Origin: an uncultured Candidatus Saccharibacteria bacterium
GTDB taxonomy: Bacteria > Patescibacteriota > Minisyncoccia > UBA6257 > 1-14-0-10-44-23
Assembly: GCA_964641225.1 (NCBI GenBank)
Contig: CAZXKC010000001.1
Location: forward strand, 131,602-195,601
Reading direction: 5' to 3'
Length of the DNA stretch: 64,000 nucleotides
Made by a program: the position numbers and the translations under genes. This document shows, one piece after another, positions 1 through 64,000 of the stretch (within the stretch, counting starts at the first letter, position 1; every line of letters starts with the position of its first letter). The notes below the pieces were generated by a model. The model had not been told where the DNA came from. It worked only from the letters and a program-made list of their open reading frames with translations, and ran no database searches.

Positions 1-39
1 TATATTCTTATCGGCAAACTTGTCACTACTGAGGATTCT

Positions 40-1056
40 TTGATCACGATGGAGGTTTCTCGTACCGCAGAAAGCAATTTGCGGATTGCTGCCGATACGC
101 TTGCGACACTTTCTTCGCTTCCGCATAGCAGCGAGATTAGCCCGATCGCTGAGTTTTCGGGCGAAATAGAGGTTGCTTCAACTACGGGGTTGGTGACGGT
201 TCGTCTCGTTAATCCGAGCTATTTTCGTTTGACCGGAACAAAGGCCTCTATCGGCGAGGCCCCTCAAGAGTCTACTCCCGGCATACTACTTACAAGCCAG
301 GCGGCAAAGCTTCTTGGGTTGCCCGCCGATCAAACTATTATTGGTTCGGTGGCGCATATCAAGGTTGATTATGATGAGAGCGGAGGATCAAAAGTTGAGC
401 AGGTTGGTCTTATCAAGCCGTTGCCGGTTGCCGGTATTCTCAGCGATGACGCTCAGCCGCCTACGCTTATCGTTCCGCTTTCGCAGGTTGCAAAAGCGCC
501 GCCGTATTTTAAGTCTGTCCTCGTCAAGGCAGAGACGATCGATACAGTGGTACCTTTGCGTGATCAATTGCTTAGCGATGGGTTTGCGGTATTGGCTCGT
601 ATTGATCTTGTTAATCAGGCCCGCCAGGTGACCAATATTTTCACTATTGTTTTGGCGATTTTCGGTATTACAGCCCTTATTGTTTCATCCCTGGGAATGC
701 TTAATACTATGATCGTCGGATTTATGGAGCGTATTTACGAAGTAGGTGTTATGAAGTCGCTCGGCGCTACAGATGGCGATATCAAAAAAATGTTTTTAAT
801 GGAGGCGTCGCTCATGGGATTTTTAGGCGGTGTCTGCGGCGTCATTCTCGGTGTCGGCGGCGGTGCACTTATTAATGTGCTGCTTTCCGCCGTAGCTCGT
901 CATTTTGGAGGATCTTCGATTAACCTGTTTATGACTCCTTGGTGGTTTATTGTTTTTATTCTTTTTACATCATTTTTCATTGGTATGATTTCCGGTTTTT
1001 GGCCGGCAAAACGTGCAGCATCTCTTTCGCCAAAGGAGGCATTTATTCGAAAGTAA
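40..1056 (+). CDS. ABC transporter permease, FtsX/MacB family (periplasmic domain plus C-terminal 4-TM FtsX domain); probably 5'-truncated by window edge or internal start
   Basis: ORF translation: hydrophobic FtsX-like C-terminus with GxxxG-rich TM helices; paralogous to permease at 48562..49785. Confidence 0.6.
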   Translation: MITMEVSRTAESNLRIAADTLATLSSLPHSSEISPIAEFSGEIEVASTTGLVTVRLVNPSYFRLTGTKASIGEAPQESTPGILLTSQAAKLLGLPADQTIIGSVAHIKVDYDESGGSKVEQVGLIKPLPVAGILSDDAQPPTLIVPLSQVAKAPPYFKSVLVKAETIDTVVPLRDQLLSDGFAVLARIDLVNQARQVTNIFTIVLAIFGITALIVSSLGMLNTMIVGFMERIYEVGVMKSLGATDGDIKKMFLMEASLMGFLGGVCGVILGVGGGALINVLLSAVARHFGGSSINLFMTPWWFIVFILFTSFFIGMISGFWPAKRAASLSPKEAFIRK

Positions 1057-1229
1057 AAGTGGAAGCGCAAAAAGTTTTTTACGATAGTACGAGGAAGTTC
1101 CTGCTCGAAGGCGAGGGTCAGCGGTATGCCGTACAACTGAAATAAATTACCGCTGTTACTCGTAAATAAGAGAGGGTTGCTTGTGGTTTTAGGGCTAAAA
1201 AGGTGCTATAATGCTAGAGAAAGAAGCTA

Positions 1230-1259
1230 TTGACAAAATAGCATATAGTATGCTATAAT
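1230..1259 (+). promoter_or_regulatory. sigma70-like promoter TTGACA-N18-TATAAT; 35-bp identical copy on minus strand at 27743..27772
   Basis: TTGACA at 1230-1235, TATAAT at 1254-1259; spacer holds palindrome atagcata/tatgctat. Confidence 0.5.
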
Positions 1260-1414
1260 ATACTATATGCGGTGTAGGGCCTGGTGCTGATCAAATCAGC
1301 TTCAAGCTCTGCCTCGCACGGTGCAAGGTAGACCCGAGGTCCAGGGGATGGACGGTTGGCGAAAGCCAACACCCGCGCTGGTTATAACGACCAGAAACGG
1401 AAAGGAAAAGAGTC

Positions 1415-1627
1415 ATGAGTCAGCAGCTTACGAGGGAGCAGGTCGTCAAAGACCTGTTCGACGGCAATGAGCAGGAGCTCGTCAGCCGGTTTGCAGAGGT
1501 CGCGTGGGCGCCCGAGTCCCACATGATCAGTCTCGATGTGAAGGGGTCTCTCGGTCTGCTCACGCAGATCGACGCGGAGAACTTCACGCTCGAGATCGCC
1601 GGCGATTTTGCCGGCGCTTGGCGGTAG
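1415..1627 (+). CDS. hypothetical small protein (70 aa), GC-rich cassette A
   Basis: ORF downstream of promoter with ~155-nt GC-rich structured leader; GGAAAGGAAAAG then ATG; followed by hairpin terminator. Confidence 0.35.
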   Translation: MSQQLTREQVVKDLFDGNEQELVSRFAEVAWAPESHMISLDVKGSLGLLTQIDAENFTLEIAGDFAGAWR

Positions 1628-1642
1628 TCCGCCTGAGTCACC

Positions 1643-1688
1643 GCGGCGCAGTTGGGTCTCCGACCCTCTGCGCCGCTTCGCTTTTTTT
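1643..1688 (+). terminator. intrinsic terminator (GC stem gcggcgcag/ctgcgccgc plus T-run)
   Basis: inverted repeat followed by cttttttt. Confidence 0.5.
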
Positions 1689-1873
1689 GCCCATGACATT
1701 TCTTCTCGGCGCTAGCCGGTAAGATTAAAAATGTCTTGGCGCATGCCGCGAAACCATGTATGCATGTTGTTTCGGCGGCACACTTCTGGTATCCTTTTCT
1801 CTATGCCGGGCAGTAGAGATGCGCCAACTGCCTTCGGCTAGTTTACAATCAAAGGCGCATCACACTTCCCGGC

Positions 1874-2383
1874 ATGCAAAAGTATATTATTTTTATTGTT
1901 GTTGCAGGTATTATCATTATCGGGGCGATGATGCTTAAAAAGCCGAGTCAGCCGGTTGCTGTTGTTTCAGACGACGCATATGCGGCATCTACATCGACTG
2001 AGTCAGTTGTTTCTGGTACAGCTGTTATAAACCCTAAACCAATTACTATGGCAAACGGATTAATCATTGAAGATGTAAAAATCGGTAACGGAGAGGAGGC
2101 AAAGAGCGGTATGCTTGTGAGCGTTCACTACGTAGGCACGCTGACAAATGGAAAAAAGTTTGACAGCTCGCGCGATCGCGGTGAGCCATTCCAGTTTCCG
2201 CTTGGTCAGGGGTACGTTATCAAAGGCTGGGATCTTGGCGTTGCCGGTATGAAAATCGGCGGCATTCGTAAACTGACTATTCCGGCTGAGCTTGGCTATG
2301 GTGCCGCTGGTGCAGGCAGTTCTATCCCGCCAAACGCAACGCTTAATTTTGAAGTTGAGTTGCTTGGTTTGCGTTCTCACTAA
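1874..2383 (+). CDS. FKBP-type peptidyl-prolyl cis-trans isomerase with N-terminal signal/anchor
   Basis: motifs VHYVGTLTNGKKFDSS, YVIKGWDLGVAGMKIGGIRKLTIP typical of FKBP domain. Confidence 0.8.
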   Translation: MQKYIIFIVVAGIIIIGAMMLKKPSQPVAVVSDDAYAASTSTESVVSGTAVINPKPITMANGLIIEDVKIGNGEEAKSGMLVSVHYVGTLTNGKKFDSSRDRGEPFQFPLGQGYVIKGWDLGVAGMKIGGIRKLTIPAELGYGAAGAGSSIPPNATLNFEVELLGLRSH

Positions 2384-2496
2384 GACGGTTGTACAAATTC
2401 CCCGGTTCGCCGGGGAATTTGCTTATTTTTAAAAATTTTGGTATTCTTTATTCACTGAAATTTGGCCGCTGGCCTTTTTTGTTTCCAGCATTATTT

Positions 2497-4287
2497 ATGG
2501 CAAGTCCTAATATCCGCAACATTGCAATCATCGCCCACGTTGACCACGGTAAAACAACCTTGGTTGATGCGCTTTTAAAACAGTCTGACAACTTCACCAT
2601 GAAGGTTAACGGCAGCGGCGAACTGATCATGGACAATAACGAGCTTGAGCGCGAGCGCGGTATTACGATTTTGGCAAAGAATGCTGCGATTAGTTATAAA
2701 GGAACGAAGATCAACATAGTGGATACGCCAGGTCACGCAGACTTCGGCGGTGAGGTGGAACGCATTATGAGTATGGTAGACGGCGTGCTGCTTTTGGTTG
2801 ACTCGCAAGAAGGGCCGATGCCACAGACCAAGTTCGTGTTGAAAAAAGCGATTGAGGCCGGACACAAGGCGATTGTTGTCGTAAACAAGATTGATAAGCC
2901 GGCGGCTCGGCCGCAGTGGACGCTCGACGAGACGTTTAGTTTGTTCGTTGATCTTGGTGCCTCAGATGAGCAGGCGCATTTTCCGGTTGTCTACGCATCA
3001 GGCATCGCCGGTAAGGCGGGACTTGAGCCGGATATCACGAAGATGAAGGATGTCACGCCGCTGTTTGATAAAATTTTGGAATATATTCCGGCGCCGGTGG
3101 TTGATGAAAAAGCGCCGCTGCAAATGCTGACGATCAACCTTGCTCACGATACGTATAAAGGAAAGATGGCAATCGGCCGATTGCACTCTGGTACCTTAAA
3201 GCCGGCTCAGCAGGTAATGCACATTGATCGCGCTGGAAAGATGAAAAAGGCGCAGCTGACCAACGTGATGATTTTTGATGGTATGAATCGTAAAGAGGCC
3301 ACCGAGGTAGTTGCCGGAGATATTTGTGCAATTGCCGGAATTCCAGATATCACCATCGGCGAAACGATTGCTGACATTAACGACCCGCGTCCGCTCACGC
3401 CGATTAAAATCGACGAGCCGACGATTAAGGCCGTGTTTATGGTGAACAAGAGTCCGTTTGTGGGTAAAGAAGGACAATACATTACGAGCCGCAATATTAA
3501 AGAGCGATTGGAGCGTGAGACGGAAACTGATGTGGCTCTTAAAATGGAGACGACGGAGGACTCAGACCGTTGGATTATGTCCGGTCGCGGTGAATTGCAC
3601 TTGGCGATTTTGATTGAAAAAATGCGTCGCGAGGGATTTGAGCTTGCTGTTGGTAAGCCGCAGGTAATTTATAAAGAAATTGATGGTGTGAAAAATGAGC
3701 CATTTGAGCTTGTAAGTATTGAGGTACCTAACGACTCTGTCGGCGTCGTAATCCAGGACTTTGGTCAGCGCCTTGGCGAGATGCGGCATATGACGGCCGA
3801 TGGTCCGATTACGAAACTTGAATTTTCAATTCCAACCCGCGGTTTGATCGGATACCGCAGTGATTTTATGACGCGCACAAAAGGACTTGGAATTATGAAC
3901 ACGATTTTTGATGCGTACAAGCCAATGAAAGGAGAGATTACGAAGTTGCCGCACGGTTCGCTTATTGCTACTGAAACAGGCGAGGCAACGAATTACGGAT
4001 TGTTGATGGCGCAGGAGCGCGGTGTGCTCTTTATTGCCGCCGGTACAAAGATTTACGGCGGAATGGTTGTTGGTAAAAATGCAAAAGATATGGATTTGCG
4101 CGTGCATGTCGGTCGCGAAAAGCAGTTGACTAACTTCCGTGCAAAGAACGAGGGTATTGGCGCATTTTTGGAGGCACCGACTGAGATGACGCTTGAGGAT
4201 TCTTTGGAATATATTGCTGATGATGAAATCGTGGAGGTGACACCGAAGTCAATTCGAATTCGAAAGATGGATTTGAAGGCGAAGTAG
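2497..4287 (+). CDS. typA: translational GTPase TypA/BipA
   Basis: [22 protein letters not shown]-motifs; 596 aa from internal Met (ORF track start 2389 likely too early). Confidence 0.85.
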   Translation: MASPNIRNIAIIAHVDHGKTTLVDALLKQSDNFTMKVNGSGELIMDNNELERERGITILAKNAAISYKGTKINIVDTPGHADFGGEVERIMSMVDGVLLLVDSQEGPMPQTKFVLKKAIEAGHKAIVVVNKIDKPAARPQWTLDETFSLFVDLGASDEQAHFPVVYASGIAGKAGLEPDITKMKDVTPLFDKILEYIPAPVVDEKAPLQMLTINLAHDTYKGKMAIGRLHSGTLKPAQQVMHIDRAGKMKKAQLTNVMIFDGMNRKEATEVVAGDICAIAGIPDITIGETIADINDPRPLTPIKIDEPTIKAVFMVNKSPFVGKEGQYITSRNIKERLERETETDVALKMETTEDSDRWIMSGRGELHLAILIEKMRREGFELAVGKPQVIYKEIDGVKNEPFELVSIEVPNDSVGVVIQDFGQRLGEMRHMTADGPITKLEFSIPTRGLIGYRSDFMTRTKGLGIMNTIFDAYKPMKGEITKLPHGSLIATETGEATNYGLLMAQERGVLFIAAGTKIYGGMVVGKNAKDMDLRVHVGREKQLTNFRAKNEGIGAFLEAPTEMTLEDSLEYIADDEIVEVTPKSIRIRKMDLKAK

Positions 4288-4372
4288 ATATTGAGGAGCT
4301 CTGACGATCATCGCCGGGGTTCCATTTCGCTGCTTGCTCGTCTGGCTCTAAGCCTGTATTATCAATTGAGCG

Positions 4373-5458
4373 ATGACAAGCCGTACTATTCAACTTTCCT
4401 TCTTTTTTATTATCTTTGGCATTACGACGTTGCTGGGTTTTTTCATTTTCAAGCCTTATTTGAACACGCTAGTTCTTGCGGGAACATTTGCAATTATTTT
4501 TTATCCTTTGCACCTTCGTTTAGAACGTAAGTTTGGCGGAAAGCATCCTAGTATTGCTGCAGCGATCACTGTTATCCTTGCCAGTCTAGTCATTTTCGTT
4601 CCCGCTTCGTTGCTTGGTACTCGCGTATACCAAGAGGCAGCAGCGCTCTATCAGCGTCTGAGTGATTCGACCGCGCGTGAACAGGCACCACTACCACCCG
4701 CCTCAGAGAACGCGAGTCCATTCGTGTTACAAATTCGGGAGAAGATCGATAGCGGTATCACAACTTTTATGAGTACTTTGAATAGCTCTATCCATCAATC
4801 TTTTGGTTGGGTGCTTAGTAACGCAGGAGATTTTTCGCGGCGCATTGGTGATATAGGTATTCGTTTCTTTATCTGGTTTTTAGCATTTTATTATTTCTTA
4901 CGCGACGGACATCGTCTTCGCAAAATATTCGTTACCCTGAGTCCGCTTTCCGATAAATATGATAATGAAATTGTTGTCCGTATTACTTCATCTGTTAAGA
5001 GCGTGATCGGCGGATCCCTTATCGTAGCTATTATTCAAGGAGTTGCAGCAGGCGTGGGTATGTGGATTTTTGGAGTGCCATCTCCGGCAATCTGGGGAGC
5101 AGTCGCAGTGCTGGCAGCTCTCGTGCCGACAGTCGGCACCGCGCTCGTTATCTTGCCTGCAGCCGGTTATCTGTTTCTTTTGAGTAAAACAGTGCCAATG
5201 ATTGGCCTGCTTGTCTGGGGACTTTTAGTGGTCGGAATTATCGATAACGTTTTGAGGCCAAAACTCATAGAGCGAGATACAAAAATCCATCCGCTTATCG
5301 TTTTGCTTTCTGTGCTTGGCGGCATTGCCTTACTTGGCCCCGTTGGCTTCCTTATTGGCCCTATCGTTATGAGCCTGCTTTTGGAATTTTTAGCAATTTA
5401 TAATGAGATGATTCTGCATCACAAAAATGCAGCCTTCGAAAACAACCTCTCTTCTTAA
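4373..5458 (+). CDS. AI-2E family transporter (PerM/YhhT-like) membrane protein
   Basis: multi-TM protein with characteristic length/topology; inference from hydrophobicity pattern. Confidence 0.6.
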   Translation: MTSRTIQLSFFFIIFGITTLLGFFIFKPYLNTLVLAGTFAIIFYPLHLRLERKFGGKHPSIAAAITVILASLVIFVPASLLGTRVYQEAAALYQRLSDSTAREQAPLPPASENASPFVLQIREKIDSGITTFMSTLNSSIHQSFGWVLSNAGDFSRRIGDIGIRFFIWFLAFYYFLRDGHRLRKIFVTLSPLSDKYDNEIVVRITSSVKSVIGGSLIVAIIQGVAAGVGMWIFGVPSPAIWGAVAVLAALVPTVGTALVILPAAGYLFLLSKTVPMIGLLVWGLLVVGIIDNVLRPKLIERDTKIHPLIVLLSVLGGIALLGPVGFLIGPIVMSLLLEFLAIYNEMILHHKNAAFENNLSS

Positions 5459-6002
5459 GGCCGGCGGAGTTGGCGTGCTTGCTACTGACACAATTTACGG
5501 TGTAGTCGGCCAAGCTACTAACCGCGAGACTGTCGCACGTTTGTATACGGTGCGCAGGCGAAGCCCGGAAAAACCGTTTATTGTTTTGATTAGCGATTTG
5601 GGTGATTTGATGCAGTTCGGCGTCCATTTACGAGTAAATGAAGAGGCGCTTGTAAGAAAATTATGGCCCGGATCGGTTAGTATTGTGCTTCCGTGCGCGA
5701 GCGATGATTTTTTCTATTTGCATCGCGGAACAAAGACTTTGGCATTTCGTATGCCCAAACCGCTTGTACTGCGCAAGCTCATTGCCGAGACGGGACCGCT
5801 TGTTGCGCCAAGCGCAAACATTGAAGGCCAGCCTCCGGCGACAACTCTTGAAGAGGCTCGTGCATATTTTGGCGATCAGGTTGATTTTTATGAGGATTCT
5901 GGGAAGGTTGAGGGTGCTGCTTCAACCCTGGTTGAGATAAAGAACGGGAAGGTGCATGTTTTGCGTGAAGGTTCGGCGGTGATTCCAAAAGCTTTATTAT
6001 GA
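5427..6002 (+). CDS. tsaC: L-threonylcarbamoyladenylate synthase (Sua5/YrdC/TsaC family)
   Basis: TDTIYGVVG ... RLYTVRRRSPEKPFIVLISD YrdC-fold motifs; start uncertain (overlaps upstream gene). Confidence 0.65.
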   Translation: MQPSKTTSLLKAGGVGVLATDTIYGVVGQATNRETVARLYTVRRRSPEKPFIVLISDLGDLMQFGVHLRVNEEALVRKLWPGSVSIVLPCASDDFFYLHRGTKTLAFRMPKPLVLRKLIAETGPLVAPSANIEGQPPATTLEEARAYFGDQVDFYEDSGKVEGAASTLVEIKNGKVHVLREGSAVIPKALL

Positions 6003-6715
6003 AAAAGAAAGTTGCAGTCTTCGACATAGACGGGACTATCTTTCGTAACTCGTTGTTAATCGAGCTTCATTGGAAAATGGTTAAAGAGGGGATTATTCCG
6101 CGCACGACTATCACTAAGATAGATAAGTTGTATTGGCAATGGGTGCGACGAAAGGGAAGCTACGATGACTACTTGTGGTCAGTCATAGAAAATTTTGATA
6201 CACACATTGCGGGAGTGCCTGTTAAAACGGTTGCGAAACTTGCCCGTAGAGTTGTTAAAACTCAAAGCGATATTGTATATCGGTATACGCGTGACTTAGT
6301 TAAGCGTTTGTCGAAAACGCACATATTGGTAGCTATTTCGGGCTCGCCGGAAATCATCGTTAAAGAATTTGCGCGAACTTGGAAGTTTGATTATTTTATC
6401 GGAACTTTGCACGCTACAGAGCGCGGTTATTTTACAGGCGAAAAAAAGTGGGTTGCTTCGGAGGACAAGGCAGCCGCACTTGCGTTTTTAGAGCAGCGTC
6501 ACGGTTTTAAAGTAGGCAAAGGCTCTGTGGGCGTCGGTGACACCGAAAGTGATATTAAGATTTTTGAGTTAGTGGAAAACCCAATTTGTTTTAATCCGAC
6601 AGGGGATTTATATAAGACCGCAGCACGCAAAGGTTGGCACATCGTAGTTGAGCGAAAAGATACCGTGTTTGAAATTAAAAAAGGAAAGGTGCTTCAATCG
6701 CATGGAGAAGAGTAG
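5999..6715 (+). CDS. HAD-superfamily hydrolase (HAD-IB/phosphoserine phosphatase-like)
   Basis: N-terminal VAVFDIDGTI motif I, GDTESD motif. Confidence 0.6.
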   Translation: MKKKVAVFDIDGTIFRNSLLIELHWKMVKEGIIPRTTITKIDKLYWQWVRRKGSYDDYLWSVIENFDTHIAGVPVKTVAKLARRVVKTQSDIVYRYTRDLVKRLSKTHILVAISGSPEIIVKEFARTWKFDYFIGTLHATERGYFTGEKKWVASEDKAAALAFLEQRHGFKVGKGSVGVGDTESDIKIFELVENPICFNPTGDLYKTAARKGWHIVVERKDTVFEIKKGKVLQSHGEE

Positions 6716-7640
6716 CTACGACGTTATCGTTATTGGTGCCGGGCCTGCAGGGTGGAGTGCGGCTACATTTCTAGTACGTGCGAATATTAAGACGCTCGTG
6801 ATTGGTGATTTGGCGCAGAGCGGGCTTGCGGACGCCGCTGATGTGCAAAATTTTGTTGGATTTCCAAAAGGCATCGCCGGTACAGAGCTGCTTGATCAGA
6901 TGCGACAGCAGGCAACTGGGCAGGGAGCAACTTTTTTAAAAGGTGAGGTAACGCATGTGGAAAAGATCAACAATAGACAAGAAACAAAAAACAATTTTTT
7001 GGTACGAACTGCTGCGCGCGAGGAGTTTGTTGCAGAACGTTTGCTTCTTGCGCATGGCGCTAATTTTATTAAGGTGAATTTACCGGGTGAAAAAGAGTTA
7101 GTTGGTAAGGGAATCCACTACTGTGCCCTTTGTGATGGGCCACTCTATAAAGGAAAGGAGGTGATTGTGCTTGGAAATGGTAATTATGCTGCTGAGGAGG
7201 CCTTACAACTTGTCGGGATGGGGGCAAAGGTGAAAATTATTACCCACGCCATAGAACCGAATATTGCGCCGGTGTATCAAAAGCTTTTGGCCGCTCAAAA
7301 AATTTCTCTCACGATCGGTAAAGCAGAAAAATTTGGGCCGGGCATTACAATCTCTTTAAAAAAGAAAGATGGCGTAGTTGAAGAAAAAACTGATGCAGTA
7401 TTTATTGCCTTAGGAGTCGCCTCATCGATGGTATTCGCGCAGAAGCTTGGCTTAGAGATGAACGGTAACTTTTTGAAGGCTGACGAAAACGGTCGCACGA
7501 ATGTTGCCGGTGTCTGGGTTGCTGGTTTAGCGCGCGGCGGAGTTAACCAAGTTGCAAAGTCAGTAGGCGAGGGCGCCTCTACTGCGGTTGATATAATTAA
7601 AGCTATTACTGGTCTACCTCAATATCTAGACCACACTTAA
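6702..7640 (+). CDS. trxB: FAD-dependent pyridine nucleotide-disulfide oxidoreductase, thioredoxin reductase-like
   Basis: YDVIVIGAGPAG FAD motif and redox CALCDG (CxxC) motif; start taken at internal Met. Confidence 0.6.
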   Translation: MEKSSYDVIVIGAGPAGWSAATFLVRANIKTLVIGDLAQSGLADAADVQNFVGFPKGIAGTELLDQMRQQATGQGATFLKGEVTHVEKINNRQETKNNFLVRTAAREEFVAERLLLAHGANFIKVNLPGEKELVGKGIHYCALCDGPLYKGKEVIVLGNGNYAAEEALQLVGMGAKVKIITHAIEPNIAPVYQKLLAAQKISLTIGKAEKFGPGITISLKKKDGVVEEKTDAVFIALGVASSMVFAQKLGLEMNGNFLKADENGRTNVAGVWVAGLARGGVNQVAKSVGEGASTAVDIIKAITGLPQYLDHT

Positions 7641-7644
7641 TAGC

Positions 7645-7753
7645 CGTAATTTTGCGCATTTCGTTGTTGCTTTGCTGCGAACCTCCTTCGCCGTACGACT
7701 ACTGTACGGCTCAGTCGTTTCTCGCTCGCGCCTAGAACTGCATCAAAATTACG
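7645..7753. repeat. ~110-nt structured intergenic repeat element, copy 1 (core GCGCATTTCGTTGT...CCTAGAACTGCATC with terminal inverted repeats)
   Basis: shares conserved core with 27217..27331; flanking and internal stems differ in sequence but remain complementary. Confidence 0.5.
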
Positions 7754-7793
7754 ACTATTATTTCGTTGTCGTTTCTATTATCATTGTAAATGT

Positions 7794-8339
7794 ATGATCG
7801 TGGTGTTTACCGGCAACGGAAAAGGCAAGACAACTGCGGCGCTTGGGGCGGCTGTTCGGGCTGTCGGTCGCGGGCAAAAGGTTCTTATAGTGCAATTTAT
7901 TAAGGGGCCATGGCAGAGCGGCGAGGATTTTTCGACGCAGCTTTTGACCGAGGAGGTTTTGGCAAAAAGCAAAATCGGTAAAGGAGGCCTCACGTTTAAG
8001 AAAATGGGACTAGGCTTTGTTGGTATTTTGGGGGACCAATTGCCGTTTGAAGAACACGTGAAGGCGGCCCAAAAGGCACTTGCGTATATCAAGGAACAAC
8101 TGCCACAGTACAACATGGTTGTGATGGACGAGGTAAATGTCGCCGTGCAGCTAAAACTTATAGCGGCAAAAGAGGTACTTGAGGTATTAGAGGGAATAGA
8201 GGATAGTAAGATTGTCGTACTAACTGGGCGTGACGCTCCGCAGGACTTTTTAGATAGAGCTGATTTGGCGACTGAGATGAAGGAGATTAAGCATCCGTTT
8301 AATAGCGGCAAGTTAGGTAAACTTAATGTTGAATTCTAG
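7794..8339 (+). CDS. cob(I)yrinic acid a,c-diamide adenosyltransferase-like (CobA/CobO/BtuR family P-loop protein)
   Basis: N-terminal VFTGNGKGKTTAALG ... LIVQFIKG motif. Confidence 0.55.
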   Translation: MIVVFTGNGKGKTTAALGAAVRAVGRGQKVLIVQFIKGPWQSGEDFSTQLLTEEVLAKSKIGKGGLTFKKMGLGFVGILGDQLPFEEHVKAAQKALAYIKEQLPQYNMVVMDEVNVAVQLKLIAAKEVLEVLEGIEDSKIVVLTGRDAPQDFLDRADLATEMKEIKHPFNSGKLGKLNVEF

Positions 8340-8925
8340 AAATATGAATGAAAATCCAGACAATCAAATCCCGAATGACCTAGACGATCTTGAGGCTCCC
8401 GATCGTACGACGCTTGAGGATTTAGTAGGGCAGGTCAAGCGTTTGGTTGGTGATCAGCCAACTGAATATCCAGATGGGCAATCTCGGATTTGCAGCCGAA
8501 CTTTCCCATTCTCCGAAGATCCTCATGGCCCTCACCAGGAAATCGAGGTTGGTTATTTTCCTGGAAGCGAATTATCTGAAGGTGCGACTTTGAGGCCAGG
8601 AGAAGAACCGAAAACATTGGTGTGGGTAAAAATTTCAACAATCGCTCATGGTCATTTGCATCGCGATGAATATCAGGTCAACAATGATTTGAGCTACGAT
8701 AAGACAACGGAAGACTATACGCCGGAAGAACGTAATCAGGGTCTAATTGCTCACGCTGACGGCGCAGAGACGGTAGTCGAAGCAACTCCAGGATTCATGG
8801 AAAGCCTTGAGCGTCGAGAGACAGAGATTAAAGAATATATTAAATTGCGTAAGAAAGGAGTTAGGGAGGGTAGCAAAAAAGCATTCAGCGGCTTAGCTAG
8901 GCTGCTTGAGGGGTATAAAATTTAA
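8326..8925 (+). CDS. hypothetical acidic protein
   Basis: ORF only; Asp/Glu-rich, no recognisable motif. Confidence 0.35.
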   Translation: MLNSRNMNENPDNQIPNDLDDLEAPDRTTLEDLVGQVKRLVGDQPTEYPDGQSRICSRTFPFSEDPHGPHQEIEVGYFPGSELSEGATLRPGEEPKTLVWVKISTIAHGHLHRDEYQVNNDLSYDKTTEDYTPEERNQGLIAHADGAETVVEATPGFMESLERRETEIKEYIKLRKKGVREGSKKAFSGLARLLEGYKI

Positions 8926-8930
8926 TTTGA

Positions 8931-9539
8931 ATGATTCAAATCTTTTTCGTCATAGTTTTAATATTTTCCGTTATCATCCATGAAATTTCGCATGGATATA
9001 TTGCGCTGCTTCTTGGAGATACAACGGCGAAGGATGCCGGACGGTTAACGCTGAATCCGCTCAAGCACATTGATATCTTCGGATCCGTTATTTTCCCACT
9101 TTTGATGATCTTTTCTGGTGGGCCGGTGTTTGGTTGGGCAAAACCGGTGCCGTATGATCCGCGATTTTTAAGAAATCCGAAAAAAGGAGCCGGGCTGATT
9201 GCGCTCGCAGGACCGGGGAGTAATTTGGTGCTCGCGATTATCTTTGCACTCGTGAGCCGTATCCTAACTACATTTCCAGCTACTGACTTTATGCAGGCGC
9301 TTTATATTTTGGTTGTCATCATCGTGCAAGTGAACATTTCTTTGGCGGTTTTCAATTTATTACCGATTCCGCCTTTAGACGGATCAGGGATTTTATTTTC
9401 ATTTCTGCCGCGGGGAACTGAAAAAGCGCAGTATTTTTTGCAGCGCTACGGATTTATTATCCTTGTCGTGCTTATTTTCTCGGGCTTAGATTTTTTGCAT
9501 CCGATTATGAGTGCGCTGTATAAATTACTTTTGGGTTAG
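8931..9539 (+). CDS. site-2 protease family (peptidase M50) membrane metalloprotease
   Basis: HEISHG zinc-binding motif in first TM, multi-TM. Confidence 0.65.
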   Translation: MIQIFFVIVLIFSVIIHEISHGYIALLLGDTTAKDAGRLTLNPLKHIDIFGSVIFPLLMIFSGGPVFGWAKPVPYDPRFLRNPKKGAGLIALAGPGSNLVLAIIFALVSRILTTFPATDFMQALYILVVIIVQVNISLAVFNLLPIPPLDGSGILFSFLPRGTEKAQYFLQRYGFIILVVLIFSGLDFLHPIMSALYKLLLG

Positions 9540-9603
9540 AATTCGTCGCTATAGTTGATTCGTTTTGGTTGATTGTGATAGGGTAGCTCTGAGGGAGGTC
9601 AAT

Positions 9604-21037: not shown

Positions 21038-21460
21038 ATGCTTATTCCTAAGAAAGTAAAACACCGTAAGTGGATGAAGGGCCGCCGCAAGAACCGCAAG
21101 ATTGAAATGCGCGGTGCTAGCTTGGCATACGGTACATATGGTCTTAAAGCCACCTCTTCAGCTTGGGTTAACTCTCGTCAGATTGAGGCTGCTCGTCGAA
21201 CGATTTCTAACTCCACTAAGCGCGCCGGTAAAATTTTTATCCGTATCTTCCCAGATAAGCCAATCACTGAGCGTCCACCAGAGGTAACCATGGGTGGTGG
21301 TAAGGGTTCTGTTGATCACTACGTGTTTCCGGTTCGCCCAGGACGCATCATGTTTGAAATGGATGGAGTTACTGAAGTGCAGGCTCGCGCAGCTCTTCGT
21401 TTGGCTGGCTTCAAGCTCCCGCTGCGCAGCCGTTTCGTGAAGAAAGAAGACCACAACTAA
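21038..21460 (+). CDS. rplP: 50S ribosomal protein L16
   Basis: operon position, motifs. Confidence 0.95.
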   Translation: MLIPKKVKHRKWMKGRRKNRKIEMRGASLAYGTYGLKATSSAWVNSRQIEAARRTISNSTKRAGKIFIRIFPDKPITERPPEVTMGGGKGSVDHYVFPVRPGRIMFEMDGVTEVQARAALRLAGFKLPLRSRFVKKEDHN

Positions 21461-21461
21461 T

Positions 21462-21674
21462 ATGAAAAAGAACGATATTTCAAAATTGCATAACCGTTCG
21501 GTTGCTGAGCTTCAGAAAGAGGCGATTGAAACCAAAGAAAAGCTATGGGCACTGCGCCGCGAGATCGCGGGCGGTAAAGTTAAGAACGTAAAGGCTCGAA
21601 ATGCTATGCGCCGTGACGTTGCTCGTATGCTGACGGTAGCAAGCATGAAGGGCTTGAATAATAAAGCAAAGTAG
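21462..21674 (+). CDS. rpmC: 50S ribosomal protein L29
   Basis: size, position. Confidence 0.85.
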
Positions 21675-21694
21675 TATATATTAGATCCTTACGT

Positions 21695-21952
21695 ATGAAG
21701 CGCCAACTTAACGGGACCGTCGTGTCCGACAAAATGATGAAGACTGCGGTAGTCGCAGTTTCATACCAGAAGAAGCACCCGAAGTATTTGAAGTACTACA
21801 CGGTTACTTCCCGTTTTAAGGCCCACAACGAAAACAACGAATACAAGACGGGTGATCAGGTAGTTATCGAAGAAACTCGCCCACTTTCCAAGGATAAACG
21901 ATTTAAGATTGTCGCCATGATTAAAAAGGCGGCGATGTCAGGAGCCCTCTAA
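21695..21952 (+). CDS. rpsQ: 30S ribosomal protein S17
   Basis: GTVVSDKM motif. Confidence 0.9.
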
Positions 21953-21993
21953 ATTACCTGATCATTCGTAAACAAGATTAAGAATAAAAAGAT

Positions 21994-22362
21994 ATGTTGC
22001 AGATTCGATCAGTAGTAAAAGTAGCAGACAACACAGGCGCAAAGCTTATCCGTGTCTTTACGGTATACGGTGGTAGCAAAAAGCGCTATGCCCGTTTGGG
22101 TGAAATGGTTAATGCCTCAGTGCAGGTTGCTGAGCCGCGTAAGGCTATCAAGAAGAAAGACATTGTTAAATGCGTTGTTGTCCGCACTGCAGCTCCAATC
22201 CGCCGTGCTGATGGAACCGTTATTCGTTTTGATGAAAATGCCGTCGTGATCGTTGATGATAAAAAGGCCCCAAAGGGAACCCGCGTGTTTGGTCCGATCC
22301 CGCGTGAAATTAAGGAGATGGGTTATGAGGCTATCGTAACTATGGCCGAAGAGGTTGTCTAA
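21994..22362 (+). CDS. rplN: 50S ribosomal protein L14
   Basis: MLQIRSVVKVADNTGAK. Confidence 0.95.
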   Translation: MLQIRSVVKVADNTGAKLIRVFTVYGGSKKRYARLGEMVNASVQVAEPRKAIKKKDIVKCVVVRTAAPIRRADGTVIRFDENAVVIVDDKKAPKGTRVFGPIPREIKEMGYEAIVTMAEEVV

Positions 22363-22368
22363 ACTTGT

Positions 22369-22593
22369 ATGATCAAGATGTCTATTAAAAAAGGCGACAC
22401 CGCCCTCATCATGAAAGGAAAGGATGCCGGAAAGAGTGGCAAGGTGCTTCGCGTTTTTCCAAAAGCAAACAAAGTGCTTGTCGAGGGTATCAATATGGTT
22501 AAGAAGCACAAAAAGCCGACTAAGCAGGGTGAAAAGGGCCAGACCGTCAGCATCGCTCGTCCGATTGATCGTTCTAATATCGCCAAGAAATAA
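22369..22593 (+). CDS. rplX: 50S ribosomal protein L24 (short, 74 aa)
   Basis: KKGDTALIMKGKDAGKSGKV KOW motif. Confidence 0.85.
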   Translation: MIKMSIKKGDTALIMKGKDAGKSGKVLRVFPKANKVLVEGINMVKKHKKPTKQGEKGQTVSIARPIDRSNIAKK

Positions 22594-22598
22594 CAGAT

Positions 22599-23111
22599 AT
22601 GATGAAGAACAGCATTGAAAAAATTGTCGTAAACAGCAGCTTTGGAAAACTGGCCACTAACACGCCGGATTTTGATGGCAAGGTGCTTCCGGATATCAGC
22701 GAACAGTTTGCTGCGATCGTTGGTCAAAAGGGTCAGCAGCGTCCAGCTCGTATTTCGATTTCCGGCTTCAAGCTTCGTTCGGGTATCATCATCGGACTCA
22801 AGGTTACGCTTCGTGGTGCTCGCGCTCGTCAGTTTATCAACCGCACGATCAATATCGTGATGCCTCGTGTTCGTGATTTTCACGGTATCAAGCGTTCTGG
22901 TATTGATCGAGACGGCAACCTAACTTTTGGTATTAAGGAGCACTCAGTATACCCAGAAATTTCTCTTGAGAAAGTTCGCTTCCCATTTGGTATGGAGGTT
23001 ACGATTGTTCCGAAAATTGCTATGAAGCGCGAAGAGGCTATGGCGTTTTATAAGGAGATTGGCATTCCGTTTGAAAAAGAGGTCGTAGCTGCTAAAAAAG
23101 GAAATAAATAG
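22599..23111 (+). CDS. rplE: 50S ribosomal protein L5
   Basis: position, motifs. Confidence 0.95.
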   Translation: MMKNSIEKIVVNSSFGKLATNTPDFDGKVLPDISEQFAAIVGQKGQQRPARISISGFKLRSGIIIGLKVTLRGARARQFINRTINIVMPRVRDFHGIKRSGIDRDGNLTFGIKEHSVYPEISLEKVRFPFGMEVTIVPKIAMKREEAMAFYKEIGIPFEKEVVAAKKGNK

Positions 23112-23114
23112 AGT

Positions 23115-23300
23115 ATGGCAAAAAAATCAATCATAGCTCGAGCGAATAAGAAGCCGAAGTTCTCAAGCCGCACTGTGCGCCGCTGTTTCCGCTGCGGACG
23201 TAAGCATGGATTCATGAGACTCTTTGGTATTTGCCGTATTTGTTTCCGTGAAATGGCAAGCAAAGGTGAGATTCCGGGCGTTAAGAAAGCCTCTTGGTAA
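23115..23300 (+). CDS. rpsN: 30S ribosomal protein S14 type Z (zinc-binding, 61 aa)
   Basis: [23 protein letters not shown] CxxC...CxxC. Confidence 0.9.
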
Positions 23301-23309
23301 AACACATAT

Positions 23310-23690
23310 ATGTACGTAGATTTACTTACAAAATTGAAGAACGCGCAGAAGGCAAAGAAGGCAACGATCAAGATGGCTTACTCCAACATGGACCTCGCAG
23401 TTGCTGAACTTCTTGCTGCGCGCGGATTTGTTACTTCAGTTACGAAAAAGGGCCGTATGCCAAAGCGTATCATCGAAGTTGAACTCAAGTATGAAGGTGG
23501 TAAGGGTGGCATTGGTGGCATCAAGCTGCTTTCAGTTCCAAGCCGTCGTTTGTATGCTGGTTATGATGTGCTGCGTCCAGTTCGCCAAGGTTTTGGTTTG
23601 GCTGTGATTTCTACACCGAAAGGAGTGATGACTACAACCCAAGCTCGCAAGCAAAAGGTCGGAGGCCAATTGTTATTTGAAATCTGGTAA
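23310..23690 (+). CDS. rpsH: 30S ribosomal protein S8
   Basis: position, motifs. Confidence 0.9.
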   Translation: MYVDLLTKLKNAQKAKKATIKMAYSNMDLAVAELLAARGFVTSVTKKGRMPKRIIEVELKYEGGKGGIGGIKLLSVPSRRLYAGYDVLRPVRQGFGLAVISTPKGVMTTTQARKQKVGGQLLFEIW

Positions 23691-23703
23691 AACATATACA
23701 TAT

Positions 23704-24246
23704 ATGAGTAAGATCGGTAAAAAACCAATTGTGCTTCCGGAGGGTGTAACTGCAACTTCAAATGAAAAGACAGTGACCATTAAAGGTAAGGGCGGTTCGC
23801 TCGAAGTGCCGGTGTTGCCGCACGTTACGGCCAACTTAGAGGGCAGCACGATCACTTTGACTATTGGTGAGACGATTGTTCAGGCTCGCGCAAATTGGGG
23901 AACTATGGCATCACACCTTCGCAACGCAATTGCCGGTGTGACCACTGGTTTTGAAAAGAAACTCGACGTGCAGGGTATTGGATACAAGGCAAACATGGAG
24001 GGTCCGACATTGGTACTGAGCCTTGGTTTTTCTCACCCGGTTAAATACAAAGCCCCAGCCGGTATCAAGCTCACGCTGGAGAAAAGTTTTATTACCGTCT
24101 CTGGTATTGATCGCCAGCTCGTTGGCCAGACCGCTGCTCAAATCCGTAAGTTTAAAAAGCCGGAGCCGTATCAGGGTAAGGGTATCCGCTACGTTGGTGA
24201 ACAGGTCCGCCGTAAGGAAGGTAAGAAGGTGGCGGGGGCCGCATAG
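23704..24246 (+). CDS. rplF: 50S ribosomal protein L6
   Basis: MSKIGKKPI start; ORF-track start 23677 overlaps rpsH. Confidence 0.9.
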   Translation: MSKIGKKPIVLPEGVTATSNEKTVTIKGKGGSLEVPVLPHVTANLEGSTITLTIGETIVQARANWGTMASHLRNAIAGVTTGFEKKLDVQGIGYKANMEGPTLVLSLGFSHPVKYKAPAGIKLTLEKSFITVSGIDRQLVGQTAAQIRKFKKPEPYQGKGIRYVGEQVRRKEGKKVAGAA

Positions 24247-24349
24247 CAAAGCGGTAACGCGCTAACCCGTCATGCGGGAACGGGGTTCTATCCCGCATAA
24301 CAGGCTAGCGCGTTACGCAAACTATAATAAAAGAAAACAACAAAGGAAC

Positions 24350-24718
24350 ATGAATCGAGCTATTAAGAAAAATTTGACCCGTACTCGCCGCGCCCACTCA
24401 ATCCGTGGTCATCTTAAGAGTGCAACTGCGCGCCCTCGTCTTTCGATTTTCCGCAGCAATGCAAATTTGTATGTACAGGTGATCGATGACGTAACCAGCA
24501 AGACTGTTGCCTCTGCAAAGCTTTCTGATATCAAGGCAACCAAGGCAAAGCAGCCGAATGCTCAGGTTGAGCGAGCGCACGCACTTGGAAAGCTCGTTGC
24601 TGAGCGTGCACTTAAAGCAGGTGTTTCTGCAGTTATGTTCGATCGCGGTCGCTATGCGTATCACGGTCGGGTAAAGGCGGTCGCTACCGGTGCTCGTGAA
24701 GGAGGTCTGAAATTCTAA
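24350..24718 (+). CDS. rplR: 50S ribosomal protein L18
   Basis: MNRAIKKNL...RLSIFRSN; start moved to internal Met after RBS AAGGAA. Confidence 0.9.
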   Translation: MNRAIKKNLTRTRRAHSIRGHLKSATARPRLSIFRSNANLYVQVIDDVTSKTVASAKLSDIKATKAKQPNAQVERAHALGKLVAERALKAGVSAVMFDRGRYAYHGRVKAVATGAREGGLKF

Positions 24719-24722
24719 AACT

Positions 24723-25433
24723 ATGGACGAACAAAAACCACAACAGAATACGAATCCAGCTCCGGCAGCCTCTGCCGCCGCAGCTCCGAAGGCAGCGGCC
24801 CCAGTCGCTCGTCCAGGCTTTGATCGCCGCCCAGGTGGTCCAAATCGTGGCGGCCCAGGAGGTATGGGAGGTCGCTCGCGCGGTCCGGGAGGTCCTGGCG
24901 GAGGTCAGGGTCGTCCAGGCGGCCGTGGCGGATCTCGCGATAATCGTCCGTTTGTAAAGAAAGACGATTTCCAAGAACAGACGCTTGATATGCGCCGCGT
25001 CGTACGCGTTATGGCCGGTGGTAAGCGTTTCCGTTTCCGTGCAACGATGGTTATCGGTGACCTTCGCGGACGCGTTGGTGTCGGTATGGGTAAGGGACTC
25101 GACGTGCAGCAGGCAATTGCAAAAGCAAAGCGTGATGCCCAGAAGCACCTGATCGTTGTTCCGCTTTCAAAGCGTACGATTCCGCACGAGGTTGAGGCAA
25201 AGTTTTCAGCCGCTCGTATTCGCTTAAAGCCAGCTCGTGAAGGACACGGATTGGTTGCCGGTGGTGCTGCCCGCGCTGTGCTCTCGCTTGCTGGCATCAA
25301 AGATGTCACCGCCAAGACACTTGGCCGCACGCCAAACCAGGTGACTAACGCGCTTGCAACCTTTGAAGCTCTCAAGCAGCTCAAGGCTCGTAAACCAAAA
25401 GTTGAAAAGAAAGAGGTAGTCGAAGCTAAATAA
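24723..25433 (+). CDS. rpsE: 30S ribosomal protein S5 with ~70-aa Gly/Pro/Arg-rich N-terminal extension
   Basis: S5 dsRBD core RVVRVMAGGKRFRFRA. Confidence 0.9.
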   Translation: MDEQKPQQNTNPAPAASAAAAPKAAAPVARPGFDRRPGGPNRGGPGGMGGRSRGPGGPGGGQGRPGGRGGSRDNRPFVKKDDFQEQTLDMRRVVRVMAGGKRFRFRATMVIGDLRGRVGVGMGKGLDVQQAIAKAKRDAQKHLIVVPLSKRTIPHEVEAKFSAARIRLKPAREGHGLVAGGAARAVLSLAGIKDVTAKTLGRTPNQVTNALATFEALKQLKARKPKVEKKEVVEAK

Positions 25434-25444
25434 GTTCTACTTTT

Positions 25445-25858
25445 ATGCAACTCCATCAATTACAACCAAAACACGCCAATACTGATAAGCGCACCCGCGT
25501 CGGTCGCGGAGGTAAGCGTGGTACGACTGCCGGTAAAGGTACCAAGGGTCAAAAGGCCCGTTCCGGTCACCGTATTCGTCCGGCTATGCGTGAATACATC
25601 CAGCGCCTTCCAAAGTTGCGCGGATATGCCAACAAGCCGCTTGCTGATGACGCCGCCGTTGTTACGCTTGGTATGCTCGCGAAGATGACCTCGCCGGTCA
25701 CCAAGAAGACGATTATTGCTGCGGGCTACGCTAAAGTGGGCCAGCCGATCAAGGTACTCGGCAATGGCGCTCTTACTAAGGCGGTAACGCTTGAAGGTAT
25801 CAAGGTGTCTGCATCAGCTAAAGCTGCAATTGAGAAGGCTGGCGGCAGCGTGAAATAA
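25445..25858 (+). CDS. rplO: 50S ribosomal protein L15 (follows rpsE directly; no L30 gene)
   Basis: LHQLQP...GRGGKRGTTAGKG motif. Confidence 0.9.
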   Translation: MQLHQLQPKHANTDKRTRVGRGGKRGTTAGKGTKGQKARSGHRIRPAMREYIQRLPKLRGYANKPLADDAAVVTLGMLAKMTSPVTKKTIIAAGYAKVGQPIKVLGNGALTKAVTLEGIKVSASAKAAIEKAGGSVK

Positions 25859-25942
25859 CTTACAACACACAACTAACAATGAACAAGCAAGGAGATAAAA
25901 TCGATTGTGAGTTGTCAGTTGTAACTTGTTAGTTAAAAATTT

Positions 25943-27214
25943 ATGAATAAATTTCTCCAACTCTTCCGAGTTCCTGAGCTTCGCAAAAAACTCCTGATCG
26001 TTGCCGGACTACTTATTTCATTTCGCTTGCTTGCTACAATTCCGGTTCCGGGTATTGATACTGCCCAGCTTGCAAATGTGCTTGGCCAAAATCAATTTCT
26101 CGGCTTTGTAAACCTCCTTTCTGGAGGCAGTCTTTCAAGTTTGTCTATCTTGATGCTCGGAGTCGGTCCGTATATTACCGGGTCGATCATCATGCAGCTG
26201 ATGACCATGATGAGCACCCGCCTGAAGCAGCTCTACTACGAAGAGGGTGCTATGGGTCGTCAGAAGTTTAACCAGTATTCTCGATATTTGATGGTGCCAC
26301 TGGCCTTTTTGTCAGGCTACGGATTTTTAAACTTACTTGCGCGCCAGGGCGTACTTCCGGCGCTCACCGGTTTCCAGTTGATGACGACCTTAGTGATCAT
26401 CACCGCCGGTTCGTGTATTTTGATGTGGATCGGTGAGCTTATCAGCGAGCAGAAAATCGGTAACGGTATTTCGTTGATTATCTTTGCCGGTATCGTTTCT
26501 CATTTGCCGACGACTATACAGCAAATGATCGCCAGCTACACCCCGGACCAGTTGATTACCTATATTGTGATCGCCGTTCTTGCAGTGCTGGTAATTGCCG
26601 GCGTTGTCTTTATTAGTGAGGGCGAGCGCAAAATCGCCGTTACCTATGCCAAGCGCGTGCGCGGCAACAAGATGTATGGAGGCGTCACCAGCTATCTACC
26701 GCTGAAGGTTAACCAGGCGGGCGTGATCCCAATCATTTTTGCTGTTTCAATTTTGCTCTTCCCGCAGCTACTCGCACAGCTGATCGCTGTTTTCTCAGTT
26801 GATCTTTCAGTCTCGATGCAAAATGCGGTGTCGACATTCTTGAATAACCAGGGGATTTACGCGGCGATTTACTTTGTGCTCGTCGTTGCCTTCACCTATT
26901 TTTACACTGCTATCAGCTTTAACCCAGACGAGCTTGCAAAGAACTTGCAGCAGTCGGGTGGTTTTATCCCAGGTATTCGTCCGGGTGAGCCGACGACTGA
27001 TTTCTTGAAGAGTACTTCTGGGCGAATTACCTTTTTCGGTGCTGTGTTCCTCGGCCTCATCGCCATTTTGCCAAACATTGTGCAGATGTTCACCGGTTTT
27101 CAGAGTTTTACTATCGGCGGTACTGCACTATTGATCGTGGTATCGGTTGCGCTTGAAATCGCCAGACAAGTTAACTCTCAGCTGACCATCCGGGAGTACG
27201 ACTCAATCGGCTAA
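25943..27214 (+). CDS. secY: preprotein translocase subunit SecY
   Basis: 10-TM protein, conserved SecY motifs, operon position. Confidence 0.95.
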   Translation: MNKFLQLFRVPELRKKLLIVAGLLISFRLLATIPVPGIDTAQLANVLGQNQFLGFVNLLSGGSLSSLSILMLGVGPYITGSIIMQLMTMMSTRLKQLYYEEGAMGRQKFNQYSRYLMVPLAFLSGYGFLNLLARQGVLPALTGFQLMTTLVIITAGSCILMWIGELISEQKIGNGISLIIFAGIVSHLPTTIQQMIASYTPDQLITYIVIAVLAVLVIAGVVFISEGERKIAVTYAKRVRGNKMYGGVTSYLPLKVNQAGVIPIIFAVSILLFPQLLAQLIAVFSVDLSVSMQNAVSTFLNNQGIYAAIYFVLVVAFTYFYTAISFNPDELAKNLQQSGGFIPGIRPGEPTTDFLKSTSGRITFFGAVFLGLIAILPNIVQMFTGFQSFTIGGTALLIVVSVALEIARQVNSQLTIREYDSIG

Positions 27215-27216
27215 AA

Positions 27217-27331
27217 CTCGCGCATCTGGCGCATTTCGTTGTCGCCGCGCTGCGCTTCTCGTTCGACGTATTTAAAAAATACGCCTCACTCGCTGCTCGC
27301 TAGCTCCTAGAACTGCATCCAGATGCGCGGG
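27217..27331. repeat. ~110-nt structured intergenic repeat element, copy 2 (after secY)
   Basis: conserved core with copy 1; outer IR gcgcatctgg/ccagatgcgc followed by gttttgg (may terminate secY transcript). Confidence 0.5.
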
Positions 27332-27422
27332 TTTTGGTGTTAGTCTGAAATTTATCTAAATATCGTGTTCTGAAAATCAGAGCCGGCTGGTCCCCGAAGG
27401 GATCCGGCCGGTTTCTTGTTCT

Positions 27423-27695
27423 CTACTTCGGGAGCATCTTGCCGACCACGAGGCCGGCCGTGAAGATCTCCGTCAGAAGTTGGTGTTCAGCCGATCCTTC
27501 GATGTTGGCTCGACTCAGGAATTCTGCGGTCTTCTGCTCCGCCTCTGGCGTGAGCATTAACGAATACACTCCGAAGCCGAGCGGACGGTTGAGGTCTGCT
27601 TCTCTGGGGATGATCCTGCCAGCCCCGTCGTTAAGGATCAGTACTGCTTGGCCGCCGAGATTTCTCTCGATTCCGGCCTGTCCAAAACGGTACAT
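27423..27695 (-). CDS. hypothetical small protein (~90 aa), GC-rich cassette D
   Basis: RBS GGAGGAG 5 nt before ATG at 27695; alternative starts 27707/27725; hairpin terminator 27368-27410. Confidence 0.4.
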   Translation of the reverse strand: MYRFGQAGIERNLGGQAVLILNDGAGRIIPREADLNRPLGFGVYSLMLTPEAEQKTAEFLSRANIEGSAEHQLLTEIFTAGLVVGKMLPK

Positions 27696-27742
27696 TCTCT
27701 CCTCCATTTCCCGATTCGGCAACACGCCTCATCGTAATATTT

Positions 27743-27772
27743 ATTATAGCATACTATATGCTATTTTGTCAA
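27743..27772 (-). promoter_or_regulatory. promoter identical over 35 bp to the one at 1230..1259
   Basis: ctattgacaaaatagcatatagtatgctataata on minus strand. Confidence 0.5.
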
Positions 27773-27830
27773 TAGTCTAAGAAATGAGTGTTTATGGGCT
27801 TAAAGTCGATTATGGTATACTTACCAGTAA

Positions 27831-28955
27831 TTGATTATGGCTATTCGTTCCGTAGAATCACTGAAAAATCTGGCTGGAAAGACCGTATTACTGCGCGTAG
27901 ATTTTAACGTTGAAACGCCGCGAGATGCGCTGCGCCTGACTCGTTCGTTGCCAACGATTAAATATTTGCTTGGCCAACGAGCTCGCGTTGTGCTCATTAG
28001 TCACCGCGGCCGACCGGAAGGTTCGGTTACACCTGAACTCAGTTTAAAAATTTTATTGCCGTTTTTGCGCCGCCGCGCCAGCCAGAGTATTTTTTTGTTC
28101 GATCACTTTAATTTTGGTCACATTCGGGCGCAAGTAGCGGCCAGTCGGCCTGGGAGTTTGTTTATGCTCGAAAATATTCGGTTTCTCTCTGGCGAGGAAA
28201 ACGAAAATGCTGCAGCTCGCCGCACGCTTGCAGCGCAGTTAGCCTCACTCGGAGATTATTATGTCAACGACGCCTTTGCTGTCTGTCACCGCGCTGGAGC
28301 CTCAATCACTGAGCTGCCTCAGCTGCTTCCGTGCTATGCCGGATTTATTGTGCAGGAGGAGGTTGAGAAATTAAGCATGGTGCTGCGCAAGCCTAAACAG
28401 CCGCTCGTAGTGATTGTTGGCGGCGGTAAGGCGAAGGACAAGTTTGCAGTGATTAATAATTTGCACAGAAAAGCTGATCATTTCTTAGTCGGCGGCGTAC
28501 TGGCAAATACATTTTTAAAAATGCGCGGAGTTGATGTTGGCTACTCTGCTATTGATGCTTCGCTTGCGCAGGATGTTAAGCGCAGTCTTAAAGATAAGAA
28601 AATTACTTTACCTGTTGACTGGATTATCGGTGACACAGGTAAAATTTCTGATATCGGATCATTAACAGCGACTGCATTTTCAGAGATTATCCGCAGCGCA
28701 AAAACAATTGTGTGGAATGGGCCAATGGGAATTTTTGAAAATCCGCGGTATCGCGCCGGTTCGTTGGCAATCGCAAAGGCGATTGCCAAAAGTAAGGCCT
28801 TCTCGATTATCGGCGGCGGAGAAACAACGCAGTTTATTGATCAGTCGCGCATGGCAGACAAGTTTGATTTTCTTTCAACCGGCGGCGGGGCTATGCTTGA
28901 ATTATTGGCAGGAAAAAAGTTGCCTGGCATAGAAGCTCTGAAGCGCAAACAATAA
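27831..28955 (+). CDS. pgk: phosphoglycerate kinase
   Basis: KTVLLRVDFNV N-terminal motif, GGGA motif, 374 aa. Confidence 0.9.
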   Translation: MIMAIRSVESLKNLAGKTVLLRVDFNVETPRDALRLTRSLPTIKYLLGQRARVVLISHRGRPEGSVTPELSLKILLPFLRRRASQSIFLFDHFNFGHIRAQVAASRPGSLFMLENIRFLSGEENENAAARRTLAAQLASLGDYYVNDAFAVCHRAGASITELPQLLPCYAGFIVQEEVEKLSMVLRKPKQPLVVIVGGGKAKDKFAVINNLHRKADHFLVGGVLANTFLKMRGVDVGYSAIDASLAQDVKRSLKDKKITLPVDWIIGDTGKISDIGSLTATAFSEIIRSAKTIVWNGPMGIFENPRYRAGSLAIAKAIAKSKAFSIIGGGETTQFIDQSRMADKFDFLSTGGGAMLELLAGKKLPGIEALKRKQ

Positions 28956-28979
28956 ACTAGAAACTCTAGACTTAAAACA

Positions 28980-29354
28980 ATGGAAGATTTTAGATTTTTA
29001 GAGTGGCCGATTTACAAAGATGCAAAGGAGGTGGTTAATTTAGTTTTTGCTTTGACCAATAAGTTTCCGCAGCATTTTCGATATGAATTAGGAAGCCAGA
29101 TGAATCGTTCCGCTATTTCTATTGTTCTTAATATTGCAGAGGGCAGCGGAAAGCGTTCTGATAAAGATTTTGCTCATTTTCTTAATATCGCACACGGTTC
29201 CCTCTACGAAACTCTCGCGGGATTTGATTTGGCGCTTAGTAATCGATTAGTATCAGGGGATCAGTTCAGTGATTTGCATGCCCGATTACTCGGTATCGCT
29301 AAGCAGCTTGGGGGTTTTAGAAAAAAATTAACAAAGCCTAAGTTTGTAGTTTAA
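28980..29354 (+). CDS. four-helix-bundle protein (23S rRNA intervening-sequence protein / Avd-like family)
   Basis: characteristic LNIAEGSGKRSDKDFAHFLNIAHGSLYE motif. Confidence 0.7.
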   Translation: MEDFRFLEWPIYKDAKEVVNLVFALTNKFPQHFRYELGSQMNRSAISIVLNIAEGSGKRSDKDFAHFLNIAHGSLYETLAGFDLALSNRLVSGDQFSDLHARLLGIAKQLGGFRKKLTKPKFVV

Positions 29355-29367
29355 AGTTTATAATTTT

Positions 29368-29919
29368 ATGTTATCAAAGCAGGATATTGATGTTAGACAG
29401 ATGGATTTGGTGTTTTTTGATACTGAGCTTACCGGCTTAGATTTAAAACACGAGATCGTTGAGCTGGGATTTATTAAAGTTACAAAGGGGACGTACGAGG
29501 TTATTACTGAGGGCTCGATCAAAATCAAGCCGGTACGCTTGCAGGATGCAAACCCGGAGTCGCTGGCAATTTCCGGATACAACGAAACTGAGTGGGCTAA
29601 CGCCGTCAGCCTCAAAGAGGCGCTGACAGAATTTTTGAAGCAGACTGATGGTTGCATGCTTGTTGGCCACAATCTGCCGATGGACTGGGCGTTTTTGAAA
29701 AAATCATTAGCCGAGTGCGATCTTGCGCCAAATTTTTATTACAAAGGCCTGGATACATTCAGTCTGGCCTGGACTAAGCTCCAAGGCGTACCGGCGATTA
29801 AACGGTTTTCGCTTTCTGAGCTTGCGCCGTATTTTGGAATTGACCAAGGCAAACAGCACAGAGCACTGGATGATGCGCGAACAACATATCATGTTTTCTT
29901 AAAATTGATCGGCAGATAG
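29368..29919 (+). CDS. DEDDh 3'-5' exonuclease (DnaQ/epsilon-like)
   Basis: Exo I FDTELTG, Exo III HRALDDARTTYHVF. Confidence 0.7.
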   Translation: MLSKQDIDVRQMDLVFFDTELTGLDLKHEIVELGFIKVTKGTYEVITEGSIKIKPVRLQDANPESLAISGYNETEWANAVSLKEALTEFLKQTDGCMLVGHNLPMDWAFLKKSLAECDLAPNFYYKGLDTFSLAWTKLQGVPAIKRFSLSELAPYFGIDQGKQHRALDDARTTYHVFLKLIGR

Positions 29920-29925
29920 AACGCT

Positions 29926-30318
29926 ATGATTATTTATACTGATGGTGGTAGTCGCGGTAACCCCGGGCCGGCTGCGTCCGGATTTACGATTGACGGCAAG
30001 GCCTATGGGAAATATCTCGGTGTGGCTACTAATAATGTGGCCGAATACACCGCTATTCAGCTTGCGCTTGAAAAAGTGTACGAGCAGCTGGGCGCTGCGG
30101 CTAAGAATACGAGCGTTGAGGTGCGCATGGATAGTCAGCTCGCGCAACGGCAGCTCATCGGTCGCTACAAAATGAAAAATGCGGGACTCCGGCCAATTTT
30201 TGATCGAGTGAAGTTGTTGTGTATGTATTTTAAGTCAGTGAAATTTGTGCATGTTCCGCGCGAGGAAAATAGTGCGGCTGATGCTGCAGTTAATAAGGCG
30301 CTCGATGAGGCTGTATAA
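29926..30318 (+). CDS. rnhA: ribonuclease HI
   Basis: IYTDGGSRGNPGPAA, catalytic DEDD spacing. Confidence 0.85.
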   Translation: MIIYTDGGSRGNPGPAASGFTIDGKAYGKYLGVATNNVAEYTAIQLALEKVYEQLGAAAKNTSVEVRMDSQLAQRQLIGRYKMKNAGLRPIFDRVKLLCMYFKSVKFVHVPREENSAADAAVNKALDEAV

Positions 30319-30328
30319 TTAAAGAAGC

Positions 30329-31483
30329 ATGTTTCACTTTTCATCACGAGAGGGATTTTACGGATTTGCACTTGTGCTTGGCACTATTGCGGCGCTTCAG
30401 CTTGGATCATCGGCGCACGATTTGGCGGCTGCGATTCCGCAGCAACGCGTGTATGCGGCATTAGTCAGCGAGGTGATGCAGCCGACCGCTGCACCGGTTA
30501 AGCCTGTTAATTTTTTGCCGGATAATTCAGCCTCACTGGTTGCCTCACCGGCACCAGTTGTAATTTCGTTTACCAGTGATGGCGACGAGCGATACGAGGT
30601 TGTCGGAGCTAAGAAGACGAGTAACGTAAAAAAAGATGACCTGGTTGCTGTGATGAATCCGATTGCTGGTTGGGCGCCCGCTCCGGCCGGAGCCTCATGG
30701 ATAACGTATGGAACTGGGGCTACTGGCATAAAAATAGGTTCTGTAATTCGGTTTACCGAACAGGTTGCACTTTCGCAGCGGATGGTAACGGGAATGATCG
30801 GCGTGTTTACGAGCGCGCCAATTACTGTGGCCGTCGATGGTAAGCAGATATATACGGGCGCTACTGACGCTGATGCGTTGTCGCGCACTCCTGCGCTCAT
30901 CACGCTCCCAAATTTAGCCGCCGGTACTCACACGATTACCTTTGATCTGACTCAGGGCGATATGCTTGAGGATGATGGGCTAGCTCTGGCCTATACCGGC
31001 TACCTTATGGCGAGTCCTCGGGCACATACACAAAAAGTTCCGGGCGGCAGTTCAGATGTAAAACTTGGTACGCTGGCATATTTGAGCAGCGGTACGGCTC
31101 AGTCGCTTCGCTACCTGAAAGTGAGTTTGACTAGTGATCCGTTACTGACATCTGACGAGCTGGTGCATGTGCGACTTATCGATGAAGTAAGTGGAAAGAG
31201 CATCAGCGACGCGCCGTCGTGTACCTCATCTAACAAACGAATTGTTTGTATGTTCGGGAGTCAGCAGCAGCCGCTCGACTATGCACTGACGTCTACGCCG
31301 TTTGGTTCAGTCAGAATGTTTTCATTGTTTGCCGACCTACCACACGTTGATACAGCGACCTCGTTACAGGTTGCGTTTGAGCCTGGTCTGGAAAATATCC
31401 GCAGCGTAGGGGAGGCGGCGACTAGTGATTTACGCTGGAGTACGCCGGCGACACCTGGTTTTTCGTTGATCATTGCGGAGTAG
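30329..31483 (+). CDS. hypothetical secreted protein (N-terminal signal peptide)
   Basis: ORF, hydrophobic N-terminus; terminator hairpin 31517-31547. Confidence 0.5.
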   Translation: MFHFSSREGFYGFALVLGTIAALQLGSSAHDLAAAIPQQRVYAALVSEVMQPTAAPVKPVNFLPDNSASLVASPAPVVISFTSDGDERYEVVGAKKTSNVKKDDLVAVMNPIAGWAPAPAGASWITYGTGATGIKIGSVIRFTEQVALSQRMVTGMIGVFTSAPITVAVDGKQIYTGATDADALSRTPALITLPNLAAGTHTITFDLTQGDMLEDDGLALAYTGYLMASPRAHTQKVPGGSSDVKLGTLAYLSSGTAQSLRYLKVSLTSDPLLTSDELVHVRLIDEVSGKSISDAPSCTSSNKRIVCMFGSQQQPLDYALTSTPFGSVRMFSLFADLPHVDTATSLQVAFEPGLENIRSVGEAATSDLRWSTPATPGFSLIIAE

Positions 31484-31710
31484 TAAATTCAGGATTTTCA
31501 GCTTGCTCCGTACAACAAAAAATTCCGCCTTTCAGCGGAATTTTTTGGTACTACTGTAAGCCCGTCGCGCTATGCGCGAATCGGGGCGGGCTTGTCGCGA
31601 GAGGGTGTTGCTCCGCAACATTTTAGTTCGCCGTCACACTGTGACGGCCTGTGATAAACGGGAACCCGTTCTTCCTCCGTTCAACATAAAAAACGCCTTG
31701 CGGCGTTTTT

Positions 31711-32065
31711 TATGGTACTTCGTAAACGGGATTCTGTTGGCACGATTACTCGTGCTGATAATGATTTGTCTAGGATCGCAATTGCTCGCGACCTCAAGCG
31801 GTACTTCTGTCTTGCGACAGACACGACCTTGCACCCCGTAAGGATTTAGCCGTTTCACTTCCACCTTGTGTCCCTATAGTGGAATTAGACCTTCTAGCTT
31901 GGGATAGGGTCTTCCGGAACCTTTCGGACCGGACGTCACTGCTCGCACCTCTACTTTTCAGTTGGTGGTTGTTAACCACTACGTTTGCTCTTTCGAGCGG
32001 GAGTCCCGATTTTCCTCACCGTTTCTGACGGCGTAATTATCTGAGTACGGAGTATTTATACCATA
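31711..32065 (-). ncRNA. rnpB: RNase P RNA (bacterial type, compact)
   Basis: minus-strand GAGGAAAATCGGGACUCC (P4 5' strand), CUUGAGGUCGCGAGCAAUUGCGAUCCUAGACAAAU and ACAGAAUCCCGUUUACG (P4 3' strand) match conserved bacterial M1 RNA blocks; P1 tatggta/taccata; 3' intrinsic terminator 31687-31711. Confidence 0.7.
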
Positions 32066-32208
32066 TATAGCAGGGAAGTGGCAAATTTTTACTGTGACAT
32101 ACAAACGCAACTGTGTTGCATCTATAAATATATGTTTTGTGCACAAATGTCAATAAATGGCTTTAAAACGTTGTTTTTAGGTGGTTATTTGACAAATTTT
32201 ATAATCTA

Positions 32209-32237
32209 TTGACAAGTTAGTCGTCTTATGCTAGAGT
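32209..32237 (+). promoter_or_regulatory. promoter TTGACA-N17-TAGAGT for cassette E
   Basis: hexamers read at 32209-32214 and 32232-32237. Confidence 0.4.
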
Positions 32238-32347
32238 ACATGCGTTCCCAGCTTGACCTATGTGGGTTAGGTGGAGAAGGTAGATAACGCTTTAATAGGG
32301 CAAAATAAGCGTTATCGAAAGAGCCATTTGCCTGGAGGACCGCTGCT

Positions 32348-33217
32348 ATGCGGATCCATTCGTTCATTCCCAAGATGTTCGTCGGAATCATCGTCGCGCT
32401 CGGCGTGGCCCTCTGCATCAGCTTCACGCCGGCGCAGGCGGGCCAGAACAACCGGCGGATCACCGGCACCGTCACCATCCGCGCCCAGGCCGATTCGGTC
32501 GGGGAGGTGGATGGGCGGTACCGGCTCCGCTTCGGCAGGGTCGAGACGCGCAACGATCAGGAGCCGCACTGGGGGAAGAGCAACTTCCGCATCAGGGGTT
32601 CCAACGTGATCAAGAAGGTCTTCCGTGCGACGGGTCTGTTCGGGCTTCGGCTCGACAGCGTCAACCCGGAGACCAGGGTCGCGACGGAGTTCTACCAGAA
32701 CAACGACTTCGAGCTCAGGCGTGGCCTGCGCAACGACGTCGTGGTGGATCTCGTGCCCGACGACGGCACGACCAATCCGCCGCCGACTGGTACGTTCACC
32801 AGCGGGTTTCACATCAACAACGTGAACCTCGCGGCGATCTACTTCGTCCGGCTCACGAAGAATGTGACCGGCGGAGAAAGCGTGACCTACGCGATGCGTC
32901 CGGCCAGCAATCCCGGGTCGCCCACGGAATTCGATCCGGTCACCGCCGGAGAGGCCGCCGAGATCACCCCGCTGATCTTCGGACCGGGCGGGTGGGTGCC
33001 GGTGTCGACGGCAACGTCGTACAACATCGACCTGCTCGCGCAGGACGGCCTGGCGGTCATCAAGTCGCTGCCCAATCAGTCGTTCGTCCCCGGACAGGTG
33101 ACGACGATCGGCGCGGCCAGTGCCTCGAAGATGTTCGTTCGTCGTGCCCCGATGGTCATCGTGGACGGCGTCGTCATCAATCCGAAGACGGTCTCGGTCG
33201 GCGTGGTTCAGCCGTAA
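32348..33217 (+). CDS. hypothetical secreted protein (289 aa), GC-rich cassette E
   Basis: signal peptide MRIHSFIPKMFVGIIVALGVALCISFTPAQA; RBS GGAGG; hairpin terminator 33239-33266. Confidence 0.55.
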   Translation: MRIHSFIPKMFVGIIVALGVALCISFTPAQAGQNNRRITGTVTIRAQADSVGEVDGRYRLRFGRVETRNDQEPHWGKSNFRIRGSNVIKKVFRATGLFGLRLDSVNPETRVATEFYQNNDFELRRGLRNDVVVDLVPDDGTTNPPPTGTFTSGFHINNVNLAAIYFVRLTKNVTGGESVTYAMRPASNPGSPTEFDPVTAGEAAEITPLIFGPGGWVPVSTATSYNIDLLAQDGLAVIKSLPNQSFVPGQVTTIGAASASKMFVRRAPMVIVDGVVINPKTVSVGVVQP

Positions 33218-33292
33218 CCGAGAACATGTAGCACCGAACCTGGCACCTCCGAAAGGGGGTGCCAGGCAAGGAACTTCTTTCTCTGTACATAC

Positions 33293-33321
33293 TTGACAAA
33301 ATACAATTTCTTTACTATAAT
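33293..33321 (+). promoter_or_regulatory. promoter TTGACA-N17-TATAAT for surface protein 1
   Basis: 33293-33298 and 33316-33321. Confidence 0.5.
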
Positions 33322-33356
33322 ATAAATCAGTAAAAATCGTTAATTGCTTACGCAGT

Positions 33357-35348
33357 ATGAATAAAAAAATCAACATAATTCTTCTTTCTGTAACGCTTGT
33401 TGCTTCAAGCGTGTTTTTTGTTCCGACTGCATCGGCTGTTAGCGTTGGTGTCCCGAGTTCATATAGCTCAGTTGGTACTCCAGTTTCTGGCGGCGTCTCA
33501 GTGGGTAGTCCTTCAGGATACACGGCGTCAGTTGGTTCTGTTGTGCAGAGCTCAGCATCATATGGTGTGCCTTCTCAGTATGGAGGTGTGTCTATCGGTA
33601 GTCCGTCAGCATATGGTTCATCGGTAGGTGTACCTACATATTCAACCTCCTATGGAGTTCCGTCGCAGACCGGCGGTATTTCAGTTGGTGCTCCAGCAGG
33701 TAGCGTCTCTTCGGTTGGTATGCCGGTTCGTTCGACCTCATATGGCGTACCCTCAAATTATGGCGGCGTTTCAATTGGTTCACCGACCACGTATGGTTCG
33801 GTTGGTGTACCTGTGTATGGTAGTTCTATTGGTGTGCCGTATTCCGGTGGTGTCTCTGTTGGTGTGCCGGCTGGTCCACGTCCCTCAACCGGAGTTCCGG
33901 TTTCAAGTGGTTCTATTGGCGTGCCAATTTCCGGCGGCGGTGTCTCCGTTGGCGTTCCAAGCGGTTCGCATGTTTCAACTGGCGTACCTGTACATGGCGG
34001 CACCTCAATCGGTACGCCGATTTCTGGTGGCGTATCAGTCGGTGTTCCAGTAACAGGCGGTACCTCTGTTGGTGTTCCTGCCAGCGGTGGAACCTCGGTT
34101 GGTACTCCGGTAGCGACCGGCTGTCCGTCTGGCTATGTCTTTAATATTACGACGCAGAGCTGTAAACAAAATGTCTCAACTGGTGTCCCGGCTTCAACAA
34201 GCTGCCCGACCGGCTACGTGTTTAGTGTTTCTACGCAGAGCTGCGTGCAATCAACCTCAGCCGGAGTTCCGGTTAGCTTGAGCTGTCCGTCAGGCTACTT
34301 CTATAGCGTCTCGCAGATGCAGTGTGTGGCATATTCAAATCAGTGTCCGGCCGGCTACACGCTTTCAAATGGCGTGTGTGTTCCAAACTCAAACAACCAG
34401 TGCCCGAGCGGGTATTATTTTGATACCACGACAAACACCTGCCGTCCGAACGTTGTAAATCCGCCGATTAACAATTACTGTCCGTCCGGATATTATTACA
34501 ACACCGCGGCCAATGCCTGTTACCCGAACACCTCGTATTACCCGAACTACAACAGTTGTGGTAGCGGTTATTATTACAACACGCAGAGCAACAGTTGTTA
34601 TCCAAACAATTACGGAGGCGGTTGCAGCATCAACTGCGGTTATCCATACAGCAACAATTATTCCTACGGATACAACTACGGCTATAACTCTGGTTATTAC
34701 CAGCAGCCGACTGCATATTACACAGTTCCAAACACATATTATCCGTCACAGCCGCAGGTGACTATAACGCAGCCGCAGGTTGTGATTCAGCAGCCGAGCG
34801 TCTCTGTGACGCGTCCGGTTACGCCGGCTCCGGTTGCGCCTTCAACCAACGTGGTTGTTGCCAGCGCGAACATCTTGGATCTCTACAATATTTCAATTCG
34901 TACCGACCAGGACGGCAACACGATCGTTGCCTGGGATAACAATGTGCCGACGATCGGCGAGGTTGTCTTTGGTCTAAACAGCCAGCCCGTTGATGGACTT
35001 GCGCAGTACAGTTATGACTTTACGACTGGTCCAATCGGTCCGCTGAATGCGCACCACGAGGTTAACCTGGGTCGCCTTGAGTTAAACCGTCCGTACTATA
35101 TGCGTATTGTCTCGCGCTCAGAGAACGTCCTCCGGGGCGGGCAAGCAAGCCATGTCTCGTCAGAAATGGTCTATATTCCGGTTCCGGGTAAGCACGTTAC
35201 GCCGAACACGGATCAATCAACGCTTGCGCAATCATACAGTCTGCTTGATTCAGTTGGTCTGCGCGGCGCGATCTTGATCTTGCTTGTTATTGCGTTGATC
35301 GTGCTCGTATATATTGTTGCTAAGCGTCGGGCCGCGTACTATTCGTAA
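33357..35348 (+). CDS. cell-surface protein 1: signal peptide, ~220 aa of S/G-V-G-V-P heptad-like repeats, eight CPxGY...C cysteine repeats, FN3-like domain, C-terminal TM anchor
   Basis: direct reading of repeats; C-terminal LILLVIALIVLVYIVAKRR anchor. Confidence 0.7.
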   Translation: MNKKINIILLSVTLVASSVFFVPTASAVSVGVPSSYSSVGTPVSGGVSVGSPSGYTASVGSVVQSSASYGVPSQYGGVSIGSPSAYGSSVGVPTYSTSYGVPSQTGGISVGAPAGSVSSVGMPVRSTSYGVPSNYGGVSIGSPTTYGSVGVPVYGSSIGVPYSGGVSVGVPAGPRPSTGVPVSSGSIGVPISGGGVSVGVPSGSHVSTGVPVHGGTSIGTPISGGVSVGVPVTGGTSVGVPASGGTSVGTPVATGCPSGYVFNITTQSCKQNVSTGVPASTSCPTGYVFSVSTQSCVQSTSAGVPVSLSCPSGYFYSVSQMQCVAYSNQCPAGYTLSNGVCVPNSNNQCPSGYYFDTTTNTCRPNVVNPPINNYCPSGYYYNTAANACYPNTSYYPNYNSCGSGYYYNTQSNSCYPNNYGGGCSINCGYPYSNNYSYGYNYGYNSGYYQQPTAYYTVPNTYYPSQPQVTITQPQVVIQQPSVSVTRPVTPAPVAPSTNVVVASANILDLYNISIRTDQDGNTIVAWDNNVPTIGEVVFGLNSQPVDGLAQYSYDFTTGPIGPLNAHHEVNLGRLELNRPYYMRIVSRSENVLRGGQASHVSSEMVYIPVPGKHVTPNTDQSTLAQSYSLLDSVGLRGAILILLVIALIVLVYIVAKRRAAYYS

Positions 35349-35378
35349 GAAACATAATCAAGAAATACACACAATAGT

Positions 35379-37304
35379 ATGAAAAAAATATTCATCGCAA
35401 TCTCAACGCTCGTGCTGGCTACTCTGACGCTTGCTCCGGTTTCTGCGCAGCAAATACAATATATTGGTTACAACGTCAGCCCGGTGTGGGATACCGCAAA
35501 CAACACGACAAACAATTTTTCTGTTGTGCAGGGCCAAACCCTGAACGTGATTGTTGGTGCGACTGACAATAATGGTGACGTGCTGACCTATGCAGCCGTT
35601 CGTCTGCCTGATAACGCCTCGTTTAATGGTTCAACGCGTGTGCTGACCTTTAGTCCAAGCTTTAATCAGCTGGGTAGTTTTCCGGTGTTACTTTCGGTGA
35701 CCGACAACAAGAGTCAGCCGGTGACCAAAACATTTTATGTGAATGTGATGAGCGGCAGCACGTACTACCGTCCGTCGAGTTTGTATCCGGATGATTATTA
35801 TGTAAACGATGCGCCGTATTTTACGGCTACACAGTCCTACTACACAGTCAATTCGCATGAGGTGTTGACGTTCCAAGTTCGTGCAACTGATCCTGATTCT
35901 GATCCGGTTCGGTATGCTGCAACCGGGCTGCCGAGTGGCGCGGTATTTAATAGCGTAACCGGTCAGTTTTCGTGGACGCCGGCAACCGGTCAGCGAGGTG
36001 TGTACAGTGTTGTATTTTCTGCAAACGATGGTCGCGCAACCAGCTCGCCGTTTACGGTTACGATCGTTGTTGACGGGGGAATTATCCGCAGCGTGATTAA
36101 CGACGTAAACGGTGTCAATATCGCTACGTATACTGCTGGTGCGTATAACGTCTACGGCAATTCACCAAGTACCTCATCGATCCAGCCATATTTTACAACC
36201 ACGCCGACCACCTCGGTCTACCCGGGTCAGACCTTCTTGTATGATGCACGCGCAGTAGCTGCAAACGGAGGAGCTGTTGTATACACAAGTTCGCTTGGTC
36301 AGTCTGGTAGTTTTATTAACGCCTCGACCGGCCGAGTTTCGTGGGTTGTGCCTTCTACGGCTCGTAGTGGCCAGCAGTACCAATTTATTCTTGTTGCAAC
36401 TGATGCAAGCGGCCGCTCTGCAACACAAGGCTTTACGCTTACAGTAGCTGGTTTTACGACTGCGGCTCCTGCTACGTATACCTACGCCCAGCCTGCACAG
36501 AAATCTACGATTGCTGCTGCGCCGACATTTACTGCGGCTGTCCCTGTAACGTATGCGGCGGCGGTGCCGACCTATTCTGGTAATTATGCGATGTATTATC
36601 CTGGCGAGACCGTGCTTATTAATACGGGTCGTACAATCCCGACGTTGCCGATTACCGCTGCAGCGTATGGTACGAATTATGCAGCTAACATATACGACAC
36701 GATGGGGCAGAATGCGCTGCACGCCTTTAACGTTGCAGTTCGTACGAGCGACAAGGGAGACATGATTGTCAGTTGGGACACCAATCGTCAGACAAAAGCT
36801 GAGGTTGTGTATGGCTACACCTCGCACGCTCGTTCTGATGCCTGGAACATGATTCTTAACTACGATTTTACGACCGGTGAGATGAATACGATCTCGACCA
36901 AGCACGAGATCAGTCTTGGCAAATTGCAAATTGGTCGCACGTATTACATGCGCGCGATTTCGCGCGATAGTTCGCAGACCGATATCAGCCGTGAAATTGT
37001 ATTTATTCCGATGGATGCCGGTCAGCCGGTACCGCAATATGAGGGAGCGGCCTCGGCACTTTCAACTACGGGTAATTTTCTAACCTCAGGAATATTTCTC
37101 GGACTTCTTGGGTTAATCGTGCTGGCTCTTATCGTGTATGTTTCATATCTGAGCATGCTTGCCTCGCGCCGTAACTATGAATTAGCCGCGGTGCCGGAGT
37201 TGCATATCGATGATCACGCGGCTGACGCTGCTCACGGACACGTTCATGATGCTGCGCATGGAAATGGCGGCGCGACAAACGGTAACGGAGTTGCGCATCA
37301 TTAA
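35379..37304 (+). CDS. cell-surface protein 2: signal peptide, several putative Ig-like (He_PIG-like) domains, FN3-like domain, C-terminal TM anchor, His-rich cytoplasmic tail
   Basis: motifs ATGLPSGAVFNSVTGQFSWTP; shared C-terminal module with neighbours. Confidence 0.7.
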   Translation: MKKIFIAISTLVLATLTLAPVSAQQIQYIGYNVSPVWDTANNTTNNFSVVQGQTLNVIVGATDNNGDVLTYAAVRLPDNASFNGSTRVLTFSPSFNQLGSFPVLLSVTDNKSQPVTKTFYVNVMSGSTYYRPSSLYPDDYYVNDAPYFTATQSYYTVNSHEVLTFQVRATDPDSDPVRYAATGLPSGAVFNSVTGQFSWTPATGQRGVYSVVFSANDGRATSSPFTVTIVVDGGIIRSVINDVNGVNIATYTAGAYNVYGNSPSTSSIQPYFTTTPTTSVYPGQTFLYDARAVAANGGAVVYTSSLGQSGSFINASTGRVSWVVPSTARSGQQYQFILVATDASGRSATQGFTLTVAGFTTAAPATYTYAQPAQKSTIAAAPTFTAAVPVTYAAAVPTYSGNYAMYYPGETVLINTGRTIPTLPITAAAYGTNYAANIYDTMGQNALHAFNVAVRTSDKGDMIVSWDTNRQTKAEVVYGYTSHARSDAWNMILNYDFTTGEMNTISTKHEISLGKLQIGRTYYMRAISRDSSQTDISREIVFIPMDAGQPVPQYEGAASALSTTGNFLTSGIFLGLLGLIVLALIVYVSYLSMLASRRNYELAAVPELHIDDHAADAAHGHVHDAAHGNGGATNGNGVAHH

Positions 37305-37421
37305 TTTAGCCCATCGGAGAGATTCCAATGCAATACAAAAACTGCCCTCACGGGCAGTTTTTGTTTGGAAATGGGTGGCGGGACCAGAGGAGCTGGTCCC
37401 GCGCGGCGCTAGGGGAGAAAT

Positions 37422-37619
37422 TCAGTCGACGATGAGTTTTCCGGTGGCGTCGTACCTGCGTTCGGGTTGCGTGAGTGCGCCCCACATCAAGAAGCAAATT
37501 CGATCTACGCCATGAACTCCCATCGGCATAGTTCGAGCCGGCGGCGCACTCTCCCGGGTGCCTCCGCAGGCATTTTCGTGGTCTTTTTCGCAACTGCTTT
37601 TCCCAACCAACTCTTCCAT
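37422..37619 (-). CDS. hypothetical small protein (65 aa), GC-rich cassette F
   Basis: RBS GGAGG 5 nt before ATG; two hairpins downstream (37379-37400, 37337-37363). Confidence 0.3.
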   Translation of the reverse strand: MEELVGKSSCEKDHENACGGTRESAPPARTMPMGVHGVDRICFLMWGALTQPERRYDATGKLIVD

Positions 37620-37722
37620 CGGCACCTCCGATCAGAGCCCAAATATATCTAAATAATAGTAGCATGCGGTTGTGGCGTAACAGTGGAAAACTCTGCAAAA
37701 TAGGGCTATTAAGGCAGGGTAC

Positions 37723-37751
37723 TTGACAAAATTAATAAAGGGTGCTATAAT
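37723..37751 (+). promoter_or_regulatory. promoter TTGACA-N17-TATAAT for surface protein 3
   Basis: 37723-37728 and 37746-37751; GGTGCTATAATG shared with 1201-1212. Confidence 0.5.
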
Positions 37752-37759
37752 GTACTTAT

Positions 37760-39001
37760 ATGAAAAACTATACAGGTTTTAAGCCTTTTATAGCGATTTC
37801 CGTAGTATTTATGGCCTTTTCTGCCGTTTCAGCCGCCTCAGCCGCGGTCTATTATGATCAGCTTGGCCAGGCGCACTATTATGATACCTACGAGGTTCCG
37901 TGTGGTCAGTATTACCCGCCGGCTCCATGTACGAGCTCTAATTATGGCTATAACACCAGCGTTGCGTATGGCTATCAGTCTGGCTACAGTACAACGGGCG
38001 CCTCTTCGTATAACGCGCGCGGTAATCGTCAGCCGGTGATTTTTTCTGCGCCGGTGCGCGAGGCTATTGATGGCCATTCCTATGTTGCCGGTATTAATGC
38101 CTCAGATCCGGATCACGATCAGATTACGTATGCGCTGGTTTCTGGTCCGTCTGGTATGTATATTGATTCAAATACCGGATTGCTTCATTGGAATTCAACG
38201 TCAGGAAAATCTGGTAAGAGTTTCCCGGTAACGGTAAGTGCGACCGACGGTCGTTCTGCGCCGGTTACGCAGAGCTTTACGTTGAGCGTTCGTAGTTATG
38301 GCGGCGGTTCTTCAAGTAATAGCTCGGGTAGTTCAAGTTACACCGGTTCAATTTTTGGTAGCTTGTTTGGCAGTAAAACACCTAAAGGTATCGTGATTAG
38401 CAACGTCAATGTTGTTTCCGGTCCAAAGGATATTAACGATACGACTGAACAAAATTGTAACGTGTATGTTTCGTGGAGCACGAATGTTGCTACAGCCGGA
38501 CAGGTTGTGTATGGTCCGACCTCGCAGCAGTCACTTGAAAATTATTCCTATCCGCAGAGTGCACCAGAGGGTAATGCGTATGCTAAAGAACACCAGGTAA
38601 AGCTCGGTTGTTTGGGAAACGCCACTGCGTTTTTCCGTATCGTGGCTTTCTCATCAACTGATCGAGTTGCTTCAAGTGAGTACACTATTTTCCCGATTAA
38701 GATTGCAACTCAGATTCCGGGTTCGGTTAGTTATGCAGGAAATATTGCTGCGGTTACTGAATCATCGGGCTCATCAATCTGGGGTCAGATTCTGAAATTT
38801 ATCTTCCACCCGGTGGTGATTATCGTGCTTTTGATCGCCGGTATTTGGTACGCCGTGCTGCGCGTTCTGGGGCGTCTTAACTCCAAGGCGGCGCGTCATA
38901 AGGAGGCTCAGGCTGCTGCAGCCGCAACTCACTCTGCGCCAGTAGCTACGAACGGTCACGCGACTTCGCACGAGATTCCAATGCTTTCAGTTCCTCATTA
39001 A
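37760..39001 (+). CDS. cell-surface protein 3: signal peptide, Tyr-rich region, one He_PIG-like domain, Gly/Ser linker, FN3-like domain, C-terminal TM anchor
   Basis: paralogous C-terminal module; ITYALVSGPSGMYIDSNTGLLHW motif. Confidence 0.7.
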   Translation: MKNYTGFKPFIAISVVFMAFSAVSAASAAVYYDQLGQAHYYDTYEVPCGQYYPPAPCTSSNYGYNTSVAYGYQSGYSTTGASSYNARGNRQPVIFSAPVREAIDGHSYVAGINASDPDHDQITYALVSGPSGMYIDSNTGLLHWNSTSGKSGKSFPVTVSATDGRSAPVTQSFTLSVRSYGGGSSSNSSGSSSYTGSIFGSLFGSKTPKGIVISNVNVVSGPKDINDTTEQNCNVYVSWSTNVATAGQVVYGPTSQQSLENYSYPQSAPEGNAYAKEHQVKLGCLGNATAFFRIVAFSSTDRVASSEYTIFPIKIATQIPGSVSYAGNIAAVTESSGSSIWGQILKFIFHPVVIIVLLIAGIWYAVLRVLGRLNSKAARHKEAQAAAAATHSAPVATNGHATSHEIPMLSVPH

Positions 39002-39012
39002 GATTGATTAAA

Positions 39013-39071
39013 GAAATGCACCGGGCCGCCAGCCCGCCTTAGACGGGCAAGCTGGCGGCCCGGTGCATTTC
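39013..39071. terminator. 21-bp perfect GC-rich hairpin (gaaatgcaccgggccgccagc / gctggcggcccggtgcatttc)
   Basis: read directly; after surface protein 3 stop. Confidence 0.5.
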
Positions 39072-39097
39072 TCCCTCAAACGCGCTACTCTACTACC

Positions 39098-39877
39098 ATG
39101 GAAACAAAGCCCGAAGAAAAAAAATCAAAGTATCCGATGCGGATCAACAAGTATATTGCCGAGCAGGGGTATACGACGCGTCGCGGTGCCGATGAACTAA
39201 TTGCCGCCGGCAAGGTGTATATCAACGGCCGCATGGCCGTCCTTGGCGACAAGGTTTCTTTTGGCGAGCAAGTTGAGGTAAATACTAAAGCCGTTAAAGA
39301 GCATCAGAAAAGCTACGTGTATTTTGCATATAACAAACCGATAGGAATTGTGACTCACGGCCCGCCCGCAACGCCCGCAAGCGTGCTTGCGTGGCGGGCG
39401 GGAGCGCAACCGAAAGAAGATATATCGATTGCTGACGTTATCGATATTAAAAATGTCAGTCCAATTGGGAGGCTTGATAAAGAATCACATGGGCTTATTC
39501 TGCTTACGAACGATGGGCGCGTGACGGAGCGACTTTTGTCGCCAGAATTTGACCACCAAAAAGAGTATGCCGTAAAAACTGCAAAGCAGATTAAGCAGAG
39601 CCAGATTAGTTGGCTTGCCCGAGGCGTAAAACTGGAAGACGGCTACATCACCAAACCAGCCGAGGTATTTTTTGACGGCGATTATTCTTGTCGCATTGTT
39701 TTGACCGAAGGCAAAAAACATCAGATTCGCCGTATGATTACCGCTGTGGGCAATGAGGTCAAGGATCTGAAACGCATCCGGATTATGAATATTGAGCTGG
39801 GTGATTTGAAGAGTGGCCAAACGCGCCAGATTACGGGCAAAGAACTCAAAGATTTTTTGAAGGGGATCGGGCTGTAA
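39098..39877 (+). CDS. pseudouridine synthase, RsuA/RluB family (S4 domain plus catalytic domain)
   Basis: S4-like N-terminus, GRLDKESHGLILLTNDG catalytic Asp motif, KKHQIRRM. Confidence 0.8.
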   Translation: METKPEEKKSKYPMRINKYIAEQGYTTRRGADELIAAGKVYINGRMAVLGDKVSFGEQVEVNTKAVKEHQKSYVYFAYNKPIGIVTHGPPATPASVLAWRAGAQPKEDISIADVIDIKNVSPIGRLDKESHGLILLTNDGRVTERLLSPEFDHQKEYAVKTAKQIKQSQISWLARGVKLEDGYITKPAEVFFDGDYSCRIVLTEGKKHQIRRMITAVGNEVKDLKRIRIMNIELGDLKSGQTRQITGKELKDFLKGIGL

Positions 39878-40009
39878 TTTTTGTTGACAAAATTCATATT
39901 TTAGAGCATTTTATACTTGGACCCTCGCGTGAGGAGCCCTGCCGCCTCGACAGGTTCGAGGCAGTACGGGCGCACTACGCGACCGTTCCTGAAACAGGAG
40001 GACAGCGCG

Positions 40010-40672
40010 ATGCGCTACTTCATCAACGGCATGTTCCTGCAGATGGGAGAAGGAATCGGTGTGCGGACTATTCCGGGCGCGGGTTCGGTTGCTGTCTTCG
40101 AGACCAAGACCCGCGGCTACATCTTCAACGGCGTCATCCAGCGCCTGAATTCCAGCAATCCCTGGACCGGCTGGGTGCTCGACCACTTCGGCTACGCGAC
40201 GCTCACCAACATCGTCTTCGGCGACGGCGAGCTGCGCTTCACCAAGAAGTACGAAGGTTGCGACGACGAGATCCACTGCACCTTTCGCAAGCACCCCGAC
40301 GCCGAGGCGGTGCTCGTCGGCTACTACGAGGGCGTGGACACGGGCAAGAACACCGCCTGGTGCATGATGACCGGGGTGTCAGATCGCATGTTCGACGAGG
40401 GCGTCATCAAGGGGCTGGCAGCCGGACAGCCCAAGCTGCCGATTGTAACACTGGACGCCGATCAGGAGCGCGAGTGGAGGGAGTACAAGCGAGCGGGTGG
40501 CACTCTGCCCGCGGCTGAAATCCCGCGCGTCAACGAGATTGTTCAGCTCTGCGCTCCAGACGGCCGCTCCATCGCGACGGCGTACCTCAACTCGAACGAC
40601 ATCAAGGGCGGTCTGCCCGACGGACGTACCAATGTCACAGTCAGTGCGACCGTGAGAACCAGGTTCTGCTAG
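40010..40672 (+). CDS. hypothetical protein (220 aa), GC-rich cassette G
   Basis: RBS AGGAGG before ATG 40010; TTGACA at 39884; terminator 40679-40735 (gagacccgca/tgcgggtctc plus TTCGTTTTT). Confidence 0.5.
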   Translation: MRYFINGMFLQMGEGIGVRTIPGAGSVAVFETKTRGYIFNGVIQRLNSSNPWTGWVLDHFGYATLTNIVFGDGELRFTKKYEGCDDEIHCTFRKHPDAEAVLVGYYEGVDTGKNTAWCMMTGVSDRMFDEGVIKGLAAGQPKLPIVTLDADQEREWREYKRAGGTLPAAEIPRVNEIVQLCAPDGRSIATAYLNSNDIKGGLPDGRTNVTVSATVRTRFC

Positions 40673-40784
40673 AGCAACGAGACCCGCAAGGGCGTCGAGA
40701 GACGCACGCTCTGCGGGTCTCTCTTCGTTTTTGACCATTCGTTCAAAATCTGATATTATTGAATAACGCTGGCTGGGCCGGCGT

Positions 40785-42323
40785 TTGTCTTTATATCACG
40801 CTATGCCATCAAAATACGATCACGGTGAGGTAATACTACGATTTTCAGAGGCCTCGTTTGGATACGGGGACAAAAAGCCCATTTTAGATGAGGTGAGTTT
40901 TTCTATGCGCGAAGGGGCGAAAATGGCGCTGATGGGTCAAAATGGCGCCGGTAAAACAACCTTGTTCAGTTTGATTTTGGGTGAACAGGAAATTGATGAG
41001 GGTGATATGCATATTCGCAAGGGGGCGACGATTGCAATTGGTCGGCAGGTAATTCGGCCAGAGGAGCGAACGCTCACGGTGCGGGAATTTTTTGAAGCTG
41101 CGTTTCCTGGTAAGAAAATTTACGATATTGAGCCGCGAATTGAGGAGGTGCTTGAGATTGTGAATGTCCACGCGCCACTCACTCGTAAAGTCACTGAATT
41201 TTCCGGCGGTCAACAGGCGCGTCTGCTTTTGGCTAAGGCGATTATCGCTAAGCCGGATATTTTGCTGCTTGATGAGCCGACCAACAACCTTGACCACGCC
41301 GGTATCGACCATCTCACAAAGTTTTTGCTCGACTATAAAAAGACCTGCATCGTTATCTCGCACGATGCTGACTTTTTGAATGCATTTACGCACGGCGTGT
41401 TGTATTTGGATGTGTATCAGCACAAAGTTGAGCAATACGTTGGAAACTACAAAGATGTGGTGGTTGAAATTGCTGCGCGCATTGAGCGTGATCGTCGTGA
41501 AAATGCGCGTCTGGCTCGCGATATTTCAAATCGTAAAGAGCAGTTTAACTTTTTTGCTCAGAAGGGTGGTCACATGCGTGACGTGGCCCGCAAGATGCGC
41601 GAAAAGATTGAGGAGTTGGAGGAGGAGGTGGTTGAGACCAGGCAGGAGGATAAAACAATCAGCGACTTTGCAATTCCTGCGCAGCAATTTGATGCCGTTG
41701 AATTGGCTGATACCGGCCCGATGTTTAGGATGAATCAGGTGAGCATTATTCCTCCGCACAAACCGGGAGTTGCAGCGAAGCCGGCGGTTAAAAAAGTGGA
41801 TATTGCGCTGCGCAAAGGCGACAAGTTATTTATTAAAGGCCCGAACGGTATTGGTAAGACAACGCTGCTTAATTCAATTGCAACCGGAGAGGCTAAAGGC
41901 GTTTCGTTTATCAAGGGTGCGCGGATTGGGTATTATCGTCAGGATTTTTCCGGATTAGATTTTGACAAGACGGTGTATAAGACGCTCGCAGACGCTGCAT
42001 TTGATGCCAGCGAGCAAGAGCTTCGTTCTGCTGGTGCGCGATTTATGCTTACCTTCGAGCTGATGAATGTAAAAGTTGGGGCGCTTTCAGAGGGTCAGAA
42101 AGGGTTGCTCGCGTTTGCGCAGCTTGTGCTGATGAAGCCAGGCGTTCTGATCATGGACGAGCCAACCAACCACATCAATTTTCGTCATTTGCCGGTGATT
42201 GCTAAGGCGCTGGATCGGTATGAGGGTGTGCTGATTTTCGTCAGCCACATGAAGGAATTTGTGGATCAGATCAAGGTCAGTAATGTATTAGATCTCGGTG
42301 AACTAGTAGGTAAGAAGGCGTAA
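40785..42323 (+). CDS. ABC-F family ATPase (two tandem ABC domains, no TM)
   Basis: two Walker A GQNGAGKTT / GPNGIGKTT and two LSGGQ-like signatures. Confidence 0.8.
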   Translation: MSLYHAMPSKYDHGEVILRFSEASFGYGDKKPILDEVSFSMREGAKMALMGQNGAGKTTLFSLILGEQEIDEGDMHIRKGATIAIGRQVIRPEERTLTVREFFEAAFPGKKIYDIEPRIEEVLEIVNVHAPLTRKVTEFSGGQQARLLLAKAIIAKPDILLLDEPTNNLDHAGIDHLTKFLLDYKKTCIVISHDADFLNAFTHGVLYLDVYQHKVEQYVGNYKDVVVEIAARIERDRRENARLARDISNRKEQFNFFAQKGGHMRDVARKMREKIEELEEEVVETRQEDKTISDFAIPAQQFDAVELADTGPMFRMNQVSIIPPHKPGVAAKPAVKKVDIALRKGDKLFIKGPNGIGKTTLLNSIATGEAKGVSFIKGARIGYYRQDFSGLDFDKTVYKTLADAAFDASEQELRSAGARFMLTFELMNVKVGALSEGQKGLLAFAQLVLMKPGVLIMDEPTNHINFRHLPVIAKALDRYEGVLIFVSHMKEFVDQIKVSNVLDLGELVGKKA

Positions 42324-42442
42324 GATTTTCTGAGTTTCTATTGTAGTAGTTGCGCAAGGGATCTAATCCGGGCCTGTTTTGCGCGTCCTATAGAGTAATG
42401 GCCTGGTGCAAAAAAATTTAAAAAGGAGTAGTATTATTTCCT

Positions 42443-43240
42443 ATGGAAAACATCATTGAGGTAAAGAATCTCGTTAAGAAATTTGGTGATTTTACGGCGG
42501 TGAGTGATACGACGTTTAGCGTGAAGCGAGGAGAGATTTTTGCATTTCTTGGCCCAAATGGCGCCGGTAAAAGCACGACTATTAAAATGCTCACAACACT
42601 TTTAAAGCCGACAAGCGGTACGATTACAATCGACGGGAAAGATCCGCAATATGATCAAGATGCTGTGCGAACTATGTTTGGGATTGTGTTTCAGGACCCA
42701 AGCTTGGACGACGAGTTGACTGCGCAAGAGAATATGGAGTTGCACGGAGTTCTGTATGGAGTTCCGGCTGCACTGCGTCACACGCGTATCGACGAGATGC
42801 TCAAGTTTGTTGATTTGTGGGATCGCAAGGATGACCTGGTAAAACATTTTTCTGGAGGTATGAAGCGGCGACTGGAGATTGCGCGCGGATTGCTGCATCA
42901 TCCGAAGATTTTATTTTTAGACGAGCCAACGCTTGGTCTTGATCCGCAGACGCGTAATCATATTTGGGCGTATATTCAAAAGCTTAATAAGGAAGAGGGC
43001 ATGACAATCTTTTTGACGACGCACTATATGGAGGAGGCTGATAAGATTGCAAATACCGTTTCGATTATTGATCACGGTAAAATTATTGCGAGCGGTTCTT
43101 CGGCTGAGCTGAAGAAGAAGACGGGCACAATATCTCTTGAAGAGGCATTTTTGTCGCTGACCGGTCACGCAATTCGTGAAGAGGAGGCGACGGCGAAAGA
43201 TCATATGCGCGCCATGAGTAAGATGTGGGGAAGGAAGTAG
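42443..43240 (+). CDS. ABC transporter ATP-binding protein
   Basis: GPNGAGKST, FSGGMKRRLEIA, LFLDEPT. Confidence 0.85.
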   Translation: MENIIEVKNLVKKFGDFTAVSDTTFSVKRGEIFAFLGPNGAGKSTTIKMLTTLLKPTSGTITIDGKDPQYDQDAVRTMFGIVFQDPSLDDELTAQENMELHGVLYGVPAALRHTRIDEMLKFVDLWDRKDDLVKHFSGGMKRRLEIARGLLHHPKILFLDEPTLGLDPQTRNHIWAYIQKLNKEEGMTIFLTTHYMEEADKIANTVSIIDHGKIIASGSSAELKKKTGTISLEEAFLSLTGHAIREEEATAKDHMRAMSKMWGRK

Positions 43241-43287
43241 GGAACGATACATTATAAATTTGAAATTAATAATTTAAAATTGAAAGT

Positions 43288-44037
43288 ATGCAAGTTCTCT
43301 ATATTCTCTGGCTGCGTCAAATTAAGCGTTATTTTCGCTCACGGGCTCGATTAATCGGTTCGCTTGGGCAGCCAATTTTATTTTTGGTTGCACTCGGTTA
43401 CGGCTTTGGGCCAATTTTTTCACAGGCCGGCGGCGGTAACTATATCCAGTTTTTGGCTCCGGGCGTGATTGGCATGGGTATTATCTTTACAGCTATTTTT
43501 TCCGGTATTGAGGTGATTTGGGATAAGCAATTCGGGTTTCTGAAAGAAACGCTGGTGGCTCCGGTAACGCGTACAAAGATTATGATCGGTCGTACGCTCG
43601 GAGGTGCGACGGTTGCCACACTGCAGGGAGTACTCGTCTTCGTTATCTCATTGTTTGTTGGTTTTCGTCCGGAAAGTTTCCTTAGTGTGCTTGGCGCTCT
43701 TCTGATCATGTTCCTGGTTGCCGTTGTATTTACGGCACTTGGTACGGCGATCGCCTCGATGCTTGATGATATGCAGGGGTTCCAGCTGATCATGAATTTC
43801 TTGGTGATGCCGTTATTTTTCCTCTCTGGCGCCCTGTTTCCGCTTGAAGGTTTACCGGCTGGTATTAAGGCGGTTGCAATTATTGATCCGCTTTCATATG
43901 GTATCGACGCACTGCGCGGGCTGCTTATCGGCATGCCGTATCATTTTAGTTTGGCAATCGACTTTGTAGTCCTTGCAGGGTTGTGTGTACTCTTTTTGGG
44001 GATTGGTAGTTACTTGTTTAAAAAGATCCAGGTCTAA
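43288..44037 (+). CDS. ABC-2 family transporter permease
   Basis: 6-TM protein following the ATPase. Confidence 0.7.
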   Translation: MQVLYILWLRQIKRYFRSRARLIGSLGQPILFLVALGYGFGPIFSQAGGGNYIQFLAPGVIGMGIIFTAIFSGIEVIWDKQFGFLKETLVAPVTRTKIMIGRTLGGATVATLQGVLVFVISLFVGFRPESFLSVLGALLIMFLVAVVFTALGTAIASMLDDMQGFQLIMNFLVMPLFFLSGALFPLEGLPAGIKAVAIIDPLSYGIDALRGLLIGMPYHFSLAIDFVVLAGLCVLFLGIGSYLFKKIQV

Positions 44038-44247
44038 AAATTTTAGCCACATCTGTCTGCATGTTGTTATAAAAGGTCGGTAGTTTGTGTAGTAGATAGA
44101 ATACAATGCGCGCTGCAACCCTTCGGGATCAGGCCAATTTCCGCCATCTCTTCGTCGGAACGTCCTCGAAGTGAGTAAACCCACTCCTTGCGGTGTTCCT
44201 TCTCGAGCTGACAGAACTTGGCCTAGATCGCGTAACAAAGCATATTT

Positions 44248-44817
44248 ATGACACAGGACTTAACCGACGAGGAAATCGCGGCGCTTGTACAAAAAGGCGA
44301 TGTTGATGCCTTTGGGGAACTGATTGCGCGCTTTGATCAAAAAATGACGCGATATGCCCGGAAATTTCTCTTCCAGGGCGAGGACGTAAAAGATCTCGTA
44401 CAAGAGGTTTTTATAAAGGCATACGTGAATATCAAGAGTTTTGACGCGGCGCGCCGTTTTTCGCCGTGGCTGTATCGTATTGCTCATAACGAGTTTATTA
44501 ATGCCGTTAAAAAGAAAAGCAGATTGCCGTTTTTTTCGTTTGATTTTGATACTGTATTACCGCAACTTGTTGCGCCTGAAACTGCAGACGGAGAGATGGC
44601 AAAGGCCGAGATCAAAATTATGCTGGATCGCTGTCTTGATAAGCTGAGTCCGAAATATCGTGAGCCACTTGTTTTGTATTATATTGAGGAGATGGATTAT
44701 AAGGAGATCGCCGAGATTTTAAAGCTGCCGGTTGCCACTGTGGGCGTGCGTCTGAACAGAGGTAAGGCGATGCTACGAAAGGTCGTAACTACATTAACTA
44801 CTGAATATGGAAAATAA
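44248..44817 (+). CDS. RNA polymerase sigma factor, ECF (sigma-70 regions 2 and 4)
   Basis: region 2 RIAHNEFINAVKK, region 4 YREPLVLYYIEEMDYKEIAEIL. Confidence 0.8.
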   Translation: MTQDLTDEEIAALVQKGDVDAFGELIARFDQKMTRYARKFLFQGEDVKDLVQEVFIKAYVNIKSFDAARRFSPWLYRIAHNEFINAVKKKSRLPFFSFDFDTVLPQLVAPETADGEMAKAEIKIMLDRCLDKLSPKYREPLVLYYIEEMDYKEIAEILKLPVATVGVRLNRGKAMLRKVVTTLTTEYGK

Positions 44818-45496
44818 CACATCATTTAAACAAGAGGTTTTAGAGGCGATTAAAGAGCGTCATGTGGCAATGCGTCCGCGGTGGCAATTTATACTTGCCG
44901 GCGTACTCGCAGTGATCGGTGGAATTTTGATTGCACTGGTGCTTCTGTATTTAGTTAGTTTTATTATCTTTGTGCTGCGGCAGACGGGTGTTGGCTTTGT
45001 TCCAAGCTTTGGAGCGCGCGGCTGGTTTGCCTTTTTTGTATCCCTGCCGTGGCTTTTAATCTTATTTGCGACGATATTTGTCGTGATTTTAGAGATTTTG
45101 GTGCGTCGTTATGCATTTGCGTATCGCCGGCCGCTGCTCTATTCGGTATGTTGTATTCTTGCGCTTGTAATCGTCGGAGGATTTTTTGTTGCCTCGACGC
45201 CGCTGCACCGAAAACTTTTTGTATCGGCCGAAGAGCAGCATCTACCGTTTGGGGCACCGTTCTATCGGGGATTTGGCGATCGCGAGTTTGGAAATATTTT
45301 CCGCGGGCGAGTAGTGGCAACAACAACCGAGGGATTTGTGCTTCAGGGGCGCCGCGGACCGCTGATGATTATTGTTACGCCTCAAACCCAGTTGCCGTTT
45401 GATACGGAGTTTTTGCCGGGCAATATCGTTGTTGTTTTTGGTGATCGCTCAAGCAGTACTATTGAGGCGGTTGGTGTGCGAACTATTGGTGAGTAG
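44807..45496 (+). CDS. membrane protein, candidate anti-sigma factor (overlaps sigma gene stop)
   Basis: translationally coupled to ECF sigma; multiple TM segments. Confidence 0.4.
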   Translation: MENNTSFKQEVLEAIKERHVAMRPRWQFILAGVLAVIGGILIALVLLYLVSFIIFVLRQTGVGFVPSFGARGWFAFFVSLPWLLILFATIFVVILEILVRRYAFAYRRPLLYSVCCILALVIVGGFFVASTPLHRKLFVSAEEQHLPFGAPFYRGFGDREFGNIFRGRVVATTTEGFVLQGRRGPLMIIVTPQTQLPFDTEFLPGNIVVVFGDRSSSTIEAVGVRTIGE

Positions 45497-45623
45497 CCAT
45501 GTCATCGCTCTATGCGATGGAGATTTACTAGATGAAATAAAAATAGAGCTTCTCTGTACTATATAGTGTAAGCGCTTATACATTATTAGTTTAAGTATCA
45601 CGTAGTAATACGCTATAGAACAC

Positions 45624-46061
45624 ATGAAAAGGAAAGTATTAACATATGCAGCCGCATCTGCCGTTGGTCTGAGTTTACTCGGCGCCGGCGTTGCCTCGGC
45701 TCATGGGATGTTTGGATTTGCTCCGACATTAACCGCAGAACAGATCGCCACGAATCAGCAGACGATGTTTCAGAAAGAGGCGGAACTGCTTGGTATTAGT
45801 GTCGATGCTATAAAGACCGGTTGGGCACAAGGTCAGAGCGTGAAGGAGATTGCCGCTGCAAACGGCATCAGCGAGGATCAGCTTAAATTAAAAATGCAGG
45901 CCGCGGCTGATGCTGCGATTAAGACTCGCTTGCAGGCGCTGGTTGATAAGGGCGTGATCACGCAGGATCAAATGAACCAGCGGCTAACGTTTATGCAGGC
46001 ACAGCAGTCTAAAATGAAGGGCGGTAAAGGTCGTATGGGTCGCGGATTTGGTTTCTTCTAA
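45624..46061 (+). CDS. hypothetical secreted protein
   Basis: signal peptide, ORF only. Confidence 0.4.
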   Translation: MKRKVLTYAAASAVGLSLLGAGVASAHGMFGFAPTLTAEQIATNQQTMFQKEAELLGISVDAIKTGWAQGQSVKEIAAANGISEDQLKLKMQAAADAAIKTRLQALVDKGVITQDQMNQRLTFMQAQQSKMKGGKGRMGRGFGFF

Positions 46062-46145
46062 TGGTACGTACTATCGGTCCGCTGTCTCAGTGAGGGGAGG
46101 GCGGACCGGTGTGTTTTATTCTGAGTCTTGTGCTAGCATACCCCT

Positions 46146-47828
46146 ATGTCATTATTTAGTACTATGTTTCGCAGGCTTGCTGCCCATAAAGTACTCACTG
46201 CTTTTGTAATTATCGTCGTGGGTAGTGGTGCATATTTGCTGGTTAAAAAAAGCAGCGCGACGGCAACTGAAACTCGCTACGTGCTTTCTGAGGTTTCGAA
46301 GGGTACGCTGATTGCCTCTGTTTCCGGAACTGGGCAGGTTTCGGTTTCAAACCAAGTCGATGTGAAGCCAAAGGCCTCCGGAGATGTCATTGCCGTGAGC
46401 GTGGTTCAGGGTCAATACGTTACTGCCGGCCAGATGATTGCGCAGCTTGATACCGCCGAGGCACAAAAGTCTGTGCGTGATGCTGAGGTGAGTTTGCAAT
46501 CTACGCAGCTGAGTTTTGATAAAGCAAAGCAGTCAAGCGCAGACTTGGAAACAATTACGCAGAATGCGTTTGCAGATCTTTCAAATGCATTTTTAGATTT
46601 TCCGGCTATTGTCAGCGGCTCGGCCGATATTATTTTGGGGAGTACGATTAACACGCGTTCACAGGATAACGCCTCGTATTATAAGGATTATGTCGGGCAG
46701 CTTGATTATCAGAATTATTTAAAAGTTTCTGGTCTTGCTGACTTAGCAACAAAGGACGTTAAAGCCGCTCAAAGTAGTTACGAGGAGGCGTTATCGATAT
46801 ATAAAAATACAGATCGTTCTGCTGATTCTGTCTTAGCGCAGAATTTACTTACGAAGGCGCTGAGTGCAACCCAGAAATTGGCCCAGGCGCTTAAGAGTGA
46901 ACAGAATTTAATTGATTATCTATTTGATTATCAGCTGACATATAACCGGCCACCGCTTCCGGCGTTGGTTACGACATATAAAAATAATATTCGTACCTAT
47001 CTTGGGCAGGTTAATAATCATCTCTCTAGCTTAACGAGTGCGCGTAATAATATTGAAAATGTTCCACTTGATATAAAGTCCCAGGAACTTTCACTGATGC
47101 AGCGCCAAAATGCTCTGCAGGATGCTAAGGACGCGCTCGCTCATTATTATATTCGAGCTCCGTTTAGCGGCATTGTTGCAAAATTAAATGTTAAACGAGG
47201 CGATTCGGTTTCTTCGGGTACTGCCGTTGCAACAGTTATTACGACTCAAAAAATCGCACAAATTTCCTTGAATGAGGTGGACATCGCGAAAGTTTCTCTC
47301 GGACAGAAGGCGACGCTTACGTTTGATGCGGTGCCCGATTTAACAATTACCGGTTCAGTGAACCTGATTGATTCGCTGGGGACGGCTTCTCAGGGAGTGG
47401 TAACTTATGTTGTGACGATTGTGTTTGATACGCAGGATACGCGGATTAAGCCGGGTATGAGCGTGTCTGCGTCAGTTATTACGAGTGCAAAACACGATAT
47501 ACTCTTAATCCCTAATTCTGCCGTTAAGGCAACGGGTGGTACTAATTACGTTGAATTATTCGAATCATCCGAAGGCGTCCCAAGTTCTACTGCTCTGACT
47601 GGTCAAGGAGTTGTCTCGCCCGTTTTGCCGACACGGCAGAGTATCGAGATTGGGTTAAGTAACGATACAATGACGGAGGTGGTGGGCGGATTAACTGAGG
47701 GCGAGGTGATTGTAGCGCGAACGATAGCCGGTTCTGCAACAACCGCTGCTACTACAAATAGTTCCGCATTTCGTCTGCCGGGAATCGGCGGCGCAACTGG
47801 TGGTGCTGTGCGCGTTATAGGGCGCTAA
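46146..47828 (+). CDS. efflux periplasmic adaptor (HlyD/MacA-like membrane fusion protein)
   Basis: N-terminal anchor, coiled-coil, biotin-lipoyl-like YIRAPFSGIVAKLNVKRGD. Confidence 0.7.
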   Translation: MSLFSTMFRRLAAHKVLTAFVIIVVGSGAYLLVKKSSATATETRYVLSEVSKGTLIASVSGTGQVSVSNQVDVKPKASGDVIAVSVVQGQYVTAGQMIAQLDTAEAQKSVRDAEVSLQSTQLSFDKAKQSSADLETITQNAFADLSNAFLDFPAIVSGSADIILGSTINTRSQDNASYYKDYVGQLDYQNYLKVSGLADLATKDVKAAQSSYEEALSIYKNTDRSADSVLAQNLLTKALSATQKLAQALKSEQNLIDYLFDYQLTYNRPPLPALVTTYKNNIRTYLGQVNNHLSSLTSARNNIENVPLDIKSQELSLMQRQNALQDAKDALAHYYIRAPFSGIVAKLNVKRGDSVSSGTAVATVITTQKIAQISLNEVDIAKVSLGQKATLTFDAVPDLTITGSVNLIDSLGTASQGVVTYVVTIVFDTQDTRIKPGMSVSASVITSAKHDILLIPNSAVKATGGTNYVELFESSEGVPSSTALTGQGVVSPVLPTRQSIEIGLSNDTMTEVVGGLTEGEVIVARTIAGSATTAATTNSSAFRLPGIGGATGGAVRVIGR

Positions 47829-47842
47829 GTTTTATTGAACGC

Positions 47843-48565
47843 ATGATTGAGTGTAAGAATATTGTGAAAACATATGTAAGCGGAGACGTACAAACAGATG
47901 TACTTAAGGGCGTTTCGTTTTCGGTGAAAGAGGGTGAGTTTGTGGCCATTATGGGCCCCTCTGGGAGCGGTAAGTCTACGCTGATGCATATTTTAGGAGC
48001 GCTTGATACCCCGACGTCGGGGTCGTATGTGCTTGACGGTCATGATGTATCAACGCTGTCTGATGATGCGCTGGCAGATATGCGTCGTAAGAAAATTGGG
48101 TTTGTGTTTCAATCGTTTAATTTGCTCGCGCGTTCAAGCGTGCTGCGTAACGTCATGCTGCCGCTGATGTATGCCGGGACACCGAAGGCTCAGCGTGCTG
48201 CGTTTGCCCAGAAAGCGTTAACTGCCGCCGGTCTTGAAAAAAATAGATGGGAGCATCTTTCGAATCAACTTTCGGGCGGTCAGATGCAGCGCGTTGCAAT
48301 CGCACGCGCCCTTGTTAACCGGCCGAGTATTATTTTGGCAGACGAGCCAACGGGCAACTTAGATAGTAAAACCGGCGAGATTGTACTCGGTACATTTCAG
48401 CATCTGAATCAGCACGAGGGGCATACCATTGTTTTGATCACGCACGAGCGATATGTGGCTGAGCATGCCGATCGAATTATTCATATTCAAGATGGTTTGA
48501 TTTTAGAGGACAAGAAAAATGTACATAAGCGCGTTGTAGTTGCGCATCACCACCTACCAGCATGA
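47843..48565 (+). CDS. MacB/LolD-like ABC ATP-binding protein
   Basis: [35 protein letters not shown]. Confidence 0.85.
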
Positions 48566-49785
48566 GTATTATCGATTTGCTCGAAGAGACATATGCCTCG
48601 CTTACCGCTAATAAAGTGCGCACCGGGTTAACTATGCTGGGTATTATTATCGGTATCGGCTCGGTGATCGCAATGATTTCCGTTGGTCAAGGCGCACAGA
48701 CTTCAATACAAGCGAGTATTCAATCAATTGGTTCTAATTTATTGCTTGTGACACCGGGGGCGCAGCGCGGTGCTGGCGTACAAATTTCAGCGGGGCGTGG
48801 CTCTGGCCAGAGCTTGACGCAGGGTGATGCAGATGCGATTGCTGCCGAGATAACGCTCGCACAGGCGGTTGCTCCGGAGATTTCTCGGCGCTACCAGGTT
48901 ACGGCGCGTGGCACTAATACGAATACTCAGGTTGTTGGCACCGTATCAACGTATCCTGATGTTCGCAATGTTGTGCTTGATACTGGATCGTTTATTGCTG
49001 ATCAGCACAGTAAGAGTTTATCTAAGGTTGCCGTGCTTGGTCCAACGACACGTGATGATTTGTTTGGCGCAGATGCTGATGCGATAGGGCAGTCTATTAG
49101 AATAAACAAGGTTGATTTTAAAGTTATCGGGATTACTAAGGCAAAAGGAGGGACGGGGTTTGGTAGTCAGGACGACATGATATTTATTCCGCTTTCAACT
49201 GCACAGCGATTTTTGGCCGGTGATAATTATGTAACTACAATTAGTATTAAGGCGCGCAGCGCAGACGTGATGAGCGATATACAGCAGCAGGTGACTAGTC
49301 TGTTGCTTGATCGACATCACATTAGTGATCCACAGGGGGCGGATTTTAGCGTCTTGAATCAAACTGACATTGTGGCCACTGCTTCATCTATAACCGGAAC
49401 ATTTACTATCCTGCTTGGTGCGATTGCCGGCATTTCGTTGTTAGTGGGCGGTATCGGTATCATGAATATGATGTTAACCACGGTTACGGAACGCACGCGC
49501 GAGATTGGTTTGCGTAAAGCTATTGGAGCAAAAAAGAAGGATATTAGTGTTCAATTTTTAGTTGAATCGGTCGCACTGACATTTTTGGGAGGCGTGCTTG
49601 GTCTTGCGCTCGGATGGATCATTGCATTTGCAGTCACGCAACTGGCCGGTATTGCTACGACTGTTTCAACCTCTTCTGTCGTGCTCGCCTTTGGGGTCTC
49701 TGCCGGTATCGGTATTATGTTCGGATATTATCCTGCGCGCCGCGCCGCCTCACTTAATCCCATAGAGGCGTTGCGGTACGAGTAA
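48562..49785 (+). CDS. MacB/FtsX-family ABC permease
   Basis: N-terminal TM, periplasmic MacB_PCD-like region, C-terminal FtsX 3-TM. Confidence 0.85.
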   Translation: MSIIDLLEETYASLTANKVRTGLTMLGIIIGIGSVIAMISVGQGAQTSIQASIQSIGSNLLLVTPGAQRGAGVQISAGRGSGQSLTQGDADAIAAEITLAQAVAPEISRRYQVTARGTNTNTQVVGTVSTYPDVRNVVLDTGSFIADQHSKSLSKVAVLGPTTRDDLFGADADAIGQSIRINKVDFKVIGITKAKGGTGFGSQDDMIFIPLSTAQRFLAGDNYVTTISIKARSADVMSDIQQQVTSLLLDRHHISDPQGADFSVLNQTDIVATASSITGTFTILLGAIAGISLLVGGIGIMNMMLTTVTERTREIGLRKAIGAKKKDISVQFLVESVALTFLGGVLGLALGWIIAFAVTQLAGIATTVSTSSVVLAFGVSAGIGIMFGYYPARRAASLNPIEALRYE

Positions 49786-49817
49786 CAGTATTAATACCTA
49801 ATTACGTATGAATATAT

Positions 49818-50261
49818 ATGCATAAAAAAATTATTACACCTATTATTATTTCAGTGCTTGTCGCAGGTGGTCTTGGTTTTTTCGCAGGATCGCAGTACGC
49901 GAAGCGTAGCGTATCGACTCAGGCTGCTCAGTTCCGCGGTCAGTTTGGATCTCAGAATGGAGGCTTTGGTGGTCAGGGTAGCCAGGGCGGTATTCGTATG
50001 CGTGGGGCCGGTGGCGGCGTAGTCATGGGCGATATTCTTTCGAAAGACGCTACAAGCATAACGGTGAGCATGCAAAGCGGCGGCTCAAAGATAGTCTTTC
50101 TTTCGAATGGTACGGCGATCGCAAAATCAGTCTCTGGTTCGGCGAGTGACTTAGTAATTGGTGAGCATGTTTTGATAAATGGTACAGCAAATTCTGATGG
50201 AAGTTTAACCGCGCAGATGATACAATTACGTCCATCGGTAGCGTCTTCTACGCTCCGCTAA
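49818..50261 (+). CDS. hypothetical secreted Gly-rich protein
   Basis: ORF, signal/anchor. Confidence 0.4.
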   Translation: MHKKIITPIIISVLVAGGLGFFAGSQYAKRSVSTQAAQFRGQFGSQNGGFGGQGSQGGIRMRGAGGGVVMGDILSKDATSITVSMQSGGSKIVFLSNGTAIAKSVSGSASDLVIGEHVLINGTANSDGSLTAQMIQLRPSVASSTLR

Positions 50262-50282
50262 ACGCATACGCCCATCAGAGGC

Positions 50283-50993
50283 GTGATAGGTATGGAACGA
50301 GAAACTATTGTATGTATCCCTGGATTAGGTGGCCATCGCAGTGCATTTAAAGGCTACGCAGAACTTTTGTCGGATCACCAATTCCGATATATTGAGGTTG
50401 CCAATTGGAAGGAGGCGTTTATAGAGCTCAAGGCGATTGTTGCCAAAGAAGGCAAGGTCACGCTGCTATGTCACTGTTACGGGACGCAGTTGGGTTTGCG
50501 CCTGGTACAGGCAATGCCCGGATCAGTCTCTCGCCTTGTTCTTATTGAGCCATTTTTTGCGCAACTGCACCGGTGGCGGTGGCCTGCGCGCCTTATTAAT
50601 ACGATTCTCGTATTATTTTTTACGATCACTGATTGGTTTGGGCTTCGGCGCCGAACTTTTCCGTATAAGCACCGCATTGATTACGGACAACTCGCAAAAT
50701 ATCCGCTTATATTTCAGCCGTTTTTTGATATGCGTTGGCAAAGTCTGACAGATTATTTTCTTAAAACAAATGATCTGCTTACATTTAAACTTCCTGAGCG
50801 AGTAACTACAAAAACATTATTTGTGTTATCGCCCAAAGGGTATTTTAGGAGTCTGCGTGACAAGAAGCGCGTGTTTCGAATTTTTGAAAATGCTGATGTT
50901 GCTGAGATCTCGGCGATGAGCCATAACATTATCAGTATCGCGCCGCATGCGGTCGTAGCGCCGATTGAACACTGGCTTAAAAGCAGTCAGTAG
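50283..50993 (+). CDS. hypothetical protein, possible alpha/beta-hydrolase fold
   Basis: IVCIPGLGGH N-terminal motif only; weak. Confidence 0.35.
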   Translation: MIGMERETIVCIPGLGGHRSAFKGYAELLSDHQFRYIEVANWKEAFIELKAIVAKEGKVTLLCHCYGTQLGLRLVQAMPGSVSRLVLIEPFFAQLHRWRWPARLINTILVLFFTITDWFGLRRRTFPYKHRIDYGQLAKYPLIFQPFFDMRWQSLTDYFLKTNDLLTFKLPERVTTKTLFVLSPKGYFRSLRDKKRVFRIFENADVAEISAMSHNIISIAPHAVVAPIEHWLKSSQ

Positions 50994-51002
50994 GTTTAGA
51001 TT

Positions 51003-51290
51003 TTAGGGGATATTATTTTTTCGTTGTCTGGCAGCACTGTTGATCATGCTGATTTTTTGCGCTCGGGATAATTTTTTGATCGCTATTTCGCGGGAGAGGG
51101 CTTTTCCTTTGCTGCGAAATGTTTGCGTAAATATAATTGTATCTGGCGGGTGCGAACGCGTATATTTAGCGCCGGTGCCACGCATATGTGCTTTGAGGCG
51201 CTTTTTTAAGTCGTTAGTAATGCCGGTATAGAGGGTTTTATCTTTGCACAGAAGAATATATACGACATATGTCTTTCGGAGACGTTTCAT
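51003..51290 (-). CDS. GIY-YIG nuclease family protein (small, UPF0213-like)
   Basis: YVVYILLCKDKTLYTG ... GIY-YIG motifs. Confidence 0.75.
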   Translation of the reverse strand: MKRLRKTYVVYILLCKDKTLYTGITNDLKKRLKAHMRGTGAKYTRSHPPDTIIFTQTFRSKGKALSREIAIKKLSRAQKISMINSAARQRKNNIP

Positions 51291-51362
51291 CTGTTGATTT
51301 TATCAGTAGGAGTTGATATTGCGCAATTTTTTCTCTATTTATGCTAAGCTACCAGGACTTCT

Positions 51363-52619
51363 ATGGATGCAGATACACAGTGGGATGTTGCGGTAATCGG
51401 AGGCGGTCCGGCAGGTATGATGGCTGCAGGGCAGGCTGCTGCGCTTGGTGCGCGCGTTATTTTGATTGAGAAAAACCCGACCCTTGGTAAGAAGCTGCTC
51501 ATTACCGGCGGCGGTCGTTGCAACGTCACTAACGCCGAACCAGATATGCGGAAGTTTTTGGCTAAGTTTGAAAAGAATGATAAATTTCTTTTTTCGGCTT
51601 TTTCACAACATGCAGTCGCTGATACGCTTGAATTTTTCAAAACGCATGAGATGCCAACGAAAGTTGAAGCTAACGGGCGTGTGTTTCCCGTAAGTGATAG
51701 CGCGCAATCAGTGTGGGATGTCTTAGCTGATGTGATGAAGAAAGGTAAGGTGCGTGTCGTAAAGAAATCTCCAGTTAAACGACTTGTTGTAAAAGAAGGT
51801 GTCGTGGAGGCTGTGCGGTTAGAAAATGGTGAGGATATTCGCGCCCGTTCCTTTATTTTGGCTACCGGCGGAAAGTCGAGACCTGAAACCGGTTCGACCG
51901 GTGATGGTTTTGCGTGGCTTAAAGAAATTGGGCACACCGTCGTCGAGCAGGATGCGGCGCTTGTGCCTGTTGCAATCAAGGATGCATGGGTTAAGCGGTT
52001 GCAAGGTGTAAGCCTGGCGGAGATTAAGCTGAGCGTATATCAAGGCGGGCAAAAGCAGGGAAGTCGTGAAGGAAAAATGTTATTTACTCATTTTGGTGTC
52101 AGCGGTCCCGCCGTTTTGAATCTTAGTCGCGAAATTGGCGAGTTGCTTAAATATGGAGACGTTGCGCTCTCGCTGGATTTGTTACCAAGTCTTGATCAAG
52201 ACAAGGTTGATCTTAAAATTCAGCAGGCATTCAAGCTTGATGCAAATAAGAAATTTAAAAATGTAATCAGCCAGATAGTGCCGTCTGCGCTCGGTCCTGT
52301 GATAGTTGAGCTTTCTAAGATCAGCCCCGATCTGTTTTGCCATAGCGTTACGCGTGAGCAGCGGTTGCGACTTGTAAAATTGCTTAAGGATATGCCAATG
52401 AATGTCGATAAGCTGCTCGGAGTAGATAAGGCTATCGTAACCAGCGGTGGCGTGGCGTTGACCGAAGTCGATTTTAAAACTATGCGTTCTCGCAAATTTG
52501 AAAATCTATATATAGTAGGCGATATGCTCAATATTAGTCGTCCGTCGGGAGGATATAGTTTGCAGCTGTGCTGGACTACGGGTTTTATTGCAGGAGTTGA
52601 TTCTGCTAAAAGGGTGTGA
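51363..52619 (+). CDS. NAD(P)/FAD-dependent oxidoreductase, HI0933/BaiN-like flavoprotein
   Basis: DVAVIGGGPAG ... ITGGGRCNVTN signature. Confidence 0.8.
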   Translation: MDADTQWDVAVIGGGPAGMMAAGQAAALGARVILIEKNPTLGKKLLITGGGRCNVTNAEPDMRKFLAKFEKNDKFLFSAFSQHAVADTLEFFKTHEMPTKVEANGRVFPVSDSAQSVWDVLADVMKKGKVRVVKKSPVKRLVVKEGVVEAVRLENGEDIRARSFILATGGKSRPETGSTGDGFAWLKEIGHTVVEQDAALVPVAIKDAWVKRLQGVSLAEIKLSVYQGGQKQGSREGKMLFTHFGVSGPAVLNLSREIGELLKYGDVALSLDLLPSLDQDKVDLKIQQAFKLDANKKFKNVISQIVPSALGPVIVELSKISPDLFCHSVTREQRLRLVKLLKDMPMNVDKLLGVDKAIVTSGGVALTEVDFKTMRSRKFENLYIVGDMLNISRPSGGYSLQLCWTTGFIAGVDSAKRV

Positions 52620-52620
52620 A

Positions 52621-52679
52621 GGTACCCAAAAACCAGCGCACTGTCGGAAATCGCGACAGCACGCTGGTTTTTGGGTACT
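52621..52679. terminator. long near-perfect hairpin (25-bp stem) between convergent genes; bidirectional terminator
   Basis: gtacccaaaaaccagcgcactgtcg ... cgacagcacgctggtttttgggtac. Confidence 0.55.
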
Positions 52680-52684
52680 ATGCG

Positions 52685-52840
52685 CTATCCGGATACTGGG
52701 TTTCTGCCCTGAATAATTCGGATAAGAAACATGATGATGGCGACCACTAGCAGAACGTGGATCAGACCGCCGATCGTGTATGAGGTGACCAGACCGAGAA
52801 GCCACAAGACGATCAGAACAGTTGCGATAGTAAGAAGCAT
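52685..52840 (-). CDS. small membrane protein (51 aa), lmo0937-like family; absent from ORF track (<60 aa)
   Basis: translation MLLTIATVLIVLWLLGLVTSYTIGGLIHVLLVVAIIMFLIRIIQGRNPVSG resembles known 2-TM micro-protein family. Confidence 0.5.
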   Translation of the reverse strand: MLLTIATVLIVLWLLGLVTSYTIGGLIHVLLVVAIIMFLIRIIQGRNPVSG

Positions 52841-52954
52841 TGGTTTTTTAGATTAATTATAAAACCGTCGATTTCACGATGATTTCTTCATGTAGTAATT
52901 AAGACGAAGAGTGCGGTGTTCTATTAAATCCTTCTGATATGTTAGGATGTATAT

Positions 52955-53218
52955 ATGTTGTGGCAAGATTACGTGCTGACGGTTGGATCGCTTGTATTTG
53001 TAATTTCTTTGATTCCGGCTACATTTTCTAAAGATAAGCCGCCATTTTTAACGAGCGTACCGACATTCTTTTTCCTGTACTTATTTGCCGGCGTATATTT
53101 AACGCTTTCCCTCTGGTTATCAGCAATTACGACGTTTTTAACCGGTACGATGTGGTTCATCTTAGCGATCCAAAAATATAGGCAAAACAAGCTGTTGCAT
53201 AATTCACACCTGAAATAA
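52955..53218 (+). CDS. hypothetical small membrane protein
   Basis: ORF with 3 hydrophobic segments. Confidence 0.35.
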   Translation: MLWQDYVLTVGSLVFVISLIPATFSKDKPPFLTSVPTFFFLYLFAGVYLTLSLWLSAITTFLTGTMWFILAIQKYRQNKLLHNSHLK

Positions 53219-53278
53219 TTTTTTCCTCTTTCTGTAGTAATGTGTGTCTGGCGCTGGAGTTCAGCGTGGTTGCGGGGA

Positions 53279-53308
53279 GCTAAAAACCGCCGAAAGGCGG
53301 TTTTTAGC
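53279..53308. terminator. bidirectional intrinsic terminator aaaaccgccGAAAggcggttttt
   Basis: hairpin flanked by A-run and T-run. Confidence 0.6.
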
Positions 53309-53315
53309 TGGGAAT

Positions 53316-53774
53316 TTATTTATTCAGTGCTGCTTTAAAGAGTTCTTGCGCGGCGGCCGGTACGTGACCACCATAGAACCACATCATGAAGGCATTAGCG
53401 GCAATGCTGCGAATATTTGAGCTTGCGCTCGGCGGAGGATTGAATGCTGCCGCAATTTCCTGGTCAGAATAGTTCGCTAGCAGGAATTGGCCGACGTTCG
53501 TTAAAAAGACGAACGGGAACAGTTCTTTTGGAATGTTGTTACGAATATATATCGTTGGCTGGGCCATTAATTCCTCGTGGCCAGTCCAATGCAGATAGTT
53601 GTTTATAAAACAACCCCAGACGGGGTCGTACCCGTCCGGCTGCAAGCAGTCTTTGTTTATATTGTCCGATAGCGTAACTTTTAATTTTGAGAAGTCGGCC
53701 GCAAGGGCTGGCTGAGCCGCCATAAGCAGGGTTGCGGCAACAGCTCCCGCCAAGGCAATTTTTTTGATAGTCAT
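53316..53774 (-). CDS. hypothetical secreted protein
   Basis: signal peptide MTIKKIALAGAVAATLLMAAQPALA. Confidence 0.45.
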   Translation of the reverse strand: MTIKKIALAGAVAATLLMAAQPALAADFSKLKVTLSDNINKDCLQPDGYDPVWGCFINNYLHWTGHEELMAQPTIYIRNNIPKELFPFVFLTNVGQFLLANYSDQEIAAAFNPPPSASSNIRSIAANAFMMWFYGGHVPAAAQELFKAALNK

Positions 53775-53843
53775 GCCTTCTATAGTACAATACTAAATTA
53801 AAATAAAAAATAGAGAGATTGCTTCATTGAAGAAATATAGAGT

Positions 53844-54500
53844 TTGTTCGTCTTAGTTAGTATGACTATGGTGTTTAGGGCTATGCGCATAGTTTTTTTG
53901 GTTAGCTGCGTACTAGGGGTGATTTTTTTGTTTGTACTCTACCGGCCTGCCTCGACGATGATTATTAGGTCGCCAGTTGGCGCGGAGGCTTCTGTGGAGC
54001 AGGTTATAGTAAGCGACCCATTAATCGGTAAGCCGCTGACGCTATACATCCCTGCGCTTTCGGTGAATGCGCCAATTCAGGCCGTTGGTAAAGCAGCCAG
54101 TGGCGCTATGGGTACGCCTCAAGGCGTCAATAAATTCCGAGAGGTTGGCTGGTATAAATTTGGTCCGCGTCCAGGTCAGCAGGGCAGTGCAGTGATTGAT
54201 GGCCATCTTGATAATGCACTTTCTCTTAAAGGTGTTTTTTATCACCTTGATCAACTGAAGATTGGCGATGAGGTGAGTGTACAGACCGATGAGGGTGAAC
54301 AGGTGTTTTTCCGAGTGACGCAGGTGCGTACCTATGACTACAAAGACGCATCGACAGATGAGGTGTTTATCTCAAACGATGGTAAGGCTCATTTGAATTT
54401 AATCACCTGCGAGGGGGCGTGGGTGCAACGTGAAAAAAGTTATGACCAGCGACTCGTTGTGTTTACCGATCTTATTTCTATAGCACCAGCCGGTTTTTAG
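53844..54500 (+). CDS. sortase family transpeptidase
   Basis: N-terminal anchor, catalytic His region VIDGH, TLxTC-type motif LNLITCEG. Confidence 0.7.
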   Translation: MFVLVSMTMVFRAMRIVFLVSCVLGVIFLFVLYRPASTMIIRSPVGAEASVEQVIVSDPLIGKPLTLYIPALSVNAPIQAVGKAASGAMGTPQGVNKFREVGWYKFGPRPGQQGSAVIDGHLDNALSLKGVFYHLDQLKIGDEVSVQTDEGEQVFFRVTQVRTYDYKDASTDEVFISNDGKAHLNLITCEGAWVQREKSYDQRLVVFTDLISIAPAGF

Positions 54501-54603
54501 GATTTTCCTGCTGCGATAACTGTGATCTCTATCGTAATGCACAGGAAAACACAAAAAAGACTATCCCTAGTCTTTTTTGTGCGGGATATGTAACTAGCAC
54601 TTA

Positions 54604-55434
54604 TTATTTTGCTAGTGATTTTTTTGCCAAGAACGTTACGCCGGCACTTGCCGCTGCTGCACTGAGCGCGAGCAGAATGATATTGGCTACAGCCGCACCT
54701 CCTGCGCCTGTGTTAGGTAGGCCTGGAGTCACCACGCTGTAGTTATACGACGCTCCTGTTGGTGCAGAGGCTGAGTAAAAGCCAGTGCCCGGATCATAGT
54801 ACAAGCCTGTTGAAGGATTGTAGTAGGTTCCAAACGCCGAGCTCGAATAGCCCGCAGGAATGTTGTATCCGCCGCTGGAGTTAAACGAGGCCGGTCCGGT
54901 CGGTGCTGTCGTTGAATACTGTCCGGTCATCGGGTTGTAGTACAATCCATTCGAGTTATTGTAGTATATCCCGTTTGAATTATACGAACTGTATCCGCCC
55001 GGAATAGTGTAGGTTGTTCCATTTGCCGCTGTGTATGAGGTTGATGGATACGTTGGTCCGGATGGCGCCGTTGTTGAATAAAATCCGGTAACCGGATCAT
55101 AATATTGTCCGGTTGAAGAATTGTAATACGTTCCATACGACGAATTAGTAAATCCGGCCGGGACCGTATAGGTTCCATCTGGATTTCGTGTCGCAGGTCC
55201 TGTCGGGGCTGTCGAAGAATACTGTCCCGTTGTTGGGTTATAATACTGTCCAGCCGAAGAGTTATAATATGTTCCATTGGCATACGGCTGATAGCCCGCC
55301 GGCACAGAATACATTGTTCCGTTTGGGCCCGTATAAGTAGATTGAGCAGATGCTATTCCGCTACCAGCTAAAAGTGCAGCGCTTGTCGCTACGAGGGCGA
55401 TAGCTGCTGCTTTAGACATTTTTTGTAGTTTCAT
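54604..55434 (-). CDS. LPXTG-type cell-wall anchored surface protein with Y/N/G/T-rich repeats
   Basis: signal peptide; C-terminal LPNTGAGG plus hydrophobic stretch plus KKSLAK sorting signal. Confidence 0.7.
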   Translation of the reverse strand: MKLQKMSKAAAIALVATSAALLAGSGIASAQSTYTGPNGTMYSVPAGYQPYANGTYYNSSAGQYYNPTTGQYSSTAPTGPATRNPDGTYTVPAGFTNSSYGTYYNSSTGQYYDPVTGFYSTTAPSGPTYPSTSYTAANGTTYTIPGGYSSYNSNGIYYNNSNGLYYNPMTGQYSTTAPTGPASFNSSGGYNIPAGYSSSAFGTYYNPSTGLYYDPGTGFYSASAPTGASYNYSVVTPGLPNTGAGGAAVANIILLALSAAAASAGVTFLAKKSLAK

Positions 55435-55561
55435 TGTAGTAGTGATGTGTGTAGAGGTTAGTTGATAAATGTGTGTGTCGACCACCACATAGATTGAGAC
55501 GGCGTCAATAACTCTTTCTTAAAGAAGAGTTGAATTAGCTTTTATAGCAGAAGTTCGTAGC

Positions 55562-56371
55562 TCAAGCTTGCTTTCTCAGATTTGCTTTAACGTGCTTAAG
55601 ATACGCCACGACGATGAAGCAAATGATGATCATCAAAAACCAGGAGGTTATTTTTCGCCATGTGACCAGTTCCCATGCATGGATTTGAGAGGGGTATTGC
55701 CAGGCCCCATAGAATGTCCCGATATTTTCTGCAAACCACACAAATATTGCAATGAGTACAAAACTTAGCCCGAGCGGCATGCGATATGTTTTCTGCCGAG
55801 GCGTAAATTCAACCCAGGTTTTTCTATATAAAATAAAGATTGCAGCGATTAGGAAGAGGCGGATATCGTAGACAAAGTGGTTTGTAAAAAAGTTGAGATA
55901 GATAAGGATGCCTAGAATAACGCTGTAGATGTAGTGAGGATAATTCACGAGTTTAAGGTTGAGCATCTTCCACGCGTGAGCGATATAGCTGCCTATTGAG
56001 GCATACATAAATCCGCTAAATAAAGGAACGGCAAAGATTTTCAAATATCCGGCTTCAGGATACGACCAGGAGCCGACCATTGGGCTTGTTTTGTATATTT
56101 CTAAAATGACTCCGATAATATGGAAGAGAACGATCGTTTTTGCCTCATCTATCGTCTCAAGTTTAAAGATCAGCATCAGTATTTGAATTGCCACCGCGGC
56201 GATAAACAAAAAGTCATAGCGATACAGGCCGGGGATATGTATATACGTTGATGCAAAGATTAAGAAAAGAAATACTCCGGCAAAGAGCGCCGAGCGAGCT
56301 TGCTTGAGAGTAAAGGCAATAAAATCTTGAATCATGGGCATAATTTTATAACGATAATAATATATTGACAA
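55562..56371 (-). CDS. integral membrane protein (DUF817-like)
   Basis: 8 TM-like segments; family assignment from memory, weak. Confidence 0.4.
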   Translation of the reverse strand: MSIYYYRYKIMPMIQDFIAFTLKQARSALFAGVFLFLIFASTYIHIPGLYRYDFLFIAAVAIQILMLIFKLETIDEAKTIVLFHIIGVILEIYKTSPMVGSWSYPEAGYLKIFAVPLFSGFMYASIGSYIAHAWKMLNLKLVNYPHYIYSVILGILIYLNFFTNHFVYDIRLFLIAAIFILYRKTWVEFTPRQKTYRMPLGLSFVLIAIFVWFAENIGTFYGAWQYPSQIHAWELVTWRKITSWFLMIIICFIVVAYLKHVKANLRKQA

Positions 56372-56422
56372 ACGATAAATAGCCAGATAGACTGTAGATA
56401 TAGATTAATTAGTTATTTTTTT

Positions 56423-56908
56423 ATGATCAAACGAGGATCAACGAATATTTTACGGCTGGCAATTTTCGGCATTGGACTGATTGTCCTTGCCTTGTGTATA
56501 TTTGCACTACCGGAAATTTGGAATGGCGGCTCATTAGAATTTCCAGAGGCGAGCACGGCACTGTTCTTGATCATGATGGGCATGTATGCAACCACTGTGC
56601 CGTTTTTTATCGCGCTGTGGCAGGCTCTGCAATTGCTGCGCTACATTGACGAGCGAACTGCTTTTTCTGAATTGTCGGTCAAGTCGCTCAAGCATATAAA
56701 ACACTGTGCGATTATTATCGCCGCCTTCTATGTCGGCGGCGTGCCATTACTGTATCCAATCGCGGAATCCGATGACGCACCTGGCCTTATATTAATCGGC
56801 GCGGCTATTGCCTGTGCTCCGATTGTTGTGGCTGTTTTTGCTGCAGTGCTTGAACGACTGCTCCGCGAGGCGATCGCGATAAAATCAGAAAACGATTTAA
56901 CCGTATAA
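56423..56908 (+). CDS. membrane protein (DUF2975-like) paired with downstream HTH regulator
   Basis: 4 TM; conserved gene pair DUF2975 plus XRE HTH. Confidence 0.5.
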   Translation: MIKRGSTNILRLAIFGIGLIVLALCIFALPEIWNGGSLEFPEASTALFLIMMGMYATTVPFFIALWQALQLLRYIDERTAFSELSVKSLKHIKHCAIIIAAFYVGGVPLLYPIAESDDAPGLILIGAAIACAPIVVAVFAAVLERLLREAIAIKSENDLTV

Positions 56909-56918
56909 CTTTGAGCGT

Positions 56919-57122
56919 ATGGCGATTATTATCAACATCGACGTTATGCTGGCTAAGCGCAAGATGAGCGTTACTGAACTCGCTGACCGAGTCGGCATCA
57001 CCATGGCCAATATCTCTGTTTTGAAAAATGAAAAGGCCAGAGCAATTCGTTTTTCAACGCTCGAGGCAATTTGCAAGGCGTTAGATTGCCAACCCGGGGA
57101 TATTTTAGAGTACAAAAAATAG
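56919..57122 (+). CDS. helix-turn-helix transcriptional regulator (XRE/YozG-like)
   Basis: MSVTELADRVGITMANISVLKNEK HTH. Confidence 0.75.
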   Translation: MAIIINIDVMLAKRKMSVTELADRVGITMANISVLKNEKARAIRFSTLEAICKALDCQPGDILEYKK

Positions 57123-57183
57123 TCGAGACTCTGCGCTTCGGCTTTATTGCTAAAACCGGACTACGGTATGGTATAATATAACC

Positions 57184-57870
57184 ATGACTAATAGTCCGGA
57201 TTTAAAAAGCCGTGCAATCACTCTGCGTAAACAAGGGCTTACGTATTCAGAGATTATGGCGCAAATTCCTGTTGCTAAATCAACTCTATCTGACTGGCTG
57301 CATTCGGTAGGCTTGGCAAAACTCCAAAAACAGATTCTTACCGAAAAGAAAAAATTAGGACAACAGCGTGCTGCAGCGGCGAAAAGAACGCAAAGAATAG
57401 AAAAGGAATCTGCGATTAGAGTGGGAGCAAAATCTGAAGTTGCACATTTGATTAAAGACCCTTTGTGGCTTTTAGGTGTCGTTCTCTATTGGAGCGAAGG
57501 CAGTAAGCAGAAAGCATGGACTACATCAATGGGAGTTCGTTTTATGAATATGGATCTGGAGGCCCATAGACTCTTTATAAAATGGAGTAAAAAATATTTA
57601 AATACGAGCCCGGAATATTTTCGGTTTGAAATTTATATTCATGAAAAAGCCAACATTGAAAAAGCAAAAAGTTATTGGTCAAAAAATTTGAGTATCCCAA
57701 CAGAAGAAATTCGGATCTATTATAAAAAGCATAATCTCAACCCAAACAGGAAAAATATACATCAAGATTATTATGGAGTTCTTAGAACATCAATCAGTAA
57801 AAGCACGGATTTAAATAGGAAGATTGCAGGTTGGACTGAGGGTGTGATAAAGTACTTCCAACAGAAATAG
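57184..57870 (+). CDS. hypothetical protein with N-terminal HTH; possible LAGLIDADG-like motif (LGVVLYWSEGSK)
   Basis: LRKQGLTYSEIMAQIPVAKSTLSDWL HTH-like; endonuclease assignment speculative. Confidence 0.35.
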   Translation: MTNSPDLKSRAITLRKQGLTYSEIMAQIPVAKSTLSDWLHSVGLAKLQKQILTEKKKLGQQRAAAAKRTQRIEKESAIRVGAKSEVAHLIKDPLWLLGVVLYWSEGSKQKAWTTSMGVRFMNMDLEAHRLFIKWSKKYLNTSPEYFRFEIYIHEKANIEKAKSYWSKNLSIPTEEIRIYYKKHNLNPNRKNIHQDYYGVLRTSISKSTDLNRKIAGWTEGVIKYFQQK

Positions 57871-57878
57871 AAGCTGAT

Positions 57879-57949
57879 TGGGGGGTCGTCTAACGGCAGG
57901 ACTCCAGGTTTTGGTCCTGGCTATGAGGGTTCGATTCCTTCCCCCCCAA
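57879..57949 (+). tRNA. tRNA-Gln (anticodon TTG)
   Basis: cloverleaf folded by hand: 7-bp acceptor tgggggg/cccccca, D-stem gtct/ggac, anticodon stem ccagg/cctgg with loop ttTTGgt, T-arm gaggg-TTCGATT-ccttc; no encoded CCA. Confidence 0.8.
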
Positions 57950-57952
57950 CAT

Positions 57953-58576
57953 ATGAAAATTCTTCACAGAGTTGAATCGATAGAGGCCAAAAGGACTTTT
58001 GTGGTTGCTGATTACATCACACAAAGAAAGACTACTGGTAATAATCGCAAGTTCCTCAAAGACGTATCAGAAAAAGAATTTAGTGAAAAATTGATCCAAG
58101 CGAAGAAAGTAATACTGAAGTTGGATGAAAAAGATTTGGATAGGCTTGTGAGTCCAAAATGGCCCAAGAGAATTAAAGCATACAACAATAGCCAGTGGTT
58201 TTTAGCACAAGTTAGCGCGAAAGAAGTAGGAGTTTGGCGTCGAGCCGGAAACTTACCTTTACAATGGACAAACGGTTCACTTTTTGAAACTGCAGGAAAA
58301 GTTAAAGCTGCCTTGATGACAAATTCGAAGCTGCTAAAGCAGCGACCAAAGCACAGCATTCCGAATATTTTAAAAATAAAAACTCATTTAGAACAGAAAG
58401 AAAAATACTTATACCCGATTGTTTTTAAGACTGATACGGGTACAAAAGGTAGAAAGCGATTGAAAAATAAAACGAAGGGTGATATTGATGACGGTTGCAT
58501 GCGCTCTATCGCTCTAGCTATCAGCGGTAGAAATCCTATAACTGTTTATTTCGGGATTCCTAAAAAAGAGACTTAA
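57953..58576 (+). CDS. hypothetical basic protein
   Basis: ORF starting 4 nt after tRNA 3' end. Confidence 0.4.
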   Translation: MKILHRVESIEAKRTFVVADYITQRKTTGNNRKFLKDVSEKEFSEKLIQAKKVILKLDEKDLDRLVSPKWPKRIKAYNNSQWFLAQVSAKEVGVWRRAGNLPLQWTNGSLFETAGKVKAALMTNSKLLKQRPKHSIPNILKIKTHLEQKEKYLYPIVFKTDTGTKGRKRLKNKTKGDIDDGCMRSIALAISGRNPITVYFGIPKKET

Positions 58577-58585
58577 TAACTTTCT

Positions 58586-59023
58586 ATGCCTGAATTAAAA
58601 ACAAAGGTGAATACGGCCAGTGTCGAGAAATTTTTGCACACGATTAAAGACGAGCATAAGCGCGCTGATTGCTTTGTTATCTCTAAGATGATGGAGAGAG
58701 CGACAAAATCTAAGCCGGAAATGTGGGGTACATCGATCGTTGGCTTTGGTCGCAGAACGTATACGTATGCAAATGGTAAAACGGGAGAGTGGATGGTTAT
58801 CGGCTTTGCCCCGCGCAAACAAAATATTGCGCTCTACGGTTTAAAAGTTTTTGAAATGACAAAAGGTGGCTTGAAAGAGCCCAAAGGAGCAAATGATTTT
58901 CTCTTAACCCTAGGAAAATATAAAGAAGGCGGCGGCTGTCTCTATATCAATACGCTCTCCGACGTTAACACGAAGCAGCTTGAGAAAATCATCACGCTCG
59001 CGGTACGTCGTAGCAAACAATAG
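58586..59023 (+). CDS. DUF1801 (YdhG-like) domain protein
   Basis: N-terminal VEKFLHTIKDEHKRADCFVISKMMER ... motif; family assignment from memory. Confidence 0.5.
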   Translation: MPELKTKVNTASVEKFLHTIKDEHKRADCFVISKMMERATKSKPEMWGTSIVGFGRRTYTYANGKTGEWMVIGFAPRKQNIALYGLKVFEMTKGGLKEPKGANDFLLTLGKYKEGGGCLYINTLSDVNTKQLEKIITLAVRRSKQ

Positions 59024-59111
59024 CTTACTATTTTATTTCAGGTGTTCAATGAGCGCCACCTCTAAGAGGGTATGGTCGGCCGCGAGTATACGCGACATTC
59101 GCATACTCGGT

Positions 59112-60224
59112 TTATGAGTTGCTTTTCAAGTGTTCTATCAAAGCAACTTCAATGGGTATAGTCGCAAACGGTGAATAGCGCATTTGGGAATAAGCGACAA
59201 TTAACGCTTTAAGTAGTGGGATGTGTTTTTTGTCGTCTAACTTTCGTGCGTGTTCTTTGATGTGTCCAAGCTCTTTTGTCGTTAGCTCTTTTTTAAAGAA
59301 GTTTTCGAGGTCGGCGTTGTATTTCAGCGTTAAGGCGCGGCGTAAATAGTGAATAAGTTCTTTGGTGAGGTCGACGACGTTGTGACCGCCGGAATTAAGT
59401 TCGCTTAAATAGGCGAGTGAACCCTTGAGATCATTTGCCAGAATTTTATCTGCAAGCTCTATGACCCGGCCGTAACCGACTGTGCCCAGGTTTTCTTCAA
59501 TTGTTTTAACGGTAACTTTCTCGGCAAGCGAGGTAATCTGCGTCAGCAGGCTTTCGGCGTCCCTGAAACTGCCTTCAGCAAGCGCGGCAATGAGCTCGAT
59601 CGCATCGTCATCGATTTTTAGCTTTTCTGTTTTCGCGATTGTCTTTAATTTTCCGATAATAATATCGAGCGGGAGCTTACGGAAATGAAATCGTTGCGCT
59701 CTGCTGGCAATAGTTGTCGGGACTTTATCAAACTCGGTTGTGGCGAGGATAAATATCGCGTGACTCGGCGGCTCTTCGAGCGTTTTAAGCAGGGCATTAA
59801 ACGCACCTTTTGAAAGCATGTGCACCTCGTCGAAGATAATGACTTTGTTTGGATAGCTCGACGGCGCAAGCCGGACGCCTTCTATAATATCGCGCACGTT
59901 ATCGACACCGGTGTTGCTTGCAGCATCAATTTCTATAACGTCGACGCCGCGACCGGCATCGATTTCGTCACAGGCTGTGCATTTGTTGCAGGGTTCGCCG
60001 GTAGCCCTAAAGCGCGCGTCGCGCGCTCGGGTAAAACAGCAGGCGAGTTTGGCAAGCAGGCGGGCTGCAGTTGTTTTACCGCTTCCGCGCGGGCCGAAAA
60101 ATAAATAGGCGTGGCCAAGTTTGCCGGTTGCTGCAGCGCTTTTGAGAACGCCGGTTACTTGTTCTTGGCCAAGGAGTTCATCAAGTGTTTTCGGGCGATA
60201 TTTTCTGTACAATGCTAACGTCAT
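59112..60224 (-). CDS. dnaX: DNA polymerase III subunit gamma/tau (short form)
   Basis: YRKYRPKTLDELLGQE, GPRGSGKTT, zinc CxxC module, IIFDEVHML. Confidence 0.85.
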   Translation of the reverse strand: MTLALYRKYRPKTLDELLGQEQVTGVLKSAAATGKLGHAYLFFGPRGSGKTTAARLLAKLACCFTRARDARFRATGEPCNKCTACDEIDAGRGVDVIEIDAASNTGVDNVRDIIEGVRLAPSSYPNKVIIFDEVHMLSKGAFNALLKTLEEPPSHAIFILATTEFDKVPTTIASRAQRFHFRKLPLDIIIGKLKTIAKTEKLKIDDDAIELIAALAEGSFRDAESLLTQITSLAEKVTVKTIEENLGTVGYGRVIELADKILANDLKGSLAYLSELNSGGHNVVDLTKELIHYLRRALTLKYNADLENFFKKELTTKELGHIKEHARKLDDKKHIPLLKALIVAYSQMRYSPFATIPIEVALIEHLKSNS

Positions 60225-60274
60225 GAGGATAATTTGTACTTATAGTATAGAAGGTAACAAGAATTTGCACGCTA

Positions 60275-60303
60275 TTGACAAATAAGTAATAGTGTGCTAT
60301 AAT
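60275..60303 (+). promoter_or_regulatory. promoter TTGACA-N17-TATAAT for cassette I (divergent from dnaX)
   Basis: 60275-60280 and 60298-60303. Confidence 0.5.
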
Positions 60304-60389
60304 GAACTTAACCGCATGGTGCGGGGGTTTGCGATTTTTTTTCTCAGGGATCGAGGCTTCACGGCCTCATGTAGTAGGGAGGTAGTTCG

Positions 60390-61238
60390 ATGCAGGAGCT
60401 GAATGTCACGGCAGTGGTTCCGGACGTTGCGACGTTCGCCAAGGAACGTTGGGGCATCTCGATTCTCGATTGCGCGACCGAGCGGGAGCTGCGCGACCGA
60501 GTGTTCGAGAACGTTTTCCTCAAGACGACCAGCAAGGACTTCGTCGAGCGCATGATGGCTCTGGATGTCCTGTTCGGGATGAATCCAACCTTCCTGCAGT
60601 CTGACGAGGCGCGCGTGTGTCGTGAGTTCTGTCTCAAGGAGTTCGCGCCGAGCGTCGATGACTTCTGGGAGATCGTCAGGGCGCAGCCGTTCAAGCGCTT
60701 CTCGACGCTCCAGGCCTTCTGGCGACAGAAGGATCTGGACGAGAACGACCGCTACCGGAAGGAGCAGCAGGAGGCGCACGAGCGCTATCTCGCAGAACAG
60801 GAGCAGCGACGTCTGGACAATCAGCGCGAGAAGGCCAAGCGAGAGCACGAGGAGCGTCTCAAGCGCATGACCTCGTTCTCGAATCTGGAGAGCTTCCTGG
60901 CGGTCCAGAAGATCGTCCGCAAGACGGGGGAGTCGAATGTCAACCTGCGACAGCGGGCCTTCGTCGAACTCTTCCTGCGCAGCAACCGGATGGCCGAGGA
61001 GGTGCGTTTCGTCGCGCGGGCCGAGGCGATGGAGGTGCTGATCGGATTCCGTCCCAAGTACCTGCGCATCGATGACCTGCGATGGGCGGAGCGGTTCTGT
61101 GATCGGAACATGCTCCAGTCCAAGGACAGTCTCGAGGAGTTCGCATCCACCTGGCAGGAGCGTATGCCTTCAGCGGTCGATCTGCTCAAGCGGCTCGGCC
61201 TGAGTGCGAAGGTCATCGGAGAGGCTGTCGCGGCGTAG
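60390..61238 (+). CDS. hypothetical protein (282 aa) with central charged coiled-coil-like region, GC-rich cassette I
   Basis: RBS GGGAGG; leader contains hairpin plus T8 run (60311-60345); terminator 61261-61305. Confidence 0.5.
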   Translation: MQELNVTAVVPDVATFAKERWGISILDCATERELRDRVFENVFLKTTSKDFVERMMALDVLFGMNPTFLQSDEARVCREFCLKEFAPSVDDFWEIVRAQPFKRFSTLQAFWRQKDLDENDRYRKEQQEAHERYLAEQEQRRLDNQREKAKREHEERLKRMTSFSNLESFLAVQKIVRKTGESNVNLRQRAFVELFLRSNRMAEEVRFVARAEAMEVLIGFRPKYLRIDDLRWAERFCDRNMLQSKDSLEEFASTWQERMPSAVDLLKRLGLSAKVIGEAVAA

Positions 61239-61318
61239 CGACGGAGACAGAACATCAACTGAGGCGCGGTGACCACATGGTCGCCGCGCCTCTTAACTTT
61301 TTATAGTAGACTATATAG

Positions 61319-62596
61319 ATGGCTGTTCGAAACACCGCTCTTATTACCTGCGTGACTTTACTTCTGGTCATTGGGGCCGGTATTTTTTTACTTACGATGC
61401 CAGATGCGCGTTCTACATTGCTTGGATCGCTGACGCCGAGCACGGAGCCGGTGCATATTGACCCAAACGCAGATATTGAACCGCAACAGAAGTTAGAGCA
61501 TCCGCCGCATCCTATTAAGGCAATGTATTTAACCTCCTGGTCTGCCGGAGGCGCTGCGGCAGTGGCGCGCGCCGTTGATTTAATTTCAAGCACAGAATTA
61601 AATGCTGTTGTAATTGATATTAAAGATTACACTGGCATGGTCAGTTATAAGCCGGCGATTGCGCAGGTAGTTGATTACGAGGCGTTTGAACCGCGCATTA
61701 AAAAAATTAATGCGCTCATTAAACAATTTCACGATGCGGGTGCGTATGTGATCGGTCGTATCGCCGTGTTTCAGGACCCGCAGCTTGCAAAGGCGCGGCC
61801 TGAGTTTGCGCTAAAGAGTAAAAAAACCGGACTGCCGTGGGGTGATCGAAACGGGATTCATTGGATGGACGCGGCTGCGCCGGCTGTGTGGGATTACAAC
61901 ATTGCGATTGCAAAGGATGCGCTGCAGCGTGGGTTTGATGAGGTTCAGTTTGACTACATCCGGTTTCCGACTGACGGCGATCTGACGGATATTCAATATG
62001 CATTTTACGATCCCGCCAAAGAGCCAAAACGACAGGTGATTACGAATTTTCTTGCGCATGCGCGCAGCGAGTTGCCGTACGCAAACATTTCAGTCGATAT
62101 TTTTGGCGAGACGGCGGTATTTGGCGAGGACACGGGGATTGGTCAAAAATTTGAGGATCCGTTTCCCTATGTTGATGCGGTTGCGCCGATGATTTATCCG
62201 TCGCATTTTGCAAGCGGCTTTCTTGGGTTTACAAAACCAGCCGAGCATCCGTATGACGTTATTTTGTATGCCATGAACGGTGGTTTTGCAAAATTAAAAA
62301 AACTTGAGCAGACATTTTTGAAAACGCCGAGCTCTACCTTGCCTGCGCTTGCAGAAATTCGACCGTGGCTACAGGATTTTAATTTAGGGGCGACGTATGA
62401 CGCGGCAAAAGTCCGGGCACAAATTGATGCGGCAAACGATGCTGCGCGAAAAGCAGCGGGATGCAAGACGCAACACACAACTGACAACTTACAACCTACA
62501 ACCGATGTTTGTAAGAATATTGAGATTGGCTGGATGCTCTGGGGTGCGGGATCGGGGAATAACACTAAGGGGGCGCTGAAGGCAGAAGCGAATTAG
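61319..62596 (+). CDS. putative glycoside-hydrolase-like TIM-barrel protein (GHL/DUF4015-like), N-terminal TM anchor
   Basis: family assignment from memory of motif region YLTSWSAGG...VIDIKDYTG; moderate. Confidence 0.45.
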   Translation: MAVRNTALITCVTLLLVIGAGIFLLTMPDARSTLLGSLTPSTEPVHIDPNADIEPQQKLEHPPHPIKAMYLTSWSAGGAAAVARAVDLISSTELNAVVIDIKDYTGMVSYKPAIAQVVDYEAFEPRIKKINALIKQFHDAGAYVIGRIAVFQDPQLAKARPEFALKSKKTGLPWGDRNGIHWMDAAAPAVWDYNIAIAKDALQRGFDEVQFDYIRFPTDGDLTDIQYAFYDPAKEPKRQVITNFLAHARSELPYANISVDIFGETAVFGEDTGIGQKFEDPFPYVDAVAPMIYPSHFASGFLGFTKPAEHPYDVILYAMNGGFAKLKKLEQTFLKTPSSTLPALAEIRPWLQDFNLGATYDAAKVRAQIDAANDAARKAAGCKTQHTTDNLQPTTDVCKNIEIGWMLWGAGSGNNTKGALKAEAN

Positions 62597-62633
62597 GCTC
62601 TGAAAGCCCTTGGAGTATAGGGTTTTAGGGTAC

Positions 62634-62662
62634 TTGACAAAATACGACATCGGGTGTATAAT
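62634..62662 (+). promoter_or_regulatory. promoter TTGACA-N17-TATAAT for DGR target gene
   Basis: 62634-62639 and 62657-62662. Confidence 0.5.
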
Positions 62663-62695
62663 ATACATTAGGTCTTTGAAAGCAGAGTTGCTAGA

Positions 62696-62792
62696 TTAGC
62701 CGCACAAATTGGGTTGTTTTTAATCAAAAAATAGACCAATTTGTGCGGCTAAGAACTCACCGTGTGGTGAGAGCCGTGAGTTCTCTTTTTTC
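62696..62792 (+). promoter_or_regulatory. structured 5' leader: 17-bp perfect inverted repeat (ttagccgcacaaattgg / ccaatttgtgcggctaa) then terminator-like hairpin gaactcac/gtgagttc plus TCTTTTTTC
   Basis: read directly; sits between promoter and RBS GGAGGA. Confidence 0.5.
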
Positions 62793-62805
62793 GGAGGAAC
62801 AGCCC

Positions 62806-63462
62806 ATGACTCAGTCTGGGACAGTCCGTAAGATGACCGATGGTCAGCGCAGCGATCTGATCGCGACGATCACGGGAGTGATTCCCGCAGATCTCACGTT
62901 CGACGAGGCGCAGGCAATCATCGGCAGCAAGGGTCCGTTCGTGGCCGACATCCGTCAGGCGTTCGCCAAGCGGCGGATTCGGGCGCCGGGACACTTTCCG
63001 GTCTGGCGTACGATCCAGGTCGGTACCCATGGGAACTCGAAGGGTCTGCAGGAGGCCGTCGAACAGGGTGGCTGCCAGATCAGCAGCTGGGCGGCCGACA
63101 TGATGAAGCGACCCACCTTCACGCTCGCCAAGGAGCCCGGCACCGTCAATCTCGTCCGGGTCAAGGTTAGCGAGTTGGGGTTCATGAAGAACACGCCCCT
63201 TTCGCAGATTCGTGATCGGGGTGTGGAACTCGGTCTTGCACTCTGTGAACCTGAGGACGGGCCGCAGCTTCGTCTGCAGTATCCGGAGCAGCCGATGGGC
63301 GAGGCGGTCTGGATGGCCATGAACGCCATCGTGTGCTCGAACGGCAACCCGCACATCTTCTGCGTCTTTCACGGCGAGGACGGTCGGTACCTCCGCGTCT
63401 ACGTCGGCTATCCGGGCCGCCTCTGGGGTCCCGACGACGGGTTCGTCTTCCGCAAGAAGTAG
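62806..63462 (+). CDS. DGR target protein candidate (218 aa) with C-terminal variable region; GC-rich cassette J
   Basis: ATG after RBS GGAGGAACAGCCC; last ~40 codons form VR matching TR with adenine-specific mismatches. Confidence 0.6.
   Translation: MTQSGTVRKMTDGQRSDLIATITGVIPADLTFDEAQAIIGSKGPFVADIRQAFAKRRIRAPGHFPVWRTIQVGTHGNSKGLQEAVEQGGCQISSWAADMMKRPTFTLAKEPGTVNLVRVKVSELGFMKNTPLSQIRDRGVELGLALCEPEDGPQLRLQYPEQPMGEAVWMAMNAIVCSNGNPHIFCVFHGEDGRYLRVYVGYPGRLWGPDDGFVFRKK
63336..63455 (+). repeat. DGR variable repeat (VR)
   Basis: 120 nt aligning to 63808-63927; all 23 mismatches fall at TR adenines. Confidence 0.7.
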
Positions 63463-63488
63463 TCTCTCGGTTCCTCGTGCACCTGGTT

Positions 63489-63512
63489 GTCCGGAAGTCT
63501 GGATATCCGGAC
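63489..63512 (+). promoter_or_regulatory. GC-rich hairpin downstream of VR (gtccgga...tccggac), candidate DGR homing hairpin
   Basis: 7-bp stem, 10-nt loop, 30 nt after VR end. Confidence 0.4.
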
Positions 63513-63530
63513 ACTTGGTTCCTCGTTTTT

Positions 63531-63572
63531 CCCGCCCCCACAGTTTCGACTGTGCGGGGCGGTTCGTTTTTT
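63531..63572 (+). terminator. intrinsic terminator after target gene
   Basis: ccgccccacag/ctgtgcggggcgg stem plus TTCGTTTTTTG. Confidence 0.6.
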
Positions 63573-63807
63573 GTATACTTACAATGGCAGTAGGCGGGCG
63601 CAGATGGTTACGGCTTTCTGCGGCTGAACCCAGGTTTCATCTGACCCAGAACGTTTCCGGCTACGGCTCTAAACGGAGCGGCGCATGAGCTTTAAAAAAT
63701 AATACTACTTGGTATGAGGAGTTAAGCGAGTGTGGCTCGCAGATACGATACAGCTCGAAGAATATTCAACGGGCAGTGGCATTGATGGCTCTTCATACAT
63801 TCGTGGA

Positions 63808-63927
63808 CTCGAACGGCAACCCGAACATCTTCTACGTCAATCACGACGAGAACGGTCGGTACCTCAACGACAACATCGACAATCCGGACAACCTCTGGAA
63901 TCCCGACAACGAGTTCGTCTTCCGCAA
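63808..63927 (+). repeat. DGR template repeat (TR); the 63776..63988 track ORF is the TR read-through, not a protein gene
   Basis: AAC (Asn) codon-rich copy of VR; followed by hairpin ctctcctg/caggagag plus TTTTGTT (63940-63972). Confidence 0.7.
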
Positions 63928-64000
63928 CTGGTTCTATTTCTCTCCTGTCGTCTTAGGCAGGAGAGTTTTGTTCCATGCTTTTACGTAGCCACCCGCCGAG

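Follow-up and report, generated by a model that had tools for sequence, protein, structure and literature searches.

Candidate moron-like, GC-rich gene cassettes between core genes of a CPR bacterial chromosome

Described systems that resemble the locus

Phage morons of the HK97/HK022 type, the concept of Juhala and Hendrix (reviewed in PMC3594210), offer a close comparison to nine GC-rich units (i1 to i9) found in the window, the 64-kb stretch of chromosome analysed here from a Paceibacteria/'Harrisonbacteria'-like CPR bacterium, which is not a Saccharibacterium. Like morons, these are single genes that bring their own promoter and factor-independent terminator and sit between genes which, in a related genome, adjoin each other or enclose different content; the units are unlike their neighbours in composition, and they would be expressed independently of the surrounding operons to give what are here predicted accessory products. 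Unlike morons, they are found between core genes (fusA/tuf, secY/pgk, rnpB, dnaX) of a cellular chromosome rather than in a phage or prophage, phage genes are absent nearby, the nine of them are packed into 64 kb at a very high density (approximately one per 7 kb and about 10% of the DNA), and all are shifted toward high GC with one common codon usage. By this analogy, the cassettes may be regarded, in form, as the chromosomal counterpart of phage morons.

Chromosomal hot spots of horizontal gene transfer, reportedly described by Oliveira, Touchon and Rocha in 2017, and the replacement-type flexible genomic islets flanked by core genes, said to belong to Rodriguez-Valera's flexible-island concept, share with this locus conserved core-gene flanks, variable and non-homologous content at the same position, and a lack of mobility genes, with exchange presumed to occur via homologous recombination in the flanks. 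The units described here differ in their size of 0.35-1.1 kb and single-gene content, with a promoter and terminator insulating every one of them, in having promoter and terminator modules common to several cassettes, and in being uniformly GC-rich orphans rather than, for example, glycosylation clusters. Integron cassettes and CALIN arrays are likewise comprised of small single-ORF units of unrelated content and composition unlike the host, with a conserved 3' hairpin-forming element; two tandem cassettes of a sister genome, whose unrelated ORFs are framed by a common 64-bp 5' segment and a common 60-bp 3' segment (93-94% identity), add to the likeness. Here, in contrast, attC core sites were not found, no integrase was present among the window ORFs scanned, and the cassettes are dispersed rather than arrayed behind a common promoter, each bearing its own, while the 3' hairpins carry terminator-type T-tails.

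The DGR target genes of CPR bacteria resemble i9 only, in that the C-terminus of a small protein falls in a VR differing from its TR in an adenine-specific manner; the contrast is that just one of nine cassettes is a target here. The VR (63312-63455) and the template repeat (TR; 63784-63927, plus strand) are identical at 114 of 144 positions, and all 20 mismatches within the 120-nt core are at TR adenines. The segment 62634-63572 is a confirmed DGR target, as had been proposed from the sequence. No match was found when the TR was compared with the other cassettes, and the DGR reverse transcriptase presumably lies past the window end. DGRs are frequently carried on mobile elements.

Composition and anatomy of the nine units

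The window as a whole has 48.3% GC. Backbone GC3 is 0.478 ± 0.043 with a maximum of 0.575 (41 genes), and the ORFs of i1 to i9 span 0.61-0.88, all nine lying above that maximum (z 3.0-9.4). In seven of the nine, GC3 exceeds GC1, which in turn exceeds GC2, as in coding sequence of high-GC genomes; GC3 is close to GC1 in i2 and i6. An unbiased maximum-scoring-segment scan for bulk GC (cut-off LLR of at least 10; shuffle maximum 11.3) returned seven segments, six of which are i1, i3, i5, i7, i8 and i9. The seventh is the native rpsE (24756-25333; GC3 0.46), which is GC-rich through GC1 and GC2 because of a Gly/Pro/Ala/Arg-rich N-terminal extension. The bulk GC of i2, i4 and i6 is marginal (LLR 5.5-9.9; 7.4 for i4), making these weak compositional outliers. 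The earlier note, which described nine G+C-rich segments with G/C-dominated third positions and antisense shadow ORFs in most, is thus borne out on GC3 for every unit, on bulk GC for six, and on the presence of the shadow ORFs; composition is not uniform. Codon usage in the cassettes departs markedly from that of the backbone (TTC 0.90 vs 0.21, ATC 0.85 vs 0.33, AAG 0.98 vs 0.52), and the five strongest cassettes encode 8.2% Arg and 4.2% Lys as compared with 4.9% and 6.3% in the backbone.

Of the eight units whose function is unknown, seven consist of a promoter, leader, SD, ORF and hairpin (i6 is without a clear promoter), and i2 has neither a promoter nor a hairpin of its own. Consensus promoters had been claimed for seven units: those of i1, i4, i5, i8 and i9 are perfect (TTGACA-N17/18-TAnnnT) and account for 5 of the 10 perfect promoters in the window, but i3 has TTGACG-N17-TATATA, and i7 has a perfect -35 box without a canonical -10 at 17 nt. 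No clear promoter was found at i2 or i6, in keeping with the weak promoter sequence noted before at 9604 and 37337. The i1 and i4 promoters are identical across 34 bp, and the cassette promoters come close to a perfect consensus and have an extended -10, a kind of promoter that is plentiful in viral contigs. A GC-rich stem-loop (-24 to -48 kcal/mol) follows all nine ORFs, again as claimed, except that the one behind i2 belongs to the backbone. One terminator family is common to different slots and genomes, the i3 terminator grouping with those of three sister cassettes.

The slots lie between an ftsX-like and an FKBP-type isomerase gene, M50 and rpsL, fusA and tuf, secY and pgk, rnpB and surface genes, rluB and ABC-F, dnaX and a GH gene, and GH and DGR. 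Cassette i1 (1230-1695, plus strand) displays a promoter at 1230-1259 (TTGACA-N18-TATAAT), a structured, GC-rich leader at 1266-1414 (z = -3.1), an ORF at 1415-1627 (70 aa; GC3 0.82) whose product is a singleton protein cluster, and a terminator hairpin with a T7 tail at about 1643-1690. Unit i2 (9604-10023, plus; GC3 0.62) is promoterless and encodes a predicted membrane protein of 139 aa between the stop of an M50 peptidase gene and the conserved hairpin of that gene (10034-10070); the sister has no gene at this position and homology restarts at 10034, so that the hairpin, retained there without i2, is a backbone element. Cassette i3 (13422-14085, plus), between fusA and tuf, carries a promoter at 13422-13450, an ORF at 13501-14022 (173 aa; GC 0.62, GC3 0.70) and a terminator at 14037-14072; the coding strand would be the one indicated by the promoter, SD and terminator, codon periodicity alone being ambiguous. 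Between secY and pgk, i4 (27368-27772, minus) has its promoter at 27743-27772, its ORF at 27423-27695 and a hairpin at about 27371-27411; the annotated protein is the 90-aa form from an ATG with the SD GGAGGAGAGA and not the 100-aa GTG form, and GC3 over 27423-27725 is 0.68.

Cassette i5 (32209-33266, plus), flanked by the RNase P RNA gene (rnpB) and a surface-protein gene cluster, presents a promoter at 32209-32237, a leader, the SD GGAGGA, an ORF at 32348-33217 (GC3 0.88) for a secreted protein of 289 aa with a signal peptide ending in AQA, and a hairpin at 33239-33264. Unit i6 (37373-37619, minus) consists of an ORF at 37422-37619 (65 aa; GC3 0.61) with the SD GGAGGT and a hairpin at 37376-37401. 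Cassette i7 (39879-40728, plus), with an rluB-like gene on one side and an ABC-F gene on the other, has its -35 box at 39884, a structured leader at 39920-40009, an ORF at 40010-40672 (220 aa; GC3 0.83) and a terminator at 40679-40721; an AF2 model (pLDDT 63) suggests a beta-barrel with a small additional domain. Cassette i8 (60275-61305, plus), flanked by dnaX and the gene of a DUF4015 glycosyl hydrolase, has a promoter at 60275-60303, a leader with a hairpin and T-run, an ORF at 60390-61238 (GC3 0.83) and a terminator at 61261-61292; its 282-aa protein appears all-alpha, with an internal duplication (repeat E = 6e-9) and a single-sequence AF2 model at pLDDT 64. The DGR target i9 (62634-63572, plus) has a promoter at 62634-62662, a highly structured leader (z = -5.5), an ORF at 62806-63462 (218 aa; GC3 0.80) and a terminator at about 63532-63572. 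By dN/dS, internal duplication and DGR VR, respectively, i7, i8 and i9 are real genes.

Slot contents in a sister genome and relatives elsewhere

Nucleotide homology with a sister genome, the separately assembled CAZJVT01, is lost and regained precisely at the cassette gaps (breaks at 13333/14218, 9415/10034, 37367/37722, 39861/40797 and 15948/16858). The sister slots of i3, i5 and i6 hold unrelated GC-rich orphan genes, with an unrelated secreted protein of GC3 0.85 in the i5 slot and 1358 bp with an ORF of GC3 0.71 in place of the non-homologous i6 slot (37368-37721); the sister interval between fusA and tuf contains three other genes in all. Two further GC-rich orphans occupy the sister rpsJ/rplC slot, and the sister slots of i2 and i7 contain no GC-rich gene. 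The six GC-rich orphan ORFs of the sister have GC3 values of 0.71-0.86, and cassette codon usage is the same in both genomes (r = 0.96) and unlike that of either backbone. Backbone dS between the window and sister is 0.45-2.5, and an ancestral GC-rich gene should therefore be ameliorated already. The presence of unrelated GC-rich genes in the same gaps thus argues that the units are imported, fast-turning-over cassettes.

The lack of recognizable homology first noted for eight of the ORFs extends to the searches made here, as no cassette protein or unit had a match in Pfam, PHROGs, PADLOC, PDB, Rfam, phages or plasmids, the last two including a tblastn search of 50,697 phage records; IMG/VR scans gave no relatives of i7 or i9. 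A deep search of i5, i7 and i8 against 5.8 billion protein clusters and of i3 against 1.84 billion representatives returned self, or relatives in other low-GC contigs only, two of them CPR-like, and no member from a high-GC organism; i8 and i3 found only themselves. No donor or reservoir sequence for the cassettes was found. The sole relative of i5 (P0002) is 80% identical over the C-terminal half and unrelated over the N-terminal half, and is followed, as is i5, by two genes of about 600 aa; we read it as occupying the same slot.

Homologues in more than one context were obtained for the i7 family only, and mobility of the other cassettes is suggested by slot replacement. Relatives of i7 are GC-rich islands in low-GC contigs of three further assemblies. 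One of these (L074) matches the window solely at 39879-40728, from -35 box to terminator, at 79% with unrelated flanks, and another homologue sits between rplU and recR in a different low-GC genome (L072/L073), which agrees with the alternative raised in the earlier note that the promoter-gene-terminator cassette is itself the mobile unit. The terminator is conserved in three of four copies (window, L074 and L075), that of L072 being similar by eye. The family is under purifying selection (dN/dS 0.17-0.36), and copies at dS 0.7-1.5 retain GC3 values of 0.72-0.83. Derived third-position changes, which are small counts obtained by parsimony at saturated sites, comprise 28 GC>AT and 4 AT>GC in three lineages, and 3 GC>AT and 6 AT>GC in the window copy.

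Origin of the cassettes

The sharp composition breaks in a metagenome-assembled genome might suggest an artefact of assembly or binning, with high-GC reads chimerically joined into a low-GC contig. This account is effectively refuted: independent Logan assemblies reproduce 31819-34304 (L001; 2486 bp, i5 junctions included) and 8551-10223 (L077; 1673 bp, i2 junctions included) at 100% identity, breaks coincide with the functional punctuation of promoter, SD and terminator, the separately assembled sister has the same architecture, and i7 homologues form islands in three more assemblies. Direct horizontal transfer by gene-by-gene capture off the chromosome of a high-GC host, the actinobacterial donor first suspected, would account for the codon usage and for an Arg>Lys shift typical of genomes of about 62-66% GC. 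CPR bacteria are frequently episymbionts, and the deep homology search covered i3, i5, i7 and i8, so that a host homologue is conceivable for the other five. Such a donor is nonetheless very improbable, given that those four lack homologues in high-GC organisms, that plasmids and phages gave no tblastn match, that i7 relatives are solely islands in low-GC contigs, that an AT-rich TTGACA promoter and leader lie inside the conserved transferred unit, and that no actinobacterial host is known for a Paceibacteria-like organism.

A strict moron origin, in which GC-rich phages, plasmids or DGR-bearing mobile elements of the CPR lineage brought in the genes and integration and deletion left them as chromosomal remnants, would explain the identical architecture, the virus-like promoters, the DGR target and a codon usage homogeneous enough in two genomes to suggest a single pool. 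We consider this distinctly unlikely in view of the absence of PHROG and phage-record matches, of IMG/VR matches to i7 and i9, of flanking repeats, and of phage structural, integrase or replication genes among approximately 40 window ORFs scanned, and because the flanks are core cellular genes. The cassettes might instead be resident, vertically inherited and very fast-evolving accessory genes, their high GC kept in place by, for example, GC-biased gene conversion at recombination-prone loci or selection on mRNA, and their slot contents seemingly unrelated through extreme divergence and domain swapping. Both sisters fill the same slots with GC-rich genes despite saturated backbone dS, the i5 slots of the window, sister and P0002 all encode signal-peptide proteins, the C-terminal domain of P0002 is kept while the N-terminal domain is replaced, the i5-slot copies of window and sister share a promoter type, CTATTGACAA..TATGCTA and a TGGGTTAGGTGGAG leader motif, a weak, non-significant PPxPTG..NN linker similarity recurs (E of at least 0.13), and i7 copies remain GC3-rich at high dS; the shared slots would also be compatible with in-situ maintenance, or with a resident gene undergoing allele replacement. 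That origin is unlikely, since the i7 family occupies different slots across genomes, the sister slots contain no counterpart of i2 or i7, three of four i7 lineages show an excess of GC>AT changes, the amino-acid shift is indicative of a long stay under GC pressure acting on a whole genome, and native tuf and ribosomal protein genes are highly expressed yet have GC3 near 0.5.

The units are probably expression cassettes of a moron-like kind that have repeatedly entered intergenic hot spots from a high-GC pool. Import from such a pool is suggested by the composition and codon usage of the cassettes, by their shifted amino-acid content and by the direction of their decay, and the repeated acquisition of foreign high-GC-type genes first proposed in the earlier note accords with these features and with the homology breaks and slot replacement. 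A cassette would consist of a strong sigma-70-type promoter, often a structured leader, an SD, an orphan ORF of high-GC codons and an intrinsic terminator, placed in a hot-spot slot between core operons; its own promoter and terminator insulate it, and so a gene would be added with the neighbouring operons undisturbed. The ORFs would have evolved for long under high-GC mutation pressure in a pool absent from public data, most plausibly high-GC Patescibacteria relatives or their mobile elements, because members of the clade attain 58-60% GC and have a codon usage that matches (r up to 0.91-0.93). In a groundwater MAG study, detected gene transfer into Patescibacteria was mostly from other Patescibacteria (PMC12455944). 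Entry was probably by DNA uptake and recombination, as neither an integrase nor att sites, target duplications or attC sites were found, and recombination may have occurred in conserved flanking genes or shared promoter/terminator modules. Repeated import would be followed by drift toward the lower GC of the host, and i2, i3, i4 and i6 may be older or partly ameliorated arrivals. The predicted products, among them one secreted and one membrane protein, a binder diversified by the DGR, a beta-barrel protein and a protein of helical repeats, are putative accessory factors that may serve this organism in cell-surface, host or phage interaction.

Composition and punctuation of the nine units

The ordinary, backbone genes of the window, 41 of which were recognised via Pfam or by orthology to the sister genome (CAZJVT01), display a GC content at third codon positions (GC3) of 0.478 ± 0.043 with a maximum of 0.575, the window as a whole having a GC content of 48.3%. 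An earlier note had described nine G+C-rich segments with G/C-rich third positions, each taken as a cassette of promoter, ORF and hairpin, and the description is borne out by GC3, which lies above the backbone maximum in every one of the nine ORFs (z = 3.0-9.4). On the plus strand these are i1 (1415-1627; GC3 0.82), i2 (9604-10023; 0.62), i3 (13501-14022; 0.70), i5 (32348-33217; 0.88), i7 (40010-40672; 0.83), i8 (60390-61238; 0.83) and i9 (62806-63462; 0.80), and on the minus strand i4 (27423-27725; 0.68) and i6 (37422-37619; 0.61). Seven follow the order GC3 > GC1 > GC2 typical of coding sequence moulded by a high-GC genome, with GC3 approximately equal to GC1 in i2 and i6. The antisense shadow ORFs noted earlier are present and are an expected by-product of the high GC3.

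A model-free maximum-scoring-segment scan of the entire window (threshold LLR ≥ 10; shuffle maximum 11.3) likewise finds its composition non-uniform. Seven GC-rich segments are returned, six of which correspond to i1, i3, i5, i7, i8 and i9 (LLR 15-51), while bulk GC is marginal for i2, i4 and i6. The seventh is the native rpsE gene for ribosomal protein S5 (24723-25433), the sole native bulk-GC outlier, in which GC1 (0.73) and GC2 are raised but GC3 (0.46) is not, owing to an N-terminal Ala/Pro/Gly/Arg-rich low-complexity extension of approximately 75 residues. This gene is an internal control that distinguishes amino-acid-driven GC from foreign codon usage. A composition of the opposite kind is found at 57000-58600, an AT-rich island (GC 0.34-0.41) bearing an HTH_23 protein gene (57184-57870), a tRNA-Gln gene (57879-57950) and an unannotated ORF of 207 residues, which may be a separate integrated element.

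The codon usage of the window's strong cassettes is practically identical to that of the sister's cassettes (r = 0.96) and far from that of both backbones, with fractions in window and sister cassettes of 0.90 and 0.94 for TTC (0.21 in the backbone), 0.85 and 0.98 for ATC (0.33), and 0.98 and 0.92 for AAG (0.52). Amino-acid usage is shifted as well, Arg being more frequent and Lys and Ile less so, which points to a long history under GC pressure on a whole genome and away from local selection on synonymous sites. Expression-linked codon bias is ruled out as the source of the high GC3, as GC3 is near 0.5 in tuf and in the genes for ribosomal proteins.

Of the seven TTGACA-N17 promoters claimed in the earlier note, those of i1, i4, i5, i8 and i9 are perfect (TTGACA-N17/18-TAnnnT), the window containing ten perfect sites in all; that of i3 is near-consensus (TTGACG-N17-TATATA), and i7 has a perfect -35 box without a canonical -10 box at 17 nt. 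The units at 9604 (i2) and 37337 (i6), said to show only weak promoter-like sequence, have no promoter of their own in the sequence scan. All nine ORFs have a GC-rich hairpin on their 3' side (-24 to -48 kcal/mol), in most cases with a T-tail, although the one following i2 is a conserved backbone hairpin kept in the sister genome and does not belong to the unit. A promoter signature, CTATTGACAA-N10-14-TGCTATAAT, is found at i1, i4 and i8, with variant -10 boxes at i5 (TAGAGT) and at a cassette in the sister locus L002 (TATACT), and zero occurrences of its looser form, TATTGACAA..TGCTA, are expected by chance. The signature was rejected as a cassette-specific mark of origin; it represents an almost perfect sigma-70 promoter of the extended -10 type, and since more than 120 viral contigs carry the same type, it is uninformative on origin.

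Parts of this punctuation are shared between units. A stretch of 34 bp is identical in the promoters of i1 and i4, which lie 26 kb apart on opposite strands. In the sister locus L071, two tandem GC-rich cassettes encode unrelated ORFs (156 and 166 residues) within near-identical framing sequences, 64 bp at 94% identity on the 5' side (8256-8330 and 8867-8930) and 60 bp at 93% on the 3', terminator side (8791-8860 and 9427-9484). The i3 terminator forms one family with three sister terminators, and the same terminator, accompanied by a 130-nt inverted-repeat element, is found again in another slot of the sister genome. These shared promoter and terminator modules could be recombination handles. 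The inverted-repeat element itself (approximately 130 nt; window 14095-14227) has an AT-rich centre of approximately 85 nt bordered by two GC-rich arms of 20 nt each (CCCCCACACCAACAGAGCAG and its reverse complement), and the right arm provides the -35 box of the tuf promoter; the sister homologue (L071, 16810-16950) precedes the rplC promoter instead, and in both genomes the element lies directly 3' of a GC-rich cassette with a related terminator.

Long, structured leaders precede the cassette ORFs, as seen at i1 (1266-1414), i7 (39920-40009), i8 (60310-60350) and i9 (62669-62805), with fold z-scores of -3.1 for i1, -2.6 for i7 and -5.5 for i9, and no cassette leader matches Rfam. The i9 leader contains an inverted repeat with a perfect 26-nt stem (62696-62752), and both the i8 and i9 leaders present a hairpin and T-run upstream of the SD site in an attenuator-like arrangement. 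Other structured elements lie elsewhere in the window. A repeat of approximately 100 nt (7649-7749 and 27224-27324; 77-82% identity), which may be a structured terminator or REP-like element, is placed just past the stop codon of a thioredoxin-reductase-like gene and again just past secY. A 27-bp, near-perfect (93%) GC-rich inverted repeat (39012-39072; 20 stem pairs in the terminator scan) follows the surface-protein gene at 37760-39001 and gave spurious sub-threshold microRNA matches in Rfam.

Conserved slots and the probable transfer of the i7 family

The backbone ABC-F gene, whose closest genome is the sister CAZJVT01 (86% amino-acid identity), places the window organism among the Paceibacteria or 'Harrisonbacteria'-like CPR bacteria. 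Backbone orthologues differ by a dS of 0.45-2.5, and synonymous sites are essentially saturated. Gene order is conserved, and nucleotide homology between the two genomes ends and resumes exactly at the slots, the gaps between core genes that hold the cassettes. Between fusA and tuf, homology ends at 13333 and resumes at 14218 around i3, in place of which the sister has three other genes, two with GC3 of 0.77 and 0.81. The slot between the M50 gene and rpsL (i2; 9415 to 10034) is gene-free in the sister, the i6 slot (37367 to 37722) holds 1358 bp there with an ORF of GC3 0.71, and the i7 slot (39861 to 40797) holds 603 unrelated bp without an island. Between rpsJ and rplC (15948 to 16858) the window has an aldo-keto reductase gene of ordinary GC, and the sister a PG-binding protein gene, a 236-aa gene and two cassettes (GC3 0.83 and 0.86). 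Upstream of the surface-protein cluster, in the slot of i5, the sister encodes an unrelated secreted protein of GC3 0.85. The slots are thus conserved while what they hold differs, being GC-rich orphan genes in both genomes. Chimeric assembly is effectively excluded, as independent Logan assemblies reproduce 31819-34304 and 8551-10223, across the i5 and i2 junctions, at 100% identity.

The i7 family shows a cassette in different surroundings. A locus from a different sequencing run, L074, matches the window only over 39879-40728 (79% identity), a span that begins shortly before the -35 box and ends shortly past the T-run of the terminator, and the flanks on either side are unrelated. More distant homologues (loci L072 and L073) are placed between rplU and recR, the surrounding backbone having 40-49% GC, and form an island of GC3 0.72 with its own promoter; their terminator resembles that of the window by eye, and that of a further copy, L075, matches it by BLAST (81%). 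Three or more contexts are thus known for the family, and in each it is a GC-rich unit with its own punctuation within a genome of lower GC. For this one family, sequence comparison indicates that the cassette is the unit of transfer, in line with the alternative raised in the earlier note that a promoter-gene-terminator cassette is what moves. Derived third-position changes, counted with two pairs of i7 copies as mutual outgroups, amount to 28 GC>AT against 4 AT>GC in L074, L072 and L075 together, and to 3 against 6 in the window copy, the most GC-rich. The GC>AT excess fits arrival at high GC followed by decay toward host composition, and is supportive only, the counts being small and the sites saturated.

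Site signatures of known mobile elements were not found at the cassettes. No cassette is flanked by direct repeats of 9 bp or more, no domain of an integrase, transposase or recombinase occurs among the approximately 40 window ORFs scanned with Pfam (a part of all ORFs), and the only tRNA gene, tRNA-Gln at 57879-57950, adjoins no cassette; a genomic island, an integrative element and an IS or MITE were rejected on these grounds. Integron gene cassettes were rejected also. Unlike these, the units lack an attC core-site pair (RYYYAAC ... GTTRRRY), none being present in the 130 nt that follow each of the nine ORFs. They are also scattered across 62 kb, carry their own promoters and are accompanied by no integrase in the scanned ORFs. 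The L074 copy of i7 is flanked by a 25-bp direct repeat (92%; GGTCTCGGTAGGG.TCAC..AGATG) at 147-171 and 1240-1264, with a third partial copy at 225-238, and the motif (GGTCTCGGTAGGG...) is absent from the window.

Products of the cassettes

The cassettes are protein genes, as is evident from codon periodicity, SD sites, NCBI ORF calls, the dN/dS of the i7 family (0.17-0.36), an internal 65-residue duplication in i8 (E = 6e-9) and the variable region of i9. The NCBI calls agree with the cassette ORFs save for the start of i4, with i5 recorded only from a Logan assembly. Structured non-coding RNA genes were rejected, given the strong periodicity (GC3 > GC1 > GC2) and the lack of any Rfam match to the cassettes at gathering score or E ≤ 1; apart from hairpin noise, the only Rfam matches in the window are a tRNA and an RNase P RNA below threshold. 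The RNase P RNA (bacterial class A; 31711-32048, minus strand), immediately upstream of i5, scores 75 bits against a gathering score of 100, matches the full model with E = 4.9e-21, and appears to be a divergent CPR RNase P.

Searches of Pfam, PHROGs, PADLOC and PDB sequences gave nothing meaningful for any cassette protein, and no similarity was found among the cassette proteins or to those of the sister. Matches of i8 to JetB and Windbeutel were dismissed (E ≥ 1e-3, coiled-coil region only); the protein is modelled as all-alpha, with a duplicated domain and a long central helix. Deep homology searches covered i3, i5, i7 and i8. Against 5.8 billion clusters i8 retrieves only itself, as does i3 against 1.84 billion representatives (full HMMER). 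The i7 protein has three relatives (72%, 54% and 51% identity), and i5 has one, P0002, which is 80% identical in its C-terminal half and unrelated in its N-terminal half; like i5, P0002 precedes two genes of approximately 600 aa, and it is read as sitting in the same slot. For i1, i2, i4, i6 and i9 the search covered 90%-identity clusters and phages besides Pfam, PHROGs, PADLOC and PDB, with plasmids added for i1, i2, i4 and i6.

Among those products about which something can be said, i5 is a predicted secreted protein heading a cluster of CBM/Ig-like surface proteins and i2 a small predicted membrane protein. The earlier identification of the ninth segment as the target of a DGR holds, as the variable region of i9 (VR; 63312-63455) and the template repeat (TR; 63784-63927), which lies 73 nt before the end of the window, are identical at 114 of 144 positions, and all 20 mismatches in their 120-nt core fall at TR adenines; i9 is a DGR-diversified, putative binder. 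Retro-copying of cassette mRNAs by the DGR reverse transcriptase was ruled out, because the conserved unit includes the -35 box. Genes of the bAvd/23S rRNA intervening-sequence protein family occur at 28980-29354 in the window and, adjoining the i7 homologue, at 2541-2900 in L072, with no link to the DGR established. Accessory roles of the cassette products in surface, host or phage interaction are plausible.

Origin of the cassettes

The reading that we consider probable is that these are individually insulated, moron-like expression cassettes, which would have been imported into intergenic hot spots again and again, out of a gene pool of high GC, and would be exchanged among CPR genomes as promoter-to-terminator units. 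After arrival they would decay to host composition, the weaker i2, i3, i4 and i6 being older arrivals. The likeness is to the morons of phages, which are described as having their own promoter and terminator, an insertion between otherwise adjacent genes, a deviant composition and residence in a phage (PMC3594210). Three of these defining features are shared. Judged from sequence signals, a single gene with its own promoter and intrinsic terminator is predicted in i1, i3, i4, i5, i7, i8 and i9, an arrangement lacking in i2 and weak in i6; the slots hold extra or different DNA between neighbours of the related genome; and composition deviates from that of the surrounding genes. Residence in a phage or prophage is not seen, the flanks being core cellular genes (fusA, tuf, rpsL, secY, pgk, RNase P RNA and dnaX) and PHROG and phage matches being absent, so that the cassettes appear moron-like in their working without being morons in the strict sense. 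Among chromosomal hot spots of horizontal transfer or replacement islets, they behave like the single-gene end of the range.

As to the donor, members of the same clade reach 58-60% GC with codon-usage correlations to the cassettes of up to 0.93, and in groundwater MAGs most detected transfers into Patescibacteria are attributed to other Patescibacteria (PMC12455944), which makes high-GC relatives or their mobile elements the most economical guess. An actinobacterial host, named as an obvious candidate in the earlier note, is very unlikely, as i3, i5, i7 and i8 have no homologues in actinobacterial or other high-GC cellular genomes, their matches being confined to themselves or to copies in contigs of low GC (two of these CPR-like); the AT-rich promoter, moreover, moves together with the gene. 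A phage or plasmid vehicle, attractive in view of the architecture, is quite unlikely given that no viral or plasmid relatives were found in PHROGs, in IMG/VR scans for i7 and i9, or by tblastn of the i1-i9 proteins against 50,697 phage records and of the concatenated i1-i8 proteins against 72,556 plasmid records. JGI metagenome scans for i7 and P0002 were empty as well.

It is also unlikely that the cassettes are resident genes whose high GC is maintained in place, a view to which the i5 slot lends some weight, since it encodes signal-peptide proteins in three genomes and its window and sister copies share promoter type and leader motif, but against which stand the varying slots of i7, the slots empty in the sister and the GC>AT excess. 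A more elaborate proposal, and a rather unlikely one, is that the Paceibacteria lineage runs a dedicated, integrase-free cassette-exchange system, with a private pool of GC-rich orphan genes kept as ready-to-express promoter-ORF-terminator modules. The stereotyped modules, such as the identical i1 and i4 promoters, the two sister frames and the terminator family shared across slots, would serve as portable homology handles by which new ORFs are swapped into fixed expression slots beside the most conserved genes, and the high GC would be the signature of an unrecognised GC-rich CPR episome or virus or of recombination-linked biased gene conversion.

Islets of horizontally transferred genes at hot spots are a familiar general phenomenon. 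In the literature searched, no account was found of orphan-gene cassettes that are this dense, uniformly GC-rich and self-punctuated in core regions of CPR genomes, and the pattern is real, clean and somewhat surprising. Genomes of the CPR/Patescibacteria are tiny and streamlined, and little is understood of the routes by which they acquire functions specific to a lineage. Here, approximately 10% of the window's core-gene region, the str/S10/spc ribosomal cluster included, consists of individually insulated foreign orphan genes. Between the two related genomes these have turned over completely, at slots that remain fixed. Repeated import of such cassettes, if true, would give an unusually clean, gene-by-gene view of accessory-genome flux in a reduced symbiont. 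It poses a concrete, testable puzzle, namely where a high-GC reservoir missing from billions of catalogued proteins is located and how cassettes enter without a recognisable recombinase or site. GC3 together with promoter and terminator punctuation would offer a simple compositional handle for spotting the newest genes in such genomes, and the products are candidate host- or phage-interaction factors, as they include a predicted secreted protein beside surface-adhesin genes and a putative DGR-diversified binder.

Follow-up and report, generated by a model that had tools for sequence, protein, structure and literature searches.

The window analyzed here, a 64-kb stretch of DNA, is a gene-dense piece of bacterial chromosome that carries genes for an FtsX-like permease, FKBP, TypA, S12/S7/EF-G/EF-Tu, and the S10-spc cluster to SecY, together with PGK, a 23S-IVS protein, RNase T, and RNase H. 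The closest named homologs of its PGK belong to Harrisonbacteria and Paceibacterota, which makes a small chromosome of a Patescibacteria/CPR member the probable source. Two small units sit among these housekeeping genes, each made up of a promoter, a leader with an RBS, a GC-rich orphan ORF, and, as the predicted terminator, a GC-rich hairpin followed by a run of T (Table 1). The two ORFs are unrelated (BLASTP E = 20), with GC contents of 0.61 (ORF1) and 0.57 (ORF2) against 0.483 for the window. The initial annotation of this DNA had described two small GC-rich ORFs, unrelated to each other, as preceded by one and the same promoter, and this description held up: both copies, P1 and P2, are correctly oriented, and each ORF has its own RBS and terminator. 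The sister genome referred to throughout is GCA_964549935.1, in which the loci corresponding to units 1 and 2 are designated L063 and L057, respectively.

Table 1. Coordinates of the two promoter-ORF units and of related elements in the window
Feature	Coordinates	Strand	Basis or remark
Extended -10-like box GGTGCTATAATG, no good -35	1202..1213	+	upstream of P1
Promoter copy P1	1227..1260	+	exact repeat, promoter scan, window/sister alignment
P1 -35 TTGACA	1230-1235	+	
Dyad ATAGCATA-TAG-TATGCTAT in P1 spacer	1238-1256	+	
P1 TRTGn motif TATGC	1249-1253	+	
P1 -10 TATAAT	1254-1259	+	
Structured 5' leader of unit 1, ~150 nt	1266..1414	+	fold z = -3.1
ORF1, 70-aa acidic orphan protein	1415..1627	+	GC1/2/3 = 0.65/0.37/0.82
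Intrinsic terminator of unit 1	1643..1689	+	predicted fold; 90% identity to sister
Intrinsic terminator of unit 2	27373..27411	-	predicted fold
ORF2, 90-aa orphan protein	27423..27695	-	GC1/2/3 = 0.63/0.41/0.68
Short leader of unit 2	27696..27741	-	RBS block inside
RBS block GGGAAATGGAGG	27701-27712	-	common to sister locus L057
Promoter copy P2	27742..27775	-	exact reverse complement of P1
P2 -10	27748-27743	-	
Dyad in P2	27746-27764	-	
P2 -35	27772-27767	-	
Possible third, diverged promoter-family member ctaTTGACAaataagtaATAGTGTGCTATAATg	60272..60304	+	heads GC-rich orphan ORF 60390-61238

The repeated sequence, CTATTGACAAAATAGCATATAGTATGCTATAATA, is 34 nt long and occurs exactly twice in the 64-kb window, at P1 and P2. 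The pair, separated by 26 kb and bounded by abrupt identity edges, is the longest inverted repeat of the window (pair I1), and a scan of the 64 kb at up to three mismatches found no further copy (0 in 100 shuffles). A repeat of 35 bp had originally been described; its exact identity was confirmed, whereas its length is 34 nt and its coordinates had been off by 1-2 nt. Also confirmed was the reading of a promoter-like module that is exactly duplicated, as both copies scored 12/12 in the promoter scan against TTGACA-N18-TATAAT, the best possible consensus, with TG preceding the -10. Orientation and distance to RBS and ATG are correct at both loci. Upstream of the -10 lies a TRTGn motif, which reads TATGC-TATAAT in the window and TGTGC-T(A/G)TAAT in the sister genome; TATG or TGTG before nTATAAT corresponds to the Gram-positive -16 consensus TRTG (PMC6570832). 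We infer that the 34-mer is a near-ideal sigma-70/sigma-A housekeeping promoter with predicted start sites. A Logan contig from run SRR14271336, an independent assembly, has its first bases inside the repeat (TGACAAAATAGC...), which is how a k=31 assembler behaves at a true repeat. A larger hairpin at 1241-1270, with 11-bp arms around the -10, is missing in copy 2 and in the sister genome and was discarded.

Much of this sequence is shared with other promoters of the same genome. Eight promoters in the window score at least 11/12, most of them reading (c/t)(t/a)(a/c)TTGACAaaata...tgcTATAATa, and this genome consensus covers about two-thirds of the positions of the 34-mer, its distinctive portion being ~10 nt of spacer. 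The hexamers and their flanks are common to the other six strong window promoters; since these, like the right arm of the spacer dyad, recur in window promoters or in the TRTG element, they are generic promoter features. The spacer itself is another matter: P1 and P2 agree at 18/18 compared positions, where other promoter pairs have a median of 7/18. Closest to them is the promoter at 60275, which has 13/18 spacer positions in common with them, and the ORF that it heads has a GC3 of 0.83 and no family match. The repetition of the box GGTGCTATAATG that had been noticed upstream of P1 was likewise found, the second copy lying at 37741-37752. This copy is the -10 of another consensus promoter (37723-37751), and the 12-mer is therefore the genome's extended -10 consensus; for the box at P1, a remnant and a weak tandem promoter are both conceivable.

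The leader of unit 1 is predicted to fold into a multi-hairpin junction with GCGG/CCGC closing and a GAAA-loop hairpin, and a purine-rich RBS region, AAAGGAAAAGAG, lies immediately 5' of the ORF1 ATG. A consensus fold with the sister leader (L063 5854-6000) has 37 pairs, of which two show compensatory and two wobble-preserving changes and none is broken. The leader has no Rfam match, and a covariance model built for it found no further copy; it may be a functional RNA element, perhaps an undescribed cis-regulatory one. At the other end of the unit, the terminator consists of a stem, GCGGCGCAG...CTGCGCCGC, around an inner hairpin, followed by TTCGCTTTTTTT. In unit 2, the terminator reads CCGGCCGG...TTCG...CCAGCCGG, then CTCTGATTTT.

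Neither ORF1 nor ORF2 has a match in Pfam, PHROG, or NCBIfam, and an initial search of 5.8 billion proteins returned only self-matches for both. For ORF2, no homolog other than itself was found among these 5.8 billion proteins. For ORF1, an exhaustive HMMER search identified a single close relative, P0123 (68 aa, 67% identity), which occupies the syntenic position in the sister genome and differs from ORF1 by indels that are all in frame. Nucleotide differences between the two number 16/13/25 at codon positions 1/2/3, and the changed codons comprise 9 synonymous and 22 nonsynonymous cases. ORF1 is conserved yet fast-evolving, at 67% amino acid identity. GC3 reaches 0.82 in ORF1 and 0.68 in ORF2, compared to 0.42-0.58 in core genes, and given the strong codon-position GC of both ORFs, the frames look coding and compositionally foreign. 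As a weak lead, residues 32-65 of ORF1 are ~35% identical over 34 aa to a cadherin-like/Big_9 repeat stretch of giant proteins. Single-sequence AlphaFold models (pLDDT 48 for ORF1 and 54 for ORF2) were too poor for a fold search. A phage or moron origin was considered and rejected: megablast of positions 1-6000 against a phage collection gave only a 66-nt match, viral-contig scans with both ORFs and the dyad pattern gave nothing relevant, PHROGs yielded no hits, and tblastn against plasmids and phages was negative.

Five more GC-rich islands (GC 0.60-0.62) lie in the window at 13451-14150, 32276-33300, 39901-40750, 60351-61325, and 62751-63625. Four of the five hold ORFs with a GC3 of 0.77-0.88, and the candidate frames of the remaining one, between fusA and tuf (13451-14150), have a GC3 of 0.61-0.69. 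Most islands are located behind consensus-type promoters and ahead of strong terminators. Their ORFs have no Pfam match, and the subset run against PHROGs and NCBIfam also gave no hit; in L057 and in another relative, L058, the position syntenic to the ORF at 32348-33217 is occupied by GC-rich ORFs that bear no relation to it. Several further features were recorded in the window. A perfect 21-nt inverted repeat (14102-14122 / 14203-14223) encloses 80 nt, its right arm abutting the -35 of the EF-Tu promoter (14223-14250), and a 144-nt direct repeat with 79% identity (63312-63455 and 63784-63927) has one copy at the end of the GC-rich ORF 62743-63462 and the other beyond it. Ribosomal protein S5 (24723-25100) carries a GC-rich, low-complexity Gly/Pro/Arg/Ala N-terminal extension of ~80 aa, and extensions of varying length occur in relatives too (S5 of 223-265 aa). 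An AT-rich stretch at 57000-59000 (GC 0.40), which contains a tRNA-Gln (57879-57950), an ORF with a sub-threshold HTH_23 match (57184-57870), and a DUF1801 ORF, may be the remnant of an integrated element. The ORF at 44807-45496, a candidate anti-sigma factor gene, begins inside the preceding gene, which encodes an ECF sigma factor (44248-44817), and a stand-alone 95-aa GIY-YIG nuclease ORF is found on the minus strand at 51003-51290.

Comparison with the sister genome shows how unit 1 is conserved. The P0123 unit lies directly 5' of FKBP-TypA-AI-2E, and its promoter (sister P1, L063 5818-5847), leader, and terminator are homologous to those of unit 1. Identity between window and sister is 20% upstream of the promoter, 87% in the promoter, 78% in the leader, 70% in the ORF (67% at the amino acid level), and 90% in the terminator. 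Synteny between the two genomes breaks exactly at the 5' edge of P1 (window 1227 versus L063 5815), with Obg of the sister replacing the FtsX-like gene of the window as the upstream neighbor, which suggests a rearrangement endpoint at the P1 repeat. Logan run SRR14271336 (L065 and L001/L059) yielded assemblies of both the window organism and the P0123-carrying sister, so the two lineages co-occur in one sample.

Syntenic loci for unit 2 were reached via PGK homologs; exact-protein lookups with FKBP, PGK, and S12 reached no relatives, and an FtsX-based metagenome scan returned distant relatives only. In the window and the fetched relatives, the gene order L14...S5-L15-SecY-[gap]-PGK-RNase T-RNase H is conserved, and the content of the SecY-PGK gap varies. 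Where the window has ORF2 (90 aa, minus strand), the same strand encodes a 161-aa secreted-type ORF in the sister locus L057 (PGK 86% identical), an 80-aa membrane ORF in L058 (70%), a 124-aa ORF in a JGI contig (76%), and a 120-aa ORF in a Logan contig whose PGK is identical to that of L058. The gap is empty in L060 and L061 (PGK 69%), spanning ~160 bp with no promoter, and in L062 (PGK 56%) it holds a different GC-rich ORF on the plus strand plus an EamA transporter gene. These cargo ORFs are mutually unrelated, and GC3 was 0.78-0.80 in L057 and L062, the two that were checked. When unit 2 of the window is compared with L057, the ORFs are unrelated and only two segments align, one running from the promoter through the RBS block (73 nt, 74% identity) and the other covering the terminator (40 nt, 78% identity).

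A long-hairpin element of ~110 nt occurs twice in the window, at 7645-7755 (after ORF 6648-7640) and at 27220-27330 (directly after SecY), and a third version follows SecY in the distant relative L062 (1436-1552). The inner arms are ~80% identical, and the basal and apical stems differ yet remain paired. Fold z-scores reach -4.1 in the window and -8.7 in L062, and there is no Rfam match for this element.

We then aligned five promoter sequences, namely, P1 and P2 of the window, P1 and P2 of the sister genome, and the L058 promoter as an outgroup. Over 34 positions, P1 and P2 show no difference in the window and two in the sister, while each window copy differs from its own sister ortholog at seven positions. 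Six of these seven sites coincide between the two loci, with an identical base in the two sister copies; a 6/7 overlap of sites would arise by chance with a probability of at most 6e-4, the same-base requirement not yet counted. With L058 as the outgroup, both copies of the window lineage acquired a 'cta' triplet 5' of the -35 and a T in the center of the dyad, and both copies of the sister lineage acquired T12 and G21 in the spacer. Identity between P1 and P2 ends after 34 nt in the window and after ~47 nt in the sister genome. The orthologous promoters in L063, L057, and L058 share the same positions, the same orientation, and the same 18-nt spacer. As both loci carry the promoter at the same two positions in the sister, the duplication predates the split, and the recent duplication proposed in the initial annotation was not borne out. 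P1 and P2 appear instead to be two old paralogs in concerted evolution, a conclusion resting on six shared sites because only two genomes have both loci.

In the mechanism that we propose, substitutions in or just upstream of the promoter would spread to both copies within a genome, most likely by gene conversion of short tracts, with the inverted repeats of 34-47 bp as partners. Gene conversion between short inverted repeats would be the simplest mechanism, and a homology of 34-47 bp is close to the lower limit for RecA-type recombination. Alternatively, co-evolution with a common trans-acting reader would give the same pattern. Both genes would be transcribed from the same strong promoter, and their co-regulation is possible. 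The regulatory shell (promoter, RBS, and terminator) is kept between species, with the ORF inside it either evolving fast, as in unit 1, or being swapped for unrelated GC-rich ORFs, as in unit 2. The perfect spacer dyad would mostly be a by-product of promoter elements, dispensable for explaining the data. Taken together, the best explanation, to which we assign a probability of about 0.6, is that P1 and P2 are old paralogous housekeeping promoters that head autonomous units and are homogenized in concert, each unit combining a conserved shell with a variable cargo.

The dyad deserves a separate discussion, as the spacer palindrome had been interpreted as an operator. A perfect dyad is indeed present, with an 8+3+8 layout that differs from the way it had first been split. 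Under the operator reading, a dimeric regulator would bind ATAGCATA-N3-TATGCTAT and co-regulate both orphan genes, the sites tracking its specificity. The dyad overlaps the spacer and the -10, a classic repressor position, and parallel changes in both copies would also be expected from site/factor co-evolution. Moreover, the prior chance of a perfect dyad in the spacer is low (~1e-3 by our estimate) and the parsimony ancestor of the three lineages has a perfect dyad as well, which keeps this reading alive. However, the right arm, TATGCTAT, coincides with the promoter element TRTGnTAT, that is, the -16 motif and the start of TATAAT, and in the left arm, the outer ATA is part of the TTGACAAAATA consensus found across the genome. 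All eight dyad pairs form in the window, compared to only 5/8 in L058 and in either sister copy, whose changes are asymmetric, with no matching change in the opposite arm; the changes of the window lineage, three upstream of the -35 and one at the dyad center, leave the arms untouched. No helix-turn-helix gene adjoins either unit, the neighbors being the FtsX-like gene, FKBP, TypA, SecY, PGK, and the 23S-IVS protein, and the only regulator candidates in the window are the ECF sigma factor and the sub-threshold HTH_23 match mentioned above. When GTDB species representatives, from which the source genome is absent, were scanned for the dyad together with the -10, 50 loci were found across a very diverse range of bacteria; the downstream genes are unrelated and the count is, by our estimate, about that expected by chance for AT-rich promoters, so the dyad is no conserved regulon signal. 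The operator proposal thus did not stand in its original form, and we regard it as possible but unlikely.

Other accounts of the repeat fare worse. That the copies are 100% identical with abrupt edges, and that promoter reuse before unrelated genes is documented (PMC3575422), would fit a single recent event confined to this genome, in which a mobile promoter was duplicated or inserted. Such an event is contradicted by L057 and L063, where the spacing between promoter and conserved leader and RBS is unchanged, and neither copy is flanked by a transposase, terminal inverted repeats, or a target-site duplication; we find this account highly improbable. Convergence of two independent promoters on the consensus by chance gains some ground from the ~2/3 of the 34 positions that match the genome consensus, and from the chance recurrence of TTGACAAA-ATAGCATA-N3-TATGCTATAAT in unrelated genomes at the 50 GTDB loci. 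Yet the ~10 non-consensus spacer positions are identical too, against a median of 7/18 in other pairs, and the copies co-vary between species, which makes convergence very unlikely, the least probable of all these readings. It could also be argued that the GC-rich segments are structured noncoding RNA genes and the ORFs accidental open frames: the predicted transcripts fold better than shuffles (z = -6.4 and -4.3), the coding part of ORF1 alone does so too (z = -4.2), long ORFs are open on both strands, and the AlphaFold models are poor. Against this stand the strong codon-position GC (Table 1), the well-placed RBSs, and the full-length protein ortholog of ORF1, with indels that keep the frame and changes that fall mostly in third codon positions. 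Furthermore, neither unit has an Rfam match even at E = 10, where only noise was obtained, making noncoding RNA genes an improbable explanation. Across the whole window, Rfam at the gathering threshold detected the tRNA-Gln only, and ARAGORN found no tmRNA.

If P1 and P2 are paralogs homogenized in concert, a regulatory repeat of 34-47 bp changes in step at two loci 26-32 kb apart, and, should gene conversion be the cause, very short promoter repeats can behave as a homogenized family. Promoter reuse is usually inferred from a single-genome snapshot, and the repeat is followed here in two species. The inverted promoter copies could also serve as points of recombination or rearrangement, a possibility to be seen together with the synteny break at the 5' edge of P1. 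The analysis further brings to light a group of GC-rich orphan genes that have strong promoters and occupy variable slots in the otherwise streamlined genome of a probable Patescibacteria member, and these genes are candidates for host-interaction or defense-related functions. More speculatively, the promoter/RBS/terminator shells might be integrase-free 'expression sockets' in Patescibacteria, gene-converted and providing homology arms for swapping GC-rich foreign ORFs. We consider this extension doubtful; if true, it would allow cargo exchange, for example, after natural transformation, with immediate expression from a strong resident promoter.

Each component of the units resembles something already described. 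The promoter is close to sigma-70/sigma-A promoters with a TRTGn element, as defined by Voskuil and Chambliss (cited in PMC6570832), in its perfect TTGACA and TATAAT, its TATG (window) or TGTG (sister), and the RBS and ORF downstream; it would function as a strong constitutive promoter of the sigma-A type. Its spacer in the window is 18 nt versus the optimal 17, and this spacer is conserved across species and identical between paralogs, neither of which ordinary promoters need. For putative mobile promoters, Matus-Garcia, Nijveen and van Passel (2012; PMC3575422) required an upstream stretch of 50 nt or more that is at least 80% identical, and such promoters share with P1 and P2 the presence of similar upstream sequence before nonhomologous genes in one genome without an insertion sequence. 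The identical stretch is shorter here, at 34 nt in the window and 47 nt in the sister, and the pair appears to be old and homogenized in two species, an aspect that the survey (PMC3575422) did not address.

Autonomy, a promoter and a terminator of their own, and a deviant GC content characterize phage morons (PMC3594210). The units described here are similar in having their own promoter and terminator around one ORF, in lying between conserved genes, in being present, absent, or different among relatives, and in deviating in base composition from their neighbors (ORF GC of 0.61 and 0.57). Unlike morons, they reside in the bacterial core genome (FKBP/TypA and SecY/PGK) rather than in a phage or prophage, their ORFs are GC-richer than the host genome, and their promoter is the host's own consensus. 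In an integron, a resident Pc promoter expresses exchangeable cassettes, and the SecY-PGK unit likewise has a resident promoter before cargo ORFs that differ between relatives. No integrase gene was called in L057, L058, L060-L063, or the window neighbors, however, and the borders of exchange are the RBS and the terminator instead of attI/attC, with one cargo per site. Concerted evolution of dispersed repeats by gene conversion is known from rRNA operons and tuf duplicates, where, as for P1 and P2, paralogs within a genome are more alike than orthologs between genomes. The tract is only 34-47 bp here, purely regulatory, and surrounded by unrelated flanks on both sides. What appears to be new with respect to promoter reuse and to moron-like accessory units is the demonstrable concerted evolution of a regulatory repeat as short as 34-47 bp.

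Follow-up and report, generated by a model that had tools for sequence, protein, structure and literature searches.

Two palindromic copies behind a trxB-like gene and secY

The window, the whole 64,000-nucleotide stretch of DNA analyzed here, contains two in-register copies of a rod-shaped palindromic element of ~125 nt, at positions 7638-7760 (123 nt) and 27212-27336 (125 nt), which are 68% identical over the element. Copy 1 follows a trxB-like ORF (6648-7640; pyridine-nucleotide-disulfide oxidoreductase) and ends 33 nt before the start codon of the next gene, which is cobA/BtuR-like (7794-8339). Copy 2 follows secY (25943-27214), whose product lies near that of Candidatus Harrisonbacteria in a SecY comparison, and is itself followed after 44 nt by a hairpin with a T-tract (27380-27414; -26.6 kcal/mol). 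In both cases the first three bases of the element are the TAA stop codon of the upstream gene. The parts of the two copies are as follows.

7638-7760, plus strand: copy 1, a probable MITE, between the trxB-like and cobA/BtuR-like genes (covariance model, 99.7 bits; fold; inverted repeat)
7638-7654, plus strand: 5' arm of the copy 1 outer stem, a degenerate terminal inverted repeat, TAATAGCCGTAATTTTG, of which 7638-7640 is the TAA stop (inverted repeat)
7654-7667, plus strand: conserved 5' core of copy 1, GCGCATTTCGTTGT (exact match)
7690-7710, plus strand: central hairpin of copy 1, GCCGTAC ... GTACGGC (fold; the helix covaries across the family, helices 4-5)
7731-7744, plus strand: conserved 3' core of copy 1, CCTAGAACTGCATC (exact match)
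7744-7760, plus strand: 3' arm of the copy 1 outer stem, CAAAATTACGACTATTA (17 nt, 94% complementary)
27212-27336, plus strand: copy 2, a probable MITE, in the secY 3' UTR, upstream of the terminator hairpin 27380-27414 (covariance model, 94.4 bits; fold)
27212-27229, plus strand: 5' arm of the copy 2 outer stem, TAAAACTCGCGCATCTGG, of which 27212-27214 is the secY TAA stop (inverted repeat)
27229-27242, plus strand: conserved 5' core of copy 2, GCGCATTTCGTTGT (exact match)
27267-27283, plus strand: central hairpin of copy 2, CGTATTT ... AAATACG (fold)
27306-27319, plus strand: conserved 3' core of copy 2, CCTAGAACTGCATC (exact match)
27319-27336, plus strand: 3' arm of the copy 2 outer stem, CCAGATGCGCGGGTTTTG (inverted repeat)

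An earlier note on this DNA had reported two structured copies of ~110 nt, at 7645-7753 and 27217-27331, placed directly after the stop codons of the trxB-like gene and secY, with shared conserved cores, outer inverted repeats, and inner hairpins. This description holds throughout, with a greater full extent for both copies and with elements that start on those TAA stops themselves. The 14-mers GCGCATTTCGTTGT and CCTAGAACTGCATC each have exactly two matches in the 64-kb window, at the core positions listed above, the quoted inner hairpins (CCGTAC/GTACGG and CGTATTT/AAATACG) are present, and the quoted outer repeats are part of a longer stem of 17 bp with one mismatch per copy (7638-7654/7744-7760 and 27213-27229/27319-27335). 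Both halves of the element are spaced by 19,575 nt from copy to copy, and the gap from core to core is 63 nt in each, so that the copies are in register and their interiors show no net length change. Copy 1 folds with -37.1 kcal/mol (z = -3.95 against shuffled sequences) and copy 2 with -45.5 kcal/mol (z = -3.78), and a covariance model built from relatives recovers both with the scores given above, a scan of the window with this model yielding nothing else above 19 bits. Taken together, the fold z-scores and covariance-model scores place the likeness of the two copies far beyond chance. Copy 2 is also found base for base in an independent public assembly (L001). The only coding content is a mechanical ORF of 41 aa that overlaps copy 1.

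Stable hairpins directly after stop codons, as in both copies here, could be intrinsic terminators of the upstream genes, or terminator-associated sRNAs, which the earlier note had named among its alternatives. However, no T-tract follows either copy and a terminator scan finds no terminator there; a canonical G+C-rich hairpin with a T-tract stands separately, 44 nt downstream of copy 2, and copy 1 lies immediately ahead of the next gene of an apparent operon. Members of the wider family, described below, often lie within operons, and divergent genes flank 13 of 102. We give the terminator reading next to no credence, and the sRNA alternative falls on the same missing T-tract and separate terminator. 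As copy 1 has no terminator nearby and is followed after 33 nt by the next start codon, and copy 2 stands between the secY stop and its terminator, the copies are probably cotranscribed with their upstream genes, copy 1 as an intercistronic hairpin and copy 2 as a hairpin in the 3' UTR that precedes the true terminator.

A family of insertions and its terminal repeats

We searched one genome per bacterial and archaeal species with a gapped pattern derived from the inner portions of the two cores, as the earlier note had proposed doing for related genomes, and obtained 109 stretches, four of which are chance matches (L006, L015, L071, and L091) and the others clearly homologous. This gives ~104 further true copies, and the covariance model reveals ~20 additional ones with diverged cores in the fetched loci, with up to 3 copies per 8 kb. 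By record label, the hosts are mostly Patescibacteria (Zambryski-, Kaiser-, and Harrisonbacteria, Paceibacterota, Minisyncoccia, and Saccharibacteria/Saccharimonadales), together with six loci in Elusimicrobiaceae or Elusimicrobium; single or double cases are assigned by bin label to Myxococcales, Legionellales, Bdellovibrionales, Nitrospira, and Patiriisocius, the Myxococcales-labelled copy being a 64% G+C version of the element. Family members are 120-140 nt long, and one genome (LCCS01) has at least seven copies with exact cores. On a Legionellales-labelled contig (L061:4571-4790), a full copy is directly followed by a partial duplicate of its own 5' half.

Rfam gives no match at the gathering threshold and chance matches only at E <= 10, a scan of viral contigs gives 0 matches, and a consensus copy has no BLAST match among phage and plasmid records. 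Literature searches that combined the lineages with repeat, MITE, and structured-RNA themes, or used the core sequences, returned no description of the element, primers being the only hits. Patescibacteria (CPR) have very small, tightly packed genomes, and in the literature searched on Patescibacteria/CPR repeats, MITEs, and structured RNAs there is little on their repeats and nothing on this element.

Comparison of relatives reveals the element as an insertion. In four comparisons the whole rod, including the outer stem, is present in one relative and absent in the other, and the empty sites have no hairpin; three of these comparisons set L044 beside L040, L084 and L002 beside L021, and L021 beside L084, and the fourth concerns tuf. 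At the tuf stop codon, L021 and L072 carry independent insertions with different outer stems and L084 carries none. The empty sites lack both arms, and we therefore rejected the idea that the conserved part had inserted into the loop of an older terminator hairpin. At secY, four relatives whose SecY is 79-83% identical have no copy within 10 kb on either side of the gene, and SecY is 423 aa long in the window and in all four, from which it follows that copy 2 was gained at the native stop codon with the protein unchanged.

Across phyla, in an alignment of 106 copies, the outer stem is kept as a terminal inverted repeat of 16-18 bp with the consensus TA-RRACTTnCRnAWnYGG, the commonest form of which is TAGGACTTACGCAAACGG. 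We find this form at 120 or more loci in metagenome contigs where, among the matches listed, it caps differing interiors: those of the present family (120-140 nt), of a related family (130 and 188 nt), and of several others. It also bounds an insertion sequence of 1,068 bp (L215:473-1540), whose left end is identical to TAGGACTTACGCAAACGG over 18 nt and whose right end is identical over 16 nt (GTTTGCGTAAGTCCTA). The single ORF of this IS encodes a 338-aa IS701-family transposase (NF049921, transpos_IS701_2; 398 bits against a cut-off of 250), which Pfam DDE_5 and DDE_Tnp_1 also match. Homologous IS copies in other samples and hosts have the same ends, and homologues of the transposase run into the thousands; the IS copies examined lie on contigs that have a G+C content of 54-58% and carry ordinary metabolic genes. 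The ends alone are common to IS and element, and the interior has no counterpart in the L215 IS. The possibility that the element is a remnant of a larger IS, which the earlier note had set against its own RNA reading, thus holds for the IS-like ends and fails for the interior. Within the window, the 5' outer arm of copy 2 matches TAGGACTTACGCAAACGG at 11 of 18 bases and that of copy 1 at fewer.

Among the aquifer metagenomes, differing interiors share a constant terminal repeat, whereas in the family across phyla the interior is conserved and the terminal repeat drifts; with conservation running in opposite directions in the two settings, ends and interior behave as separate modules. Some other sequences within the same ends may be recorded here. 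The commonest interior under TAGGACTTACGCAAACGG ends, among the matches listed, is CGACCTTCACG...CGCGAATCTCATCC, of 130 or 188 nt, which is distantly similar to the window family and can likewise start on a stop codon. Small elements with TAGGACTTACGCAAACGG ends lie at L172:1586-1772 and L172:3579-3706. At L189:8342-10215 (also in L212), 1,874 nt within the same inverted termini lack a transposase and carry genes of ordinary appearance on the other strand; the stretch may represent a composite or a pair of solo ends.

Of the 72 elements bounded by TAGGAC...GTCCTA among the matches listed, 18 have exact 5-bp direct repeats at their flanks, against 0.41 expected, and other repeat lengths give no signal at these elements. 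Four members of the window element's own family (L158, L182, L206, and L224) have intact 5-bp duplications. We had at first favored a TA target duplication of the IS630/mariner type, owing to the enrichment of TA at both ends; it was replaced by the 5-bp duplication outside the element, since the terminal repeat itself has TA as its two final bases, which explains the earlier impression. At the window copies the 5-bp duplication is not recognizable (flanks ACACT/TTTCG and TCGGC/GTGTT).

These duplications bear on a further explanation, in which the element moves as a folded single strand (REPIN/RAYT, IS200/IS605, or attC-like) and inserts 3' of a TAR triplet. Such movement would account for both the stop-codon association and the orientation bias described below: the element in its entirety forms a hairpin whose strand-specific mismatches are conserved, the bias is seen only in copies with a stop codon adjoining their 5' end, and the stops at the junction are TAA in 28 cases, TAG in 23, and TGA in 3. 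However, HUH and tyrosine-recombinase single-strand mechanisms are not known to leave target duplications, and elements with these ends are flanked by exact 5-bp duplications and have ends identical to those of a DDE (IS701-family) insertion sequence. In addition, inspection of the alignment reveals no REP tags of the GTAG/CGTC type and no attC R'/R'' boxes, and the stop lies anywhere from -16 to +11 with respect to the end of the element, so that no single triplet can be the fixed target. Single-strand movement is largely refuted by the duplications, and we consider it very improbable. REPINs are doublets of 20-40-nt REPs with GTAG/CGTC tags, a Y1 transposase, and no target duplication, and attC sites have R''/R' boxes (RYYYAAC ... 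GTTRRRY) and are located in cassette arrays. The present element resembles REP/REPIN sequences in being non-autonomous, hairpin-forming, multicopy, extragenic, placed after genes, and long persistent in its lineage; it differs from them in its 5-bp duplications, its DDE-type IS ends, and an alignment without tags. Compared with attC, its ends are TAGGAC...GTCCTA and the flanking genes are housekeeping genes (tuf, secY, and trxB-like).

The element is a new family of a known class, the MITEs. It is short and non-coding, its 17-bp arms are terminal inverted repeats with a family consensus, its copies are dispersed and polymorphic in presence among relatives, and its ends are common to an autonomous transposon, the L215 IS and its homologues. 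It is likely that both window segments are old MITE copies with IS701-family-type ends. The earlier note had listed a small MITE as one option, and the presence/absence pattern, terminal-repeat consensus, 5-bp duplications in relatives, and IS701-family termini all speak for it. The window copies look old, with unrecognizable duplications, diverged outer stems, and no transposase in the window, and would now be fixed. As a working model, the terminal repeat would be bound by an IS701-family DDE transposase acting in trans, each insertion would duplicate 5 bp of target, and, with ends that read TAG/TAA inward, a copy landing at the end of a gene would replace or follow its stop codon and leave the protein unchanged. 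A tblastn search with the L215 transposase found no homologue in the window or in ~0.8 Mb of element-bearing loci other than L215 itself, so no cognate transposase accompanies the element there, and a search of the genome loci for half-elements or a nearby autonomous copy gave further small copies only. Mobilization in trans is thus a presumption for Patescibacteria, given that the element-bearing loci lack a transposase and the IS copies examined lie in higher-G+C hosts. The occurrence of the same IS-type ends in Patescibacteria and in higher-G+C contigs of other metagenome samples suggests exchange of mobile DNA between unrelated bacteria. One ORF of the window (57184-57870; 228 aa, adjoining a tRNA gene) was considered as a transposase and rejected, having a weak N-terminal HTH match (HTH_23, an IS630-like N terminus; 14 bits) and no DDE domain.

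Bacterial MITE-like repeats such as ERIC/IRU, Correia/NEMIS, RUP, and RPE are 100-200 bp long and have end-to-end stem-loop transcripts and TA termini, and RUP depends on the IS630-Spn1 transposase in trans (Delihas 2008, PMC2229807). The element shares with ERIC, Correia, RUP, and RPE a length of 100-200 bp, the lack of coding content, ends that pair into a long stem-loop, TA termini, a target duplication (seen in relatives of the window copies), interspersion in intergenic or transcribed regions, and a probable dependence on a transposase in trans. It differs from them in its unrelated sequence, in ends that match an IS701-family rather than an IS630 insertion sequence, in a duplication of 5 bp instead of TA, in spanning several phyla rather than one genus or family, in an interior that is conserved and covarying while the terminal repeat drifts, and in that about half of its copies start on a stop codon in one orientation. 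With the IS701-family IS (L215:473-1540) it has in common the identical 18-nt 5' and 16-nt 3' termini and short target duplications, and unlike that IS it has no transposase gene and an interior of its own, the IS copies being in other, higher-G+C hosts.

Covariation, strand asymmetry, and orientation at stop codons

We applied RNAalifold to the alignment of 106 copies, from which the covariance model was also built. The consensus fold is an unbranched rod with a 16-bp outer stem, conserved GCA:UGC and UUC:GAA pairs, two inner stems, and a terminal hairpin; the interior of ~90 nt is itself an imperfect palindrome, and either strand may fold into one long rod. Double changes occur in 30 of the 36 predicted pairs, and 88.5% of cells are paired, compared with 66.5% after shuffling and 33-47% when partner columns are slid by 1-3. 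Cells with double changes number 817 against 254 expected, and one-sided changes are rare next to them. The earlier note had called for a covariance model and a test of covariation, and had taken covariation as an argument for a functional RNA. The covariation is real and very strong, but the pairing is Watson-Crick only: among 3802 cells, 3281 are Watson-Crick, 82 are G-U/U-G, and 112 are A-C/C-A, with no G-U enrichment on either strand. In RNA under structural selection, G-U is normally far commoner than A-C on the RNA's own strand. With G-U and A-C in similar numbers and pairing nearly purely Watson-Crick, the covariation shows the importance of the palindrome, not of an RNA; it is the pattern of inverted repeats kept at the DNA level and includes nothing RNA-specific.

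The two strands are nonetheless distinguishable. Unpaired internal-loop bases are 77% pyrimidine on the plus strand (T 1445, C 1266, A 591, and G 234), and the complementary strand is the more stable one in 100 of 106 copies (means of -52 versus -41 kcal/mol). Position relative to genes is also asymmetric. In 64 of the 106 copies, the 5' core is preceded at a distance of 8-35 nt by the end of an ORF of 90 codons or more, and in 54 of these the distance is 14-26 nt, compared with only 4 cases at 14-26 nt on the other side; that is, stop-abutting copies are nearly always co-oriented with the gene. The predominance of TAA and TAG over TGA at the junctions fits the TAG/TAA reading of the element's end. 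Between co-directional genes, ~45 stop-abutting copies are co-oriented and 3 are not, and copies that do not abut a stop show no plus bias (5 plus versus 10 minus). An origin of the bias in the replication strand is disfavored by these non-abutting copies; GC skew, with positive values for the strand of the element at 79 of 106 loci, did not separate it from gene orientation. DDE transposition with like terminal repeats should be blind to orientation. As the two terminal repeats here are alike and insertion is expected to be orientation-blind, we attribute the bias to selection on the transcript: co-orientation would reflect such selection, as reported for ERIC, rather than insertion chemistry. 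A direction-specific insertion rule is a possible source of the bias as well.

The same asymmetries could be read more strongly, with the rod being primarily a functional cis-acting RNA carried by mobile ends. Transcribed directly behind the stop codon, it would shield the upstream mRNA from 3' exonucleases, modulate termination or the release of ribosomes, or provide a processing site, its conserved pyrimidine-rich loops being putative protein-binding sites. This would agree with an interior that is conserved across phyla while the terminal repeat changes, that is not IS-derived, and whose inner helices all show compensatory changes; 88 compensatory pair changes distinguish copies at loci common to different species, the loops are asymmetric in a strictly strand-specific manner, and the 54-to-4 co-orientation adds to this. 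ERIC provides a precedent, with an orientation-dependent effect on the stability of the upstream mRNA (Delihas 2008, PMC2229807). On the other side, the absence of G-U enrichment on either strand is unusual for a structurally selected RNA, the strand to be transcribed is the less stable one in nearly all copies, Rfam has no match, and close relatives lack the element at the same genes. We regard a primarily RNA-based identity as rather unlikely. A dedicated RNA function on top of the MITE identity is possible, in view of the conservation and orientation.

The MITE reading, which we prefer, does not in its plain form predict the conserved, compensating, non-IS interior, the pyrimidine loops on one strand, or the orientation bias at stop codons. 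A tentative extension, to which we assign a minor probability, is that the interior is a functional module kept across at least three phyla while its terminal repeats were swapped, either as an exapted 3'-UTR element or as a module that makes insertion direction-specific at gene ends. The loops of this module are consistently rich in pyrimidines on the strand that is sense to the abutting gene. In either form, the lineage would be one of MITEs that have adapted to stop codons. An exapted interior would let a selfish insertion sit harmlessly or beneficially on the stops of essential genes (tuf, secY, and ribosomal operons), and could serve to protect mRNA ends or insulate translation in ultra-compact genomes. 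Should the stop-codon orientation rule turn out to be functional, the family would be a testable example of a transposon that has adapted to the 3' ends of genes or been domesticated for them.

The interest of the family lies in its breadth in Patescibacteria, in the IS701-type link to other hosts, and in a stop-codon orientation rule that a plain MITE leaves unexplained. The family and the wider set with the same ends reach 3 copies per 8 kb and are found inside essential operons. Gene calling is affected, because the element supplies stop codons, as are assembly and binning, and RNA discovery based on covariation can be misled, with such rods being flagged as structured RNAs.

Neighboring features and other repeats

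Several further features of the window were recorded. Downstream of secY, in the segment 27423-27780, a perfect sigma-70-type promoter lies on the minus strand at 27772-27743 (TTGACA, an 18-nt spacer, TG, and TATAAT), with a 100-aa ORF under it that has no family match, converges on secY, and shares the hairpin 27380-27414. A weak covariance-model match at 62691-62757 was rejected as a family copy, being an unrelated hairpin with its own promoter and terminator. The surrounding segment (62630-62800) has a promoter-like TTGACA/TATAAT, then a perfect hairpin of 17 bp (62696-62752) and then a second hairpin, this one with a T-tract, and has the appearance of a small RNA gene of its own; there is a comparable promoter at 33290-33330.

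The window also holds a second, unrelated MITE-like element of ~125 nt at 14098-14227, with perfect 21-bp arms (14102-14122 and 14203-14223) and a fold of -57.7 kcal/mol (z = -9.5). Direct TTGAC repeats flank it, and it sits in the -35 box of a promoter-like TTGACA-17-TATAAT that precedes tuf. A third family of palindromic repeats, AT-rich and ~100 nt long, TAATTTCTAATT...AATTAGAAATT, is present in a sister genome whose SecY is 83% identical (L111), where it occupies five spacers in or beside the ribosomal-protein operon (e.g., 698-802, 4538-4640, 7059-7169, 9901-10001, and 13788-13900), and a sixth spacer (1728-1783) holds a shorter related sequence. These repeats run from the stop codon to the next start codon, and the same spacers are 5-20 nt long in L113.

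Follow-up and report, generated by a model that had tools for sequence, protein, structure and literature searches.

A Patescibacteria-type diversity-generating retroelement that has probably lost its own reverse transcriptase

Introduction

Diversity-generating retroelements (DGRs) occur in great numbers in CPR bacteria. Truncation of the cassette is frequent, and the C-lectin proteins that they target have been well documented. The DGR of Bordetella phage BPP-1 (mtd-avd-TR-brt) transfers sequence adenine-specifically from a template repeat (TR) to a variable repeat (VR) within the C-terminal portion of a protein that has the C-type-lectin fold, employs the accessory protein Avd, and needs only a short segment upstream of its TR. 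[quoted passage not shown] 2018, PMC5758913). A DGR clade restricted to Patescibacteria, clade 2, has also been delineated (Roux et al. 2021, PMC8144416). At the level of the RNA, an Avd-binding stem-loop is present in 207 of 278 DGRs, CPR ones included (Handa et al.).

Here, we characterize a cassette at the end of a 64-kb stretch of DNA (the window). The cassette is a chromosomal CPR/Patescibacteria-type DGR with the typical layout of such elements, and it fits both the B3 architecture and DGR clade 2. With those CPR DGRs it shares a chromosomal location, the order target-VR, TR, avd on the opposite strand and RT, a small unannotated target, a C-terminal VR and a TR rich in AAC and AAT codons. 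It differs from them in that avd and the reverse transcriptase (RT) gene, as read from two contigs that extend the window, are present as C-terminal remnants only, and therefore the locus would fail the criteria by which the Wu and Roux surveys recognised 'putatively functional' elements. In comparison with BPP-1, adenine-specific TR-to-VR transfer, an Avd accessory protein and a VR in the C-terminal part of a protein with a C-type-lectin fold (for the window target a weak prediction) are common features, whereas gene order and avd orientation are different. Moreover, BPP-1 carries its DGR on a phage and the window element is cellular, the window target has no recognisable receptor-binding context, and the RNA upstream of the TR is a domain of ~220 nt with eight helices. 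The target shows no detectable sequence similarity to Treponema denticola TvpA and other FGE-type CLec DGR proteins (no Pfam FGE-sulfatase match), and is much smaller than proteins of the TvpA type. Finally, the locus resembles inactivated or truncated DGRs in having a truncated RT beside persisting repeats, but differs from them in that its VR and TR agree perfectly at non-A positions and its RNA part is intact.

Results

A VR/TR pair at the 3' end of a small gene

In order to evaluate the repeat pair that defines the element, we recounted base by base the two copies aligned in the preliminary description of this DNA, 63336-63455 and 63808-63927, and obtained 100 identities and 20 mismatches in 120 nt instead of the 97 and 23 given there. 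The more important statement, that the downstream copy carries A at every mismatch, was confirmed for all 20 sites, at which the VR reads G (12 sites), T (five) or C (three). We found that the pair is one base longer than described (G at 63335 against A at 63807), which brings it to 21 mismatches in 121 nt, with G at 13, T at five and C at three of the mismatched VR sites; here, too, each of the 21 falls on a TR adenine. The VR thus differs from the TR at 21 of the 37 TR adenines and at none of the 84 other positions, in agreement with the earlier report that non-A mismatches are absent. The probability that 20 mismatches would all land on A positions is 2.5e-13. When both strands of the window were scanned with the TR adenines treated as wildcards, the second-best TR-like site had mismatches at 42 of the 84 non-A positions. 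The homology had also been described as ending abruptly on both sides, and this proved to be so at the 3' boundary, which is sharp (CGCAA/GAAG in the VR, CGCAA/CTGG in the TR). The 5' boundary is slightly softer, with a non-A mismatch at 63334/63806 and five matching bases (TCGTG) beyond it.

The codon layout of the repeats follows the same pattern. All 37 TR adenines occupy codon positions 1 or 2 of the VR reading frame, and the TR contains eight AAC and three AAT codons, which bears out its description as rich in Asn/AAC codons. With 24 variable codons, ~10^20.8 peptides are possible, and no stop codon can be reached by substitution of an adenine. The VR itself covers codons 177-217 of the 218-codon target gene and hence its 3' end. 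The mismatch and codon-position statistics establish that the repeat observation is real and far beyond chance; the two copies are the VR and TR of a genuine DGR, with the VR at the 3' end of its gene, and the original assignment stands on the adenine-only differences and the stop-free codon layout. Coordinates of all features are collected in Table 1.

Table 1. Features of the cassette, in window coordinates
Feature	Position	Strand	Details
Target-gene promoter (TTGACA, 17-nt spacer, TATAAT)	62634..62662	+	Sigma-70 consensus scan 12/12
Structured 5' leader	62665..62805	+	MFE -56.4 kcal/mol, z = -6.1
Leader long hairpin	62697-62751	+	Retained in L031
Leader terminator-like stem and U-run	62752-62760/62776-62784	+	Mutually exclusive with the small hairpin
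Leader small hairpin (CUCACC-GUGU-GGUGAG)	62756-62771	+	Compensatory change CCCACC/GGUGGG in L031
Ribosome-binding site (GGAGGAA)	62793-62799	+	Ahead of the target CDS at 62806
DGR target gene, 218 aa	62806..63462	+	Predicted N-terminal three-helix module and C-type-lectin-like domain
Variable repeat (VR)	63335..63455	+	Target codons 177-217; 21 mismatches to TR, all at TR adenines
Post-VR region, hairpin flanked by direct repeat GGTTCCTCG (63469-63477, 63517-63525)	63469..63525	+	
Post-VR hairpin	63488-63513	+	8-bp stem, 10-nt loop; DNA fold -9.5 kcal/mol, z = -1.6
Target-gene intrinsic terminator	63532..63573	+	13-bp GC-rich stem, then T-run; -15.4 kcal/mol, z = -6.3
-10-like box	63574-63579	+	Precedes the structured 5' domain
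Structured 5' domain of the TR-containing RNA, ~220 nt, 8 helices	63574..63806 (domain from ~63585)	+	Covariation
Long-range duplex bracketing TR, 5' strand AAAAAUGAAG	63697..63705	+	Pairs with 63931-63939
Template repeat (TR)	63807..63927	+	37 adenines; 24 variable codons
Long-range duplex bracketing TR, 3' strand CUUCAUUU	63931..63939	+	Directly 3' of TR
Post-TR stem-loop CTCTCCTG...CAGGAGAG, then UUUU	63940..63969 (hairpin to 63965)	+	DNA fold z = -5.2
avd 3' end, last 15 codons LGGWLRKSMEQNSPA and TAA; runs off the window	63953..64000	-	Matches related Avd C-termini, e.g. MLGGWYGQILKQNSPA...

The target gene and its surroundings

The target protein is predicted to consist of an N-terminal three-helix module (residues ~1-60) followed by a C-type-lectin-like (CLec) domain (residues ~65-218). 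No Pfam or NCBIfam family matched the protein, Foldseek returned no significant match for it, and no obvious signal peptide was seen when the sequence was read by eye. A CLec-like fold is likely for the target on modest support, the predicted resemblance being weak. The CLec/FGE-type C-terminus suggested earlier is therefore retained as a weak predicted CLec-like fold, while neither Foldseek nor the Pfam FGE-sulfatase family gave a significant match.

The leader of the target gene is elaborately structured, as had been pointed out, with a fold well below random expectation (z = -6.1). At L031, the closest homologous locus, the TTGACA box of the promoter is kept and the terminator-like stem of the leader is not conserved. 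Rfam matches within the leader were miRNA-type hairpins, all of them sub-threshold, and were dismissed. For the window as a whole, Rfam reported tRNA-Gln only, with nothing credible in the cassette region. Past the VR, the GC hairpin noticed in the preliminary description is present at 63488-63513, although it is unexceptional taken alone; by analogy with the target-site hairpin of BPP-1, it may help homing. The terminator that comes next, at 63532-63562, folds strongly (z = -6.3). The genes around the cassette are housekeeping genes (dnaX, a DUF4015 hydrolase and tRNA-Gln). An ORF at 60390-61238 (282 aa, GC 61%) was considered as a part of the cassette and rejected, having no family match and being unlinked to the cassette in related loci.

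Related cassettes with intact enzymes

The target is a member of a modular family of small proteins, and a scan of species-representative genomes for its relatives yielded 27 loci. VR/TR pairs with adenine-only differences, ~470-540 nt apart, were found at eight of these (L002, L003, L004, L009, L010, L011, L015 and L016). Intact avd and RT genes occur in eight related genome loci; L003 is cut inside avd, and L012 has avd and RT together with a fused VR/TR copy. Wherever the contig allows the order to be read, avd comes next after the TR in the relatives, on the minus strand, and then RT, on the plus strand. The complete order target-VR, TR, avd(-), RT(+) is seen in L002, L004, L009, L010, L011, L015 and L016 as well as in 42 metagenome loci, and the window joined to the two metagenome contigs that extend it (L029 and L030, described below) follows this order too. 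In the RTs of the relatives, LGNLTSQ precedes YADD by 32 residues and the RVT_1 profile is matched over positions 8-203. For the Avd proteins of the relatives, the matching families are bAvd and NF033474. The genome loci that bear cassettes are titled as MAGs of Patescibacteria lineages, with the exception of L010, which is titled Gammaproteobacteria.

Remnants of avd and RT at the edge of the window

The preliminary description had placed the RT, and possibly Avd, just past position 64000, having noted that no RT ORF exists within the window. The latter point was upheld by tblastn, which found no RT homolog in the 64 kb. The translation of the minus strand from 64000 to 63956 matches the C-termini of the relatives' Avd proteins, and therefore avd already enters the window. 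Beyond 64000 the evidence comes from two short Logan contigs that are identical to the end of the window, the window's own contig not being seen there. The first, L029 (SRR14271332, 1444 nt), was found by looking up a spurious 67-aa ORF that runs across the TR; it is 100% identical to window positions 62914-64000 (1087 nt, VR included) and reaches 357 nt past the window end. A search with the RT-like fragment of L029 then returned protein P0141 and the second contig, L030 (SRR14271336, 979 nt), which is 100% identical to window positions 63955-64000 (46 nt) and reaches window-equivalent position ~64933, ~930 nt past the edge. L029 and L030 overlap by 403 nt across the junction of avd and RT, without a mismatch.

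Both genes are incomplete in these contigs. Only ~60 C-terminal codons of avd are present, corresponding to residues ~58-121 of its relatives and to positions 57-106 of the 107 in the bAvd profile, and an in-frame stop lies further upstream. The avd remnant directly abuts the RT remnant at window-equivalent position ~64162. What is left of the RT is its last ~110 codons, which align to residues ~219-347 of the relatives and to positions 148-203 of the 205 in the RVT_1 profile. An in-frame stop precedes this remnant, and a scpA-like gene follows it directly at ~64507. Since the remnants align only to the C-terminal parts of avd and RT, a stretch of ~0.9 kb is missing, comprising the 5' part of avd, the divergent avd-RT intergenic region and the first ~218 RT codons. 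The prediction of Avd and RT sequence past the edge was thus correct as to place, but what stands there is remnants only. An RT with the motifs [ILV]GxxxSQ and YxDD had been expected past 64000; motifs 1-4 of the RT, LGNLTSQ among them, are absent from L029 and L030, which read ILHADD where the relatives have IRYADD. The HADD need not be a true substitution; it may instead be an artefact of the junction. Read on the other strand, the same bases can also form part of the avd remnant. A recurrent RT breakpoint beside YADD, considered for the window, L139, L158 and L156, was discarded, several of the short 'RT C-terminal' proteins being contig-end cuts or frameshifts.

Further searches for the continuation of the window gave the following results. 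When the 64-aa RT fragment was used as a query, the NCBI genome that holds the target protein yielded no full-length RT, although the target protein itself is in the database searched. Look-ups of the exact protein sequences of the 218-aa target and of its DUF4015 neighbour gave no entry. An exact search of JGI metagenomes with the last 42 nt of the window found no match. With a chimeric Avd query, made of the N-terminal part of a relative and the 15 C-terminal residues from the window, the window Avd was absent from the best 120 matches. On this evidence, we consider it likely that neither RT nor Avd is still encoded by the locus itself.

A covarying RNA domain upstream of the template repeat

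The 350 nt from VR to TR are no mere spacer. In an alignment of the window with nine related cassettes (A3), for which the structure was derived with RNAalifold, they fold into an eight-helix structure in which 94.3% of cells are paired and 44 of the 56 pairs show compensatory changes. Slid alignments, used as controls, reached 39-45% paired cells and 11-16 compensatory pairs, and none of 500 shuffles equalled the observed values. The copy in the window keeps 53 of the 56 pairs and is as well formed as those of the other cassettes, deviating at a single column that is invariant among them. Across the related cassettes, the scaffolds have a mean column identity of 63%. Rfam 15 contains no family that matched the domain. 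A motif scan followed by nhmmer detected it in 89 of 120 metagenome loci, so that it occurs in at least 89 loci, and 42 of these have the full layout ncRNA-TR-avd(-)-RT(+).

Within the 5' domain, AAAAAUGAAG is conserved and single-stranded, and its partner is CUUCAUUU on the other side of the TR. This long-range duplex has 93.8% of cells paired over nine cassettes, with four of nine pairs compensatory, compared with ~50% paired cells in slid controls; in the window, two of the nine pairs are mismatched. The duplex occupies the position of the 'cPRT Stop' duplex in the DGR RNAs of Handa et al. A hairpin and U-run had been reported after the TR, and both are indeed there (z = -5.2). The hairpin is no simple terminator, however, but a stem-loop conserved in nine cassettes, with a covarying inner stem, at the place where the DGR RNAs of Handa et al. 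have their Avd-binding stem-loop; on the opposite strand, the stop codon of avd overlaps it.

Repeat drift in cassettes without an RT

About a dozen of the metagenome cassettes lack RT and Avd or retain remnants only. Five RT-less cassettes have a recognisable VR/TR pair, with 2, 0, 2, 3 and 4 non-A mismatches. Their mean of 2.2 (n=5) is significantly higher than the 0.38 of the other cassettes (n=47; Mann-Whitney p = 0.001). This excess implies that RT-less cassettes of the clade generally drift, i.e. that they are relics, and it weakens the notion, which we had also considered, that cassettes without an RT as a rule remain active through enzymes supplied in trans.

Discussion

The 21 adenine-site substitutions in the VR show that the element worked in the past. 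With the 5' part of avd and the first ~218 RT codons deleted, as L029 and L030 indicate, the locus would be unable to make its own enzyme. The loss was probably recent, since the RNA domain is intact and the VR/TR pair is free of non-A drift. We therefore favor, as a reading with reasonably good odds, that the locus is a genuine CPR-type DGR whose own enzyme was removed by a probably recent deletion of ~0.9 kb and whose VR, as it stands today, is a frozen snapshot.

By analogy with studied DGRs, the element would have operated as follows. An RNA would be transcribed from a promoter just past the target terminator and would contain the ~220-nt structured 5' domain, the 121-nt TR, the duplex that brackets it and the 3' stem-loop. 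The RT-Avd complex would bind this TR RNA and reverse-transcribe the TR, with misincorporation opposite adenines. The resulting cDNA would then replace the VR, i.e. the last 41 codons of the small C-type-lectin-like protein, each replacement re-randomising up to 24 codons and never creating a stop. The deletion of ~0.9 kb would subsequently have taken the 5' part of avd, the avd-RT intergenic region and the first ~218 RT codons.

The absence of drift at the 84 non-A positions, together with an intact RNA domain that retains 53 of 56 pairs, would be compatible with continued use of the element as well. The cassette could then be a non-autonomous but active module, its intact RNA being used by the RT-Avd of another DGR in the same genome and its VR being diversified in trans. 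Several observations agree with this. The RNA domain is paired as well as in intact cassettes, with one deviating invariant column, and the scaffolds are alike between cassettes. Loci with more than one cassette exist, L009 having two intact ones and L045 a truncated RT beside an intact one. The RT-less cassette L090 likewise has no non-A mismatches, and in the Bordetella system plasmid-borne avd, TR and brt are functional in trans (cited in Wu et al. 2018, PMC5758913). However, RT-less cassettes as a group carry significantly more non-A mismatches than RT-bearing ones, which indicates decay. The 64-kb window contains no second RT, and the two mismatched pairs of nine in its long-range duplex also speak against continued use. 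In addition, L029, which alone among the read-set contigs covers the VR, matches the window exactly over this repeat and was assembled unbroken through it, which is weak evidence for a clonal VR. We regard diversification in trans as unlikely, and a very recent deletion is probably the better reading. A broader proposal, which we put forward only tentatively, is that the 5' domain might be an undescribed, clade-specific RNA scaffold of Patescibacteria DGRs needed for assembly of the RT-Avd RNP, and that the window cassette might be a satellite module serviced in trans by the enzyme of another DGR.

The recent deletion also has to be weighed against the possibility that the cassette is intact in the genome from which the window comes, the junction between the remnants being a deletion variant or an artefact of the Logan assemblies. 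The window's own continuation was not seen, and at 1444 and 979 nt the Logan contigs are short; they stem from de Bruijn assemblies, which can collapse repeats. Nonetheless, two runs yielded the same junction and agree perfectly for more than 200 nt on either side of it. To arise as an artefact, the junction would require a direct repeat of 30 nt or more, and at such repeats contigs normally break. The in-frame stop further upstream in the avd remnant and the failure of the 64-aa RT-fragment search to return a full-length RT from the NCBI genome with the target protein also count against an intact cassette, which we judge quite improbable. As for an ordinary duplication of the gene 3' end that diverged by chance or through some other mutational bias, its only support is the existence of a direct repeat, and it is effectively refuted by the location of 21 of 21 mismatches at an A of one copy (P ~ 2.5e-13), the lack of any TR adenine at codon position 3, the Avd C-terminus inside the window with an RT remnant just past its edge, and the identical layout of dozens of cassettes with intact RT and Avd.

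Taken alone, the result adds little to what is known about DGRs. It does show that one cannot conclude from a flawless VR/TR signature that the element works, and inspection of the RT is therefore necessary. Of the by-products, the most useful is the RNA domain upstream of the TR, which covaries strongly, has no Rfam family and could help define what a CPR RT-Avd complex recognises. A DGR caught just after the loss of its enzyme would moreover provide a natural 'frozen' variant of an unannotated family of small CLec proteins. This family also occurs without a DGR, in MAGs of Acidobacteriota, Nitrospiraceae and Proteobacteria.

A conserved RNA domain upstream of the TR

We found a structured RNA domain directly upstream of the TR that shows very strong covariation, with compensatory changes in 44 of its 56 pairs in alignment A3 (the window and nine related cassettes). 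Rfam holds no family for this domain of ~220 nt. It was detected by nhmmer in 89/120 metagenome loci, a set that had itself been retrieved with an 18-nt motif.

Coordinates of the features described
Feature	Location	Remarks
RNA domain, ~220 nt, 8 helices	window 63585-63806	directly upstream of TR; alignment A3; also metagenome loci L035-L154
Target leader	window 62634-62805	counterpart L031:185-387
Degenerate repeats after VR	window 63456-63530
Degenerate repeats in related loci	60-100 nt past target stop codon	L002, L003, L004, L009, L010, L011, L016, L031
VR/TR hybrid at target 3' end	L012:4180-4400	WWE3 MAG
Tandem duplication of 481-nt unit	L004:10475-11573
Two tandem cassettes, RT truncated in first	L045:4035-8138
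ORF, repetitive Tyr/Asn/Gly-rich protein	window 54604-55488	(-)

Flanks of the target gene

The target leader carries a promoter of perfect consensus, a 16-bp hairpin and a second, small hairpin, for which a terminator-like stem and pairing with the RBS are competing structures. Because both hairpins are kept in the closest homologous locus, L031, the leader may be an attenuator or a translational control element. On the other side, the region directly downstream of the VR-bearing gene is crowded, in the window and in the related loci, with short degenerate repeats (CTTAG, CTTTG, CTTGG and CTCGG) with a period of about 8 nt, and the post-VR hairpin of the window is flanked by the repeat GGTTCCTCG. 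Many of the repeat regions that follow target genes contain stop codons in all frames.

Apparent loss and rearrangement of the cassette

Most members of the target family (L001, L005-L008, L013, L014, L017-L027, L031 and L032) lack a TR, an avd gene and an RT within 10 kb. They are either targets, orphan or former, or paralogues that do not undergo diversification. Acidobacteriota, Nitrospiraceae and Proteobacteria MAGs are represented among them.

At L012, the VR/TR hybrid directly adjoins the post-TR stem-loop, which is followed by avd and an intact RT. The RNA domain seems to have been deleted here through recombination between VR and TR, seemingly a second route of DGR decay. The repeated unit at L004 comprises a TR-like copy, the target 3' flank and the RNA domain, resulting in the order VR, TR-like copy with a VR-type flank, TR; this may be a true duplication or an assembly artefact. 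Further decayed cassettes occur at L045, L139, L158 and L156. RT remnants in L139 and L158 begin beside YADD, as does that of the window's cassette, and the L156 RT is frameshifted directly past this motif. These breaks may form a breakpoint cluster, an appearance confounded by the way these loci were found.

Base composition and another ORF of the window

GC content reaches 62.6% in the target gene (62806-63462) and 61% in an unannotated 282-aa ORF (60390-61238), far above the 48% of the window and the 41% of the avd/RT remnants; such high GC suggests foreign origin or unusual constraints for both genes. The repetitive minus-strand ORF terminates with a sortase-type LPNTG anchor plus a hydrophobic tail, and its product is predicted to be a Gram-positive-style surface protein, consistent with a Patescibacteria host.
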